In this document: one piece after another, positions 1 through 64,000 of the stretch
Position numbering within the stretch: position 1 is the stretch's first letter
Layout: each line of letters begins with the position of its first letter
Origin: Squalus acanthias
Taxonomy: Eukaryota
Reading direction: 5' to 3'
DNA: 64,000 bases
NCBI GenBank assembly: GCA_030390025.1
Contig: JASTWF010000327.1
Location: forward strand, 310,001-374,000
Notes under the pieces: model-generated
The model's input: only the letters and a program-made list of their open reading frames with translations
What the model was told of the DNA's origin: nothing
Database searches by the model: none
Made by a program: the position numbers and the translations under genes

Positions 1-2736
1 TGTTGGAAGTTCCGGGGTATAGATGTTTCAGTAAGAGTAGGGAAGTTGGTAAGAAAGGTGGAGGAGTAGCATTGTTAATCAAGGATAGTTTAACAGCGGC
101 AGAAAGGCAGTTCGAGGGGGATCTGCCGTCTGAGGTAATATGGGCTGAAGTTAGAAATAGGAAAGGAGCGGTCACGTTGTTAGGAGTTTTCTACAGGCCC
201 CCAAATAGTAATAGAGATGTGGAGGAAGAAATTGCAAAGCAGATTATGAATAGGTGTGGAGGTCACAGAGTAGTTGTCATGGGTGACTTCAACTTTCCAA
301 ATATTGATTGGAACCTTTATAGGTCAAACAGTTCGGATGGGATAGTTTTTGCACAGTGTGTGCAGGAGGGTTTCCTGACACAATATGTGGATAGGCCGAC
401 AAGAGCTGGGGCCACGTTGGATTTGGTACTGGGTAATGAACCGGGCCAAGTGTTTGATTTGTATGTGGGAGAGCACTTTGGAGATAGTGACCACAATTCG
501 GTAACTTTCACTATTGCAATGGAGAGGGATAGGGCCATACAGCAGGGCAGGGTTTATAATTGGGGGAGGGGTAATTATGATGCGATTAGGCAAGAATTAG
601 GGAGTATAAGATGGGAACAGAAACTATCAGGGAAAGGCACAAACGAAAAGTGGAGCTTTTTCATGGAGCAATTACTGCATGTCCTTGATAGGTATGTCCC
701 TGTCAGGCAGGGAGGAAATGGCTGAGTGAGAGAACCATGGTTCACAAAAGAGGTTGAATGTCTAGTCAAGAGGAAAAAGGAAGCGTATGTAAGGATGAGA
801 AAACAAGGTTCAATTGGGTCGATTGAGGGGTACAAGGTAGCAAGGAATGAGCTAAAAAAAGAGCTTAGGAGAGCTAGGAGGGGGCATGAGAAGTCCTTGG
901 CGGGTCAGATCAAGAAAAACCCCAAGGCCTTTTACTCTTATGTGAGAAATAAAAGAATGACCAGGGTGAGGGTAGGGCCGGTCAAGGACAGTAGTGGGAA
1001 CTTGTGCATGGAGTCAGAAGAGATAGGAGAGGTGATGAATGAATACTTTTCGTCAGTGTTCACCGAGGAGAGGGGCCATGTTCTTGAGGATGAGAGTGTG
1101 ATAAAGGTGGATAGGCTGGAGATGGTAGATGTTCTGAGGGAAGATGTTTTAGCAATTTTGAAGAACCTGAGGGCCGATAAGTCCCCTGGACCAGATGGGA
1201 TATATCCTAGGATTCTTTGGGAGGCAAGGGAGGAGATTGCAGAGCCTCTGGCTTTGATCTTTGGGTCCTCACTGTCCACGGGAATGGTGCCAGAGGACTG
1301 GAGAGTGGCGAATGTTGTTCCTCTCTTCAAGAAAGGAAATAGGAATGACCCTGGTAATTATAGGCCGGTTAGTCTTACTTCGGTGGTTGGTAAGATAATG
1401 GAAAAGGTCCTGAGGGATAGGATTTATGACCATTTGGAAAGGGGCAACTTAATCAGGGATAGTCAACACGAATTCGTGAAGGGTAAGTCTTGCCTAACAA
1501 ATTTGATTGAATTCTTTGAGGAGGTAACTAAATGTGTAGATGAAGGTAGAGCAGTTGATGTCGTATACATGGATTTTAGTAAGGCGTTTGATAAGGTTCC
1601 CCATGGTCGGCTCATGAAGAAAGTAAGGAGTTGTGGGATAGAGGGAAATTTGGCCGATTGGATAAGTAACTGGCTATCTCATAGAAGGCAGAGGGTGGTG
1701 GTGGATGGAACATTTTCGGACTGGAGACCAGTTACCAGCGGTGTGCCACAGGGGTCGGTGCTGGGTCCTCTGCTGTTTGTGATTTTTATCAATGACTTGG
1801 AGGAGGGGACTGAAGGGTGGATCAGTAAATTTGCTGATGACACCAAGATTGGTGGAGCAGTGGATGAGGTGGAGGGCTGTTGTAGGCTGCAAAGAGACAT
1901 TGATAGGATGCAGAGCTGGGCCGAAAAATGGCAGATGGAATTTAACCCTGATAAGTGCGAGGTGATTCATTTTGGTAGGGCAAATTTGAATAAGGATTAC
2001 AGGATCAACGGCAGGGTTCTGAGGAACGTGGAGGAGCAGAAGGATCTGGGGGTTCATATCCACAGATCTCTGAAGGTTGCCACTCAAGTGGATAGAGCAG
2101 TAAAGAAGGCCTATGGTGTGTTGGCGTTTATTAACAGAGGGTTTGAGTTTAAGAACCGTGAGGTTATGCTGCAACTGTACAGGACCTTGGTGAGACCACA
2201 TTTGGAATATTGTGTGCAGTTCTGGTCACCTCACTATAGGAAGGACGTGGAAGCATTGGAAAGAGTGCAAAGGAGATTTACCAGGATGCTGCCTGGTTTG
2301 GGGGGGAGGTCTTATGAGGAAAGATTGAGGGAGTTGGGGCTTTTCTCTTTAGAGCGGAGGAGGATGAGAGGCGACTTAATAGAGGTTTATAAGATGATGA
2401 GGGAGATAGATAGAGTGGATGTTCAGAGACTATTTCCTCGGGTAGAGGCAGCTGTTACAAGGGGGCATAACTATAAGGTGCATGGGGGCAGATATAGAAG
2501 GGATGTCCGAGGTAGATTCTTTACTCAGAGAGTGGTTGGGGTGTGGAATGGACTGCCTGCTGTGATAGTGGAGTCGGACACTTTAGGAACTTTCAAGCGG
2601 TTATTGGATAAGCACATGGAGCACACCAGAGTGATAGGGAGTGTGATAGCTTGATCTTGGTCTCGGACAATGCTCGGCACAACATCGAGGGCCGAAGGGC
2701 CTGTACTGTGCTGTACTGTTCTATGTTCTATGTTCT
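1..2736 (+). mobile_element. CR1-clade LINE, ORF2 (APE endonuclease + RT), one in-frame TGA at 723-725; 5' end outside window; inserted in a ZNF exon
   Basis: ORFs 3-725 (GVFYRPPNS, GDFNFPNIDW, SDHN) and 726-2654 (KSPGPDGI, GVPQGSVLGP, FADD) are in one frame; the 3' tail is (TGTTCTA)n. Confidence 0.95.
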
Positions 2737-3396
2737 AAATGCCCGGACTGCGGGAAGTGCTATAAAAGTTCCGGGGAACTGACATTCCATCAACGTGTTC
2801 ACACTGGGGAGAGACCGTTCAGGTGCTCTTGCTGCGGGACTGGGTTCAGGCGATCATCTGAACTCATTGTCCACCAGCGCACTCACACTGGGGAGAGACC
2901 GTTCAGGTGCTCTCACTGTGGGACTGGGTTCAGGCGATCATCTGAACTCACTGTACACCAGCGCACTCACACTGGGGAGAGGCCTTTCAGGTGCTCTCAC
3001 TGCGGGACTGGGTTCAGGCGATCATCTGAACTCACTGTACACCAGCGAGCTCACACTGGGGAGAGGCCGTTCAGGTGCTCTCACTGCGGGACTGGGTTCA
3101 GGCAGTCATCTGAACTCACTGTACACCAGCGCACCCACACTGGAGAGAGGCCATTCACCTGCACCGTATGTGGGAAGGGATTCGCTCAGTCATCCACCCT
3201 GCTGAGACACCAGCAAGTTCACACTGGGGAGAGGCCGTTCACCTGCTCTGAGTGTGGGAAGGGATTCACTCGTTCATCCACCTTGCTGACACACCAGTAC
3301 ATTCACACGAGGGAGAGACCGTTCATGTGCTCCGTGTGTGGGAAGGGATTCACTCAGTCATCCCACCTGCTGACACACCAGCGAGTTCACAACTGA
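2737..3396 (+). pseudogene. 3' part of a C2H2 ZNF exon (8 fingers) cut off from its 5' part by the CR1
   Basis: Manual translation [15 protein letters not shown]..., four CSxCGTGFRxSSELxVHQR fingers, ends HQRVHN-TGA; followed by the family 3' UTR with AATAAA at ~3542. Confidence 0.9.
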
Positions 3397-3849
3397 CTGC
3401 AGTGCTTGGATTCTGCTGTTATTGCTGCTGTTAATCACATCCAGGACTGAACCATGTTCATTCTGACAGTTGGGGTTTGTTTCTGCTGATGTTAATAACT
3501 CCTGTAACTGGGCTGGAGTTTAATATTCTGGATAGATGTCAAATAAATCAGCTTTGTTTTAAACACATTGTTGTAGATTTTTGTCTTTCCCAGCTGAGTG
3601 TTTAGCAGCACCTGGCTGGAGCTCAGAAAGGACAATCTGGGGGAGGATCGTACGGCAGGAACAGAACTTCAGCCTGGACACAGTCCTTCAGGGCCACACT
3701 GAGAGGGGCAAACGGCACTTTGGTCTTTCTCGTCTCTCTTCACTGACAGCAAAGGCCCCGTGTGGGTTAATCTCGAGGCGTGTGAGAAACGTGTCCCAGC
3801 CGCTCTCTGCCATGGTTCAGAGCTCCTGGGCACGGAACAGAAGGCTCCT

Positions 3850-4965
3850 TTAGGAATGTCTCCCAGTGCTTTTTTTTTAATGGCCTTATTAACCTGTGTC
3901 GCTACTTTTAGTGATTTGTGTATCTGTATCCCTGGATCCCTCTGCTCCTCCAGCCCATTTAGACTCTCGGGGAAAAATTCGGTGGCGCCCCCTTTGGGTC
4001 GCTAATGTCGCCGGGACTAATTTTAGCGCCCCAAATAAGTTAGCGCCCCTGCACATTAAATTCAGTTTTAGCGCCCCAAGCAGGAGGCGGGGTGCTACTG
4101 GAAGCGCTCCCCTCCCTCTTGGGGCGCTACCAGAGAATTTCGCGGCACTTCGTGCAACAGCGCCACGCCCGTCGGCACATAGCACCGTGTCATAGCAGAC
4201 CTCCCTCCCTGATTAAAGGGGCGGGGCCTAGCACTGCTCACACCGGGGCCCTGCTGGACCACCGGGGAGCGAGGTGTCGGATCAAGAGGAGCGCCGGGCT
4301 GAGCGATCACGGCCGACACCCCGAAGAAGAAAGGGGAAGGGGGCAGGTGCTGGTAGTCGGCCAAAATAAAAAGTTGCCGCCCAACACCTGCCCTTTAAGT
4401 GGCGTCGCCGCAGCTGCAGGAACGACCCCTGACCCTGTCGGACATATCGTCTGGCGATAGGTCAGGGGTCACAACCCAAGGTTGCAGCCGGGGTGCTGCG
4501 CATGGCGATGACGTTATTGCCGGCGGTGCAGTGCCGCGGGGCGCAACCGGCTACCGCCGCCGCTAACCTCCCGCTGAATATCGCGGGAGGCACAAAGCAA
4601 CCCAATTTCACCCCCTTGTTGTCCAAGTAGTGAGTGACCTCCTTATTCTTCCCACCTAAACACACCACCTCACACTGATCTACAGTGAAATTCATTTGCC
4701 AATTACACACCCATTCTGAAATTTATTAATGTCTTCTTGCATTTTGTCTTCCTCTGTATTAACTGTTCCTCCTAATTTGGTGTCATCGACAAACTTTGAA
4801 ATTGTTCTTCTGATTCCCGAGTCCAAATCGTTTCTGTAAATGGTGAACAACAGTGATCCCAGCACCGATCCCTGTGGAACACCACTTCCCACCTTTTGTC
4901 AGTCTGAGTAGCTACTCCCAACCCCTACTCTCTGTTTTCCGTTTTGTGACCAGCTTGCTATCCAT
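3850..4965 (-). mobile_element. Degenerate CR1 RT fragment split by a MITE
   Basis: Minus-strand GVPQGSVLG, WQMNF..CEVV..YLDNK, resuming as SLNGLEEQRD beyond the insert. Confidence 0.85.
3969..4614. mobile_element. GC-rich non-autonomous DNA transposon (PIF/Harbinger-like MITE)
   Basis: Ends GGGGAAAAATT / AATTTCACCCC form an imperfect TIR; 3-bp TSD CTC/CTT; removing it restores the CR1 codons GAC AAC AAG AGT CTA. Confidence 0.7.
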
Positions 4966-5145
4966 AAACAGTCTGTAAGATCGACAAGATGATCCAGGTC
5001 AGGCCGTGTGGAGTGAAGGGCCAGGCAGCAGAATGGATGGAAAGATGGCTACAAAACAGAAATCAGAGGGTTGGAGTTAAGGGAAGTTTGTTGCCATCTT
5101 TCCATCCATTCTGGTGCCTGACCTTTGACTCCACACGGCCTGACC

Positions 5146-5275
5146 GCAGTCATCTTGTAGACCGTACATACTGCAGACACAGTGCACCAGTGGTGGAGGG
5201 GGTGGATATTGAGTCCTGTGGCAGGGGCGCTGATGAAGTGGATTTCTCTGTCCCTGAGTTTTGAGGCATTGCTAG
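5146..5275 (-). mobile_element. Short CR1/L2-type LINE RT C-terminal fragment
   Basis: Minus-strand LNIHPLHHWCTVSAVCTVYKM. Confidence 0.55.
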
Positions 5276-5568
5276 TGGTGTTTTTCACCTCTTTCCTGCT
5301 TTTAAATTAAAAATCTTATTGCCAGTTTATTCAATCCTCTCCGGTAGGTCACACAAAAAAATGAGGCCTTGTAAGTTTCCCTCAGAATGACAGGCCTGAA
5401 CCCGAGTTAGAAAACATTTAGTAATTAAACCAGACTGGGCGGGGCCTGAGGTGTGAGTTAGTAACGGAAAATTGGTGGCCAGCGTACTTCACACCAGGGC
5501 TGAGGACCCGGGGACTCGGGTTTCTGTATCATTTATTGATTAATTTAGTTTATTGCCCAATCTCAATC

Positions 5569-6926
5569 AGACTGGCAGGTCATCTTGCCATCTGGCGGAG
5601 GCGAGGTTCCCCAGTGGAGGGCTCTCTACGCGGGGGTCCTTCCCTGCACCATTGGGGATCTGGGGTGGAGACTGTTGCAAGGAGCTGTCGTGTGCAACAG
5701 TTTAAGCTCCTTTCCGGACTCCAAGGCCAGATGTGTTTTTTGCGGCCTAGAGGAGTCCACGGGACGTGTATATATTCAGTGTGAGAGGTTGCAGCCCCTG
5801 TATAGTTACCTGAAGGGGCTTCTCCTCAACTCTTGGTTACACTTTAGCCCCACGCTCCTAATCTTTGCCCGCCCGGTGCAGAGGGGGCTGGGTAAGTCGG
5901 AGGATCTTCTCCTGGACCTGCTCTTGGGCCTGGCGAAAACAGCAATTTGTAGGCCCAGGATGGGCGGGGCCCATGGGGGGTCACTCTGGCTGCCTGCCTC
6001 TCTCCCGTGGTCTTGTCCCTGCCCGGGTGGCCCTGGAGAGGGAGCAGGCGGTGTCCACCGGTTCACTTGATACCTTCCTCGACCGGTGGGCACCTCAGGT
6101 TAAAGAGGCGATAATCGATCCTCACAATCACATTGTGATTGAATTATTATTTGTGAGTGTCACTGTATTGTACACAGTTATTATTCATCGAATAGATTCA
6201 TAGAAACTTACAGCACAGAAGGAGGCCATTCGGCCCGTCGTGCCTGTGCCGGCTCTTTGAAAGAGTCGTCGTGTTTAGTCCCACATCCTCACTTTCTGTC
6301 CGTAACCCTGTCAGTTGCTCAAGTTCCCGTCCAACTCTGCTTTACAATTATTAACGGAATCAGCTTCCACCATCTTTTCAGGTCGAGCGTTCCAGATCCC
6401 CACAACTCTCTGAGTGGAAACATTTCTCCTCATCTCTCCTCCAGATCTTTTGACAATATTTTTGAATCTTTGACCTCTAGTTATTGACCCACTCACCAGA
6501 GGGAATGTTTCTTTCCCTATTTATTCTGTCAAAATCTCTCATCACCTTGAAAACCTCTATTAAGTCACCTCTGAACCTTCTCTGTTCCAAGGAGAACAGT
6601 CCTAACTTTCCCAACCTCTCCTCATAACTGAAGTCCCTCATCCCTGGTAAACCTCCTCTGGGCCCTTTCTAAGGCCTTTACACCTTTCCTCAAGTGTGGG
6701 GCCCAGAATTGTCCACAACACTCCAGCTGAGGCCTAACCTGTGGTTGATGAAGTTCCAGCATCATCTCTTTGCTTTTATATTCTATTCCTCTGTTTCTAA
6801 ACCCAAGTAACCCGTTATTGTGTGTTTAATATCTGTGGGGCACTGGGGCACTTGCCTTAATGGTTTTTGCTCCCGTCTGGTGTCACTGGGGCAACTTAGT
6901 GTCACCCCTACAGGTAGTGAAAAATG
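5569..6926 (+). mobile_element. 5'-truncated Tx1/L1-clade LINE (zf-RVT C-terminus + 3' UTR) with a nested antisense CR1
   Basis: WRALY..DLGWRLL..CVFCGLEES..CERL; 14-bp direct repeat GCCCAATCTCAATC at 5555-5568 and 6927-6940. Confidence 0.75.
6186..6812 (-). mobile_element. CR1 3' fragment
   Basis: Minus-strand TRGQRFK..MRRN..TQRVVGIWN and a CR1-type 3' tail. Confidence 0.85.
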
Positions 6927-7111
6927 GCCCAATCTCAATCGGACGACAAATAAATGAATTTTCTCTTCACCAATTCAGGTTTTTAGTTCTTTACCCAGAA
7001 TTCGCGACGCGGCAGAATGGGCCCTATCAATGACAACCCGATCCTAGTGCGCCGGCTCATCACTGGACTGTGCTCTGAGCATGTGCAGTGCGAGTGGTGG
7101 AGACGGACTGA

Positions 7112-8511
7112 GGCGTGTGTCCTCCTTGGAGGGGAACCAGGTAAAGAGGGTGTGTGTCCTCCTTGGAGGGGAACCAGGCAAAGAGGGCGAGTATCCTCCT
7201 TGGAGGGGAACCAGGCAAAGAGGGTGTGTGTCCTCCTTGGAGGGGAACCAGCCAATGAGGGTGTGTGTCCTCCTTGGAGAGAAACCAGGCAAAGAGGGTG
7301 TGTGTCCTCCTTGGAGGGGAACGAGGCAAAGAGGGTGTGTGTCCTCCTTGGAGGGGAACCAGGCAAAGAGGGCGTGTGTCCTCCTTGGAGGGGAACCAGG
7401 CAAAGAGGGCGAGTGTCCTCCTTGGAGGGGAACCAGGCAAAGAGGGTGAGTGTCCTCCTTGGAGGGGAACCAGGCAAAGAGGGTGTGTGTCCTCCTTGGG
7501 GAACCAGGCAAAGAGGGCGAGTGTCCTCCTTGGAGAGGAACCAGGTAAAGAGGGCGTGTGTCCTCCTTGGGGAACCAGGCAAAGAGGGCGTGTGTCCTCC
7601 TTGGAGGGGAACCAGGCAAAGAGGGTGTGTGTCCTCCTTGGAGGGGAACCAGGCAAAGAGGGTGTGTGTCCTCCTTGGGGAACCAGGCAAAGAGGGCGAG
7701 TGTCCTCCTTGGAGAGGAACCAGGTAAAGAGGGCGTGTGTCCTCCTTGGGGAACCAGGTAAAGAGGGCGTGTGTCCTCCTTGGAGGGGAACCAGGCAAAG
7801 AGGGCGAGTGTCCTCCTTGGAGGGGAACCAGGCAAAGAGGGTGTGTGTCCTCCTTGGGGAACCAGGCAAAGAGGGCGAGTGTCCTCCTTGGAGAGGAACC
7901 AGGTAAAGAGGGCGTGTGTCCTCCTTGGGGAACCAGGCAAAGAGGGCGTGTGTCCTCCTTGGAGGGGAACCAGGCAAAGAGGGTGTGTGTCCTCCTTGGA
8001 GGGGAACCAGGCAAAGAGGGTGTGTGTCCTCCTTGGGGAACCAGGCAAAGAGGGCGAGTGTCCTCCTTGGAGAGGAACCAGGTAAAGAGGGCGTGTGTCC
8101 TCCTTGGGGAACCAGGTAAAGAGGGCGTGTGTCCTCCTTGGAGGGGAACCAGGCAAAGAGGGCGAGTGTCCTCCTTGGAGGGGAACCAGGCAAAGAGGGC
8201 GAGTGTCCTCCTTGGAGGAGAACCAGGTAAAGAGGGCGAGTGTCCTCCTTGGGGAACCAGGCAAAGAGGGCGTGTGTCCTCCTTGGGGAACCAGGTAAAG
8301 AGGGCGAGTGTCCTCCTTGGGGAACCAGGTAAAGAGGGCGAGTGTCCTCCTTGGAGGGGAACCAGGCAAAGAGGGTGTGTGTCCTCCTTGGAGGGGAACC
8401 AGGTAAAGAGGGTGTGTGTCCTCCTTGGAGGGGAACCAGGTAAAGAGGGTGTGTGTCCTCCTTGGAGGGGAACCAGGCAAAGAGGGCGTGTGTCCTCCTT
8501 GGAGGGGAACC
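7112..8511. repeat. Minisatellite of 37/34-bp units GTGTGTCCTCCTTGG(AGG)GGAACCAGGCAAAGAGGGY with a 179-bp higher-order period
   Basis: Direct tandem periodicity; homologous positions at 7558, 7737, 7916 and 8095. Confidence 0.97.
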
Positions 8512-8894
8512 TACCCTCAAAAAACAGTGAAATATCTTGGAATTTAAATGTGTCCATTCCTATTGTTTGGATATTGATGAGCAGCAATAAGCAGTTATTT
8601 TTCTATTTTGAATATAAATACAAAAGCTCTACTAGACATGTTAAACTACTAGTTATTTAATCAGGGCTGCAGCTGCTGAAAGGTTGACTGTACTGAGGTT
8701 TGTGGCCAGAGCTGGCAGACGTGTTGTTCTGAAGTCTGATGTCTCACACCTGAAGAGTCTGTTTATGTCGTGTTGTAATGACCTTTTTCTGTTGCCTGGT
8801 GTCAGAAATAGAAATCAAAGGGAGATGATTCCCCACTCTGTTAATCAACTCTTTGACACATTATATAATATATATCTCCAACTCTGACTAGTAT

Positions 8895-11405
8895 ATCCTG
8901 TCTAATATAAACCAACCCCAAGTCACTGACAACAATCTCCTCCTGTCTAATATAAACCAACCCCAAGTCACTGACACCAATCTCCTCCTGTCTGATATAA
9001 ACCAACCCCACAGTCACTGACACCAATCTCCTCCTGTCTGATATAAACCAACCCTACAGTCATTGACACCAATCTCCTCCTGTCTGATATAAACCAACCC
9101 CACAGTCACTGACACCAATCTCCTCCTGTCTGATATAAACCAACCCCACAGTCACTGACACCAATCTCCTCCTGTCTGATATAAACCAACCCCACAGTCA
9201 CTGACACCAATCTCCTCCTGTCTGATATAAACCAACCCCACAGTCACTGACACCAATCTCCTCCTGTCTGATATAAACCAATCCCACAGTCACTGACACC
9301 AATCTCCTCCTGTCTGATATAAACCAATCCCACAGTCACTGACACCAATCTCCTCCTGTCTGATATAAACCAATCCCACAGTCACTGACACCAATCTCCT
9401 CCTGTCTGATATAAACCAGCCCCACAGTCACTGACACCAATCTCCCCCTGTCTGATATAAACCAACCCCACAGTTACTGACGCCAATCTCCTCCTGTCTG
9501 ATATAAACTTGAGGAAGTGGCAGTAGGGTTTGTGGATGCTTTGGTAATAATTTTCCAAAATTCCCTGGACTCAGCAAAGGTCCCGGCAGATTGGAAAACT
9601 GCTAATGTAACACCCTTATTTAAAAAGGGTAGTAGGCAGAAGGCTGGAAATTATAGACCAGTTAGCCTAACATCTGTGGTGGGTAAAATTTTGGAGTCTA
9701 TTATTAAGGAGACAGTAACGGAACATTTAGATAAACATAATTTAATAGGACAAAGTCAGCATGGCTTTATGAGGGGAAGTCATGTCTGACAAATTTGCTT
9801 GAGTTCTTTGAGGACATAACGTACAGGGTGGATAAAGGGGAACCAGTGGACGTAGTGTATTTAGACTTCCAGAAGGCATTCGACAAGGTGCCACATAAAA
9901 GATTATTGCTCAAGATAAAAAATCACTGGATTGGGGGTAATATTCTGGCATGGGTGGAGGATTGGTTATCTAACAGGAAGCAGAAAGTTGGGACAAATGG
10001 TTCATTCTCGGACTGGCAACCAGTAGCCAGTGGTGTTCCGCAGGGGTCGGTGCTGGGTCCCCAACTCTTTACAATCTATATTAACGATTTGGAGGAGGGG
10101 ACCGAGTGTAACATATCAAAGTTTGCAGATGATACAAAGATGGGAGGGAAAGTAGAAAGTGAGGAGGACATAAAAAACCTACAAGGGGATATAGACAGGC
10201 TGGGTGAGTGGGCGGAGATTTGGCAGATGCAATACAATATTGGAAAATGTGAGGTTATGCACTTTGGCAGGAAAAATCAGAGAGCAAGTTATTATCTTAA
10301 TGGTGAGAAACTGGAAAGTACTGCAGTACAAAGGGATCTGGGGGTCCTAGTGCAAGAAAATCAAAAAGTTAGTATGCAGGTGCAGCAGGTGATCAAGAAG
10401 GCCAATGGAATGTTGGCTTTTATTGCTAGGGGGATAGATTATAAAAACAGGGAGGTATTGCTGCAGTTATATAAGGTATTGGTGAGACCGCACCTGGAAT
10501 ACTGCATACAGTTTTGGTGTCCATACTTAAGAAAAGACATAATTGCTCTCGAGGCAGTACAAAGAAGGTTCACTCGGTTAATCCCGGGGATGAGGGGGTG
10601 GACATATGAGGAGAGGTTGAGTAGATTCGGACTCTACTCATTGGAGTTCAGAAGAATGAGAGGCGATCTTATTGAAACATATAAGATTGTGAAGGGGCTT
10701 GATCAGGTGGATGCGGTAAGGATGTTCCCAAGGATGGGTGAAACTAGAACTAGGGGGCATAATCTTAGCATAAGGGGCTGCTCTTTCAAAACTGAGATGA
10801 GGAGAAACTTCTTCACTCAGAGGGTAGTAGGTCTGTGGAATTTGTTGCCCCAGGAAGCTGTGGAAGCTACATCATTAAATAAATTTAAAACAGAAATAGA
10901 TAGTTTCCGAGAGGTAAAGGGAATTAGGGGTTACGGTGAGCGGGCAGGAAATTGGACATGAGGCTGAGTTCGGATCGGTCAAGGCCCTGTGGGTGGCGGA
11001 GCGGGCCCAGGGGCTGAGTGGCCGGGTCCTGCTCCTACTTCTTGTGTTCTTTAGATTTGAGGTTAGGATCAGATCAGCCATGATCTCATTGAATGGCAGA
11101 GCAGGCTCGAGGGGCCGATTGGCCTACTCCTGCTCCTATTTCTTATGTTATGTTCTTATGTAAACCAACCCCACAGTCACTGACACCAATCTCCTCCTGT
11201 CTGATATAAACCGTCTCCACAGTCACTGACATCAATCTCCTCCTGTCTGATATAAACCAACCCCACAGTCACTGACACCAATCTCCTCCTGTCTGATATA
11301 AACCAACCCCACAGTCACTGACATCAATCTCCTCCTGTCTGATATAAACCAACCCCACAGTCACTGACTCCAATCTCCTCCTGTCTGATATAAACCAACC
11401 CCACA
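8895..11405. repeat. 46-bp minisatellite AAACCAACCCCACAGTCACTGACACCAATCTCCTCCTGTCTGATAT, interrupted by a CR1 at 9509-11160
   Basis: Tandem copies at 8895-9508 and 11161-11405. Confidence 0.95.
9509..11160 (+). mobile_element. 5'-truncated CR1 LINE (RT half, one frameshift at ~9780)
   Basis: ORFs 9517-9789 and 9795-10961; (TTCTTATG)-type tail; TAAAC duplicated at 9504-9508 and 11161-11165. Confidence 0.95.
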
Positions 11406-11943
11406 GGCCCAGAAAGATTAAACTCAGCCCGTTACTATAACTGGACTTGTCTCCATTCCCGTCCCGCAGGGACTGCTGTACCAGACCGGAGGGGCAACAT
11501 TTGGGGATTCTCGATTCTCCACCAATTCCCACTCCCCTTCTTTCTGGTGGATAATGGAGGTGCCACTGTGTGTAATGTGCAAGTCAGTAAGAATTGTCAG
11601 CGAGGATTAATCAGCACTTTCTAATTGGAGATGATAATCACTGGCACTTTTCAGATACCAAATTGTAGATTTTGTACCAAAGATTAATTTAGGATTGAAG
11701 TAAAATTCATAATTTTTTTGCAACCAATTTCTGATCAAAGTCCCTGAATTAAGGGGAAAAGCTCACAGACAGCAGTTCTTAAAGGGACACTGCAGCCCCG
11801 ACAACTCAATCAGCTATATGTCCAGAATATTAAACTCCAGCCCAGTTATAGGGATATTAACATCAGCAGAAACAAACCCCAACTCTGAGAATGAACATGG
11901 TTCAGTCCTGGATATGATTAACAGCAGAATCCAACCCATGCAG

Positions 11944-12872
11944 TCACTTGTGAACTCGCTGGTGTGTCAGCAGGTTGGATGAACAAGTGAATCTCTTCTC
12001 ACAGATGGAGCAGGTGAACGGCCTCTCCCCAGTGTGAACTCGCTGGTGTGTCAGCAGGGTGGATGAACAAGTGAATCTCTTCTCACACATGGAGCAGGTG
12101 AACGGCCTCTCCCCAGTGTGAGTGCGTTGGTGTACAATGAGATTGGATGACTGCCTGAATCTCTTCCCACATTGACAGCAACTGAATGGTTTATCGTCAG
12201 TGTGAACACGCTGGTGTTGAATCAGTTCCTCAGAGCTTTTAAAGCAGTTTGCACAGTTGGAGCATTTAAAAGGTCTCTCGTCAGTGTGAACTCGCTGGTG
12301 TCTCAGAAGGTGGGATGAATTAGTGAAACCCTTCCCACACACGGAGCAGGTGAACGGCCTCTCCCTAGTGTGAACTCGCTGGTGTTGAATCAGTTCCTCA
12401 GAGCTTTTAAAGCAGTTCGCACAGTTGGAGCATTTAAAAGGTCTCTCGTCAGTGTGAACTCGCTGGTGTCTCAGAAGGTGGGATGAATTAGTGAAACCCT
12501 TCCCACACATGGAGCAGGTGAACGGCCTCTCCCCGGTGTGCCGGTAGCGATGGGTTTTCAGCTCAGACGGGTAAGTGAATCTCTTTCCACAGTCCCCACA
12601 TTTCCACGGTTTCTCCGTGGTGCGGGTGTCCTTGTGACTCTCCAGGTTGGACGATCAGTTGAAGCCTCGTCCACACACAGAACACGTGTACCGTTTCTCC
12701 CCGCTGTGAATGGTACGATGATTTTTCAGGCTGTGTAACTGGTTAAAACATTTCTCCGTCCACATTCAAAGGCCGATAATATTCACGTCCAGATGTATCG
12801 AGTGCCTCTGTCAGATCTTGACGTGATGTTTGGTGTGAGTTTCCCATCTGCAAATCCTCCCCTTCTAATATC
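11944..12872 (-). pseudogene. C2H2 ZNF exon, 8 fingers; family start MEKP is ACG; probable pseudogene or N-truncated gene
   Basis: Frame open from ACG 12618 to stop 11944; internal 168-bp two-finger duplication; acceptor TTTTACAG at ~12873; upstream in-frame TGA 12655-12657. Confidence 0.75.
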
Positions 12873-12944
12873 CTGTAAAAGGAGTTTACAAATGACATGA
12901 CTGAGAGTGCAGGATAGAAATTCAGAACAGGCAATTCTAGGTAC

Positions 12945-13355
12945 TGACTCTGGCTGGGGTCAGTTCTACACTCACTGGTTCTCCTCCCTCTCCTCCCCTG
13001 AAGGTGCTGACTCTGGCTGGGTTCAGTTCGACACTCACTGGTTCCTCTCCCTCTCCTCCCCTGAAGGTGCTGACTCTGTCTGGGTTCAGTTCCACACTCA
13101 CTGGTTCCCCTCCCTCTCCTCCCCTGAAGGTGCTGACTCTGGCTGGGTTCAGTTCTACACTCACTGGTTCCCCTCCCTCTCCTCCCCTGAAGGTGCTGAC
13201 TCTGGCTGGATTCAGTTCTACACTCACTGGTTCCCCTCCCTCTCCTCCCCTGAAGGTGCTGACTCTGGCTGGGTTCAGTTCCACACTCACTGGTTCCCCT
13301 CCCTCTCCTCCCCTGAAGGTGCTGACTCTGACTGGGTTCAGTTCGACACTCACTC
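12945..13355. repeat. 63-bp minisatellite (CTGAAGGTGCTGACTCTGGCTGGGTTCAGTTCTACACTCACTGGTTCCCC...)
   Basis: About 6.5 tandem copies; same family at 23775, 42336 and 51394. Confidence 0.95.
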
Positions 13356-13558
13356 GTTCCTCACCTTATGAACTACTTCGGGCACTTTGTTGAACACACA
13401 CACAGCAGACGCACATTAATCTGATGGGAGATCACTGACACACGAGCAGCCAGCGGTGTGGAGCCATCCCGAGAGTCCGGCTCCCTGACTCGCTGGGGAT
13501 TTCCCAGCACTTCCTGGTTGTCCCGGAGTTTGTGTCTTAAACTGGCGGGTATTTGTGG

Positions 13559-13893
13559 GGAGGCGGATAATGTTGAGTGTTTTAATAATGGGGCCTGGGG
13601 CCGCACTCGGGGTGTGTGCAGCCCGCGTCCCCCCGGGGTTTATTAACCCGCTCCCTGAGCTCTCTCAGCTCACATTGCCCGGGTGATTGACGGGAGCTCC
13701 GGACCAATAGGAAGAGCGGGGCGGGCCTGGAGGACCGAGCGGGCGGCGGGTCCTCCAACCAATCGGAGTGTGTTAGGGGCGGGGCTTGACCTTTAAACCT
13801 GAACAACAGAAGGTGAGCTGAGCATGCGCGGGCTGCACACACCCCGAGTGCGGCCCCAGGCCCCATTATAAGATCAGTGAACATTATCCGCCT
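13559..13893. promoter_or_regulatory. Eroded palindromic bidirectional promoter (copy A) between divergent ZNFs
   Basis: Same CCAAT/GC-box core as 24599-24737; each inverted arm carries an internal deletion. Confidence 0.65.
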
Positions 13894-13966
13894 CCACCCG
13901 CGGGTTCCCGTTTCGCTCCGGCCCGAATCTCAACAAAGCGCCAAACTCCGGGACAGACAGGAAGTG

Positions 13967-14176
13967 AGTCAGGGAGCGTCTGTAAATGGAGGAGAAATGG
14001 GGACTGGTCAGGGAGCGTCTGTAAATGGAGGAGAAATGGTGACTGGTCAGGGAGCGTCTGTCAATGAAGGAGAAATGGTGACTGGTCAGGGAGCGTCTGT
14101 AAATGGAGGAGAAATGGTGACTGGTCAGGGAGTGTCTGTAAATGGAGGAGAAGTGGAGACTAGTCAGGGAGCGTCC
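13967..14176. repeat. 39-bp minisatellite GGAGAAATGGTGACTGGTCAGGGAGCGTCTGTAAATGGA
   Basis: About 5 copies; inverted array at 24045-24375. Confidence 0.95.
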
Positions 14177-14199
14177 TTCACCTAAACTGAGAAATATTA

Positions 14200-14380
14200 T
14201 GATGTGGAGATGCTGGTGTTGGACTGGGGTGGACAAATGTGAGAAGTCGCACCATACCAGGTTATAGTCCAACAGTTTTATTTGAAATCACAAGCTTTCG
14301 GAGCGCTGCTCCTTCACCTGACGAAGGAGCAGCGCTCAGAAAGCTTGTGATTTCAAATAAAACTGTTGGTCTATAACCTG
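14200..14380. mobile_element. Palindromic Penelope-like fragment with a hammerhead-like motif
   Basis: ~60-bp inverted arms within 14258-14380; CTGACGA-AGGAGC-AGC-GCTCA-GAAA; TSD GAGAAATATTA at 14189-14199 and 14381-14391. Confidence 0.75.
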
Positions 14381-14590
14381 GAGAAATATTACACGGGGAC
14401 AATTTATAGGGAAGGACCGAGTGTGGGAAAGGGGGTTTTAGAAGTCCGGAATTAAAATGAAAATATTGTCAAAATGAAAATATTGTCATGATTAAATTAG
14501 ATTACTGGGGAGTAACCATATATGTGTTCTGTGTTTAGACGAGGCTTCAACCGATTGTCCAACCTGTAGAGACACAAGGACACCCGCACC

Positions 14591-16404
14591 ATGGAGAAAC
14601 CGTGCAAATGTGGGGACTGTGGGAAGGGATTCTCTTGCCCATCTGAGCTGGAAACTCATCGGCGCAGTCACACCGGGGAGAGGCCGTTCACCTGCTCTGT
14701 GTGTGGGAAGGGATTCACTCGTTCATGGAACCTCACTGAACACCAGCGCATTCACACCGGGGAGAGGCCATTCACCTGCTCGGTGTGTGGGAAGGGATTC
14801 ATTTCTTCATCCCACCTCATTACACACCAGCTTGTTCACACTGATGATAGATCTTTTAAATGTTCTGACTGTGAGAAGAGCTTTAAAAGCAGAAATTCTT
14901 TGCTGGCACACCAACGCACTCACACAGGGGAAAGGCCATTCACCTGCTCCGTGTGTGCGAAGGGATTTGCTCGTTCATCCAACTTGCTGGCACACCAACG
15001 CACTCACAGCAGGGAGAGGCCGTTCACCTGCTCCGTGTGTGGGAAGGGATTCACAGAGTCTGCCAATCTCACTGCACACCAACTTGTTCACACCAAGAAG
15101 AGACTTTAGAATGTTCCGACTGTGAGAAGAGCTTCAAAAGCACAAGGGATCTGCTGACACACCAGCGAGTTCACACTGGGGAGAGGCCGTTCACCTGCTC
15201 CGTGTGTGGGAAGGGATTCACTTCTTCATCCCACCTCACTACACACCAACTTGTTCACACTGATAAGAGACCTTTTAAATGTTCTGACTGTGAGAAGACC
15301 TTTAAAAGGAAAAATGATCTGCTGGCACACCAACGCACTCACACTGGGGAGAGACCGTTCACCTGCTCCGTGTGTGGAAAGGGATTCATTCGTTCACCCC
15401 ACTTGCTGAGACACCAACGCACTCACACCGGGGAGAGGCCGATAGAGTATAATGTGGGAAAGTGTGAGGTTATCCACTTCGGCAGGAAAAATAAAAAAGC
15501 AAACTATTATTTAAACGGAGAGAGATTACAAAATGCTACAGTTCAGAGGGACCTGGGGGTCCTTGTGCATGAAACACAAAAAGTTAGCATGCAGGTACAG
15601 CAAGTGATCAAAAAGGCAAATGGAATGTTGGCCTTTATTGCAAGGGGGTTGGAGTATAAAAGCAGGGAAGGCCTGCTACAACTGTACAAGGTATTGGTGA
15701 GACCACACCTTGAGTACTGCGTACAGTTTTGGTCTCCTTATTTAAGGAAGGATATACTTGCATTGGAGGCAGTTCAGAGACGATTCACTAGGTTAATTCC
15801 AGAGATGAGGGGTTTGACTTATGAGGAAAGGTTGAGCAGGCTGGGCCTATACTCATTGGAATTTAAAAGAATGAGAGGTGATCTTATTGAAACATATAAG
15901 ATACTGAGGGGGCTCGACAAGGTAGATGCAGAGAGGATGTTTCCCCTCGTGGGGAAATCTAGAACGCGGGGGCACAGTTTTAGAACTGAGATGAGGAGGA
16001 ATTTCTTCTCTCAGAGGGTCGTAAATCTGTGGAATTCTCTGCCCCAGAGAGCTGTGGAGGCTGGGTCATTAAATACATTTAAGGTGGAGATAGACAAATT
16101 TTTGCAAGATAAGGGAGTGAAGGGTTATGGGGAGAGGGCTGGGAAGTGGCTTTGAGCCCAAGATCAGCCATGATCTTATTGAATGGTGGAGCAGGCTCGA
16201 GGGGCCAAGTGGCCTATTCCTGCTCCTATTTCTTATGTTCTTATGTTCACCTGCTCCGTGTGTGGGAAGAGATTCACAGAGTCTGCCATCCTCACTGCAC
16301 ACCAACTTGTTCACACTGATAAGAGATCATTTAAATGTTCTGAATGTGAGAAGAGCTTTAAAAGCACAAGGGATCTGCTGAAACACCAGCGAGTTCACAG
16401 GTGA
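14591..16404 (+). pseudogene. C2H2 ZNF of originally 12 fingers; frameshift at ~15105 (6-finger ORF 14591-15109) and a CR1 insertion
   Basis: MEKPCKCGDCGK start; fingers resume at 16246 and end HQRVHR-TGA at 16404, followed by the family 3' UTR. Confidence 0.85.
15442..16244 (+). mobile_element. 5'-truncated CR1 inserted in the ZNF linker TGERP|F
   Basis: EYNVGKCEVIHFG...GYGERAGKW and a TTCTTATG tail; near-identical to the 3' part of 26978-28165. Confidence 0.95.
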
Positions 16405-17142
16405 CTGCAGGGGTTGTATTCTGCTGTTATTGCTGCTGTTAATCACATTCAGGACTGAACCATGTTCATTCTGATAGTTGGGGTTTGTTTCTGATGTTAA
16501 TAACTCCCTAACTGGGCTGGAGTTTAATCTTCTGGATATATGCCAAATAAATCAGCTTTGTTTCCAACACACAGTGTGTCGAGTCCTTGACGTCTCCAAG
16601 ATAAGAGGAGACTAATTGATGTCCTGTTACCTGCCTGCTCCATTTTTGGGCCTTTTCACCTTTCTAACTCTAGATTATTTCAGTTCTCATACCTTCGGTT
16701 ATTCTCATGGACAAGTCCCAGCTCCCCAAACATTCCAGAGTGCCTCTCCTAGCCTTGGTATCCAGGGAAGGTCTTGGTAACACGCCCGGGATCAATAAAC
16801 ACAAAACCCAGTCTGTTAATCACTTTCAGCGACTGGACTTAGCGTGTGACCCACAGCATCTCTCTCACCTTCGATGTGTGAATAGAGCATCACGCCTGCA
16901 AACCTGGTTTAGATTTAAATTAACTCAGGAAATGTATTTAACAGAAGATCAACAAGGAAACACATCACGGCCCAATAATCCAGCTCTACATTCACAAGAG
17001 GAAGTCTGTTATCTAACTCCTCGAGTGGACAAAATAAAGAAAGATCCCAAATGTAAGGGCCCCTCGAATACTTTAATACCTTTCAAATCGTGACCGGTTC
17101 CTCCTTATTCTAGAATTCCCCATCCGTGTGGGAGTTGATATT

Positions 17143-17216
17143 GGTCAGTTTGCTCAGATGGTTCGAGCATGGTGCTAATAACGCCAACGTCGCGGGTTCA
17201 ATCCCCGCCCTGATGA
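17143..17216 (+). pseudogene. tRNA-Ile(AAT)-derived pseudogene, head of a chimeric retrocopy
   Basis: GGTCAGTTTGCTCAGATGGTTCGAGCATGGTGCTAATAACGCCAACGTCGCGGGTTCAATCCCCG resembles vertebrate tRNA-Ile-AAT; mismatches in the acceptor stem. Confidence 0.85.
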
Positions 17217-17717
17217 GCTACGCTGTTTCGGCACGGGCTCGACGGGCCGAATGGCCTCCTTCTGTGCTGGAACCATTGATTCTATGGTCAAAATCTGCTC
17301 ATTGGAAATTTCTCACTGATTTTTCTGATTCGAATTTCAAGCTGACCAGTTCCTTCACTGAGAATCTCCAAGGGGACTCTGATTTAAACACAGCTCTCCC
17401 CTCATTTATATCCGGGATTAGAGTTTACGGGAATTTGAATACCTGACCACTCAAATTTAAAAGGGTCCGTCAGTGATATACAGACTGAACCAATCACACA
17501 GCTCTGGGTCAGTTTGAATTATTCCTCTCTCCAGCCTGTAACCGATGAAATTTGTAACACTGAGGCTGAAATTCCACTTCCGTGCGCCGGGGGTGCAGGC
17601 AGTGCTGGGCACAGAGGGAGCAGCAAACCGGGTTGAGAGAGGGCACAGTGGGCCGGCCCTTGACCTGGGTTTTACGGTGAGCATGTGCTGGGGCCCAAGC
17701 TCATTGCCAACGTATGC

Positions 17718-18710
17718 ATTCCAACCCTGGGACTGTACATGGGGATTCCAGCCCTGGGACTGTACATGGGGATTCTAACCCTGGGACTGTACATGGGGAT
17801 TCCAGCCCTGGGACTGTCCATGGGGATTCCAGCCCTGGGACTGTACATGGGGATTCTAACCCTGGGACTGTACATGGGGATTCTAACCCTGACACTGTAC
17901 ATGGGGATTCCAAACCCTGGGACTGTACATGGAGATTCTAAACCTGGGACTGTACATGGGGATTCTAACCCTGGGACTGTACATGGGGATTCTAACCTTG
18001 AGACTGTACATGGGGATTCTAACCCTGGGACTGTACATGGGGATTCCAGCCCTGGGACTGTACATGGGGATTCTAACCCTGGGACTGTACATGGGGATTC
18101 TAACCCTGGGACTGTACATGGGGATTCTAACCCTGAGACTGTACATGGGGATTCTAACCCTGGGACTGTACATGGTGATTCTAACCCTGGGACTGTACAT
18201 GGGGATTCTAACCTTGAGACTGTACATGGTGATTCTAACCCTGGGACTGTACATGGGGATTCTAACCCTGGGACTGTACGTGGGGATTCTAACCCAAGGA
18301 CTGTACATGGGGATTCCAACCCTGGGACTGTACGCGGGGATTCTAACCCTGGGACTGTACGTGGGGATTCAAACCCTGGGACTGTACATGGGGATTCCAA
18401 CCCTGGGACTGTACATGGGGATTCTAACCCTGGGACTGTACATGGGGATTCTGAACCTGGGACTGTACATGGGGATTCTAACCCTGGGACTGTACATGGG
18501 GATTCTGACCCTGGGACTGTACATGGGGATTCTAACCCTGGGACTGTACATGGGGATTCTAACCTTGGGACTGTACATGGGTATTCTAACCCTGGAACTG
18601 TACATGGGGATTCTAACCCTGGGACTGTACATGGGGATTCTAACCCTGGGACTGTACATGGGTATTCTAACCCTGGGACTGTACATGGGGATTCTAACGC
18701 TGGGACTGCA
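17718..18710. repeat. 27-bp minisatellite CTGGGACTGTACATGGGGATTCTAACC
   Basis: About 36 tandem copies. Confidence 0.97.
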
Positions 18711-18714
18711 CATC

Positions 18715-19083
18715 TGGGCCCTGAATTTAGTGTTGCAGTGCAAATAGTCCCTGGATTTGTTGTCCCATCACAAATCGGCCCTGGGTTAGGTGTCATAGTG
18801 TAAATGGTCCCTGGATTTGGTGTCAGAGTGTAAGTGGTCACATGATTTAGTGTCTCAGTGTAAATGTTTCCTCAATTAGGTGTCATTGTATAAGTGGTCT
18901 CTAGATTTGGTGTCATAGTGCAAATGGTCTATTGATTTGGTGTCACACTGTAAGTGGTCCCTGGATGTTTTTGTCACAGTGTAAGTGATCCCTGGATTTG
19001 GTGTCTCAATGTAACTAGTCCCTGGATTTGGTGTCTCTGTGCAAGTGGACCCTGGATTTGATGTCACACTGTAAGTGGTCCCT
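18715..19083. repeat. Degenerate ~30-bp tandem repeat (GTAAGTGGTCCCTGGATTTGGTGTCACAGT-like)
   Basis: Recurrent CCTGGATTTGGTGTC at ~30-bp spacing. Confidence 0.8.
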
Positions 19084-20068
19084 AAATTTAAATAAAGGAA
19101 ACGACGATGGTATGAGGTGCGAGTTGGGTAGGATTGATTGGGGAATGTCGCTCAAAGGGTTGACGGTGGATAGGCAATGGCAAACATTCAAAGACCGCAT
19201 GGATGAACTACAGAATTTGTTCATCCCAGTTTGGCATAAGAATAAAACAAAAAAGGTGACTCAACCGTGGCTAACAAGGGAAATTAGGGATAGCATAAGA
19301 TCCAAGGAGAGGACATATAAATTGGCCAGAAAAAGCAGTAAACCTGAGGATTGGGAACAGTTTAAGAATCAACAAAGGAGGACAAAGGGATTAATTAAGA
19401 AGGGGAAAATAGAATATGAGAGGAAGCTTTCTGGGAACATAAAATCTGACTGTAAAAGCTTTTATAGATATGTGAAGAGAAAAAGATTGGTGAAGTCAAG
19501 CGTAGGTCCCTTGCAGTCAGAATCAGGGGAACTTATAATGGGGAACAAAGAAATGGCAGACCAATTACATACATATTTTGGTTCTGTCTTCACAAAGGAG
19601 GACACAAATAACCTCCCAGAGATGTCGGGGAACATAGGGTCTGATGAAAGGGAGGAACTGAAAGAAATCAGTATTTGTAGGGAAATGGTGTTAGGGAAAT
19701 TGACATAATTGAAGGCCGATAAATCCCCAGGGCCTGATAATTTACATCCTAGGGTACTTAAGGAAGTGGCCCGAGAAATAGTAGATGCATTGCTGGTCAT
19801 CTTCCAAAATTCTATAGACTGTGGAGCAGTTCCCATGGATTGGAGGGTAGCTAATGTAACCCCACTATTTAAAAAAGGTGGTAGAGAAAAAATGGGGAAT
19901 TATAGACCGGTAAGCCTGACAGCGGTAGTGGGCAAAATGCTGGAGTCCATTATAAAAGATGTAATAGCAGAGCACTTGGAAAAGAGTGACAGGACGGGAC
20001 AAAGTTAACATGGATTTACAAAAGGTAAATCATGCTTGACTAATCTACTGGAATTTTTTGAGGATGTA
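19082..20068 (+). mobile_element. CR1 ORF2 internal fragment with stop codons
   Basis: QPWLTREI, KSPGPDNLHPRVLKE, NYRPVSLT. Confidence 0.93.
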
Positions 20069-20121
20069 AGGGGGAGAGGCGGAAAGTTTTAGGGAGGGAA
20101 TTCCAGAGCTGAAGGCCAAGT

Positions 20122-21240
20122 TCTCTTTCACCCCTACTCTCCAACCCCCCTCACCCCAACTCCTCTTTCACCCCTACTCTCCAACCCCCCTCACCCCAAC
20201 TCCTCTTTCACCCCTACTCTCCAACCCCCCCTCACCCCAACTCCTCTTTCACCCCTACTCTCCAACCCCCCTCACCCCAACTCCTCTTTCACCCCTACTC
20301 TCCAACCCCCCTCACCCCAACTCCTCTTTCACCCCTACTCTCCAACCCCCCTCACCCCAACTCCTCTTTCACCCCTACTCTCCAACCCCCTCACCCCAAC
20401 TCCTCTTTCACCCCTACTCTCCAACCCCCTCACCCCAACTCCTCTTTCACCCCTACTCTCCAACCCCCTCACCCCAACTCCTCTTTCACCCCTACTCTCC
20501 AACCCCCTCACCCCAACTCCTCTTTCACCCCTACTCTCCAACCCCCTCACCCCAACTCCTCTTTCACCCCTACTCTCCAACCCCCCTCACCCCAACTCCT
20601 CTTTCACCCCTACTCTCCAACCCCCCTCACCCCAACTCCTCTTTCACCCCTACTCTCCAACCCCCCTCACCCCAACTCCTCTTTCACCCCTACTCTCCAA
20701 CCCCCCTCACCCCAACTCCTCTTTCACCCCTACTCTCCAACCCCCTCACCCCAACTCCTCTTTCACCCCTACTCTCCAACCCCCCTCACCCCAACTCCTC
20801 TTTCACCCCTACTCTCCAACCCCCTCACCCCAACTCCTCTTTCACCCCTACTCTCCAACCCCCCTCACCCCAACTCCTCTTTCACCCCTACTCTCCAACC
20901 CCCTCACCCCAACTCCTCTTTCACCCCTACTCTCCAACCCCCTCACCCCAACTCCTCTTTCACCCCTACTCTCCAACCCTCCTCACCCCAACTCCTCTTT
21001 CACCCCTACTCTCCAACCCCCTCACCCCAACTCCTCTTTCACCCCTACTCTCCAACCCCCCTCACCCCAACTCCTCTTTCACCCCTACTCTCCAACCCCC
21101 TCACCCCAACTCCTCTTTCACCCCTACTCTCCAACCCCCTCACCCCAACTCCTCTTTCACCCCTACTCTCCAACCCCCTCACCCCAACTCCTCTTTCACC
21201 CCCACTCGCCAACCCCCTCACCTCAACTCTCCAACCACAC
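20122..21240. repeat. 39/40-bp C-rich minisatellite CTCCTCTTTCACCCCTACTCTCCAACCCCC(C)TCACCCCAA
   Basis: About 28 copies; almost no G on the + strand. Confidence 0.97.
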
Positions 21241-21399
21241 TCTCGCATTTACAAATGATTCTGCAGGTTCTTCTGGTTGGGATCTTTCTTTATTCTGTCC
21301 ACTCGAGGAGTGTGATAACAGACTTTCTCCTGTGAATATAGAGCTGGAGTATTGGGCAGTGATGTGTTTATTTGTTCATCTTGTTGAGTCTAAAGATTG

Positions 21400-21771
21400 A
21401 GTCTTGTGCTTTCAGACACGAGATAATCAAGCTCACAACAACAGATTGTCTTTCACTGACTTTATTAACAGCCCTGCAAAGATACAGACAGAGTATAGTT
21501 ACCCGATCCGGAGAACAGGGATAATACAGTGGATTCAGAGCTCTCTTCTCCCCAGGTCTGTTCTAACAAGCTGCGACTACACTGGCGATATTTATATTTA
21601 ACTTGTTTACTACATTATTGACCTGGCCCTGCCCAAACCATAACCACAAGGATATCTGTGCATTGTTCTGACTGTGACCACAAGGCTGTGTCACTATCAC
21701 ACACACACACCGTTTCCTTCTCTCACATCTCCATACACAGACCATCTCTTTACACATCCCCTTTCTACACA
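21400..21771 (-). mobile_element. Possible solo LTR
   Basis: Minus strand begins TGT, has TATAAA (~21592) then AATAAA (~21462); flanked by ATTG/ATTG; the 3' CA is not intact. Confidence 0.35.
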
Positions 21772-22522
21772 ATTGCAGCCGACATGAGCAAGGACGTGAG
21801 GCTCATTAAAAGACACACTCATTTCATGACAGCAAAGGTTACACTGGGACAAATCTTCAGTTATTTTCCATTACAGGCAAAATGCAGAGCGGTCCAGCAG
21901 CACATGGCACCTTAACAGAGTCTCATCGGCCTACATAGAGAGCTGGAGGATGGGCCGTGATCTGTTTACTTGTTCATCTCTTGTTCAATACATTTGCTGA
22001 GCGCATTTAAATTGAAAACCAGGTTTGCAGGTGTGATTCTCTATTCACACATCGAAGGTGAGAGAGATGCTGTGGGTCACACGCTAAGTCCAGTAGCTGG
22101 CAGTGATTAACAGACTGGGTTTTGTGTTCGTGATCCCAGGCGTGTTACCGATACCTTCCCCGGATACCAAGGCTAGGAGAGGCACTCTGGAAGGTATGGG
22201 GAGCTGGGACTTGTCCATGAGAGTAACTGAAAGTATGAGAACTGAAATAATCTAAAGTTAGAAAAGAGAAAAGGCCCCAAAATGGAGCAGTCAGTAACAG
22301 GACATCAATTAGTCTCCTCTTATCTTGGAGAAATCAAATACTCAACACACTGTGTGTTTGAAACAAAGCTGATTTATTTGACAGGTATCAAAATATTAAA
22401 ATCCAGCCCAGTTATAGGGGTTATTAACATCAGCAGAAACAAACCCCAACTGTCAGAATGAACATGGTTCAGTCCTGGATGTGATTAACAGCAGCAATAA
22501 CAGCAGAATCCAACCCCTGCAG

Positions 22523-23197
22523 TCACTTGTGAACTCGCTGGTGTTTCAGCAGGTTAGATGACTGAGTGAATCCCTTCCCACACACAGAGCAGGGAAATGG
22601 CCTCTCCCCAGTGTGAATATGCCGGTGTGTCAGAAGGTGGGATGAACGAGTGAATCCCTTCCCACACGTGGAGCAGGTGAACGGTCTCTCCCCGGTGTGA
22701 GTGCGTTGGTGTTTCAGCAGATCCCTTCTGCTTTTAAAGCTCTGCTCACAGTCAGCACATTTAAATGGTCTCGTATCAGTGTGAACAAGTTGATGTGCAG
22801 TGAGGGTGGATGACTGAGTGAATCTGTTCCCACACACGGAGCAGGTGAACGGCCTCTCCCCGGTGTGAGTGCGTTGGTGTTGCATCAGATACTTTCTGCT
22901 TTTAAAGCTCTGCTCACAGTCAGAACATTTAAATGGTCTCTTATTAGAGTGAACAACTTGGTGTGCAGTGAGGCTGGAGGAGTTAGTGAATCCCTTCCCA
23001 CACACGGAGCAGGTCAACGGCCTCTCCCCAGTGTGAATACGCTGGTGTGTCAGAAGGTGGCATAATTTAGTGAATCCCTTCCCACACACGGAGCAGGTGA
23101 ACGGCCTCTCCCCGGTGTGACTGCGTCGATGAGTTTCCAGCTCAGATGGGTAATTGAATCCCTTCCCACAGTCCCCACATTTCCACGGTTTCTCCAT
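22523..23197 (-). CDS. C2H2 zinc-finger protein, 8 fingers, 224 aa, intact
   Basis: ACCATGG start ([10 protein letters not shown]), TGERPF linkers; acceptor at ~23561; AATAAA in the 3' UTR at ~22375. Confidence 0.85.
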
Positions 23198-24044
23198 GGT
23201 GCGGGCGTCCTTGTGTCTCTCCAGGTTGGATGATCAGTTGAAGCCTCGTCCACACACAGAACACGTGTACGGTTTCTCCCCACTGTGAACGGTGCGATGT
23301 TTTTTCAGGCTGTGTAACTGGTTAAAGCTCTTTCCACAGTCAGTGCACTGGAACACTCTCACTCGGGTGTGTGTGTCTCGGTGCTTTTCCAGTCACACTG
23401 ATGTTTGAAATCTTTCCCCACAGACAGAACAGACAACATTTCTCCTTCCACATTCAAAGGCCGATGATATTCAGGTCCTGATGAATGGAGTGACTCTGTC
23501 AGATCTTGACGTGATGTTTGGTTTGAGTTTCCCGTCTGTAAATCCTCCTCTTTTAACACCCTGTAAAAGGAGTTTACAAAAGTCATCACTGTAAATACAG
23601 GATAGAAATTCAGAACAGACAATTCTAGTTTCTATGGAACATTCTTTCCTCTCTTGTTCCCCGAAAGCTAAAAATCCCCGTCCCACACACTCTCCCTCCT
23701 CCCTGTGCTGAAATCCAAGCCCATCGCACCATCTCCAACATTTTTTCCTCTGCTCCCAGTTTTCTTCCTCCTCTGAAGATGCTGACTCTGGCTGGGTTCA
23801 GTTCTACACTCACTGGTTCCCCACCTTTTGAACTGCTTCGGGCACTTTGTTAAACACACACACAGCAGACGCACATTAATCTGATGGGAGATCACTGACA
23901 CACGAGCAGCCCGTGGTGTGGAGCCTCCTGAGAGTCCGGCCCCTTTCCAGCCAGTATTTACAGGAGCTGGGGCACGGAAAACAGTCTAATTGAAATTAGT
24001 GATATATTTATTCACACAAACCAGCCCCCAAAGTAATGAATAAT

Positions 24045-24375
24045 TTCTCCTTTATTTACAGACGCTCCCTGACCAGTCTCCATTTACAGACGCTCCCTGA
24101 CCAGTCACCATTTCTCCTCCATTTACAGACGCTCCCTGACCAGTCTCCATTTCTCCTCCATTTACAGACGCTCCCTGACCAGTCACCATTTCTCCTCCAT
24201 TTACAGACGCTCCCTGACAAGTCTCCAGTTCTCCTCCATTTACAGACGCTCCCTGACCAGTCACCATTTCTCCTCCATTTACAGACGCTCCCTGACAAGT
24301 CTCCAGTTCTCCTCCATTTACAGACGCTCCCTGACCAGTCACCATTTCTCCTTCATTTGCAGACGCTCCCTGACT
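24045..24375. repeat. 39-bp minisatellite (reverse complement of the 13967 array)
   Basis: About 8 copies of CATTTACAGACGCTCCCTGACCAGTC. Confidence 0.95.
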
Positions 24376-24459
24376 TCCTGTCCGTCCTGGAGTTTGGCGC
24401 GGGGCCCCTTTGCTGAGCGAATCGGGAGAAACCGGGAAGCGGCGGGCGGATAATGTTGA

Positions 24460-24876
24460 GTGTTTTAATAATGGGGCCTGGGGCCGCACTCGGGGTGTGT
24501 GCAGCCCGCGTCCCCCCGGGGTTTATTAACCCGCTCCCTGAGCTCTCTCACCTGATGTGTCAGCGGCTGCTGCCAAGGTCCGCGCATGCTCAGCTCACAC
24601 TGCCCGGGTGATTGACGGGAGCTCCGGACCAATAGGAAGAGCGGGGCGGGGCTGGAGGACCGAGCGGGCGGCGGGTCCTCCAACCAATCGGAGTGTGTGA
24701 GGGGCGGGGCTTGACCTTTGAACCTGAACAACAGAAGGTGAGCTGAGCATGCGCGGACCTTGGCAGCAGCCGCTGACACATCAGGTGAGAGAGCTCAGGG
24801 AGCGGGTTAATAAACCCCGGGGGGACGCGGGCTGCACACACCCCGAGTGCGGCCCCAGGCCCCATTATTAAAACAC
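24460..24876. promoter_or_regulatory. Palindromic bidirectional CpG-island promoter (copy B)
   Basis: 139-bp inverted arms 24460-24598 and 24738-24876; core has 2 CCAAT and 2 GGGGCGGGGC; each arm has an NRF1-like GCATGCGC and a CAG|GTGAG donor motif; lies between divergent ZNFs. Confidence 0.75.
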
Positions 24877-25708
24877 CCAGGGTTCCAGGGTTGGAATCCC
24901 CATGTACAGTCCCAGGGCTGGAATCCGGCACCCGGAAGTGGAATTTCAGCCTCAGTGTTACAAGTTTCATCGGTTACAGGCTGGAGAGAGGAATCATTCA
25001 AACTGACCCAGAGCTGTGTGATTGGTTCAGTCTGTGTATCACTGACGGGCCCTTTTAAATTTGAGTGGTCAGGTATTCAAATTCCCAGTAATCTAATCCC
25101 GGATATGAAAGAGGGGAGAGCTGTGTTTAAATCAAAGAGTCTCCTTGGAGATTCTCTGAGTGAAGGACCTGGTCGGCTTGAAACAGCTGAAAAATCGGTT
25201 AAAAATGTCCAATTAGCAGTTTTTGACCAATATCGACTCCCACAGGGATGGGGAATTCTAGAATAAGGAAGGAACCGGTCAGGATTTGAAAGGTCTTTAC
25301 AAAGGATTCGAGGGACTCTTCATTTGGGATCTTTCTTTATTTCATCCACTTGAGAGTTCGATAACAGGCTTCCTCCTGTGAATGTAGAGCTGGATTAGTG
25401 GGCTGTGACGTGTTTACTTGTTCATCTTTTGTTAAATACATTTGGTGAGTGAATTTAAATTTAAAACCAGGTTTGCAGGCGTGATGCTCTATTCACACAT
25501 TAAAAGTGAGTGAGATGCTGTGGGACACATGCTAAGTCCAGTAGCTGAAAATGATTAACAGCCTGGGTTTTGTGTTTAGTGATCACCATGTACAGTCCCA
25601 GGGTTAGAATCCCCACGTGTGAAGGAACATTGTATAGAAACTAGAATTGTCTGTTCTGAATTTCTATCCTGTACTTACAGTGATGACTTTTGTAAACTCC
25701 TTTTACAG

Positions 25709-26413
25709 GGTATTAGAAGGGGAGGATTTGCAGACAGGGAAACTCAAACCAAACATCACGTCAAGATCTGACAGAGTCACTCCATTCATCAGGACCTGAA
25801 TATCATCGGCCTTTGAATGTGGAAGGAGAAATGTTTGTCTGTTCTGTCTGTGGGAAAAGATTTCAAACATCAGTGTGACTGGAAAAGCACCGAGACACAC
25901 ACACCCGAGTGAGAGTGTTCCAGTGCACTGACTGTGGAAAGAGCTTTAACCAGTTACACAGCCTGAAAAAACATCGCACCGTTCACAGCGGGGAGAAACC
26001 GTACACGTGTTCTGTGTGTGGACGAGGCTTCAACTGATCGTCCAACCTGGCGAGACAGAAGGACACCCGCACCACGGAGAAACCGTGGAAATGTGGGGAC
26101 TGTGGGAAGGGATTCAGCTCCCCGTCCGACCTGGAAACTCATCAACGCAGTCACACCGGGGAGAGGCCATTCACCTGCTCTGTGTGTGGGAAGGGGTTCG
26201 CTCAGTCGTCCAGCCTGTTGACGCACCAACGAATTCACACTGGGGAGAGGTCGTTCACCTGCTCCGTGTGTGGGAAGGGTTTCTCTCGATCGTCCAAACC
26301 TGCTGACGCACCAACGAATTCACACTGGGGGGAGGTCGTTCACCTGCTCCGTGTGTGGGAAGGGTTTCTCTCGATCGTACAGCCTGCTGAGACACCAGCG
26401 AGTTCACAAGTGA
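25709..26413 (+). pseudogene. C2H2 ZNF pseudogene
   Basis: Acceptor TTTTACAG at 25701-25708; in-frame TGA at 25876 and 26035; ACG for ATG at 26074; +1 frameshift at ~26297. Confidence 0.85.
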
Positions 26414-26977
26414 CTGCAGGAGTTGGATTCTGATGTTATTGCTGCTGTTAATCACATCCAGGACTGAAATCATTCTGACAGTTGGCGTTTGTTTCTGCTG
26501 ATGTTAATAAACCCCAGCCCAGTTAAAGGGTTAATATTCTGGATATATAGCTGATTGACTTGTTGGGGCTGCAGTGTCCCTTTAAGAACCGTTGTCTGTG
26601 ACCTTTCCCCTTAATTCAGGACTTTCATAAATTATTTGACAAAATTATGAATTTTACTTTAACCCTAAATTGACCTTTGGTACAAAATCTACAATTTATT
26701 GTCTGAAAAGTTCCACTGATTAACATCTCCAATTAGAAAGTGCTGATTAATCCTCGCTGACAATTCTTACTGACTTGCACATTACACACAGTGGCACCTC
26801 CATTATCCACCAGAAAGAAGGGGAATGGGAATTGGTGGAGAATCGAGAGTCCCCAAATGTTGCCCCTCCCGTCTGGTACAGCAATCCCCTCGGCACGGGA
26901 ATGGAGACAAGTCCAATCCAAGTAACGGGCTGAGTTTAATCTTTCTGGGCCTGTGGGATCAGTTTATATCAGACAGG

Positions 26978-28165
26978 AGCTGGATTTCCAGAAGGCATTC
27001 GATAAGGTGCCACATAAAAGGTTACTGCATAAGATAAGACCTCACGGAATTGGGGTAATATATTAGCATGGATAGAGAATTGGCTAACTAACAGAAAGCA
27101 GAGAGTCGGGATAAATGGGTCATTTTCCGGTTGGCAAACGGTAACTAGTGGGGTGCCACAGGGATCGGTGCTGGGGCCTCAACTATTTACAATCTATATT
27201 AATGACTTGGATGAAGGGACCGAGTGTAATGTAGCCAAGTTTGCGGATGATACAAAGATGGGTGGGAAAGCAAGTTGTGCAGAGGATTCAAAGAACCTGC
27301 AAAGGGATATAGACAGGCTAAGTGAGTGGGCAAACATTTGGCAGATGGAGTATAATGTGGGAAAGTGCGAGGTTATACACTTTGGCAGGAAAAATAAAAA
27401 AGCAAATTATTATTTAAATGGAGAGAGATTACAAAATGCTACAGTTCAGAGGGACCTGGGGGTCCTTGTGCATGGAACACAAAAAGTTAGCATGCAGGTA
27501 CAGCAAGTAATCAAAAAGGCAAATGGAATGTTGGCCTTTATTTCAAGGGGGTTGGAGGATAAAAGCAGGGAAGTCCTGCTACAACTGTACAGGGTATTGG
27601 TGAGACCATACCTTGAGTACTGAGTACAGTTTTGGTCTCCTTATTTAAGGAAGGATATACTTGCATTGGAGGCAGTTCAGAGACAATTCACGAGGTTAAT
27701 TCCAGAGATGAGAGGGTTGACTTATGAGGAAAGGTTGAGCAGGCTGGGCCTATATTCATTGGAATTTAGAAGAATGAGAGGTGATCTTATTGAAACATAT
27801 AAGATACTGAGGGGGCTCGACAAGGTAGATGCAGAGAGGATGTTTCCCCTCGTGGGGAAATCTAGAATGCGGGGGCACAGTTTTAAAATAAAGGGTCGCC
27901 CTTTTAGAACTGAGATGAGGAGGAATTTCTTCTCTCAGAGGGTCGTAAATCTGTGGAATTCTCTGCCCCAGAGAGCTGTGGAGGCTGGGTCATTAAATAC
28001 ATTTAAGGTGGAGATAGACAGATTTTTGCAAGATAAGGGAGTGAAGGGTTATGGGGAGCGGGCAGGGAAGTGGCTTTGAGCCCAAGATCAGCCATGATCT
28101 TATTGAATGGCAGAGCAGGCTCGAGGGGCCAAGTGGCCTATTCCTGCTCCTATTTCTTATGTTCA
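26978..28165 (+). mobile_element. 5'-truncated CR1 inserted in the 46-bp minisatellite
   Basis: ORFs 27153-27623 and 27666-28079; CR1 tail. Confidence 0.95.
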
Positions 28166-28169
28166 TATT

Positions 28170-28606
28170 AGGAGGAGATTGGTGTCGGTGACTGTGGGGT
28201 TAGTTTATATCAGACAGGAGGAGATTGGTGTCAGTGTCTGTGGGGCTGGTTTATATCAGACAGGAGGAGATTGGTGTCAGTGACTGTGGGGTTGGTTTCT
28301 TTCAGACAGGAGGAGATTGGTGTCAGTGACTGGGACTGGTTTATATCAGACAGGAGGAGATTGGTGTCAGTGACTGTGGGGTTGGTTTATATCAGACAGG
28401 AGGAGATTGGTGTCAGTGACTGTGGGGTTGGTTTATATCAGACAGGAGGAGATTGGTGACTGTGACTGTGGGGTTGGTTTATATCAGACAGGAGGAGATT
28501 GGTGTCAGTGACTGTGGGGTTGGTTTATATCAGACAGGAGGAGATTGGTGTCAGTGACTGTGGGGTTGGTTTATATCAGACAGGAGGAGATTGGTATCAG
28601 TGACTG
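28170..28606. repeat. 46-bp minisatellite, reverse orientation
   Basis: Tandem ATATCAGACAGGAGGAGATTGGTGTCAGTGACTGTGGGGTTGGTTT. Confidence 0.95.
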
Positions 28607-28851
28607 TATCTAACCCGTACTGTACCTGCCCTGGGAGTGTTTGATGGGACAGTGTAGAGGTAGCTTTACTCTGTATCTAACCCGTGCTGTACCTGCCCTG
28701 GGAGTGTTTGATGGGACAGTGTAGAGGGAGCTTTACTCTGTATCTAACCCGTGCTGTACCTGTCCTGGGAGTGTTTGATGGGACAGTGCAGAGGGAGCTT
28801 TACTCTGTATCTAACCCATGCTGTACCTGCCCTGGGAGTGTTTGATGGGAC
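28604..28851. repeat. 67-bp tandem repeat (CTGTATCTAACCCGTGCTGTACCTGCCCTGGGAGTGTTTGATGGGACAG...)
   Basis: About 3.7 copies starting at 28604, 28671, 28738 and 28805. Confidence 0.95.
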
Positions 28852-28854
28852 TTG

Positions 28855-29248
28855 GAAGAATGAGAGGTGATCGCATTGAAACGTATAAGATTCTGAGGGG
28901 GATTGACAGGGTAGATGCTGAGAGGTTGTTTCTCCTGGCTGGAGAGTCTAGAACTAGGGGACATAGTCTCAGAATAAGGGATGAGCCATATAAGACAGAT
29001 GAGGAGGAATTTCTTCACTCAGAGGATTGTGAATCTTTGGAATTCTCTGCCCCAGAGGGCTGTGGATGCTCAGTCGTTGAGTATATTCAAGGCTGAGATT
29101 GATTTTTGGACTCTGGGGGAATCAAGGGATATGGAGATCGGGCAGGAAAGTGGAGTTGAGGTCGATGATCAGCCATGATCTTATTGAATGGTGGAGCAGG
29201 CTCGAGGGGCCGTATGGCCCACTCCTGCTCCTAATTCTTATGTTCTTA
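28855..29248 (+). mobile_element. CR1 3' fragment
   Basis: RMRGDRIETYKIL...NLWNSLPQ plus tail. Confidence 0.9.
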
Positions 29249-29267
29249 AGCTGACCACTGTGTGTTT

Positions 29268-29575
29268 TTATTCATTCACAGGATGTGGGCATCGCCAGCA
29301 AGGCCAGTATTTATTGCCCATCTCTAATTGCCCTCGAAGGTGGTGGTGAGCCGCCTTCTGAATACAACTGAGTGACTCGCTGGGCCATTTCAGAGAGCAG
29401 TTAAGAGTCAACCACATTGCTGTGGGTCTGGAGTCACCGATAGGCCGGACCAGGTAAGGACGGCAGATTTCCTTCCCTAAAGGACATTAGTGAACCAGAT
29501 GGGTTTTTACGACAATCCGATAGTTTCATGGTCACCATTACTGATACAAACTTTTCATTCCAGATTTATTTAATG
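29268..29575 (-). mobile_element. SINE / LINE-tail-derived dispersed repeat
   Basis: Reverse complement resembles 35280-35430 (GGATTGTCGTAAAAACCCA..CACTAATGTCC) and the 3' end of 35510-35820. Confidence 0.6.
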
Positions 29576-29671
29576 TTGTACTTCATCTTTTTCTGGTGAA
29601 TGAAACATCTTTAAAATCTGAGACAGTGCGTTGTGAGACAAAGAGCCTTGTGTCCAATAAGGGGAATAAGT

Positions 29672-30105
29672 CACCTCTGAGTCAGAAGGTTGTGGGTTCA
29701 GGTCCCACTCCAGGGACTGGAGCACATAAAGCTAGGCTGACACTCCAGTGCAGTGCTGAGGGAGTGCTGCACTGTCAGAAGTGCCGTCTTTCGGCGGAGA
29801 CGTTAAACCGAGGCCCCGTCTGCTCTCTCAGGTGGACGTAAAAGATCCCATGGCACTATTTTGAAGAAGAGTAGGGGAGTTATCCCCGGTGTCCTGGCCA
29901 ATATTTATCCCTCAACCAACATAACAAAAACAGATTATCAGGTCATTAGCATGTTGCTGTTTGTGGGACCTTGCTGTGCGCAAATTGGCTGCCGCGTTTC
30001 CCACATTACAACAGTGACTCCATTTCTAAAGTACTTCATTGGCTGTAAAGCGCTTTGAGACGTCTGGTGGTCGTGAAAGGCGCTATATAAATGCAAGTCT
30101 TTTTC
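29672..30105 (+). mobile_element. Deu-domain SINE (SacSINE1/AmnSINE1-like)
   Basis: tRNA-like B box GGTTCAGGTCC, Deu core GTGCCGTCTTTCGG..GACGTTAAACCGAGGCCCCGTCTGC..GGACGTAAAAGATCCCATGGCACTA, tail GCTATATAAATGCAAGTCTTT. Confidence 0.85.
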
Positions 30106-30139
30106 TTTTAAAGCCCTACAGCCTCCCCTGGCCCTGGGC

Positions 30140-33100
30140 CCTGAACATTCTGAGGGGGGAGGGTGAACAGCCAGAGGTCGTGGTCCATATCGGTACCAAC
30201 GACATAGGTAGAAAGAGGGATGAGGTCCTGCAGGCAGATTTTAGGGCGCTAGGAGAGATTAAAAAGCAGGACCTCAAAGGTAGTAATCTCCGGATTACTC
30301 CCGGTGCCACGCGCTCGTGAGTATAGAAATAGGAGGACAGAGCAGATGAATGTGTGGCTGGAGAGAAGGTGCAGAAGGGAGGGCTTTAGATTCCTGAGGC
30401 ATTGGGACTGGTTCTGGGGGAGGTGGGACCTGTACAGGCCTGAAGGCTTGCACCTCAACAGGGCCGGAACCAATATCCTCACGGGGAGGTTTGCTAGTGC
30501 TGTTGGGGAGGGTTTAAACTAATTTGGCAGGGGGGTGGGCACCAGGATGAAACATTAGAAAGGGGAAATAAAGTGCTCACAGGATTGGGAGAGGCAGAGA
30601 GCACTAAAGTAAGATATAGTAAGGTATTAGGTGAGGTCAAACTAAGAGAGAATACAGGATGGTCTAAGATGGGTTTACAGTGTCTGTATGTGAACGCACG
30701 AAGCGTAGTAAACAAGGTAAGTGAGCTGCAGGCACAAATAGCCACATGGGAATATGATGGTGTGGCAATAACTGAGACCTGGCTCAAAAAAGGGCAGGAT
30801 TGGGTATTAAATATTCCTGGTTATAGAGTGTTCAGGAAAGATAGGGAAGGAAAGGTCGGAGGTGGTGTGGCAGTATTGGTCAAGGAGAATGTTACAGTGC
30901 TGGAGAGGGAGGATGTCCTGGAGGGGTCAAGGACAGAATCTATATGGCTAGAGTTAAGAAATAATAGAGGTGCCATTACACTACTAGGTGTATTCTATAG
31001 ACCACCAAATAGTGGGAAAGATATGGAGGAGCAAATTTGCAGAGAAATTACAGAGAGGTGCAAGAACTATAGAGTAGTGATAATGGGGGACTTCAACTAT
31101 CCTAATATAGACTGGGATCGTAATAGTGTAAAGGGCAGAGAAGGGGAAGAATTTCTGAAGTGTGTTCAGGAGAACTTTCTTGATCAGTATGTTTCCGGCC
31201 CGACGAGGGAGGAGGCATTGCTGGATCTGGTTCTGGGGAATGAGGTAGGTCAAGTGGAGCAAGTGTCAGTCGGTGAACATTTAGGGAACAGTGATCACAG
31301 TATCATAAGGTTTAGATTAGCTATGGAAAAGGACAGGGAGCAATCTAGAGTAAAAATGTTTAACTGGGGGAAGGCCAATTTCAGTGGGATGAGAACGGAT
31401 CTGGCCCGGGTAAACTGGAATCAAAGATTGGCAGGCAAAACTGTAATGGAACAATGGGCTGCCTTTAAAGAGGAAATAGTTCAGGTACAGTTGAGGTACA
31501 TTCCCACTAGGGGGAAAGTCAGGGCTCCCTGGATGACGAAAGAGTTAGAGAATATGATGAAGCAGAAAAAGAGTGCGTATGACAGATGTCCGGTTGCAAA
31601 TACATCTGAGAATCAGGCTATATATAAAAAGGTCAGAGGAGAAGTGAAAAAGAAAATAAGAGGGGCAAAGCGAGGGTATGAGAATAGAATGGCAGCCACT
31701 ATAAAAGGTAATCCAAAAGCCTTCTATAGGCATTTAAATAGTAAAAGGGTAGTAAGAGGAGGGGTGGGGCCAATTAGGGACCAAAAAGGAGACCTATGCA
31801 TGGAGGCAGAGGGCATGGCTGAGGTACTAAACGAGTACTTTGCATCTGTCTTCACCAAGGAAGAGGATGCTGCCATAGACATAGTGAAGGAGGAGGTAGT
31901 GGAGACACTTGATAGGATAAAAATTGATAAAGAGGAGGTATTAGAAAGGCTGGCTGTACTTAAAGTAGATAAATCACCAGGAGCAGATGGGATGCATCCT
32001 AGGATGCTGAGGGAATTGAGGGAGGAAATCACGGAGGTACTGGCCATAATATTCCAATCCTCCTTAGATATGGGGGTGGTGCCAGAGGACTGGAGAATTG
32101 CAAATGTTACACCATTGTTCAAAAAAGGATGCAAGGATAAACCCAGAAACTACAGGCCAGTCAGTTTAACCTCGGTAGTGGGGAAGCTTTTAGAAACAGT
32201 AATCAGGGACAAAATTAATAGTCACTTGGATAGGTGTGGATTAATTAAGGAAAGCCAGAATGCATTTGTTAAAGGCAAATCGTGTTTAACCAACTTGATC
32301 AAGTTTTTTGATGAGGTAACAGAGAGGGTTGATGAGGGTAATGTGGTTGATGTGGTGTACATGGATTTCCAAAAGGCGTTTGACAATGTGCCACATAATA
32401 GGCTTGCCAGCAAAGTTGAAGCCCATGAAATAAAAGGGACAGTGGCAGCATGGATATGAAATTGGCTAAGTGACAGGAAACAGAGAGTAGTGGTGAACGG
32501 TTGTTTTTCGGACTGGAGGAAGGTAGACAGTGGTGTTCTCCAGGGGTCAGTTCTAGGACCACTGCTTTTCTTGATATATATTAATGACTTGGACGTGGGT
32601 GTGGAGAGCACAATTAAAAAATTTGCAGATGACACAAAACTTGGAAGTATAGTGAACAGTGAGGAGGAGAGTGATAGACTTCAGGAAGACATAGACAGGC
32701 TGGTGAAATGGGTGGACACGTGGCAGATGAAATTTAATGCAGAAAAGTGTGAAGTGATACATTTTGGTGGAAAGAATGAGGAGAGGCAATATAAACTAAA
32801 GGGTACAATCCTAAAGTGGGTGCACGAACAGAGAGACCTAGGGGTCTGTGTGCACAAATCCTTGAAGGTGGCAGGGCAGGTTGAGAAAGCAGTTGAAAGG
32901 CTTATGGGACCCTGGACTTAATAAATAGAGGTGTAGAGTACAAAAGTGTGGAAATGATGATGAAACACTGGTTTGGCCCCAACTGGAGTACTGTGTCCAA
33001 TTCTGGGCACCACACTTCAGGAAGGATGTGAAGGCCTTAGAGAAGGTGCAGAAAAGATTTACGAGAATGATTCCAGGAATAAGGGACATCAGTTACCTTG

Positions 33101-33531
33101 ATAGACTGGAGAAGCTGGGGTTGTTCTCCTTAGAGCAGAGAAGGTTGAGAGGAGATTTGATAGAGGTGTTCAAAATCATGAGGGGTCTAGACAGAGTAGA
33201 TAGAGAGAAACTGTTCCCATTGGCAGAAGGGTCGAGAACCAGAGGACACAGATTTAAGGTGATTGGCAAAAGAATCAAAGGTGACATGGGGAAAAACTTT
33301 TTACGCAGTGAGTGGTTATGATCTGGAATACACTGCCTGAAAGGGTGGTGGAGGCAGATTCAATTGTGGCTTTCAAAAGGGAATTGGATGAGTACCTGAA
33401 GGACAAAAATTTGCAGGGCTACGGGGAAAGGGCGGGGGAGTGGGACTCGCTGAAGTGCTCTTGCAGAGAGCTGGCACGGGCTCGACGGGCTGAATGGCCT
33501 CCTTCTGTGCTGTAACCATTCTATGATTCTA
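30140..33531 (+). mobile_element. Long CR1 LINE: SGNH-esterase ORF1 remnant plus disrupted ORF2
   Basis: VVVHIGTNDIG and GLHLN (SGNH blocks); CLYVNARSV endonuclease start; RT; stop at 32457 and later frameshifts; ATTCTATG tail. Confidence 0.95.
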
Positions 33532-34225
33532 CGAACACATTAAACCTTCATAGAATAATTACCAGTCATTTTTAGACTGGAAACCTAACCCTGCCGTTTC
33601 ATTTTCAGTCAGGAACAGATCGCAGTTTGACACCAATCTCTGATTTGACAGCACGTTTCCAGCATTCACCGTTGTTCTTCCTGACTCTAAACACAGTTGT
33701 AAAGGAGCCTTCTGCTCCGTGCCTAGGAGCTCTGAACCATGGAAGAGAGCGGCTGGGACACATTTCTTACAGGCCTCAAGATTAACCCGCACAGAGACTT
33801 TCCTTTCAGTGAAGAGAGACGAGAAAGACCAAAGTGCCGTTTGCCCCTCTCAGTGTGGCCCTGAAGGACTGTGTCCAGGCTGAAGTTCTGTTCCCGCCGT
33901 ACGATCCTCCCCCAGATTGTCCTTTCTGAGCTCCAGCCAGGTGATGCTAAACACTCAGGTGGGAAAGACAAAAATCTACAACAATGTGTTTAACACAAAG
34001 CTGATTCATTTGACATATGTCCAGAATATTAAACTCCAACCCAGCTACAGGCGTTATTAACATCAGCAGAAACAAACCCCAACTGTCAGAATGAACATGA
34101 TTCAGTCCGAGATGTGATTAATAGCAGCAAAAACATCAGAATCCAACCTCTGCAGTCACTTGTGAACTCGCTGGTGTGTCAGCAGATCCTTTTTGCTTTT
34201 AAATCTCTTCTCACAGTAAGAACAG

Positions 34226-35110
34226 TTAAAAGGCACCCTTATCAGTGTGAACTCGCTGGTGTTTCAGCAGGCTGGATGACTGAGTGAATCCCTTCCCACA
34301 CTCAGTGCAGGTTAACAGTCTCTCCCCAGTGTGAGTGCGCTGGTGTACAGTGAGGTGAGATTGTTGCCTGAACCCAGTCCCGCAGTGAGAGCACCTGAAC
34401 GGTCTCTCGTCAGTGTGAACACGTTGATGGCACATCAGTTCCCCGGAACTTTTATAGCACTTCCCGCAGTCCGGGCATTTAAAAGGTCTCTCCTCAGTGT
34501 GAACTCGCTGGTGTGTCAACAGGTGGGAGGACTGAGTGAATCCCTTCCCACACTCAGAGCAGTTGAACGGCCTCTCCCCAGTGTGAACTCGCTGGTGTGT
34601 CAGCAGATTGAATGAACACGTGAATCCCTTTCCACACTCAGAGCAGTTGAACGGTCTCTCCCCGGTGTGAAGTCGCTGGTGTGTCAGCAGATTGGATGAC
34701 TGAGTGAATCCCTTCCCACACTCAGAGCAGTTGAATGGCCTCTCCCCAGTGTGAACTCGCTGGTGTCTCAGCAGGGTGGATGAACACGTGAATCCCTTCC
34801 CACACTCCGAGCAGATAAACAGCCTCTCCCCACTGTGAACTCGCTGGTGTGTCAGCAGGTTGGATGAACACTTGAATCCCTTCCCACACTCGGAGCAGGT
34901 GAACGGTCTCTCCCCAGTGTGAACTCGCTGGTGTCTCAGCAGGTGGGATGAACGAGTGAATCCCTTCCCACACTCGGAGCAGGTGAACGGCCTCTCCCCA
35001 GTGTGACTGCGCTTGTGTCTCGACAGGCCAGAGGATTGGCTGAAGCCTCGTCCACACACAGAACACGTGTACGGTTTCTCCCCGCTCTGAACGGTGCTTT
35101 CTGCTTCCAT
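34226..35110 (-). CDS. C2H2 zinc-finger protein, 10 fingers (an 11th finger, ending at 34156, lost by a +1 frameshift)
   Basis: [14 protein letters not shown] start; the frame is also open back to the acceptor at ~35205. Confidence 0.85.
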
Positions 35111-35509
35111 GTTCAAAGGTCCTGATGAATCGAGTGACTCTGTCAGATCTTGAAGTGATGTTTGGTTTGAGTTTCCCGTCTGAAAATCCTCCCCTTCGAA
35201 CACCCTGTAAAATGAATTTGAAACAGGAAAAAGGGAGGGTGAGAGAGAACCCACAAAAACACAAAGGCAGGTTGTGAAATTGAGCTGAATGAATCTGGGA
35301 ATTTGTGGGGCCGGCACTAGAAAAAAGTGACCATGAAAGCGGCCGGATTGTCGTAAAAACCCAACTGGTTCACTAATGTCCTTCAGGGAAGGGAACCAGC
35401 CACCCGGTCTGGGCCTACACAAGACTCTGGGCTCTATGGGAGGAGAGAGAGCGAGGTGGGAGGGGGAGGGGTGAAGGAGTGACTTTATACATCTGCAACT
35501 CGACTAGAA

Positions 35510-35822
35510 CTTTGACAGCACCTCCCAAACACGCGACCTCCACCACCTAGAAGGACAAGGGCAGCAGGTGCATGGGAACACCATCACCTCCCAGTTCCCC
35601 TCCAAGTCACACACTATCCTGACTTGGGCATATATTGCCGTTCCTACATCGTCGCTGGGTGAAAATCCTGGAACTCCTCACCTAACAGCATTCTGAGAGT
35701 ACCTTCACCACACGGACTGCAGAGGTTCAAGAAGAAGGCCCAGCATCACCTTCTCAACGGGCAACTGGGGACTGGCAATATATGCTGGCCTTGCTAGTGA
35801 CACCCACATCGAATGAATTTTA
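35510..35822 (+). mobile_element. LINE (CR1/L2-type) 3' tail fragment, repeated at ~48630 and ~58520
   Basis: GACAGCACCTCCCAAAC..CCACCTAGAAGGACAAGGGCAGCAG; three paralogous copies. Confidence 0.6.
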
Positions 35823-36265
35823 AAAATCTGTTTTTATAAAATGGATTGAAAGCCTCTACAGAAATACTTGTTCCTAAAACAATAATCTTTTACACTGTAT
35901 GGACAGTGTCTGTTTAGCAACTTAATCTCCCCTGGAATCCACCTCCCTTCACAGACTCACATTGGAAATTGTTGGGTCCCACTGGGCTCATAAGTACTGG
36001 GAGTTAAACCCAGCAGCTTCTCCCCCCTCTCCACTCCAGCTCAAACTGATGCAACAAGAAAGCCGGGAGGCCGGGGACCGAGTTCCACATCCACCGCCCA
36101 CCCTGATGCTAACCGGCTCTGAATTGCTCCCTCTGCTGTATAAATGCAAGTTGTTGTGTTTCTTGTCTGGGGGAAGCGCTGCACCCTGGGGTTAATGGTG
36201 CCGGGGCCCTGGCCGCACGTCCGCCGGCTCTGACTCGGGGCCTGAGACCCGCACTCGGTGTTGCT

Positions 36266-36467
36266 GAGGGATTCTAACCCTGGGACTGTACATGGGGATT
36301 CCAACCCTGGGACTGTACATGGGGATTCTAACCCTGGGACTGTACATGGGGATTCTAACCCTGGGACTGTACATGGGGATTCCAACCCTGGGACTGTACA
36401 TGGGGATTCCAACCCTGGGACTGTACATGGGGATTCCAGCCCTGGGACTGTACATGGGGATTCCAAC
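36266..36467. repeat. 27-bp minisatellite, ~7 copies
   Basis: Same unit as the 17718 array. Confidence 0.95.
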
Positions 36468-37010
36468 TGAGACTGGACAGGGGGGCCCAGCTCTGGGGCT
36501 CTTCTGTTACAATTGTGTGGGATGTTAACCGTATGCTTTGCTGTTACCAGCGCCTTCAGGAGAGATGGTGAGAAATTCGAAGTGTGGAGAGTTTGAATCA
36601 AATACCAGATGGCTTGCATCCCTGGTTGCCAAGGGAATTGGGGAAGGAGATAGCGGAAGGGCTTGCCATAATTTTCCAATCTTCCCCAGTGGCAAATGTG
36701 ACACCATTGTTCAAGAAAAGGTGTGAGGAAAATCCTAGTAACTACAGGCCGGTCAGTTTAACATCAGTGGTCGGTAAAGTTTTAGAAACAATAATCAAGG
36801 AAAAAAATTAACGGGCATTTGGAGAGATTTAAGCTCATTAAGGGGAGCCAACATGGGTTTGTAAAAGGCAGACCATGTTTGACTAATCTAATTGAATTTT
36901 TTGATGAAGTAACAGGGAGGACTGATGAAGGGAATGCAATGGATGTTGTCCACATGGATTTTCGGAAGGCGTTTGACAAAGCACCACATAGAAGGATTGT
37001 TAACAAAATT

Positions 37011-40000
37011 TCTGTGGCCGCAACCGAGATTCCAGGATGGTATGTTGCCTCCCTGGTGCAAGGGTCAAGGATGTCTCGGAGCGGCTGCAGAACATTCTGA
37101 AGAGGGAGGGTGAACAGCCAGCTGTCGTGGTGCATGTAGGTACCAACGATATAGGTAATAAGCGGGAAGAGGTCCTACAAGCAGAATTTAGGGAGCCAGG
37201 AGCTAAATTAAAAAGTAGGACCTCTAAGGTAGTAATCTCTGGATTGCTACCAGGGCCACGTGCTAATCCGAATAGAGAGAACAGGATAGTGAGATTGAAT
37301 ACGTGGCTTGAGCAGTGGTGCAGGAGGGAGGGATTCAAATTCCTGAGGCATTGGAACCAGTTCTGGGGGAAGTGGGACCTGTACAAAAGGGACGGTCTGC
37401 ACTTGGGCAGGACTGGAACCGATGTCGTCGGGGTAATATTTGCTAAAGCAGTTCGGGAGGATTTAAACTAATATGGCAGGGGAATGGGAACCTATGTAGC
37501 GAAACAGGGGGAAGTAATATGCAGTCAGAAACAAATGTTAGAAGGGTGAGAAACAATAGGGGAAGGCCGAGTAAACAAAGACAAGAAACACAAAGGGCCA
37601 TACTAAATCATAAGTCTAAAAGGACAAAGGATGTTAATAAAGCAAGCCTAAAGGCTCTGTGTCTTAATGCAAGGAGTATCCGTAATAAGGTGGATGAATT
37701 GACTGTGCAAATAGATGTTAACGGATACGATGTGATTGGGATTACAGAGACGTGGCTCCAGAACAATCAAGGCTGGGAACTGAACATCCAGGGGTATTCA
37801 ACATTCAGAAAGGATAGAATAAAAGGTAAAGGGGGTGGGGTAGCATTAACATAAGAACATAAGAAATAGGAGCAGGAGTAGGCCAATCGGCCCCTCGAGC
37901 CTGCTCCGCCATTCAATAAGATCATGGCTGATCTGATCCTAACCGCCAATCTACTATCACAGAACCATCTCCTGCATCTAACAGAATTGCACACATGAAA
38001 TAGGAGCAGAATCAGGCTACACGGTCCCTGGGCCCGCTCCACTACCCACAGGGCCATGACCGATCCGAACCTAGACTCATGTCCAAATTCCTGCCCGCTC
38101 CCCGTAACCCTTAATGCCCTTTACTTCTAGGAAACTGTCTATTTCTGTTTTAAATTTATTTAATGATGTAGCTTCTACAGCTTTTTGTGGCAGCATATTC
38201 CATGGACCTACCACCCTCTGAGTGAAGTAGTTCCTCCTCATCTCAGTTTTGAAAGAGCAGCCCCTTATTCTAAGACTATGTCCCCTAGTTCTAGTCTCAC
38301 CCGTCATCGGGAACATCCTCCCCGCATCCACCCGATCCAACCCCTTCACAATCTTATATGTTTCAATAAGATCGCCTCTCATTCTTCTGAACTCCAATGA
38401 GTAGAGTCCCAACCTCTCCTCATATGACCACCCCCTCATCCCCGGGATTAACCGAGTGAACCTTTTTTGCACTGCCTCGAGAGCAAGGATGTCTTTCCTT
38501 AAGTAAGGACACCAAAACTGCTGGTTAAAGAGGAGATTAATGCAATAGCAAGGAAGGACATCAGCTTGGAGGATATGGAATCAATATGGGTTGAGCTGCA
38601 GAACACCAAAGGGCAGAAAACGTTAGTGGGAGTTGTGTACAGACCTCCAAACAGCAGTAGTGAGGTGGGGGAGGGTATGAAACAGGAAATCAGAGGTGCG
38701 TGCAAAAAAGGCACGGCAGTTATCATGGGTGACTTTAATATGCATATAGATTGGGCTACTCAAACTGGAAGCAATACGGTGGAGGAGGATTTCCTGGAGT
38801 GTTTAAGGGATGGTTTCCTAAACCAATATGTTGAGGAACCAACTCGAGGGGAGGCCATCCTGGACTGGGTGTTGTGTAATGAGGAAGGACTAATCAGCAA
38901 TCTTGTGGTACGAGGCCCCCTGGGGAAGAGTGACCATAGTATGGTGGAGTTCTACATTAGGATGGAGAAGGAAACAGTTAAGTCAGAGACCATGGTCCAG
39001 AACTTAAATAAGGGCAACTTTGAGGGTATGAGGCGTGAATTGGCGAGGTTAAATTGGCAAGCGATATTTAAGGGGCTATCAGTGGAAGGGCAATGGCAGA
39101 CATTTAGAGATCGCATGGATGAACTACAACAATTGTACATCCCGGTCTGGCGTAAAAATAAAAAAGGGAAGGTGGCTCAACCATGGCTAACGAGGGAAAT
39201 CAGGGATAGTATTAAAACCAAGGAAGTTGCATACAAATTGGCCAGAAGTAGCAGCAAACCCGGGGACTGGGAGAACTTCAAAACTCAGCAGAGGAGGACG
39301 AAGGGTTTGATTAGGGCAGGGAAAATAAAATATGAAAGGAAGCTTGCAGAGAACATTAAAATGGACTGCAAAAGCTTCTATAAATATGTAAAAAGAAAGA
39401 GGTTAGTAAAAACAAACGTAGGTCCCCTGCAGTCGGAAACAGGGGAAGTCGTAATGGGGAACAAGGAAATGGCAGATCAATTGAACAAGTACTTTGGTTC
39501 GGTGTTTACTGTGGAGGACACACACAACCTGCCGGAAATAAAAGGGGTCAGAGGATCTGGTAAGAGGGAGGAGCTGAGGGAAATCCTTATTAGTCGGGAA
39601 AAGGTATTGGGGAAATTGATGGGACTGAAGGCTGAAAAATCCCCGGGGCCTGATGGTCTGCATCCCAGAGTACTTAAGGAGGTGGCCTTGGAAATAGTGG
39701 ATGCATTGACGATCATTTTCCAACATTCCTTAGACTCTGGATCAGTTCCGATGGAGTGGAGGGTGGCCAATGTAACCCCTCTTTTTAAAAAAGGAGGGAG
39801 GGAGAAAGCAGGGAATTATAGACCGGTCAGCCTGACATCGGTCGTGGGTAAAATGATGGAAGCAATTATTAAAGATGTCATAACAGACCATTTGGAAAGT
39901 GGCGACATGATAGGTCCAAGTCAGCATGGATTTGTGAAAGGGAAATCATGCTTGACAAATCTTCTGGAATTTTTTGAGGATGTTTCCAATAGGGTGGACA

Positions 40001-41218
40001 GGGGGGAACCAGTAGATGTGGTGTATTTGGACTTTCAGAAGGCCTTCGACAAGGTCCCACACAAGAGATTGGTGAGCAAAGTTAAAGCACATGGGATTGG
40101 GGGTAATGTGTTGACGTGGATTGAGAACTGGTTGGCACACAGGAAACAAAGAGTAGGAGTAAATGGGTACTTTTCAGAATGGCAGGCAGTGACCAGCAGG
40201 GTACCGCAGGGTTCGGTGCTGGGACCCCAGCTGTTTACATTATATATTAATGATTTGGACGAAGGGATTAAATGTGATATCTCCAAATTTGCGGATGACA
40301 CTAAATTGGGAGGCAGTGTGAACAATGAGGAGGATGCTAGGAGGCTACAGAGTGACTTGGACAGGTTGGGTGAATGGGCAAATGTATGGCAGATGAAGTA
40401 CAATGTGGATAAATGTGAGGTTATCCACTTTGGTGGTAAAAATAGAGAGGCGGACTATTACCTGAATGGTGGCAGATTAGGGAAAGGGGAGGTGCAACGA
40501 GACCTGGGCGTCATGGTACATCAGTCACTGAAGGTGGGAATACAAGTGCAGCAGGCAGTCAAGAAAGCAAACGGAATGATGGCCTTCATAGTAAGGGGAT
40601 TTGAGTACAGGAGTAGGGAGGTGATGCTGCAGTTGTACAGGGCCTTGGTGAGGCCACACCTGGAGTATTGTGCGCAGTTTTGGTCTCCTAACTTAAGGAA
40701 GGACATTCTTGCTATTGAGGGAGTGCAGCGAAGGTTCACTAGATTGATTCCTGGGATGGCCGGACTGACATATCAAGAAAGATTGGATCAACTGAACTTG
40801 TATCCTCTGGAGTTCAGAAGAATGAGGGGGGATCTTATAGAGACATTTAAAATCCTGACTGGTTTAGACAAATTAGATGCAGGCAGAATGTTCCCAATGT
40901 TAGGGAAAACTAGAACCAGGGGTCACAGTCTGAGGATTAAGGGGAAGCCATTTAAGACTGAGCTGAGGAGGAACTTCTTCACCCAGAGAGTGGTGAATCT
41001 ATGGAATTCTCTTCCACAGAAGGTTGTTGAGGCCAGTTCGCTAAATATATTCAAAAGGGAGTTAGATATAACACTCACAACTAGGGGGATCAAGGGGTAT
41101 GGCGAGAAAGCAGGAATGGGGTACTGAGGTAGCATGTTCAGCCATGAACGCATTGAATGGCGGTGCAGGCTCGAAGGACCGAATGGTCTACTCCTGTACC
41201 TATTTTCTATGTTTCTAT
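37011..41218 (+). mobile_element. Young CR1: SGNH ORF1 part (37037-37471) plus ORF2, open apart from an inner insertion
   Basis: LCLNARSI...GGGVAL, then a stop-free 853-aa ORF 38566-41127; TTTCTATG tail. Confidence 0.96.
37848..38519 (-). mobile_element. Antisense CR1 3' fragment (same family as 9509-11160)
   Basis: ORF 38077-38472; tail AACATAAGAACATAAG; interrupts GTAGCATT|GCTGGTT. Confidence 0.93.
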
Positions 41219-42335
41219 GAGGCTCATAGAATAGGTGTGTCAGTGACAGCTTGGATAAGGAATTGGCTTAAGGACAGAAAACAGCGAGTTGTGGTGAATG
41301 GCTGTTTTTCAGCCTGGAGGATGGTAGACAGTGGTGTTCCCCAAGGGTCAGTGCTGGGGTCACTGCTTTTTTTGATATATATAAATGACCTGGATATTGG
41401 AATACAGAGTAGAATTTCTAAATTTGCCGATGACACCAAACTTGGGGGTGTGGCAAACAGTGATGATGATACCAATCGACTGCAACAGGACATAGAAAGG
41501 CTAGCAGAATGGGCAGACAAGTGGCAGATGGAATTTAATACAGAGAAGTGTGAGGTGATGCATTTTGGCAGAAGGAACAGGGAGAGGCAATATACACTTA
41601 ATGGCACAGTTTTAAAGAGTGTGCAGGGACAGAGGGACCTGGGAGTTAATGTGCATAGGTCCCTGAAGGTGGCAGGATATATTGAAAGAGTGGTTAACAA
41701 AGCATATGGGATCTTGGGCTTCATAAATAGAGGTATTGAGTACAAAAGTAGAGAAGTTATGCTGAACCTTTATAAAGCGCTGGTTCGGCCACAACTGGAG
41801 TATTGCGTCCAGTTCTGGTCACCACACTTTCGGAAGGATGTGAAGGCCCTTGAGTGGGTGCAGAAGAGATTTACCAGAATGGTTCTGGGGATGGGGGATC
41901 TTAGTTACAAAGACAGGTTGGAGAAGCTGGATTTGTTTTCATTAGAGCAAAGGAGGTTGAGGGGTGATTTGATAGAGGTGTACAAGATTATGACGTGTTT
42001 GGATAGGCTAGATGGGGAAAGGCTGTTCCCACTAGTTGATGGTACAAGGACTAAGGGGCACAGATTTAAGGTTTTGGGCAAGAGATACAGGGGGTATGTG
42101 AGGAAAAACTTTTTACGCAGCGAGTGGTGAGGACCTGGAACTCGCTGCCAACGGAAGTGGTGGAAACAGAGACACTTAATGTTTTCAAGGGGAGACTGGA
42201 TAGGCACTTGAGGGAAATAAACTTGCAGGGCTACGGGGATAGCGCGGGGGAATGGGACTGACTGGATTGCTCTACAGAGAGCCGGCACGGACTCGATGGG
42301 CCGAATGGCCTCCTCTGTGCCGTCATGACTGTATA

Positions 42336-42736
42336 AAGGTGCTGACTCTGGCTGGGTTCAGTTCTACACTCACTGGTTCCCCTCCCTCTCCTCCCCTGAA
42401 GGTGCTGACTCTGGCTGGGTTCAGTTCTACACTCACTGGTTCCTCTCCCTCTCCTCCCCTGAAGGTGCTGACTCTGGCTGGGTTCAGTTCTACACTCACT
42501 GGTTCCCCTCCCTCTCCTCCCTGAAGGTGCTGACTCTGGCTGGGTTCAGTTCTACACTCACTGGTTCCTCCCCTGAAGGTGCTGACTCTGGCTGGGTTCA
42601 GTTCTACACTCACTGGTTCCCCTCCCTCTCCTCCCTGAAGGTGCTGACTCTGGCTGGGTTCAGTTCTACACTCACTGGTTCCCCTCCCTCTCCTCCCCTG
42701 AAGGTGCTGACTCTGGCTGGGTTCAGTTCACTCACT
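42336..42736. repeat. 63-bp minisatellite
   Basis: Tandem copies of the 12945 unit. Confidence 0.95.
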
Positions 42737-42744
42737 GGGACCCT

Positions 42745-43225
42745 GAAGCCCCGCCCACTCGTGGTTCCTTTTTTCCAGTTCTGACGAAAGGTCATCGACC
42801 TGAAACGTTAACTCTGTTTCTCTCTTCACAGATGCTGCCTGACCTGCTCAGCATCTCCAGCATTTTGTTTATATTCCTTTACAAAGATGGCCGCGCACGC
42901 GCAGTATCACGCAAGATGGCGACGCACAAACCCTCAGCTGTCCTTTACAAAGATGGCGGCCGTTAACCTGGGCCTGTTCCTGGGAAAAAACCTCCGAGCT
43001 GGAAACGCGGAACCTGTCGGTTCTCATTTGGGGTTTGCGGCCTGCACCAGATGTTTATGAAATCCACCCGCCGGGTGCATTACCTTCCTGCGCCCCGCTG
43101 ATTCGTAATCGGCGTAAATCCCGCTGCAGCTTTTCTTCGCTTCTCGCCCTCGCCGGCCCGGATCACAATGACACTGCGCATGCTCCAAATACAGGCGGGC
43201 GCTGCGCCTGCGCACTGGACTCCTC
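42745..43225. promoter_or_regulatory. CpG-island promoter-like region
   Basis: GCCCCGCCC, three YY1-like AAGATGGC, NRF1-like GCGCATGC and GCGCCTGCGCA, minus-strand donor AAG|GTAATG at ~43083. Confidence 0.6.
42772..42873 (+). mobile_element. Penelope-like fragment with a hammerhead-like motif
   Basis: CTGACGA-AAGGTC-ATC-GACCT-GAAAC; TTCCTTT duplicated at both ends; absent from the related promoter at ~60130. Confidence 0.7.
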
Positions 43226-43254
43226 CTGTGTGAATGGGCACATTCCACAAACAG

Positions 43255-43660
43255 AGCAGTGAATGGATTCTCCCCCTTACCAATATGTTAGGGTGGGAAT
43301 CGATGAGATGAGTGAGTGACTCTCTATCCACACTCAGCTGTTGAACAGCCTCTCCCCGGTGTGACTGTATCCATGAGTTTGCACCTCAGACGGGCAACTG
43401 AACCCGTTCCCACATTCCCCACATTTACACTGTTGATTCAGGTGGGTGCACGAGTCTCACAGACTAGACGATTTGTTAAAAGTGGATCCAGGCACAGAAC
43501 ACGTGTCCTGTTTCTTCCCGCTGTGATTGGTGCTTTTTCCTCCTATAGCCAAAGGCCGATGATATTCAGGTCCTGATAAATCCGGTGAATCTGTCAGATC
43601 TTGACGCAATGTTTGGATTCAGTTTCCATCTGCAGATCCTCCCCTTCTAATACCCTCAAA
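43255..43660 (-). pseudogene. Highly degenerate ZNF exon relic (paralog at ~52450-52840)
   Basis: VLEGEDLQM leader and decayed CSV / KCGE..HTGER pieces. Confidence 0.65.
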
Positions 43661-43875
43661 TGGTGTTTACAACAGGATAGAACTTCAGAACAGACAAATC
43701 TAGTTTCTATACAACATTCCTTCCCCCTCCTGTCCCTCCTAAGCTGTAAATTCCCCATTCTACACACTCTTCCTCCATCCTTACTGTCTAAAAACAACAT
43801 TCATTACATCATCTGGGATTTTGGGTCTCCCCTTCTCTCCAGAAGGAACTGAATCTGGCTGGGTGCATTTGGTTA

Positions 43876-44628
43876 ACCTCTACATTTTGGTAGGAAGAAC
43901 GAGGAGAGGCAATATATACTAAAGGGTACAATTCTATAGGGGCTGCCTGAACAGAGAGACCTGGGGGTATATGTGCACAAATCGTTGAAGGTGGCAGGGC
44001 AGGTTGAGAAAGCGGTTAAAAAAGCATACGGGACCCTGGGCTTCATAAATAGAGGCATAGAGTACAAAAGCAAGGAAGTTATGATGAAATTTTATAAAAC
44101 ACTGGTCCGACCTCTCTGGAGTTTAGAAGAATGAGAGGTGATCTCATTGAAACATACAAGATTCTGAAGGGGATTGACAGGGTAGATGCTGAGAGGTTAT
44201 TTCCCCTGGCTGGAGTGTCCATAACTAGGGGGCATAGTCTCAGGATAGGGGTAGGTAATTTAAGACCGAGAGGAGGAGGAATTTCTTCACTCAGAGGGTT
44301 GTGAATCTTTGGAATTCTCTGCCCCAGAGGGCTGTGAATGCTGAGTCTTTGAGTATATTCAAGGCTGAGATAGATAGATTTTTGGATTCTAGGGAAATCA
44401 ATTGCTTGTTGTACCAGCATGCTAACTCTCTGTGATTTGTGTTCGACGAAACCTAAATCCCTCTGAACAACAACATTTCATAATTTCTCACCATTTAAAA
44501 AATATTCTGTTTTCTATTCTTCCTACCAAAGTGAATAATTTCACATTTCTCCACATTATACTCCATCTGCCACCTTCTTGCCCACTCACTTAACCTGTCT
44601 ATATCCCTTTGCAGACTCTTTGTGTCCT
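43876..44628. mobile_element. CR1 fragments (+ 43876-44400, - 44405-44628); paralog at 53056-53808
   Basis: EQRDLGVYVHKSLKV, MRGDLIETYK. Confidence 0.85.
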
Positions 44629-46134
44629 GCTGGTGAGTGGCTGCTCATTATCCTCGGTGTGATTTAATCCCCTTTCCCACTGAATACTGCGGACAGACAG
44701 GCTCACCTTGGGAACGGAATGGTCAGTGTGACATCACTTTCTAAACAAGAGCCCACAAGACAATGGGTTCTCAATAAATGTTAAAGGGATTCAACGCTCT
44801 GAAGTTACACTGTGAATAAAGGAAATAAAATGCTGATCAATAATGGCTGAAGATAATGATTTCTCTCTGTGGAATGTGCTTGCACACATTAAGAATGATG
44901 AGCTTTGTACACACACACACAGCAAACACTTTGTGAGGCTCTTTTCAGTTGTTGCTCTGAAGCCACTAAGCGCTGGTGCACCTGGTGGGCATTAGGACCC
45001 TGCGGCCGCCCATCCGGCAGTGCTGTGAGGTCACGGTTCCAGGCTCTGTCTCACCCAATCAGTGGGTCCCGCCAAAGCTCAATAGAAAATACTGCAGCAA
45101 AAACAATCCTGAACATTCACAAACTGGGAGCAATCGGCACAGCACAACACAAGTGTGAATTAGTAAACTTTAACACACAGAGTCTGTCACTAATTAGTAC
45201 AAAGTGCAGGGCACTATTGCTCACCTTCAGTCCTGTCCCTCAATCCCAGCTCATCTCTGGGGGATTGTTACAAGGTTCACCCCGTCCTTTCAACACAAAT
45301 ATTACCCACATAATCCCACATCAATTAGACATTGCACACAGCTTCTGACAGTTATTAACAAGACTAGACCGATGCTTCAAACCAATAAATAAATAAATCA
45401 TCCCATCCCATCTCATCCCGCTGGATAAAACCTCAGACGGTTCCTCAGTAAGGATTGCTCTGGTTCCTCACCGTACATGTGTCAGGATACTGAAACCCAG
45501 CTTTCTCACAGTCCACTCCTGGAGGCCCCACTCCCTGAGCCTACAACCTTCAGCAGGGTCAGTGGTGGAGTTCCACAGCGGGAGTGATCCCAGAGTAACT
45601 GTCGGGATCGCACCCCCGTGGATGTTCCAGGTGTATTTTTAGTTATCCTGGTGTCTAACATGCACACATCAATAAAACAGGGAATTCTTCGAAACACGCT
45701 GCAGGTCCTTCTTTATCTGGAGATCAAATGTCTGTTGTATAATTGTACCAGCAGTTAACAGGCTCCTGTGAACTCCTCCCTCTGCTATTTTAATGCAGAC
45801 TTTAACCAATTTATTTTAAATGGGTTTATTTTAAATGAGCTAACACCTGCCTTAAAATGGTAGACTCAGGACTGTCTCACACACACATATTAAATCTTCG
45901 TGGAATAATTACCAGTCACTTTTGGACTGGAAACTTAACCCTGCCGTTTCACTTTCAGTCAGGAACAGATCGCAGTTTGATACCAATCTCTGATTTGACA
46001 GCACGTTTCCAGCATTCACCGTTGTTCTTCCCGACTCTAAACACAGCTGCAAAGGAGCCTTCTGTTCCATGCCTAGGAGCTCTGAACCATGGAAGGGAGC
46101 AGCTGGGACACATTCCTTATCAGCCTCAAGATTA

Positions 46135-46487
46135 AATGGTGAGAGGTTGTTTCCCCTGGCTGGAGTGTCTAGAACTAGGGGGCATAGTCTCAGGATACGG
46201 GGTCGGCCATTTAAGACTGAGATGAGGAGGAATTTCTTCACTCAGAGTGTTGTGAATCTTTGGAATTCTCTGCCCCAGAGGACTGTGAATGTTCAGTCTT
46301 TGAGTATATTCAAGGCTGAGATCGATAGATTTTTGGACTCTAGGGGAATCAAGGGATATGGAGATCGGGCAGGAAAGTGGAGTTGAGGTCGATGATCAGC
46401 CATGATCTTATTGAATGGCGGAGCAGGCTCGAGGGGCTGTGTGGCCCACTCCTGCTCCTAATTCTTATGATCTTTTCTTATGTTCTA
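46135..46487 (+). mobile_element. CR1 3' fragment (deleted version of 55310-56203)
   Basis: ERLFPLAGVSRTRGHSL...GKWS plus tail. Confidence 0.9.
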
Positions 46488-46858
46488 AATCTGCCCGGCA
46501 ACTTTACATTCAGTGAAGAGAGACGAGAAAGACCAAAGTGCCGTTTGCCCCTCTCAGTGTGGCCCTGAAGGACTGTGTCCAGGCTGAAGTTCTGTTCCCG
46601 CCGAACGATCCTCCCCCAGATTGTCCTTTCTGAGCTCCAGCCAGGTGATGCTAAACACTCAGGTGGGAACGACAAAAATCCACAACAATGTGTTTAAAGC
46701 AAATTGATTTAATTGACATCTATCCAGAATATTAAACTCCAGCCCAGTTACAGGGGTTATTAACATCAGCAGAAACAAACCCCACCTGTCAGTGTGAACA
46801 CGATTCAGTCCGGGATGTAATTAACAGCAGCAATAACAGCAGAATCCAACCCCTGCAG

Positions 46859-48232
46859 TCACTTGTGAACTCGCTGGTGTTTCAGCAGGTCGAATGACCG
46901 AGTGAATCCCTTCCCACACACGGAGCAGGTGAACGGTCTCTCCCCGGTGTGAATTCGCTGGTGTTTCAGTCGGTCGGATGAATGAGTGAATCCCTTTCCA
47001 CACTCAGAGCAGGTGAACGGTCTCTCCCCGGTGTGAACTCGCTGGTGTGACAGCAGGTGGGATGAACACATGAATCCCTTTCCACACTCAGAGCAAGTGA
47101 ACGGCCTCTCCCCAGTGTGAGTGCGCTGGTGTACAGTGAGGTGAGATGATTGCCTGAACCCAGTCCCGCAGTGAGAGCACCTGAACGGCCTCTCCCCAGT
47201 GTGAACTCGCTGGTGTGTCAGCAGGTCGGATGACTGAGTGAATCCCTTCCCACACTCAGAGCACCTGAACGGTCTCTCGGCAGTGTGAACACGTTGATGA
47301 CACATCAGTTCCCTGGAACTTTTATAGCACTTCCCGCAGTCCGGGCATTTTAAATGTCTCTCGTCAGTGTGAACTCGCTGGTGTTTCAGAAGGTGGGATG
47401 ACTGAGTGAATCCCTTCCCACACTCGGAGCAGGTGAACGGCCTCTCCCCAGTGTGAACTCGCTGGTGTTTCAGTCGGTCGGATGAATGAGTGAATCCCTT
47501 CCCACACTCGGAGCAGGTGAACGGCCTCTCCCCAGTGTGAATTCGCTGGTGTGTCAGCAGGTGGGATGACTGAGTGAATCCCTTCCCACACTCGGAGCAG
47601 GTGAACGGCCTCTCCCCAGTGTGAACTCGCTGGTGTGTCAGCAGGTGGGATGACAGAGTGAATCCCTTCCCACACTCAGAGCAGGTGAACAGCCTCTCCC
47701 CAGAATGAACTCGCTGGTGTGTCAGCAGGGTGGATGACTGAGTGAATCCCTTCCCACACTCCGAGCAGGTGAACGGCCTCTCCCCAGAATGAACTCGCTG
47801 GTGTGTCAGCAGGCTGAATGACCGAGTGAATCCCTTTCCACACTCAGAGCAGGTGAACGGCCTCTCCCCAGTGTGAGTGCGCTGGTGTTTCAGCAGGCTA
47901 GATGAACAAGTGAATCCCTTCCCACACTCGGAGCAGGTGAACGGCCTCTCCCCAGTATGAACTCGCTGGTGTGTCAGAAGGTCGGAGGAACAAGCGAATC
48001 CCTTCCCACACTCGGAGCAGGTGAACGGTCTCTCCCCAGTGTGAACTCGCTGGTGTGTCAGCAGGTGGGATGACTGAGTGAATCCCTTCCCACACTCAGT
48101 GCAGGTGAACGGCCTCTCCCCAGTGTGAACTCGCTTGTGTCTCGACAGGCCAGAGGATCGGCTGAAGCCTCGTCCACACACAGAACACGTGTACGGTTTC
48201 TCCCCGCTCTGAACGGTGCTTTCTGCTTCCAT
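46859..48232 (-). CDS. C2H2 zinc-finger protein, 16 fingers, intact
   Basis: [14 protein letters not shown] ... HQRVHK-stop; acceptor at ~48327. Confidence 0.9.
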
Positions 48233-49393
48233 GCTCAAAGGTCTTGATGAATCGAGTGACTCTGTCAGATACTGAAGTGATGTTTGGTTTGAGTTTCCCG
48301 TCTGCAAATCCTCCCCTTCCAACACCCTGCAAAATTAATTTAAAACAGGAAAAAGGGAGGGTGAGAGAGAACCCACAAAAACACAAAGGCAGGTTGTGAA
48401 ATTGAGCTGAATGAACCTGGGAATTTGTGGGGCCGGCACTAGAAAAAAGTGACCATGAAAGCTGCCGGATTGTCGTAAAAACCCAACTGGTTCACTAATG
48501 TCCTTCAGGGAAGGGAACCCGCCACCCGGTCTGGGCCTACACAAGACTCTGGCCTCTATGGGAGGAGAGAGAGCGAGGTGGGAGGGGGAGGAGTGAAGGA
48601 GTTACTTTATACATCAGCAACTCGACTAGAACTTTGACAGCACCTCCCAAACACGCGACCTCCACCACCTAGAAGGACAAGGGCAGCAGGTGCATGGGAA
48701 CACCATCACCTCCCAGTTCCCCTCCAAGTCACACACTATCCTGACTTGGGCATATATCGCCGTTCCTACATCGTCGCTGGGTGAAAATCCTGGAACTCCT
48801 CACCTAACAGCATTCTGAGAGTACCTTCACCACACGGACTGCAGAGGTTCAAGAAGAAGGCCCAGCATCATCTTCTCAACGGGCAACTGGGGACTGGCAA
48901 TATATGCTGGCCTTGCTAGTGACACCCACATCGAATGAATTTAAAAAATATGTATATATAAAATGGATTGAAAGCCTCTACAGAAACACTTGTTCCTAAA
49001 ATGATAATCTTTCACACTGTACAGGCAGTGTCTGTTTAGCACCTTAATCTCCCCTAGAATCCACCTCTCTTCACAGTCCCACATTGGAAATTGTTGGGTC
49101 CCACTGGGCTCAGAAGTACTGGGAGTTAATGCCAGCAGCTTCTCCCCCCTCTCCACTCCAGCTCAAACTGATGCAACAAGAAAGCCCTACACAGGAGGCC
49201 AGGGACCGAGTTCCACATCCACCGCCCACCCTGATGCTAACCGGCTCTGAATTGCTCCCTCTGCTGTATAAATGCAAGTTGTTGTGTTTCTTGTCTGGGG
49301 GAGGTGCTGCACCCTGGGGTTAATGGTGCCGGGGCCCTGGCCGCACGTCCGCCGGCTCTGACTCGGGGCCTGAGACCCACACTCGGTGTTGCT

Positions 49394-49736
49394 GAGGGAT
49401 TCCAGCCCTGGGACTGTACATGGGGATTCCAACCCTGGGACTGTACATGGGGATTCTAACCCTGGGACTGTACATGGGGATTCTAACCCTGGGACTGTAC
49501 ATGGGGATTCTAACCCTGGGACTGTACATGGGGATTCCAACCCTGGGACTGTACATGGGGATTCTAACCCTGGGACTGTACATGGGGATTCTAACCCTGG
49601 GACTGTACATGGGGATTCTAACCGTGGGACTGTACATGGGGATTCTAACCCTGGGACTGTACATGGGGATTCCAACCCTGGGACTGTACATGGGGATTCT
49701 AACCCTGGGACTGTACATGGGGAATCCAACCCTGAG
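49394..49736. repeat. 27-bp minisatellite, ~12 copies
   Basis: Same unit. Confidence 0.95.
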
Positions 49737-49864
49737 ACTGGACAGGGGGGCCCAGCTCTGGGGCTCTTCTCTTACAATTGTGTTGGATGTTAACCATATG
49801 CTTTGCTTTTACCAGTGCCTTCAGGAGAGATGGTGAGAAATTCAAAGTGTGGAGAGTTTGAATC

Positions 49865-51390
49865 AAATACCAGATGGCTTGCATCCCAGGTTGCTAAGGG
49901 AATTGGGGAAGGAGATAGCAGAAGAGCTTGCCATAATTTTCCAATCTTCCCCAGTGGCAAATGTGACACCATTGTTGAAGAAAGGGTGTGAGGAAAATCC
50001 TAGTAACTACAGGCCGGTCAGTTTAACATCAGTGGTCGGTAAAGTTTTAGAAACAATAATCAAGGAAAAAAATTAACGGGCATTTGGAGAGGTTTAAGCT
50101 AATGAAGAAGAGCCAACACGGGTTTGTAAAAGGCAGACCGTGTTTGACTAATCTAATTGAATTTTTTGATGAAGTAACAGGGAGGATTAATGTAGGGAAT
50201 GCAATGGATGTTGTCTACATGGATTTTCGGAAGGCGTTTGACAAAGCACCACATAGAAGGATTGTTAACAAAATTGAGGCTCATGGAATAGGTGGGTCAG
50301 TGGCAGCTTGGATAAGGAATTGGCTTAAGGACAGAAAACAGCGAGTTGTGGTAAATGGCTGTTTTTCAGACTGGAGGATGGTGGACAGTGGTGTTCCCCA
50401 AGGGTCAGTGCTGGGGCCACTGCTTTTTTTGATATATATATAAATGACCTGGATATTGGAATACAGAGTAGAATTTCTAAATTTGCCAATGACACCAAAC
50501 TTGGGGGTGTGGCAAACAGTGATGATGATATCAATCGACTGCAACAGGACATAGAAAGGCTAGCAGAATGGGCAGACAAGTGGCAGATGGAATTTAATAC
50601 AGAGAAGTGTGAGGTGATGTATTTTGGCAGAAGGAACAGGGAGAGGCAATATACACTTAATGGCACAGTTTTAAAGAGTGTGCAGGGACAGCGGGACCTG
50701 GGAGTTAATGTGCATAGGTCCCTGAAGGTGGCAGGACATATTGAAAGAGTGGTTAACAAAGCATATGGGATCTTGGGCTTCATAAATAGAGGTATTGAGT
50801 ACAAAAGTAGAGAAGTTATGCTGAACCTTTATAAAGCGCTGGTTAGGCCACAACTGGAGTATTACGTCCAGTTCTGGTCACCACACTTTCGGAAGGATGT
50901 GAAGGCCCTTGAGATGGTGCAGAGGAGATTTACCAGAATGGTTCTGGGGATGGGGGATCTTAGTTACAAGGACAGGTTGGAGAAGCTGGATTTGTTTTCA
51001 TTAGAGCAAAGGAGGTTGAGGGGTGATTTGATAAAGGTGTACAAGATTATGATGTGTTTGGATAGGCTAGACGGGGAAAGGCTGTTCCCACTAGTTGATG
51101 GTACAAGGACTAAGGAGCACAGATTTAAGGTTTTGGGCAAGAGATACAGGGGGTATGTGAGGAAAAACTTTTTACGCAGCGAGTGGTGAGGACCTGGAAT
51201 TCGCTGCAGACGGAAGTGGTGGAAGCGGAGACACTTAATGTTTTCAAGGGGAGACTGGATAGGCACTTGAGGGAAATAAACTTGCAGGGCTACAGGGATA
51301 GAGCGGGGGAATGGGACTGACTGCATTGCTGTACAGAGAGCCGGCACGGACTCGATGGGCCGGATGGCCTCCTCTGCGCCGTCATGACTG
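49865..51390 (+). mobile_element. 5'-truncated degenerate CR1
   Basis: ORFs starting at 49849, 50084 and 50509. Confidence 0.93.
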
Positions 51391-51393
51391 TAT

Positions 51394-51926
51394 AAAGGTG
51401 CTGACTCTGGATGGGTTCAGTTCTACACTCAGTGGTTCCCCTCCCTCTCCTCCCCTGAAGGTGCTGACTCTGGCTGGGTTCAGTTCTACACTCACTGGTT
51501 CCTCTCCCCTGAAGGTGCTGACTCTGGCTGGGCTCAGTTCCACACTCACTGGTTCCCCTCCCTCTCCTCCCCTGAAGGTGCTGACTCTGGCTGGGTTCAA
51601 TTCTACACTCACTGGTTCCCCTCCCTCTCCTCCCCTGAAGGTGCTGACTCTGGCTGGGTTCAGTTCTGCACTCACTGGTTCCCCTCCCTCTCCTCCCCTG
51701 AAGGTGCTGACTCTGGCTGAGGTCAGTTCTACACTCACTGGTTCCCCTCCCTCTCCTCCCCTGAAGGTGCTGACTCTGGCTGGGTTCAGTTCTACACTCA
51801 CTGGTTCCCCACCCTCTCCTCCCCTGAAGGTGCTGACTCTGGCTGGGTTCAGTTCTACACTCACTGGTTCCCCTCCCTCTCCTCCCCTGAAGGTGCTGAC
51901 TCTGGCTGGGTTCAGTTCACTCACTG
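51394..51926. repeat. 63-bp minisatellite
   Basis: About 8.5 copies. Confidence 0.95.
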
Positions 51927-51933
51927 GGACCCT

Positions 51934-52415
51934 GAAGCCCCGCCCACTCGTGGTTCCTTTTTTCCAGTTCTGCCGAAAGGTCATCGACCTGAAACGTTAA
52001 TTCTGTTTCTCTCTTCACAGATACTGCCTGACCTGCTGAGTATCTCCAGCATTTTGTTTTTATTCCTTTACAAAGATGGCCGCGCATGCGCAGTATCACG
52101 CAAGATGGCGACGCACAAACCCTCAGCTGTCCTTTACAAAGATGGCGGCCGTTAACCTGGGCCTTTTCCTGGGAAAAAGCCTCCGAGCTGGAAACGCGGA
52201 ACCTGTAGGTTCTCATTTAGGGCTTGCGGCCTACACCAGATGTTTATGAAATCCACCCGCCGGGTGCATTACCTTCCTGCGCCCCGCTGATTCGTAATCG
52301 GCGTAAATCGCGATACAGCTTTTCTCCGCTTCTCGCCCTCGCCGGCCCGGATCACAATGACACTGCGCGTGCTCCAAATACAGGCGGGCGCTGCGCATGC
52401 GCACTGGACTCCTCC
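51934..52415. promoter_or_regulatory. CpG-island promoter-like region, duplicate of 42745-43225
   Basis: GC box, YY1-like sites, perfect GCGCATGCGC motifs. Confidence 0.6.
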
Positions 52416-55309
52416 TGTGTGAATGGGGCACATTCCACAGACAGAGCAGTGAATGGATTCTCCCCCTTACCAATATGTTAGGGTGGGAATCGATGAGATG
52501 AGTGAGTGACTCTCTATCCACACTCAGCTGGTGAACAGCCTCTCCCCGGTGTGACTGTATCCATGAGTTTGCACCTCAGACGGGCAACTGAACCCGTCCC
52601 CACATTTACACTGTTGATTCAGGTGGGTGCACGAGTCTCACAGACCAGACGATTTGTTAAAAGTGGAGCCAGGCACAGAACACGTGTCCTGTTTCTCCCC
52701 ACTGTGATTGGTGCTTTTTCCTCCTATAGCCAAAGGCCGATGATATTCAGGTCCTGATAAATCCGGTGAATCTGTCAGATCTTGACGCAATGTTTGGATT
52801 CAGTTTCCATCTGCAGATCCTCCCCTTCTAATACCCTCAACTGGTGTTTACAACAGGATAGAACTTCAGAACAGACAAATCTAGTTTCTATACAACATTC
52901 CTTCCCCCTCATGTCCCTCCTAAGCTGTAAATTCCCCATTCTACACACTCTCCCTCCATCCTTACTGTCTAAAAACAACATTCATTACATCATGTGGGAT
53001 TTTGTGTCTCCCCTTCTCTCCAGAAGGAACTGAATCTGGCTGGATGCAATTTGTTAACCTCTACATTTTGGTAGGAAGAACGAGGAGAGGCAATATATAC
53101 TAAAGGGTACAATTCTATAGGGGGTGCCTGAACAGAGAGACCTGGGGGTATATGTGCACAAATCGTTGAAGGTGGCAGGGCAGGTTGAGAAAGCGGTTAA
53201 AAAAGCATATGGGATCCTGGGCTTCATAAATAGAGGCATAGAGTACAAAAGCAAGGAAGTTATGATGAAATTTTATAAAACACTGGTCCGACCTCTCTGG
53301 AGTTTAGAAGAATGAGAGGTGATCTCATTGAAACATACAAGATTCTGAAGGGGATTGACAGGGTAGATGCTGAGAGGTTATTTCCCCTGGCTGGAGTGTC
53401 CATAACTAGGGGGCATAGTCTCAGGATAGGGGTAGGTATTAAGACCGAGAGGAGGAAGAATTTCTTCACTCAGAGGGTTGTGAATCTTTGGAATTCTCTG
53501 CCCCAGAGGGCTGTGAATGCTGAGTCTTTGAGTATATTCAAGGCTGAGATAGATAGATTTTTGGATTCTAGGGAAATCAATTGCTTTTTGTACCAGCATG
53601 CTAACTCTCTGTGATTTGTGTTCGAGGAAACCCAAATCCCTCTGAACAACAACATTTCATAATTTCTCACCATTTAAAAAATATTCTGTTTTTCTATTCT
53701 TCCTACCAAAGTGAATAATTTCACATTTCTCCACATTATACTCCATCTGCCACCTTCTTGCCCACCTCTTAACCTGTCTATATCCCTTTGCAGACTCTTT
53801 GTGTCCTGCTGTTGGGTGGCTGCTCATTATCCTCGGTGTGATTTAATCCCCTTTCCCACTGAATACTGCGGACAGACAGGCTCACCTTGGGAACGGAATG
53901 GTCAGTGTGACATCACTTTCTAAACAAGAGCCCACAAGACAATGGGTTCTCAATAAATGTTAAAGGGATTCAACGCTCTGAAGTTACACTGTGAATAAAG
54001 GAAATAAAATGCTGTTCAATAATGGCTGAAGATAATGATTTCTCTCTGTGGAATGTGCTTGCACACATTAAGAATGATGAGCTTTGTACACACACACAGC
54101 AAACACTTTGTGAGGCTCTTTTCAGTTGTTGCTCTGAACCCGCTGAGCGCTGGTGAACCCGGTGGGCATTAGGACCCTGCGGCCGCCCATCCAGCAGTGC
54201 TGTGAGGTCACGGTTCCAGGCTCTGTCTCACCCAATCAGTGGGTCCCGCCAAAGCTCAATAGAAAATACTGCAGCAAAAACAATCCTGAACATTCACAAA
54301 CTGGGAGCAATCGGCACAGCACAACACAAGTGTGAATTAGAAAACTTTAACACACAGAGTCTGTCACTAATTAGTACAAAGTACAGGGCACTATTGCTCA
54401 CCTTCAGTCCTGTCCCTCAATCCCAGCTCATCTCTGGGGGATTGTTACAAGGTTCACCCCGTCCTTTCAACACAGATATTACCCACATAATCCCACATCA
54501 ATTAGACATTGCACACAGTTTCTGACAGTTATTAACAAAACTAGACCGATGCTTCAAACCAATAAATAAATAAATCATCCCATCTCATCCCGCTGGATAA
54601 AACCTCAGACGGTTCCTCAGTAAGGATTGCACTGGTTCCTCACTGTATATGTGTCAGGATACTGAAACCCAGCTTTCTCACAGTCCACTCCTGGAGGCCC
54701 CACTCCCTGAGCCTACAACCTTCAGCAGGGTCAGTGCTGGAGTTCCACAGCGGGAGTGATCCCAGAGTAACTGTCGGGATCGCACCCCGTGGATGTTTTG
54801 GGTCGTGTATTTTTAGTTATCCTGGTGTCTAACACGCACACATCAATAAAACAGGGAATTCCTGGAAACACGCTGCAGGTCCTTCTTTATCTGGAGATCA
54901 AATGTCTGTTGTATAATTGTACCAGCAGTTAACAGGCTCCTGTGAACTCCTCCCTCTGCTATTTTAATGCAGACTTCAACCAATTTATTTTAAACGGGTT
55001 TATTTTAAATGAGTTAACGCCAGCCTTAAAATGGTAGACTCAGGACTGTCTCACACACACATACTGAATCTTCGTGGAATAATTACCAGTCATTTTTAGA
55101 CTGGAAACTTAACCCTGCCGTTTCACTTTCAGTCAGGAACAGATCGCAGTTTGACACCAATCTCTGATTTGACAGCACGTTTCCAGCATTCACCGTTGTT
55201 CTTCCTGACTCTAAACATAGTTGTAAAGGAGCCTTCTGTTCCGTGCACAGGAGCTCTGACCAATGGAAGGGAGTGGCTGGGACACATTCCTTATCAGCCT
55301 CAAGATTAA

Positions 55310-56203
55310 AGGGATATAGGTCTGCAAAGGGATATAGATAGACTAAGTGAGTGGGCAGTAAGGTGGCAGATGGAGTATAATGTAGGGAAATGTGAGGTTA
55401 TTCACTTTGGTAGGAAGAATAGAAAAACAGAATATTTTTTAAATGGTGAGAAACTTTCAAATGTTGGTGTTCAGAGAGATTTGGGTGTCCTCGTGCAAGA
55501 AACACAGAAAGCTAGCATGCAGGTACAGCAAGCAATAAGGAAGGCAAATGGCATGTTGGCCTTGAAAGCAAGGGGGTTGGAGTACAAGAGTAAGGAAGTC
55601 TTGCTACAATTGTACAAGACCTTGTAAGACCACACCTGGAGTACTGTGCACAGTTTTGGTCTCCTTATCTAAGGAAGGATATACATGCCTTGGAGGCGGT
55701 GCAATGAAGGTTCACGAGATTGATTCCTGGGATGTGAGGGCTGTCCTATGATGAGAGATTGTGTAGAATGGGCCCATACTCTCTGGAGTTTAGAAGAATG
55801 AAAGGTGATCTCATTGAAACATACAAGATTTGAAGGGGATTTACAGGGTAGATGCTGAGAGGTTGTTTCCCCTGGCTGGAGTGTCTAGAACTAGGGGGCA
55901 TAGTCTCAGGATAAGGGGTCGGCCATTTAAGACTGAGATGAGGAGGAATTTCTTCACTCAGAGTGTTGTGAATCTTTGGAATTCTCTGCCCCAGAGGGCT
56001 GTGAATGTTCAGTCTTTGAGTATATTCAAGGCTGAGACAGATAGATTTTTGGACTCTAGGGGAATCAAGGGATATGGAGATCGGGCGGGAAAGTGGAGTT
56101 GAGGTCGATGATCAGCCATGATCTTATTGAATAGCGGAGCAGGCTCGAGGGGCCGTGTGACCTACTCCTGCTCCTAATTCTTATGATCTTTTCTTATGTT
56201 CTT
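55310..56203 (+). mobile_element. 5'-truncated degenerate CR1
   Basis: MEYNVGKCEVIHFG...; several stop codons. Confidence 0.92.
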
Positions 56204-56575
56204 AATCTGCCCGGCAACTTTACTTTCAGTGAAGAGAGACGAGAAAGACCAAAGTGCCGTTTGCCCCTCTCAGTGTGGCCCTGAAGGACTGTGTCCAGGC
56301 TGAAGTTCTGTTCCCGCCGTACGATCCTCTCCCAGATTGTCCTTTCTGAGCTCCAGCCAGGTGATGCTAAACACTCAGGTGGGAATGACAAAAATCCACA
56401 ACAATGTGTTTAAAGCAAAGCTGATTTATTTGATATATATCCAGAATATTAAACTCCAGCCCAGTTACAGGGGTTATTAACATCAGCAGAAACAAACCCC
56501 AGCTGTCAGTGTGAACACGATTCAGTTCAGGATGTGATTAACAGCAGCAATAACAGCAGAATCCAACCCCTGCAG

Positions 56576-58117
56576 TCACTTGTGAACTCGCTGGTGTTTC
56601 AGTAGGTCGGATGACTGAGTGAATCCCTTCCCACACTCAGAGCAGGTGAACGGCCTCTCCCCAGTGTGAACTCGCTGGTGTCTCAGCAGGTGGGATGACT
56701 GAGTGAATCCCTTCCCACACTCAGAGCAGGTGAACGGCCTCTCCCCAGTGTGAACTCGCTGGTGTGTCAGCAGGCTGGATGACTCAGTGAATCCCTTTCC
56801 ACACTCAGAGCAAGTGAACGGCCTCTCCCCGGTGTGAGTGCGCTGGTGTGTCAGCAGGTGGGATGACTGAGTGAATCCCTTCCCACACTCAGAGCAGGTG
56901 AACGGCCTCTCCCCAGTGTGAACTCGCTGGTGTGTCAGCAGGCTGGATGACTCAGTGAACCCCTTTCCACACTCAGAGCAAGTGAACGGCCTCTCCCCAG
57001 TGTGAGTGCGCTGGTGTACAGTGAGGTGAGATGATCTCCTGAACCCAGTTCCGCAGTGAGAGCACCCGAATGGTCTCTCGTCAGTGTGAACACGTTGATG
57101 ACACATCAGTTCCCCGGAACTTTTACAGCACTTTCCACAGTCCGGGCATTTAAAAGGTCTCTCGTCAGTGTGAACTCGCTGGTGTTTCAGAAGGTCAGAT
57201 GAACGAGGGAATCCCTTCCCACACTCAGAGCAAGTGAACGGCCTCTCCCCAGTGTGAACTTGCTGGTGTGTCAGCAGGGTGGATGACTCAGTGAATCCCT
57301 TCCCACACTCAGAGCAGGTGAACGGCCTCTCCCCAGTGTGAACTCGCTGGTGTTTCAGCAGGCCGGATGACTGAGTGAATCCCTTTCCACACTCAGAGCA
57401 GGTGAACGGCCTCTCTCCAGTGTGAACTCGCTGGTGTGTCAACAGGCCGGATGACTGAGTGAATCCCTTTCCACACTCAGAGCAAGTGAACGGCCTCTCC
57501 CTGGTGTGAGTGCGCTGGTGTTTCAGCAGGTTGGATGAACACGTGAATCCCTTTCCACACTCGGAGCAGGTGAATGGCCTCTCCCCGGTGTGAACTCGCT
57601 GGTGTGTCAGCAGGCTAGATGACCGAGCGAACCCCTTCCCACACTCGGAGCAGGTGAACGGTCTCTCCCCAGTGTGAACTCGCTGGTGTGTCAGCAGGTG
57701 GGTTGACTGAGTGAATCCCTTCCCACACTCAGAGCAGGTGAACGGCCTCTCCCCAGAGTGAACTCGCTGGTGATGCAGCAGGTGGGATGACTGAGTGAAT
57801 CCCTTCCCACACTCAGAGCAGGTGAACAGTCTCCCCTCGGTGTGAAGTCGCTGGTGCGTCAGCAGGGTGGATGAACGAGTGAATCCCTTCCCACACTCAG
57901 AGCAGGTGAACGGCCTCTCCCTGGTGTGAACTCGCCAGTGCTGCAGCAGATTGTATGACTGAGTGAATCCCTTCCCACACTCAGAGCAGGTGAATGGCCT
58001 CTTCCCGGTGTGACTGCGCTTGTGTCTCGACAGGCAATAGGATCGGCTGAAGCCTCGTCCACACACAGAACACGTGTACGGTTTCTCCCCGCTCTGAACG
58101 GTGCTTTCTGCTTCCAT
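56576..58117 (-). CDS. C2H2 zinc-finger protein, 18 fingers, intact
   Basis: [14 protein letters not shown] ... HQRVHK-stop; acceptor at ~58213; AATAAA at ~56427. Confidence 0.9.
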
Positions 58118-59269
58118 GCTCAAAGGTCCTGATGAATCGAGTGACTCTGTCAGATCTTGAAGTGATGTTTGGTTTGAGTTTCCCGTCTGCAAATCCTCCC
58201 CTTCTAATACCCTGCAAAATGAATTTGAAACAGGAAAAAGGGAGGGTGAGAGAGAACCCACAAAAACACAAAGGCAGGTCGTGAAATTGAGCTGAATGAA
58301 TCTGGGAATTTGTGGGGCCGGCACTTGAAAAAAGTGACCATGAAAGCAGCCGGATTGTCGTAAAAACCCAACTGGTTCACTAATGTCCTTCAGGGAAGGG
58401 AACCCGCCACCTGGTCTGGGCCTACACAAGACTCTGGCCTCTATGGGAGGAGAGAGAGCGAGGTGGGAGGTGGAGCAGTGAAGGAGTTACTTTATACATC
58501 TGCAACTCGACTAGAACTTTGACAGCACCTCCCAAACACGCGACCTCCACCACCTAGAAGGACAAGGGCAGCAGGTGCATGGGAACACCATCACCTCCCA
58601 GTTCCCCTCCAAGTCACACACTATCCTGACTTGGGCATATATCGCCGTTCCTACATCGTCGCTGGTGAAAATCCTGGAACTCCTCACCTAACAGCATTCT
58701 GAGAGTACCTTCACCACACGGACTGCAGAGGTTCAAGAAGAAGGCCCAGTATCACCTTCTCAACGGGCAACTGGGGACTGGCAATATATGCTGGCCTTGC
58801 TAGTGACACCCACATCGAATGAATTTAAAAAATCTGTATATATAAAATGGATTGAAAGCCTCTACAGAAATACTTGTTCCTAAAATGATAATCTTTCACA
58901 CTGTATGGACAATGTCTGTTTAGCACCTTAATCTCCCCTGCAATCCACCTCCCTTCACAGTCCCACATTGGAAATTGTTGGGTCCCACTGGGCTCAGAAG
59001 TACTGGGGGTTAAACCCAGCAGCTTCTCCCTCCTCTCCACTCCAGCTCAAACTGATGCAACAAGAAAGCCCTACACAGGAGGCCAGGGACCGACAGCCAC
59101 CGCCCACCCTGATGCTAACTGGCTCTGAATTGCTCCCTCTGCTGTATAAATGCAAGTTGTTGTGTTTCTTGTCTGGGGGAGGTGCTGCACCCTGGGGTTA
59201 ATGGTGCCGGGGCCCTGGCCGCACGTCCGCCGGCTCTGACTCGGGGCCTGAGACCCACACTCGGTGTTG

Positions 59270-59950
59270 CTGAGGGATTCCAATCCTGGGACTGTACATG
59301 GTGATTCTAACCCTGGGACTGTACATGGGGATTCTAACCCTGGGACTGTACATGGGGATTCTAACCCTGGGACTGTACATGGGGATTCCAACCCTGGGAC
59401 TGTACATGGGGATTCTAACCCTGGGACTGTACATGGGGATTCTTACCCTGGGACTGTACATGGGATTCTACCCTGGGACTGTACATGGGGATTCTAACCC
59501 TGGGTCTGTACATGGGGATTCTAACCCTGGGACTGTACATGGGGATTCCAACCCTGGACTGTACATGGGGATTCTAACCTGGGACTGTACATGGGGATTC
59601 TAACCCTGGGGTCTGTACATGGGGATTCTAACCCTGGACTGTACATGGGGATTCCAACCCTGGGACTGTACATGGGGATTCTAACCCTGGGACTGTACAT
59701 GGGGATTCAACCCCTGGGACTGTACATGGGGATTCTCAACCCTGAGACCTGTACATGGGGATTCCAACCCTGGGACTGTACATGGGATTCTAACCCTGGA
59801 CTGACCATGAGGGATCTAGGATTCTAACCCTGGGACTGTACATGGGGATTCTAACCCTGGGACTGTACATGGGGATTCTAACCCTGGGACTGTACATGGG
59901 GATTCCAACCCTGGGACTGTACATGGGGATTCCAACCCTGGGACTGTACA
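59270..59950. repeat. 27-bp minisatellite, ~25 copies, indel-rich centre
   Basis: Same unit. Confidence 0.95.
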
Positions 59951-60099
59951 AGGGGGGCCCAGCTCTGGGGCTCTTCTGTTACAATTGTGTGGAATGTTAA
60001 CCGTATGCTCTGCTTTTACCAGCGCCTTCAGGAGAGATGGTGAGAAATCCGAAGTGTGGAGCGTCTGAATCAAACAACTGAGTTAATGTAATTTCCCGG

Positions 60100-60520
60100 G
60101 CACTAGGACCCGGTTCGGAACAGACACTGAAGCCCCGCCCACTCCTTGTTCCTCACGAAGATGACCGCGCATGCGCTTTGCTACTCACTGAATCAAGATG
60201 GCGGCTGTTATGCTGGGCCTATGACCGGAAGAAGCCCCGAAGCTGCAAATGCAGGAGCTTCAGGTTATTATTCGGGGCTTCCGGCCTCCACCAGTTGTTT
60301 ATGCAGCCTCCCCGCACATCCGCCTGTCCATTAGTCCGCGACGTCCGCCCTCTTCTTAGTTATTAACCGGAACTGCTCTGTGTCATTGCTTTAGCGCTCT
60401 CTCCCAATTACACACACCGCGCATGCTCCAAACTAGGCGGTCCTGCGCCTGCGCACTGGGCTCCTGTAGTCTGGGTGCGGCACCTTCTCCCCCGCGGGGA
60501 ATGCTGGGTAGATTCCCCGC
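60100..60520. promoter_or_regulatory. CpG-island promoter-like region, diverged relative of 42745
   Basis: GCCCCGCCC, GCGCATGCGC, CAAGATGGCGGC (YY1), CCGGAAG (ETS), TGCGCCTGCGCA. Confidence 0.6.
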
Positions 60521-61170
60521 CATTGAAAGGCCCCATTGGTGAATAGATCAACATTTACCAGGATTGCATTGCGCACTGAACCATGTTCATGCCCAGCCCG
60601 CCCTAATGACAAAATCGAAGCCCAGGCTGCAAGATTCTCAGTTCAGTTTGGTGCTGTGTGAACGGGTGAGCTCCACACCCCGGCTGCTCGCGGGGAATGC
60701 CGGTGCGGAGGGCCCGGTGCAGAAGGCCCAGGGAGGAAAGGCTGTGTGATTTTTAACTCGGCGCTGTGTGAACGGGCTGCTCCACACCCCGGCTGCTCGC
60801 GGGGAATGCAGGTGCGGAGGGCCCGGTGCAGAAGGCCCAAGGTGGAAGACCCGGAGGAGAGTGGCCTGGGCAGGAGGCCCAGCGCGGAGAACCCCAGGTG
60901 GGGGGCCCAGGGCGGGGCGGCTATTCGGTGGAGGTGGAGTCGGGAGATGCTGTGGGTGAGCATTGCTGCACTGGTTCTGAAAGTTGCGGAATGGTTTCGG
61001 GCCTGAATGAGTTCCAGCGGCCCAGCATCTGCTTTGTCTGGCGGCAGCTGTGATGCTTTTTCTTGGTCATGGGACCGGTTTATGCGTCGCCATATTGGTG
61101 AAGGAAAGACAAACTGTTTCCATCTGTAATGGGGCGTGTGAGCGGTCACAAGATGGAAAATGTGAATGGT

Positions 61171-64000
61171 TAAAAGACGGAAAATAAAAGGAAATTAAAA
61201 GACAGAGCAAAGTAATATCAGTAAGGAATGATGAGTATTCTTTGATGGTTGGGTCCTGTGAGCGATAACAGCAAGCAGAAGAAGATTTGAGTGTTCGGTC
61301 TTTTTACGGGATTTCAGGAAGTGGATGGCTTCTTTTTCCGTGGAAGGGCTGAAGACTGTGGACAAGGACTATGACTTTACATGGTTCGACAACATCAAAT
61401 GATATTCGTTAATGGATTGCCAATAGGACTGGCGTAGAACTGGTATTTAATTGTTTTGTTGCGAAGGTTTCAGGTTTTCTGTTTGAAAGCAGTTTACTTG
61501 AATCTTAATTGATTTTCTGATAAGGACTGTGGGAATTTGCACATGGTGATGTATTGGTGGTTATGTAGGAATTTACTTTGAAGTTATTGTCTAGTGTTGG
61601 GTGTGGCTGAAAAGATAAAGTAAATTAATATTGGTAAATTATTGAACGAACGGATGCTCGAGTGAAGGAACGGACGAATAATTCGAGCGAACGCATTCAT
61701 GCATATTGGAACTTACACTCGATCGAACGAATGATCACTTGTGCAGTGATAGGACGAACGATTCGAGCGAATGCACGCAGGCGCGCACTTAGACTATGCT
61801 ACGCACGCATTCAGACATACATAATGGAACTTACACTCGATCGAACGAACGACCTCTTGGGAGGTAGTGGTCGAACGAACGATTCGAGCGAACGCAAGCA
61901 TGCACATTGGAACTTACACTCGATCGAACGAATGATCGCGTGGCGAACGATCAGACAAACGATTCGAGCGAACGCACGCAGGCGCGCACTTAGATAACTG
62001 ATACGCACGCACGCATTCAGACATACATAATGGAACTTACGCTCGATCGAACGAACAAACGCTTGAATGAACGAACGAACAATTGAATGAATGATCGAAT
62101 GATCGAACGAACAATGCCAGTAGGACTGGCGTAAAACAGGTTTTCTTGGTTTATTGGAATGGATGTTATCTGTGGCATTTGGTTGGATTGTGATGGTGCT
62201 GTGTGTTTGTACACTGGTGTTGAAATGGTTTGTTTTATGTGGATAATATTGGTAAATTATTGAACGGACGGTCGCTCGAGTGAACGAATGGACGAACGAT
62301 TCGAACGAACGCATTCATGCATATTGGAACTTACACTCGATCGAACAAATGATCACTTGTGCAGTGATAGGACGAACGATTCGAGCGAACGCACGCAGGT
62401 GCGCACTTAGACTATGCTACGCATGCACGCATTCAGACATACATAATGGAACTTACACTCGATCGAACAAACGACCTCTTGGGAGGTAGTGGTCGAACGA
62501 ACGATTCGAGCAAACGCAAGCATGCACATTGGAACTTACACTCGATCGAACGAATGATCGCGTGGGGAACGATCAGACGAACGATTCGAGCGAACGCACG
62601 CAGGCGCGCACTTAGACAACTGATATGCACGCACGCATTCAGACATACATAATGGAACTTACGCTCGATCGAACGAACAAACGCTTGAATGAACGAACGA
62701 ACAATTGAATGAATGATCGAATGATCGAACGAACAATGCCAGTAGGACTGGCGTAAAACAGGTTTTCTTGGTTTATTGGAATAAATGTTATCTGTAGCAT
62801 TTAATTGGATTATGATGGTGCTTTGTGTTTGTACACTGTGGTGTTGAAATGGTTTGTTTTATGTGGAGTTAACTTTGAGATTTATTATTTTAAATCTAAA
62901 AAGTTGTGTGGAATTGCTTAAGATAATTTGTACTGTAAACATTATTGATTATTTGTAAAAGTAATCATTGCATTTATGTTAATTATAAGGCTGTTTTTAA
63001 GGCTTTATTTTTTACTGTGATGGATTTACTGTGTAATGGATTTACTGTGTAATGGATTTACTGTGTAGTGGATTTACTATGTAGTTGATGAGTTGTACAG
63101 GTATTATTGTTTTTGAATAAAAATATTTAAAAGACGGAAAATAAAAGGAGAGTAAAAGACAGAGCAAAGTAATATCAGTAAGGAATGATGAGTATTCTTT
63201 GATGGTTGGGTTCTGTGAGCAATAACAGCAAGCAGAAGAAGATTTGAGTGTTCGGTCTTTTTACGGGATTTCAGGAAGTGGATGGCTTCTTTTTCCGTGG
63301 AAGGGCTGAAGACTGTGGACAAGGACTATGACTTTACATGGTTCGACAACATCAAATGATATTCATTAATGGATTGCCAATAGGACTGGTGTAGAACTGG
63401 TATTTAATTGTTTTGTTGCGAAGGTTTCAGGTTTTCTGTTTGAAAGCAGTTTACTTGAAGCTTAATTGATTTTCTGATAAGGACTGTGGGAATTTGCACA
63501 TGGTGATGTATTGGTGGTTCTGTAGGAACTTATTTTGAGGTTATTGTTTAGTGTTGGTGTGGCTGAAAAGATAAAGTAAATTAATATTGGTAAATTATTG
63601 AACGAACGGACGCTCGAGCGAACGAACGGACGAACGATTCGAACGAACGCATTCATGCATATTGGAACTTACACTCGATCGAACGAATGATCACTTGTGC
63701 AGTGATAGGACGAACGATTCGAGCGAACGCACGCAGGCACGCACTTAGACTATGCTACGCACGCACGCATTCAGACATACATAATGGAACTTACACTCGA
63801 TCGAACGAACGACCTCATGAGGTAGTGGTCGAACGAACGATTCGAGCGAATGCAAGCATGCACTTTGGAACTTACACTCGATCGAACGAATGATCGCGTG
63901 GGGAACGATCAGACGAACGATTCGAGCGAACGCACGCAGGCGCGCACTTAGATAACTGATACGCACGCACGCATTCATACATAATGGAACTTACGCTCGA
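61171..64000. repeat. Complex hierarchical repeat of unknown class (~1957-bp superunit, ~618-bp subunit, 25-bp core)
   Basis: 61171 recurs at 63128; 61628 recurs at 62246 and 63584; 12 copies of TGGAACTTACRCTCGATCGAAC. Confidence 0.9.

Follow-up and report, generated by a model that had tools for sequence, protein, structure and literature searches.

The chorion locus of Bombyx mori is a cluster of gene pairs (A/B and HcA/HcB), dozens of them arranged head to head, and every pair has a short common promoter (PMC4639761). Among the Hc pairs the promoters are more than 90% identical; the chorion genes have a small exon 1 and a large exon 2, and gene conversion is invoked (PMC4639761). In vertebrates, the bidirectional CpG-island promoters described in PMC3082894 are GC-rich, have starts less than 1 kb apart, and, in human, are enriched in NF-Y and NRF1 sites. 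The zebrafish FiNZ-ZNF genes form a large, fast-evolving, clustered C2H2 family, whose subfamilies have a common promoter architecture (PMC10547256); the main text of that paper makes no mention of bidirectional, gene conversion, shark, or cartilaginous. One passage concerns ZNF clusters in a catshark (PMC11979771), and PMC11406177 gave no match. How large ZNF families outside mammals multiply and diversify their fingers yet retain a working promoter is the wider question here. The window analyzed here, a 64,000-nucleotide stretch of the Squalus acanthias genome, contains a mirror-image cassette between two head-to-head ZNF genes, of which no description was found in open-licence PubMed Central and bioRxiv texts, supplements aside. 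Taking all lines of evidence jointly, we consider it probable that the cassette is a young, family-wide two-way ZNF promoter, likely of one origin, whose copies swap genes by inter-locus recombination.

The cassette occupies positions 24460 to 24876 of the window. Its left arm (24460..24598, minus strand) contains a 17-bp motif with an NRF1-like site, a likely non-coding exon 1 that ends at 24552, a GT donor, and the first 92 nt of the intron. The right arm (24738..24876, plus strand), with its likely exon 1 end at 24784, is an exact mirror: all 139 of 139 positions pair between the arms, as the sequence-only reading had noted. The core between them (24599..24737, unstranded) is 139 bp long and carries the motif TGATTGAC at 24609-24616, CCAAT boxes at 24629-24633 and 24684-24688, and GC boxes at 24643-24650 and 24701-24708. 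Bases 24599-24713 of the core are common to a one-armed form of the cassette described below, and the remaining 24-bp linker (24714..24737, plus strand), which joins the core to the second arm, is found in the two-armed form only and creates a second possible donor, AAG|GTGAGC, at 24737 (plus strand). The hairpin fold of the cassette has a z score of −31 relative to 100 shuffles, and Rfam gave no matches at E values up to 1 over 24300-25100.

Most of the elements recognized from the letters alone are in place. The NRF1-like GCATGCGC, the CAG|GTGAG donors, and the two CCAAT and two GC boxes are all present, and the acceptors end at 25708 (plus) and 23561 (minus), as had been claimed. The junction coordinates need correction: the two exons end at 24784 and 24552 rather than at 24786 and 24550. 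The DR1-like site TGACCTTTGAACC that had been singled out is a minority allele, carried by 6 of 58 two-armed cores, 49 of which have TGACCTTTAAACC (TTTAAA) instead, and the motif in the window's core is incidental. Similarly, the 139/139/139 lengths are real, but the equal size of arms and core is due to chance: across 87 two-armed loci the inverted repeat ranges from 0 to 197 bp, its length set by which two gene types pair. A second cassette, at 13574..13869 (unstranded), retains a whole core (13674-13812, 97.8% identical) between ZNF arrays at 11947-12654 (minus) and 14570-15400 (plus). It had been presented as a further copy of the same structure; however, both of its arms carry internal deletions that remove the CAG|GTGAG donor, and this decayed cassette is therefore no longer a mirror.

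Outward of the arms, the left gene continues with the rest of a type A intron (23561..24459, minus; a 39-bp array at 24078-24374) and the right gene with the rest of a type C intron (24877..25708, plus). The left exon 2 (22526..23560, minus) and the right exon 2 (25709..26430, plus) both open with a leader of decayed fingers, which on the left contains in-frame TGA stops. The left leader is followed by an ATG-led frame (about 23197-22526) with eight C2H2 fingers and no other domain. The right gene reads TTEKP where the family start reads TMEKP and thus has no family ATG, and its frame shifts after about three fingers; on these grounds, the right exon 2 is likely a pseudogene copy. No KRAB or other effector domain was found in the two window frames. 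Contrary to the earlier view that the two genes are clearly diverged, the two second exons match at 93% of their first 666 aligned nt, while the introns and later fingers differ.

The window holds several further features of this gene family. In-frame TGA codons at fixed finger positions of the exon 2 leader are common to paralogues (23233-23400, minus; 25875-26040, plus; 12654, minus). A 27-bp unit that starts at the outer edge of the type C arm (24882-24926) recurs at 25582-25615 and forms long arrays elsewhere (17718-18713, 36268-36467, 49396-49749, 59274-59955); 39-bp and 63-bp arrays are found in other intron types, each intron type having its own minisatellite. An orphan type C intron copy (16790-17590, minus), about 90% alike, has the 27-bp unit expanded to 37 copies and adjoins neither arm nor core. 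At 43176 and 60419, ZNF genes on the minus strand are preceded by other promoter regions of NRF1-like type and do not use the cassette.

To judge how widely the cassette is distributed, we counted exact matches across the assembly that holds the window (3.71 Gb in 3,882 contigs). A core 19-mer occurs at least 675 times (some ten of the first hundred matches belong to a transposon); there are at least 1,082 copies of an arm 32-mer, at least 351 and 344 cores, by strand, with the 17-bp repeat at both ends, at least 264 copies of the right junction, and at least 1,817 copies of a second-exon marker, all of these counts being subject to the possibility that some small contigs are alternative haplotypes. 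We place the number of two-armed cassettes genome-wide, in ZNF clusters, at 264-350 or more. The listed copies come from a single 20.9-Mb contig and from numerous small ones. A 320-kb stretch of the former is densely packed with ZNF genes, cassettes alternating there with one-armed cores and with other promoters, and all five outlying stretches fetched from large contigs hold ZNF arrays as well. With several hundred copies, whose arms point to ZNF genes, the cassette is indeed a recurring building block of the ZNF clusters, as had been suggested. It is not the sole one, since of the nine copies of ZNF genes in the window only four are attached to such a cassette. The counts of arms and exon markers (1,082 versus 1,817) imply that as much as about 60% of a single ZNF subfamily may use one promoter module, several hundred copies of it as mirror pairs. 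We rejected an assembly artefact as the source of the structure, given a contig from an independent run (X19 record 9) that spans the junction of core and right arm, and private variants in the arms.

Two sets of cores were used: the 30 cores most similar to that of the window, which are a biased sample, and 90 cores from the first listed genome matches. The second set comprises 58 two-armed and 32 one-armed cores, with the two-armed form somewhat enriched because 16 loci were obtained through the two-armed pattern. One-armed cores have core bases 1-115 and the left arm in common with the two-armed form and other sequence upstream. Within 2.4 kb of the core, sense ZNF fingers are found to the left of 25 of 38 two-armed and 12 of 27 one-armed cores. 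On the right, an outward ZNF gene tracks the presence of the arm: 30 of 36 two-armed cores have one, versus none of 25 one-armed cores. To the left, too, lie the ZNF genes to which older core variants (74-87% alike) point. Given the direction of these older variants and of the one-armed cores, we infer from the sequences that left is the ancestral direction and that the two-armed form is derived. All two-armed copies seen have one common 24-base linker or a deletion of it, which suggests that the two-armed form likely arose once. The source of the linker was not found, and none of the loci examined has a linker copy with non-core sequence upstream. In the likely scenario, an older ZNF promoter that worked one way acquired, in a single event, a mirror-image ZNF gene start behind it. 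Twin-core cassettes, in which two partial cores lie back to back between two arms, make a fuller palindrome (G000:C29:10361639-10362600 and 10380013-10380900; L189). These, together with short-core forms, were considered as independent origins of mirror cassettes, and both were read instead as derivatives of the two-armed form.

Cassette copies that carry nearly the same gene can differ in what lies across the core. We found 37 gene pairs, some of them overlapping, that are at least 98% identical over 1 kb. Seven have an untyped partner; among the 30 typed pairs, the partner type agrees in 17 and differs in 13, of which 3 lie on the opposite side. Nine of the 13 were checked, and the partners are 88% alike or less in eight and 95% alike in one. 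The side on which a gene lies depends on its arm: genes with the full arm are found to either side of the core and genes without it on one side only. Types F and G, for instance, have only 17 bp in common with the arm, and all 31 of 31 copies lie on the left. LINE insertion J and a short-arm deletion, each of which we read as a single event, are both found on either side of the core. Type C genes lie on the right in 38 of 42 cases genome-wide, and the four left-hand copies represent three events. A left-hand copy (L137) and a right-hand copy (L152) are 98.9% identical over 3.5 kb and have different partners; in a second event the gene sits on a one-armed core; and in the third, present in two copies (L139 and L140), the A-C pair is reversed relative to that of the window, which fits an inversion in place. 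The reversed A-C lineage shows 93-97% identity, and the other side switches came with new partners. All four allele pairs are found at core sites 53/122 and 26/53, with alleles common to one- and two-armed forms; site 53 is hypervariable, so the allele pairs there could stem from repeated mutation.

We read these patterns as occasional non-allelic crossover or conversion in the core and arm, with flips that happen but are rare. Near-identical genes have other partners or sides likely because copies recombine, rather than because cores flip frequently. A crossover or conversion within the 115 bp common to all cores would swap a same-side partner, and a crossover in the arm in the opposite register would move a gene to the other side or, rarely, invert the core. 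A bolder extension, which we regard as possible and rather unlikely, is that the cassette is a self-spreading "universal socket" for the ZNF repertoire, with promoter-aimed breaks driving conversion and crossover among hundreds of copies. If so, one arm sequence would sweep through older gene types, every new finger array would be born with a working promoter, and reshuffling or inversion of gene pairs would be frequent enough for individuals to differ in them. A search for SSXRD (PRDM9) gave no match, although equally none of 14 controls matched. According to PMC5519329, SSXRD is absent from one chimaera and weak in one shark.

Several observations point to promoter function. The cassette region has a GC content of 64% and a CpG observed/expected ratio of 0.72, versus 0.42 for the window. 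Outside CpG sites, off-consensus bases of the core are less frequent at motif positions (34 of 2,430; 1.4%) than at other positions (132 of 4,320; 3.1%; Fisher P = 1.7e−5), where the copies are related by duplication, so that neither the counts nor the P value are of independent events. This comparison also excluded a single hypervariable site and the 19-mer by which the loci had been selected. The donor lies at the matching place in an old copy borne by a transposon and in types F and I of the diverged first exons, and the motif GAGCTGAGCATGC recurs with unrelated flanks elsewhere in the fetched cluster DNA. We take the CCAAT, GC, and 17-bp motifs to match NF-Y, Sp, and NRF1-type factors, and nearby intron types presumably hold YY1-like and GABPA-like motifs. 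The geometry is that of a head-to-head pair: arms 139 bp apart, each with a donor, an acceptor, and an outward ZNF exon, the 5′ ends being placed from sequence. The marks of a CpG-island promoter, GC-rich and with constrained NF-Y, Sp, and NRF1-type motifs, thus bear out this part of the sequence-only reading. We propose that the cassette is likely a two-way promoter, in which NF-Y, Sp, and NRF1-type factors would bind the core and the 17-bp motif, transcription would start in each arm, and the short first exon would be spliced to a common acceptor.

Transcript data consist of unstranded contigs, and 18 of the 24 runs are RNA by guess; the 5′ ends of cassette-borne ZNF genes allow no unique mapping with short reads. 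Junctions 24784-25709 and 24552-23560 are not among the matches listed for the runs compared, and two-way transcription is accordingly a prediction. No retrocopy of the spliced form was found in the genome. Summed contig depth climbs steeply at the acceptor in all four runs compared. In contigs of runs X2 and X9, other letters are joined at 25706-25707, as expected of spliced paralogues, and this mixed consensus differs from the arm exon. Depth in X2 is 15-41 in core bins, 1,312 in the arm-exon bin, and 42-114 in the type C intron; in X19, a DNA-size run, the core (38,505-346,068) instead lies far above the type C intron (1,498-7,280). X1 shows the X2 pattern much less (core, 38-223; arm exon, 369), and X9 and X14 have low or no cover of the arm, to which we attach no meaning for its age. 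The difference between X2 and X19 hints weakly that the arms and right-hand genes are transcribed and the core is not, contig depth being unable to rank the parts of a gene.

These data also bear on the view that the core drives only the ancestral left side and that the right arm and gene are a silent or weak by-product of one inverted duplication. All one-armed copies and the older core variants (74-87% alike) do point left, there is no divergent transcript among the matches listed, and the window's own right gene is broken. However, genes on the right are intact roughly as frequently as those on the left (14 of 36 versus 16 of 38 by a crude test for an intact frame, figures that the analysis also gives for sides lacking one). 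The right arm has an NRF1-like motif of its own, and ahead of the arm lie a GC box, at a distance of about 30 bp, and a CCAAT box, at about 50 bp. In addition, contigs of the type C intron, which lies on the right in 38 of 42 cases, show 0-1 differences in two RNA-like runs, a weak hint given that RNA is guessed. We therefore hold a purely one-way promoter to be unlikely.

The perfect match between the window's arms had been ascribed to recent origin or to ongoing arm-to-arm conversion. Both arms are whole in 39 of the 87 two-armed loci, and among these 39 the mean arm difference is the same within a locus (1.28) as between loci (1.27). None of 50 variants is common to both arms of one locus, where 0.17 were expected by chance and power is therefore limited. 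These two results leave local arm-to-arm conversion unsupported, save that it may proceed at a very slow rate; recent amplification accounts for part of the identity. In type B genes (n = 51), divergence rises outward from 0.6-0.9% in the arm and 0.6-0.8% in the intron to 2% in the exon leader, 5.6% in the first finger, and 16% in later fingers. The identical arm adjoins intron types A, B, C, D, and E, which are old and far apart; the boundaries are sharp and fall at arm position 131, 139, or 153. Because the same arm ends sharply at differing positions, the repeat length depends on the pair, and sharp edges against dissimilar introns suggest that some exchange was needed besides recent amplification. 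Arm identity is thus a family-wide property, and it probably reflects the youth of the family and homogenization from the promoter outward rather than correction between the arms of one locus. Some observations count against the two-way promoter reading. Many sides have no intact frame (16 of 38 left and 14 of 36 right by the crude test), and the window's right gene looks broken. Moreover, arms differ by 0.76% per site from the window's arm, whereas cores differ by 2.75% from their consensus, and simple promoter selection does not explain why the core is more variable than the arm. LINE-like insertions of types J and K lie at the same spot just behind the donor (arm position 64; L021, L034, L110, L113, and L121, and L032, L038, and L087), possibly a preferred target in open promoter chromatin.

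Could strong purifying selection on a regulatory exon 1 and intron start, together with recent duplication, account for the arms with no special exchange, partners changing by ordinary rearrangement? Recent amplification explains much, since type B introns are as uniform as the arm (0.6-0.8%), and CpG islands mutate slowly in general. Yet the same arm adjoins mutually distant introns (A to E), single-event markers (LINE insertion J and the short-arm deletion) are on both sides of the core, and partners differ while the gene itself is less than 2% diverged, so that we consider selection with duplication quite improbable as the whole account. Still less probable is a local palindrome that is kept by arm-to-arm conversion and whose core flips frequently, as an on/off or strength switch. 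The window's perfect 139-bp arms and the reversed A-C pair (L139 and L140 versus the window and L152) would suit it. The absence of variants common to a locus's arms and the equal differences within and between loci, however, largely refute the converting palindrome, and the presence of two whole arms in only 39 of 87 loci also counts against it. The predicted flipping of the core stands to the extent that genes occur on both sides; they do so unevenly (38:4 in type C, far from even), and only one of three side switches fits an in-place inversion. Because both sides already have the same start, a flip would also change little.

A one-armed promoter copy that is about 20% diverged is carried by a hAT-type element, which measures about 1.1-1.3 kb, ends in 14-bp terminal repeats, and has 8-bp target duplications (exact in L050 and L052). 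Its end pattern, counted irrespective of the promoter, has 91 matches, 86 of them on contigs C1-C27. The element also holds intron sequence and a retroelement-like piece, from which we read the transposon-borne copy as a probable capture of the promoter by the element. This copy shows core, motif, and donor to be much older than the present arm. The element, which is old, non-autonomous, and hAT/Charlie-like and includes a ZNF promoter, exon 1, donor, and intron start, is dispersed on large contigs (L047, L048, L050, L052, L053, L056, L057, and L058; around 1440-1610 and the preceding 1.1 kb); it is a Pack-type, promoter-carrying element that could have seeded promoters elsewhere. That the cassette is itself a non-autonomous DNA transposon (MITE) with the arms as long terminal inverted repeats has a next to negligible probability: hundreds of near-identical copies do have long inverted repeats round a short core, and an older one-armed version rides inside a real hAT-type element, but the cassette has no fixed ends (inverted repeats of 0-197 bp, set by partner types), its flanks are about ten recurring ZNF intron types within ZNF arrays, unlike the hAT end pattern spread over large contigs, and direct repeats outside the arms measure 0-1 bp in 83 of 87 loci. 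The sequence-only reading had named target-site duplications without ZNF association as the mark of a MITE; with no such duplications and a ZNF association, the cassette is not one.

How, then, does a family-wide two-way promoter compare with known systems? The human Y palindromes P1-P8 have near-identical inverted arms round a spacer, gene sequence in each arm, and arm-to-arm conversion; the arms here, in contrast, are about 0.14 kb long, and their identity is family-wide rather than within a locus. In bacterial invertible promoters (fim, hin, and Bacteroides invertons), a promoter-bearing core lies between inverted repeats. Like them, the cassette has both core orientations among its copies; unlike them, it has a skewed orientation that looks like the result of rare evolutionary events and a start on both sides, and we know of no recombinase site or enzyme for it. 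As in KRAB-ZNF and FiNZ-ZNF genes, a large poly-finger family is arranged in clusters; unlike in KRAB-ZNF genes, the two window frames contain no KRAB or effector domain. Vertebrate bidirectional promoters are single-copy and serve unrelated genes, whereas here one promoter is repeated through a family with a mirror-identical exon 1. Such a module predicts shared regulation of hundreds of genes by few factors, and it offers a fixed point for measuring non-allelic exchange. The chorion pairs are similar in that pairs are repeated in a cluster with a conserved common promoter, here in 264-350 two-armed copies with cores 2.75% off consensus. However, chorion pairs join two gene families whose sides are not interchangeable, while here both sides belong to the same ZNF family and have the same arm; because their first 131-153 bp are the same on both sides, a gene that bears the arm can take either position. 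The hundreds of copies and the coexisting one-armed form also set the cassette apart. We suggest that it works like the chorion pairs without being a member of that system. Two-way promoters, paired multigene families, and concerted evolution are all known, and the combination seen here appears to be a variant on them.

Follow-up and report, generated by a model that had tools for sequence, protein, structure and literature searches.

Whole-finger turnover and contact-residue diversity in a finger-only C2H2 gene family of the shark Squalus acanthias

Three tandem zinc-finger genes with similar flanks

Zinc-finger paralogs that lie in tandem within similar flanks, but differ in the number and order of their fingers, raise the question of whether the arrays are as young as the flanks make them appear. 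We approached this question in a window of 64,000 nucleotides of Squalus acanthias DNA (contig JASTWF010000327.1, positions 310,001 to 374,000), which holds three such genes, A, B and C. They are members of a very large shark finger-only C2H2 family, and the reading we favour, at a probability of roughly 60%, is that these paralogs gain and lose whole fingers while exchange keeps their flanks alike around older arrays.

All three genes lie on the minus strand and encode C2H2 arrays of the Krüppel type, built from 84-bp units of 28 residues joined by TGERPF-type linkers. The open reading frame (ORF) of gene C (56576..58117) comprises an ATG, a lead of 14 codons and 18 fingers, the first array Cys lying at 58072 and the stop immediately behind the final His-Lys. 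Gene B (46859..48232, first Cys at 48187) has 16 fingers and gene A (34226..35110, first Cys at 35065) has 10 in frame, in agreement with the counts of an earlier note on this DNA. Gene A holds 11 units in total: a net +1 base behind finger 10 ends its frame early, so that the 11th finger and the family's common stop (34156..34224, minus strand) are out of frame, and the counterpart of this finger is in frame in the paralogs L061, L064 and L070. The reported difference in finger order was likewise borne out, as the best unit alignments among A, B and C hold few near-identical collinear fingers. The shared 3' flank of C (56217..56575, minus strand) carries, roughly 150 nt past the stop, a candidate poly(A) signal and has counterparts at 46501-46858 in B and 33797-34155 in A.

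The flanks had been described as matching almost base for base, which proved too strong. They differ at 40/864 positions between A and B, 38/865 between A and C and 26/864 between B and C (3.0-4.6%), and a 4.2-kb LINE upstream of the A coding exon (37011..41217, plus strand, 874-codon endonuclease/RT frame) is missing from B and from the A-lineage copies L062, L063 and L066. Uncollapsed haplotypes are ruled out by this flank divergence, the tandem arrangement on one contig, the private LINE and the closer relatives that each gene has elsewhere; A, B and C are paralogs.

Upstream of each coding exon lies a CpG-rich stretch that may act as a promoter: 59980..60560 for C, including its candidate first exon (CpG o/e 0.80), 51930..52460 for B (0.97) and 42740..43280 for A (0.93), all on the minus strand, compared with 0.37 over the first 60 kb of the window. 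The stretch of C contains what we take to be YY1-like (60195), NRF1-like (60167) and ETS-like (60225 and 60278) motifs and a candidate splice donor at 60188; that of B presumably has three YY1-like and two NRF1-like motifs, and that of A sits inside a block 96.6% identical to that of B. A 27-bp minisatellite, unstranded, precedes the coding exon of C (59274..59955, 25 copies) and recurs at 49396-49749 (13 copies) and 36268-36467 (7 copies), ranging from about 0 to 85 copies across paralogs. A 63-bp minisatellite occupies 51395..51918, with a second one at 42336-42729, and a decayed zinc-finger exon remnant (43361..43660, minus strand) in a duplicated block has a copy near 52540-52837.

A large family with one anchored finger

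A first-look search returned 1982 candidates, the best 40 at 98-100%. We analysed 83 copies holding 3 to 33 units, all of which have the ATG at the same place, and dropped six whose 3' flank was not located. The ORF reaches the common stop in 54 of the remaining 77; some of the other 23 perhaps reflect sequencing errors, and the family includes many broken copies and remnants. Of note, copies L001, L002 and L003 (C-like) and L080 (B-like) are 98.7-99.1% identical over long blocks, being either alleles or duplicates. Proteins of horn shark and other elasmobranchs share this lead, so that the term lineage-specific holds for sharks and rays but not for Squalus acanthias alone.

The first finger and the CPDC and CSHC fingers had been viewed as fixed anchors. 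This holds for the first finger, which keeps its place in 56 of 59 in-register genes, but the other two are mobile modules: the CPDC-type finger is absent in 9/59 genes and present in 2-4 copies in 8/59, and it is directly followed by CSHC in 51 of 61 cases, the two being separated in B. The counts bearing on possible positive selection in these fingers are 8 nonsynonymous changes on 6.0 sites against 8 synonymous ones on 16.3 for the first finger (6 against 7 in the 59-gene set), 5/8.0 against 11/11.7 for the CPDC finger and 8/7.3 against 15/14.7 for the CSHC finger. Generic fingers share 87-88% nucleotide identity. Across the family, 249 of the 740 units were kept out of the generic set, being the first or last of an array or of a non-generic type. 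This uniformity does not arise gene by gene, as the idea of a homogenised, PRDM9-like scaffold would have it: fourfold-site divergence is 0.228 within and 0.229 between genes, and the values become 0.209 and 0.222 when a single gene represents each lineage.

Arrays change by whole fingers and probably recombine within them

Arrays gain and lose whole units. Their length is an exact multiple of 84 bp in 59 of 77 genes (the 18 off register were left out of the in-register set), and among 31 close pairs, 18 are set apart by a total of 31 unit gains or losses at 1.35% flank divergence, a rate that is a lower bound because the pairs were picked by array similarity. Moreover, four of six genes checked contain internal identical tracts of 109-681 nt. 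These data uphold the proposal that the arrays were generated by exchange of 84-bp units, and out-of-register recombination is the likely process. Within units, linkage disequilibrium falls from an r2 of 0.23 at 3-10 nt to 0.006 beyond 55 nt and is at most 0.05 between different contact positions, such that residues at -1, +3 and +6 combine almost freely. Crossovers within units would thus reshuffle a limited and old repertoire of contact residues, chiefly Q/C/R at -1, H/S/N/T/D at +3 and T/K/R at +6.

Flanks and arrays appear to have separate histories

Between 17 lineages, fourfold divergence of the CPDC-CSHC module is 0.110 (CI 0.057-0.171), as compared to 0.046 for the 3' flank and 0.031 for the 5' flank, the latter biased low because 5' flanks were the search key; within lineages, module (0.027) and flank (0.021) are close. 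Between array lineages, the divergence of internal fingers is therefore about 2.4 times that of the 3' flank, a mismatch that rests on 22 fourfold sites. Array similarity is bimodal, Mantel tests were uninformative, and 46-53% of flank site pairs failed the four-gamete test (L028 and L029 were omitted from some flank tests), so the flanks look like recombinant mosaics. Because the fingers are more diverged and the flanks mosaic-like, near-identical flanks probably overstate the speed of array divergence, and flank identity, taken as a clock of array age, is likely to mislead. Recent transfer of arrays between lineages was not caught, since the longest identical array tract between them, one close pair aside, is 119 nt, below the flank tracts.

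Could the flanks nonetheless be a fair clock, with arrays that started from a long ancestor already endowed with several divergent modules and were remade in bursts inside about 4% divergence? This alternative, closest to the view of the earlier note, is somewhat unlikely. Finger number does differ in five of eight pairs below 0.5% flank divergence, L068 has 33 units and L072 14 at 1.7%, several genes contain two module subtypes, and the event rate could be higher than measured. However, in a crude simulation collinearity drops to 10% only after about 16 or more events per lineage, and the rate that we measured predicts about three per pair at 4% divergence. Heavy intragenic turnover should also cut within-gene distance, an effect that is scarcely apparent (10.2 vs 11.2); by eye, the modules do not fall into few tight subtypes, and the four-gamete incompatibility of the flanks speaks against a simple clock. 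We therefore retain flank exchange around older arrays, in which exchange between paralogs would keep the flanks near-identical and arrays and flanks would have separate histories.

A more far-reaching version of this reading, which we consider unlikely, envisages an effector-free, cassette-type DNA-recognition library of some thousand genes or more in sharks. Its interchangeable, conversion-homogenised flanks would act as homology arms, between which old arrays would shift, recombine inside the helix and mix -1, +3 and +6 combinatorially; the first finger or the CPDC-CSHC pair would stand in for KRAB, with retroelements being silenced or insulated.

Contact residues are more diverse than synonymous sites

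The claim that differences concentrate in the recognition helix found support. Among 35 distinct generic fingers of the window, five of the six non-degenerate sites at -1/+3/+6 show a heterozygosity of 0.46-0.67 (the sixth 0.16), compared to 0-0.50 at 11 fourfold sites. Across 273 distinct fingers, variation at these positions is about twice that of synonymous sites whereas Cys and His are conserved, with pN/pS values of 2.05 for contact codons and 0.01 for Cys/His. The site-level contact ratio is 2.1-2.2 (CI 1.4-3.4, p 0.003-0.004); we used this interval because units are shared between genes, which makes the gene-level bootstrap (1.99-2.12) too narrow. When the four most variable CpG-prone synonymous codons serve as the reference, the excess at contact codons shrinks to 1.1. 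Taken alone, A, B and C give small counts, with 8 synonymous differences over about 77 site comparisons. Of the helix positions named for a dN/dS check, -1, +3 and +6 thus carry excess amino-acid diversity, but +2 is mostly Ser and constrained (pN/pS 0.45).

Fast point change at contact sites in young copies was not seen. In recent duplicates, contact-site dN/dS is 0.61 (CI 0.36-0.99; 27 of 58 tree edges omitted), equal to other non-structural finger positions, and there is therefore no sign of a present point-mutation arms race. Structural positions, in contrast, are at 0.10 (7/5957 vs 92/7726; CI 0.04-0.21), demonstrating purifying selection on the zinc ligands and core (Cys/His/Phe/Leu). 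Of note, conversion breaks the single-tree assumption behind tree-based codon models (PMC5519329).

These values bear on whether the family reflects mostly neutral churn, with segmental duplication in a LINE-rich, recombination-prone region multiplying a few functional genes and helix diversity stemming from CpG mutation and relaxed constraint. The common -1 residues (R, C, H, Q, W) are mutual CpG neighbours when read from the codons, and the broken copies and the recent contact dN/dS below 1 fit as well. Still, we regard this explanation as very unlikely. CpG decay explains -1 but fails for +3 and +6, which vary by transversions: their purine/pyrimidine heterozygosity (0.46 and 0.49) exceeds that of fourfold sites (at most 0.27), so CpG decay is not the sole cause. 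A pN/pS above 1 lies beyond what relaxed constraint can give, changes at structural residues are removed even from young copies, and array dS (0.0119) agrees with the rate in the flanks (0.0135), so fourfold sites behave as roughly neutral. For the favoured reading, we infer that long-term diversifying selection would protect the contact set from homogenisation.

No effector domain in the visible exon

Pfam gave zinc-finger-type models alone in the A, B and C ORFs, and a KRAB-SSXRD-PR/SET arrangement ahead of the arrays was not found by Pfam or in the upstream frames read by eye. Genome-wide, one KRAB match occurred among 70 scored candidates, at a locus on another contig (G000:C30) that is PRDM9-like as its translation reads. 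The description of the genes as KRAB-less and free of a visible effector domain is in line with these results.

A short, unrecognised FiNZ-like or KRAB-like 5' exon, or a 3' tail, might still be spliced on, although we think this highly improbable. FiNZ and KRAB-like domains of fish are reported to give no KRAB Pfam match (PMC10547256, PMC11603059). A putative splice acceptor, together with the presumed untranslated 5' portion of C's coding exon, spans 58118..58211 (minus strand), with counterparts starting at 48326 in B and 35204 in A. In all three genes the frame stays open through the 31 codons ahead of the ATG, and one horn-shark gene model (P0027) takes this segment as coding. It is nevertheless likely non-coding, as its frame has stops in L053 and L060, whose arrays of 13-14 fingers are intact, and its N/S ratio is 0.78 compared with 0.44 for the lead. 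In addition, reading by eye revealed no ATG in C from the ETS-like motif to the candidate donor. A GT sits at the stop codon across the family and could serve a 3' tail, but the candidate poly(A) signal stands at the same place behind the stop in 65/77 copies. Finally, no KRAB, SCAN or BTB accessions were attached to the six horn-shark proteins among the 120 longer relatives listed.

Because the visible exon encodes no effector domain, we propose occupancy or a finger-recruited partner as the putative mode of action; sequence-specific binding of repeats or retroelements, at slightly less than even odds, may be the function.

Comparison with known zinc-finger systems

The general pattern of array turnover is already known, and the function of the shark genes is putative. 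For mouse KRAB-ZNFs, arrays are reported to "drift and shift" by finger duplication, deletion and mutation (PMC5363842, PMC11952569). Their young clusters are similarly described as groups of neighbouring paralogs whose flanks are alike, with duplicated blocks and arrays that differ in their fingers, the array being the least conserved segment. The shark genes, in contrast, lack a KRAB exon and have a far more uniform finger scaffold. Cartilaginous fish are reported to be without KRAB gene families (PMC8455134), and eight published table rows for cartilaginous fish list between 315 and 3586 ZNF ORFs (Wells 2023, PMC10547256), in a paper whose main text makes no mention of sharks or cartilaginous fishes. 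That work describes the cyprinid FiNZ-ZNFs as a KRAB-less, lineage-restricted expansion with variable base-contacting residues, as in the shark family; FiNZ genes carry an N-terminal domain on an exon, and knock-down experiments support their role in repressing transposable elements (TEs). It also reports that only 11 of 236 ZNF motif predictions agreed with experiment (PMC10547256).

The PRDM9 minisatellite, as described by Baker et al. (2017, PMC5519329), likewise consists of 84-bp coding units that change in number, with an anchored, divergent first finger and diversity at the DNA-binding positions. The share of diversity at -1/2/3/6 is 0.38 in B, 0.43 in C and 0.34 as the median of 51 genes, whereas human PRDM9 reaches 0.69 and mouse PRDM9 0.91, so that the concentration seen at -1/+3/+6 falls toward the bottom of the range for PRDM9. 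A, B and C differ in lacking KRAB, SSXRD and SET and in belonging to a multigene family with no gene-specific homogenisation. Finger-only diversification, and possible repeat control without an effector, matter for understanding how TE silencing arose in vertebrates. In quantitative terms, arrays turn over through changes of entire fingers and recombination inside them, not through rapid point mutation, and flank identity probably gives arrays the wrong age, two points that would apply to KRAB-ZNF clusters as well.

Organization of the locus and its gene family

The window sits in a 3.71-Gb genome and contains nested LINE fragments, minisatellites and about eight zinc-finger (ZNF) arrays on both strands. 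Three finger-only C2H2 genes on the minus strand, A (34226..35110), B (46859..48232) and C (56576..58117), carry 10, 16 and 18 in-frame fingers, respectively. In A, an eleventh finger is present but out of frame after a net +1 base; it is in frame in the A relatives L061, L064 and L070. The flanks differ at 40 of 864 sites between A and B, 38 of 865 between A and C, and 26 of 864 between B and C. Given this divergence and a 4.2-kb LINE private to A, the three genes are paralogs. Between A and B, the duplication extends over a longer block. On contig C29 of the same genome, a 13-finger A relative adjoins a C relative with no intervening B, and on contig C1934 a near-identical B adjoins a 13-finger A relative.

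Several further features accompany the arrays. The LINE at 37011-41217 is young. Its endonuclease/RT frame is open over 874 codons, no target-site duplication can be seen, and a copy on C29 (L045, L038) is 98.8-99.6% identical across 2.2 kb. At 14570-16398, the 3' fragment of a LINE breaks up a ZNF array; it is joined in frame to the finger ORF, and two further fingers follow the insertion. Inverted repeats at 13559-13895 and 24457-24879 (93% over 69 bp and 99% over 142 bp) sit in CpG-rich stretches separating head-to-head ZNF gene pairs. Members of a second ZNF subfamily (23431-23369, 25840-25902; L047, L056) have the same stop codon in the first finger, the open array beginning further down. 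A 63-bp minisatellite (42336-42729, 51395-51918, 12939-13360) carries a splice-donor-like GTGAGT in every unit on the gene's strand. Upstream of the coding exon, a segment ~570 bp long (58654-59227) is missing in many paralogs and provides a presence/absence marker within the subfamily. A CpG-rich satellite-like block (61170-64000; internal repeats with periods of ~81 and 203 bp) lies directly upstream of the candidate C promoter and also adjoins C relatives on other contigs.

In their lead and first finger, the genes most resemble proteins of sharks and rays (Heterodontus, Mustelus, Pristiophorus, Hemitrygon), which points to an elasmobranch genome. Querying the genome with a 351-bp flank gave 1982 first-look candidates, a figure not equal to copy number, of which the best 40 scored 98-100%. 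Our sample of 100 stretches, chiefly top matches of flank-based searches, yielded 83 copies, and the 3' flank was located in 77. Among these 77, arrays of 3 to 33 units were found, 59 keeping the exact 84-bp register, 54 having an ORF that reaches the shared stop and 65 a poly(A) signal 3' of it. The in-register arrays fall into 26 lineages, with B, C and the relatives of A in three separate ones. L068 has an intact 33-unit ORF with an internal perfect duplication of 681 nt.

Gene anatomy and search for an effector

Each ORF consists of an ATG (kept in 83/83 copies), a 14-codon lead, the fingers and a stop directly after the last His-Lys. In agreement with the earlier note, no effector domain is visible: a Pfam scan of the ORFs returned zinc-finger-type models and no other domain, and a genome KRAB search gave one match among 70 scored candidates, outside these genes. 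This match (L100:3087-3270, contig C30) was read as a PRDM9-like locus; the exons after it resemble the SSXRD and PR/SET parts of PRDM9. KRAB, SCAN and BTB accessions were absent from six horn-shark proteins among the 120 longer relatives listed. The 31 codons from the putative acceptor to the ATG are open in frame in the window genes but contain stops in L053 and L060, both of which have intact arrays, and their N/S is 0.78. Candidate promoters rich in CpG lie upstream of each of A, B and C. The genes are putatively spliced and expressed.

Helix diversity and present constraint

Across 273 distinct generic fingers, pN/pS was 2.27 at helix position -1, 2.10 at +3, 1.75 at +6, 0.45 at +2 and 0.01 at Cys/His. 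The proposed concentration of variation in the recognition helix thus holds for the contact positions -1/+3/+6, but not for +2. At site level the contact excess was 2.1-2.2 (CI 1.4-3.4), falling to 1.1 when the most variable CpG-prone synonymous codons serve as reference. The -1 residue set involves mostly CpG-neighbour codons; at +3 and +6, by contrast, the variation involves transversions (0.46 and 0.49 vs ≤0.27 at fourfold sites). For recent change we used 31 close collinear pairs out of 58 tree edges; some of these pairs may be alleles. Their flanks diverge by 1.35%, and array dS is 1.19%. Here, contact dN/dS was 0.61 (21/2897 vs 92/7726; CI 0.36-0.99), a rate shared with the other non-structural finger positions, and structural-position dN/dS was 0.10. 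These values do not support fast diversification of young copies by point changes at contact sites. Together with the high pN/pS across fingers, they indicate that the fingers are maintained as functional and that the helix repertoire is diverse yet old, fast point mutation not being its present source.

Whole units, in contrast, turn over rapidly. They differ in 18 of the 31 close pairs (31 events), and identical tracts of up to 681 nt occur inside single genes, the pattern predicted by unequal exchange of 84-bp units, which supports the mechanism originally put forward. Inside the unit, linkage weakens as sites lie further apart (r2 from 0.23 down to 0.006), and contact positions are nearly unlinked to one another (r2 ≤0.05), with 90 distinct contact triplets vs 114 after shuffling and 35 of 45 common contact combinations seen vs 38. 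Recurrent mutation could contribute to this near-free mixing.

Histories of flanks and arrays

Array similarity is bimodal: where flanks diverge by 1-2% its median is 0.78, and where they diverge by 2-3% it is 0.06. According to a crude simulation, each lineage must undergo some 16 events or more before collinearity is lost, far exceeding the measured unit-event rate, itself a lower bound. Between 17 lineages, the internal CPDC-CSHC finger module diverges by 0.110 at 22 fourfold sites, compared to 0.046 in the 3' flank (p 0.014). The 5' flank gives 0.031, a figure biased by its use as search key. Within lineages, divergence is 0.027 for the module and 0.021 for the flank. Moreover, 46-53% of flank site pairs are incompatible by the four-gamete criterion. 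The divergence gap and this incompatibility suggest that flanks are likely mosaics, which would have been exchanged among paralogs and would be younger than the arrays they enclose. Counting against such mosaicism, no long array tract common to different lineages was found and Mantel tests were flat; an ancestor already carrying several module subtypes may be the alternative. A likely mismatch of flank and array histories, and helix diversity that is old while unit turnover is fast, are the new aspects here.

Comparison with known ZNF systems

The finger-only repertoire is real and functional-looking. By analogy with the correlation between ZNFs and retroelements across animals, reported in PMC10547256, we tentatively propose as most likely, at slightly below even odds, that A/B/C-type proteins bind repeats or retroelements sequence-specifically; lacking an effector, they would work through occupancy or a finger-borne partner. 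Shark ZNF expansion has already been counted in that paper. Our literature search, covering few subscription papers and part of the supplements, found no account of how the shark finger-only family is built or has evolved. Array drift and shift between close paralogs are known for mouse KRAB-ZNFs (PMC5363842, PMC11952569). The likeness to PRDM9 drawn in the earlier note does not extend to homogenisation: whereas PRDM9 units are homogenised per gene, those of the shark finger-only genes are not made uniform gene by gene.
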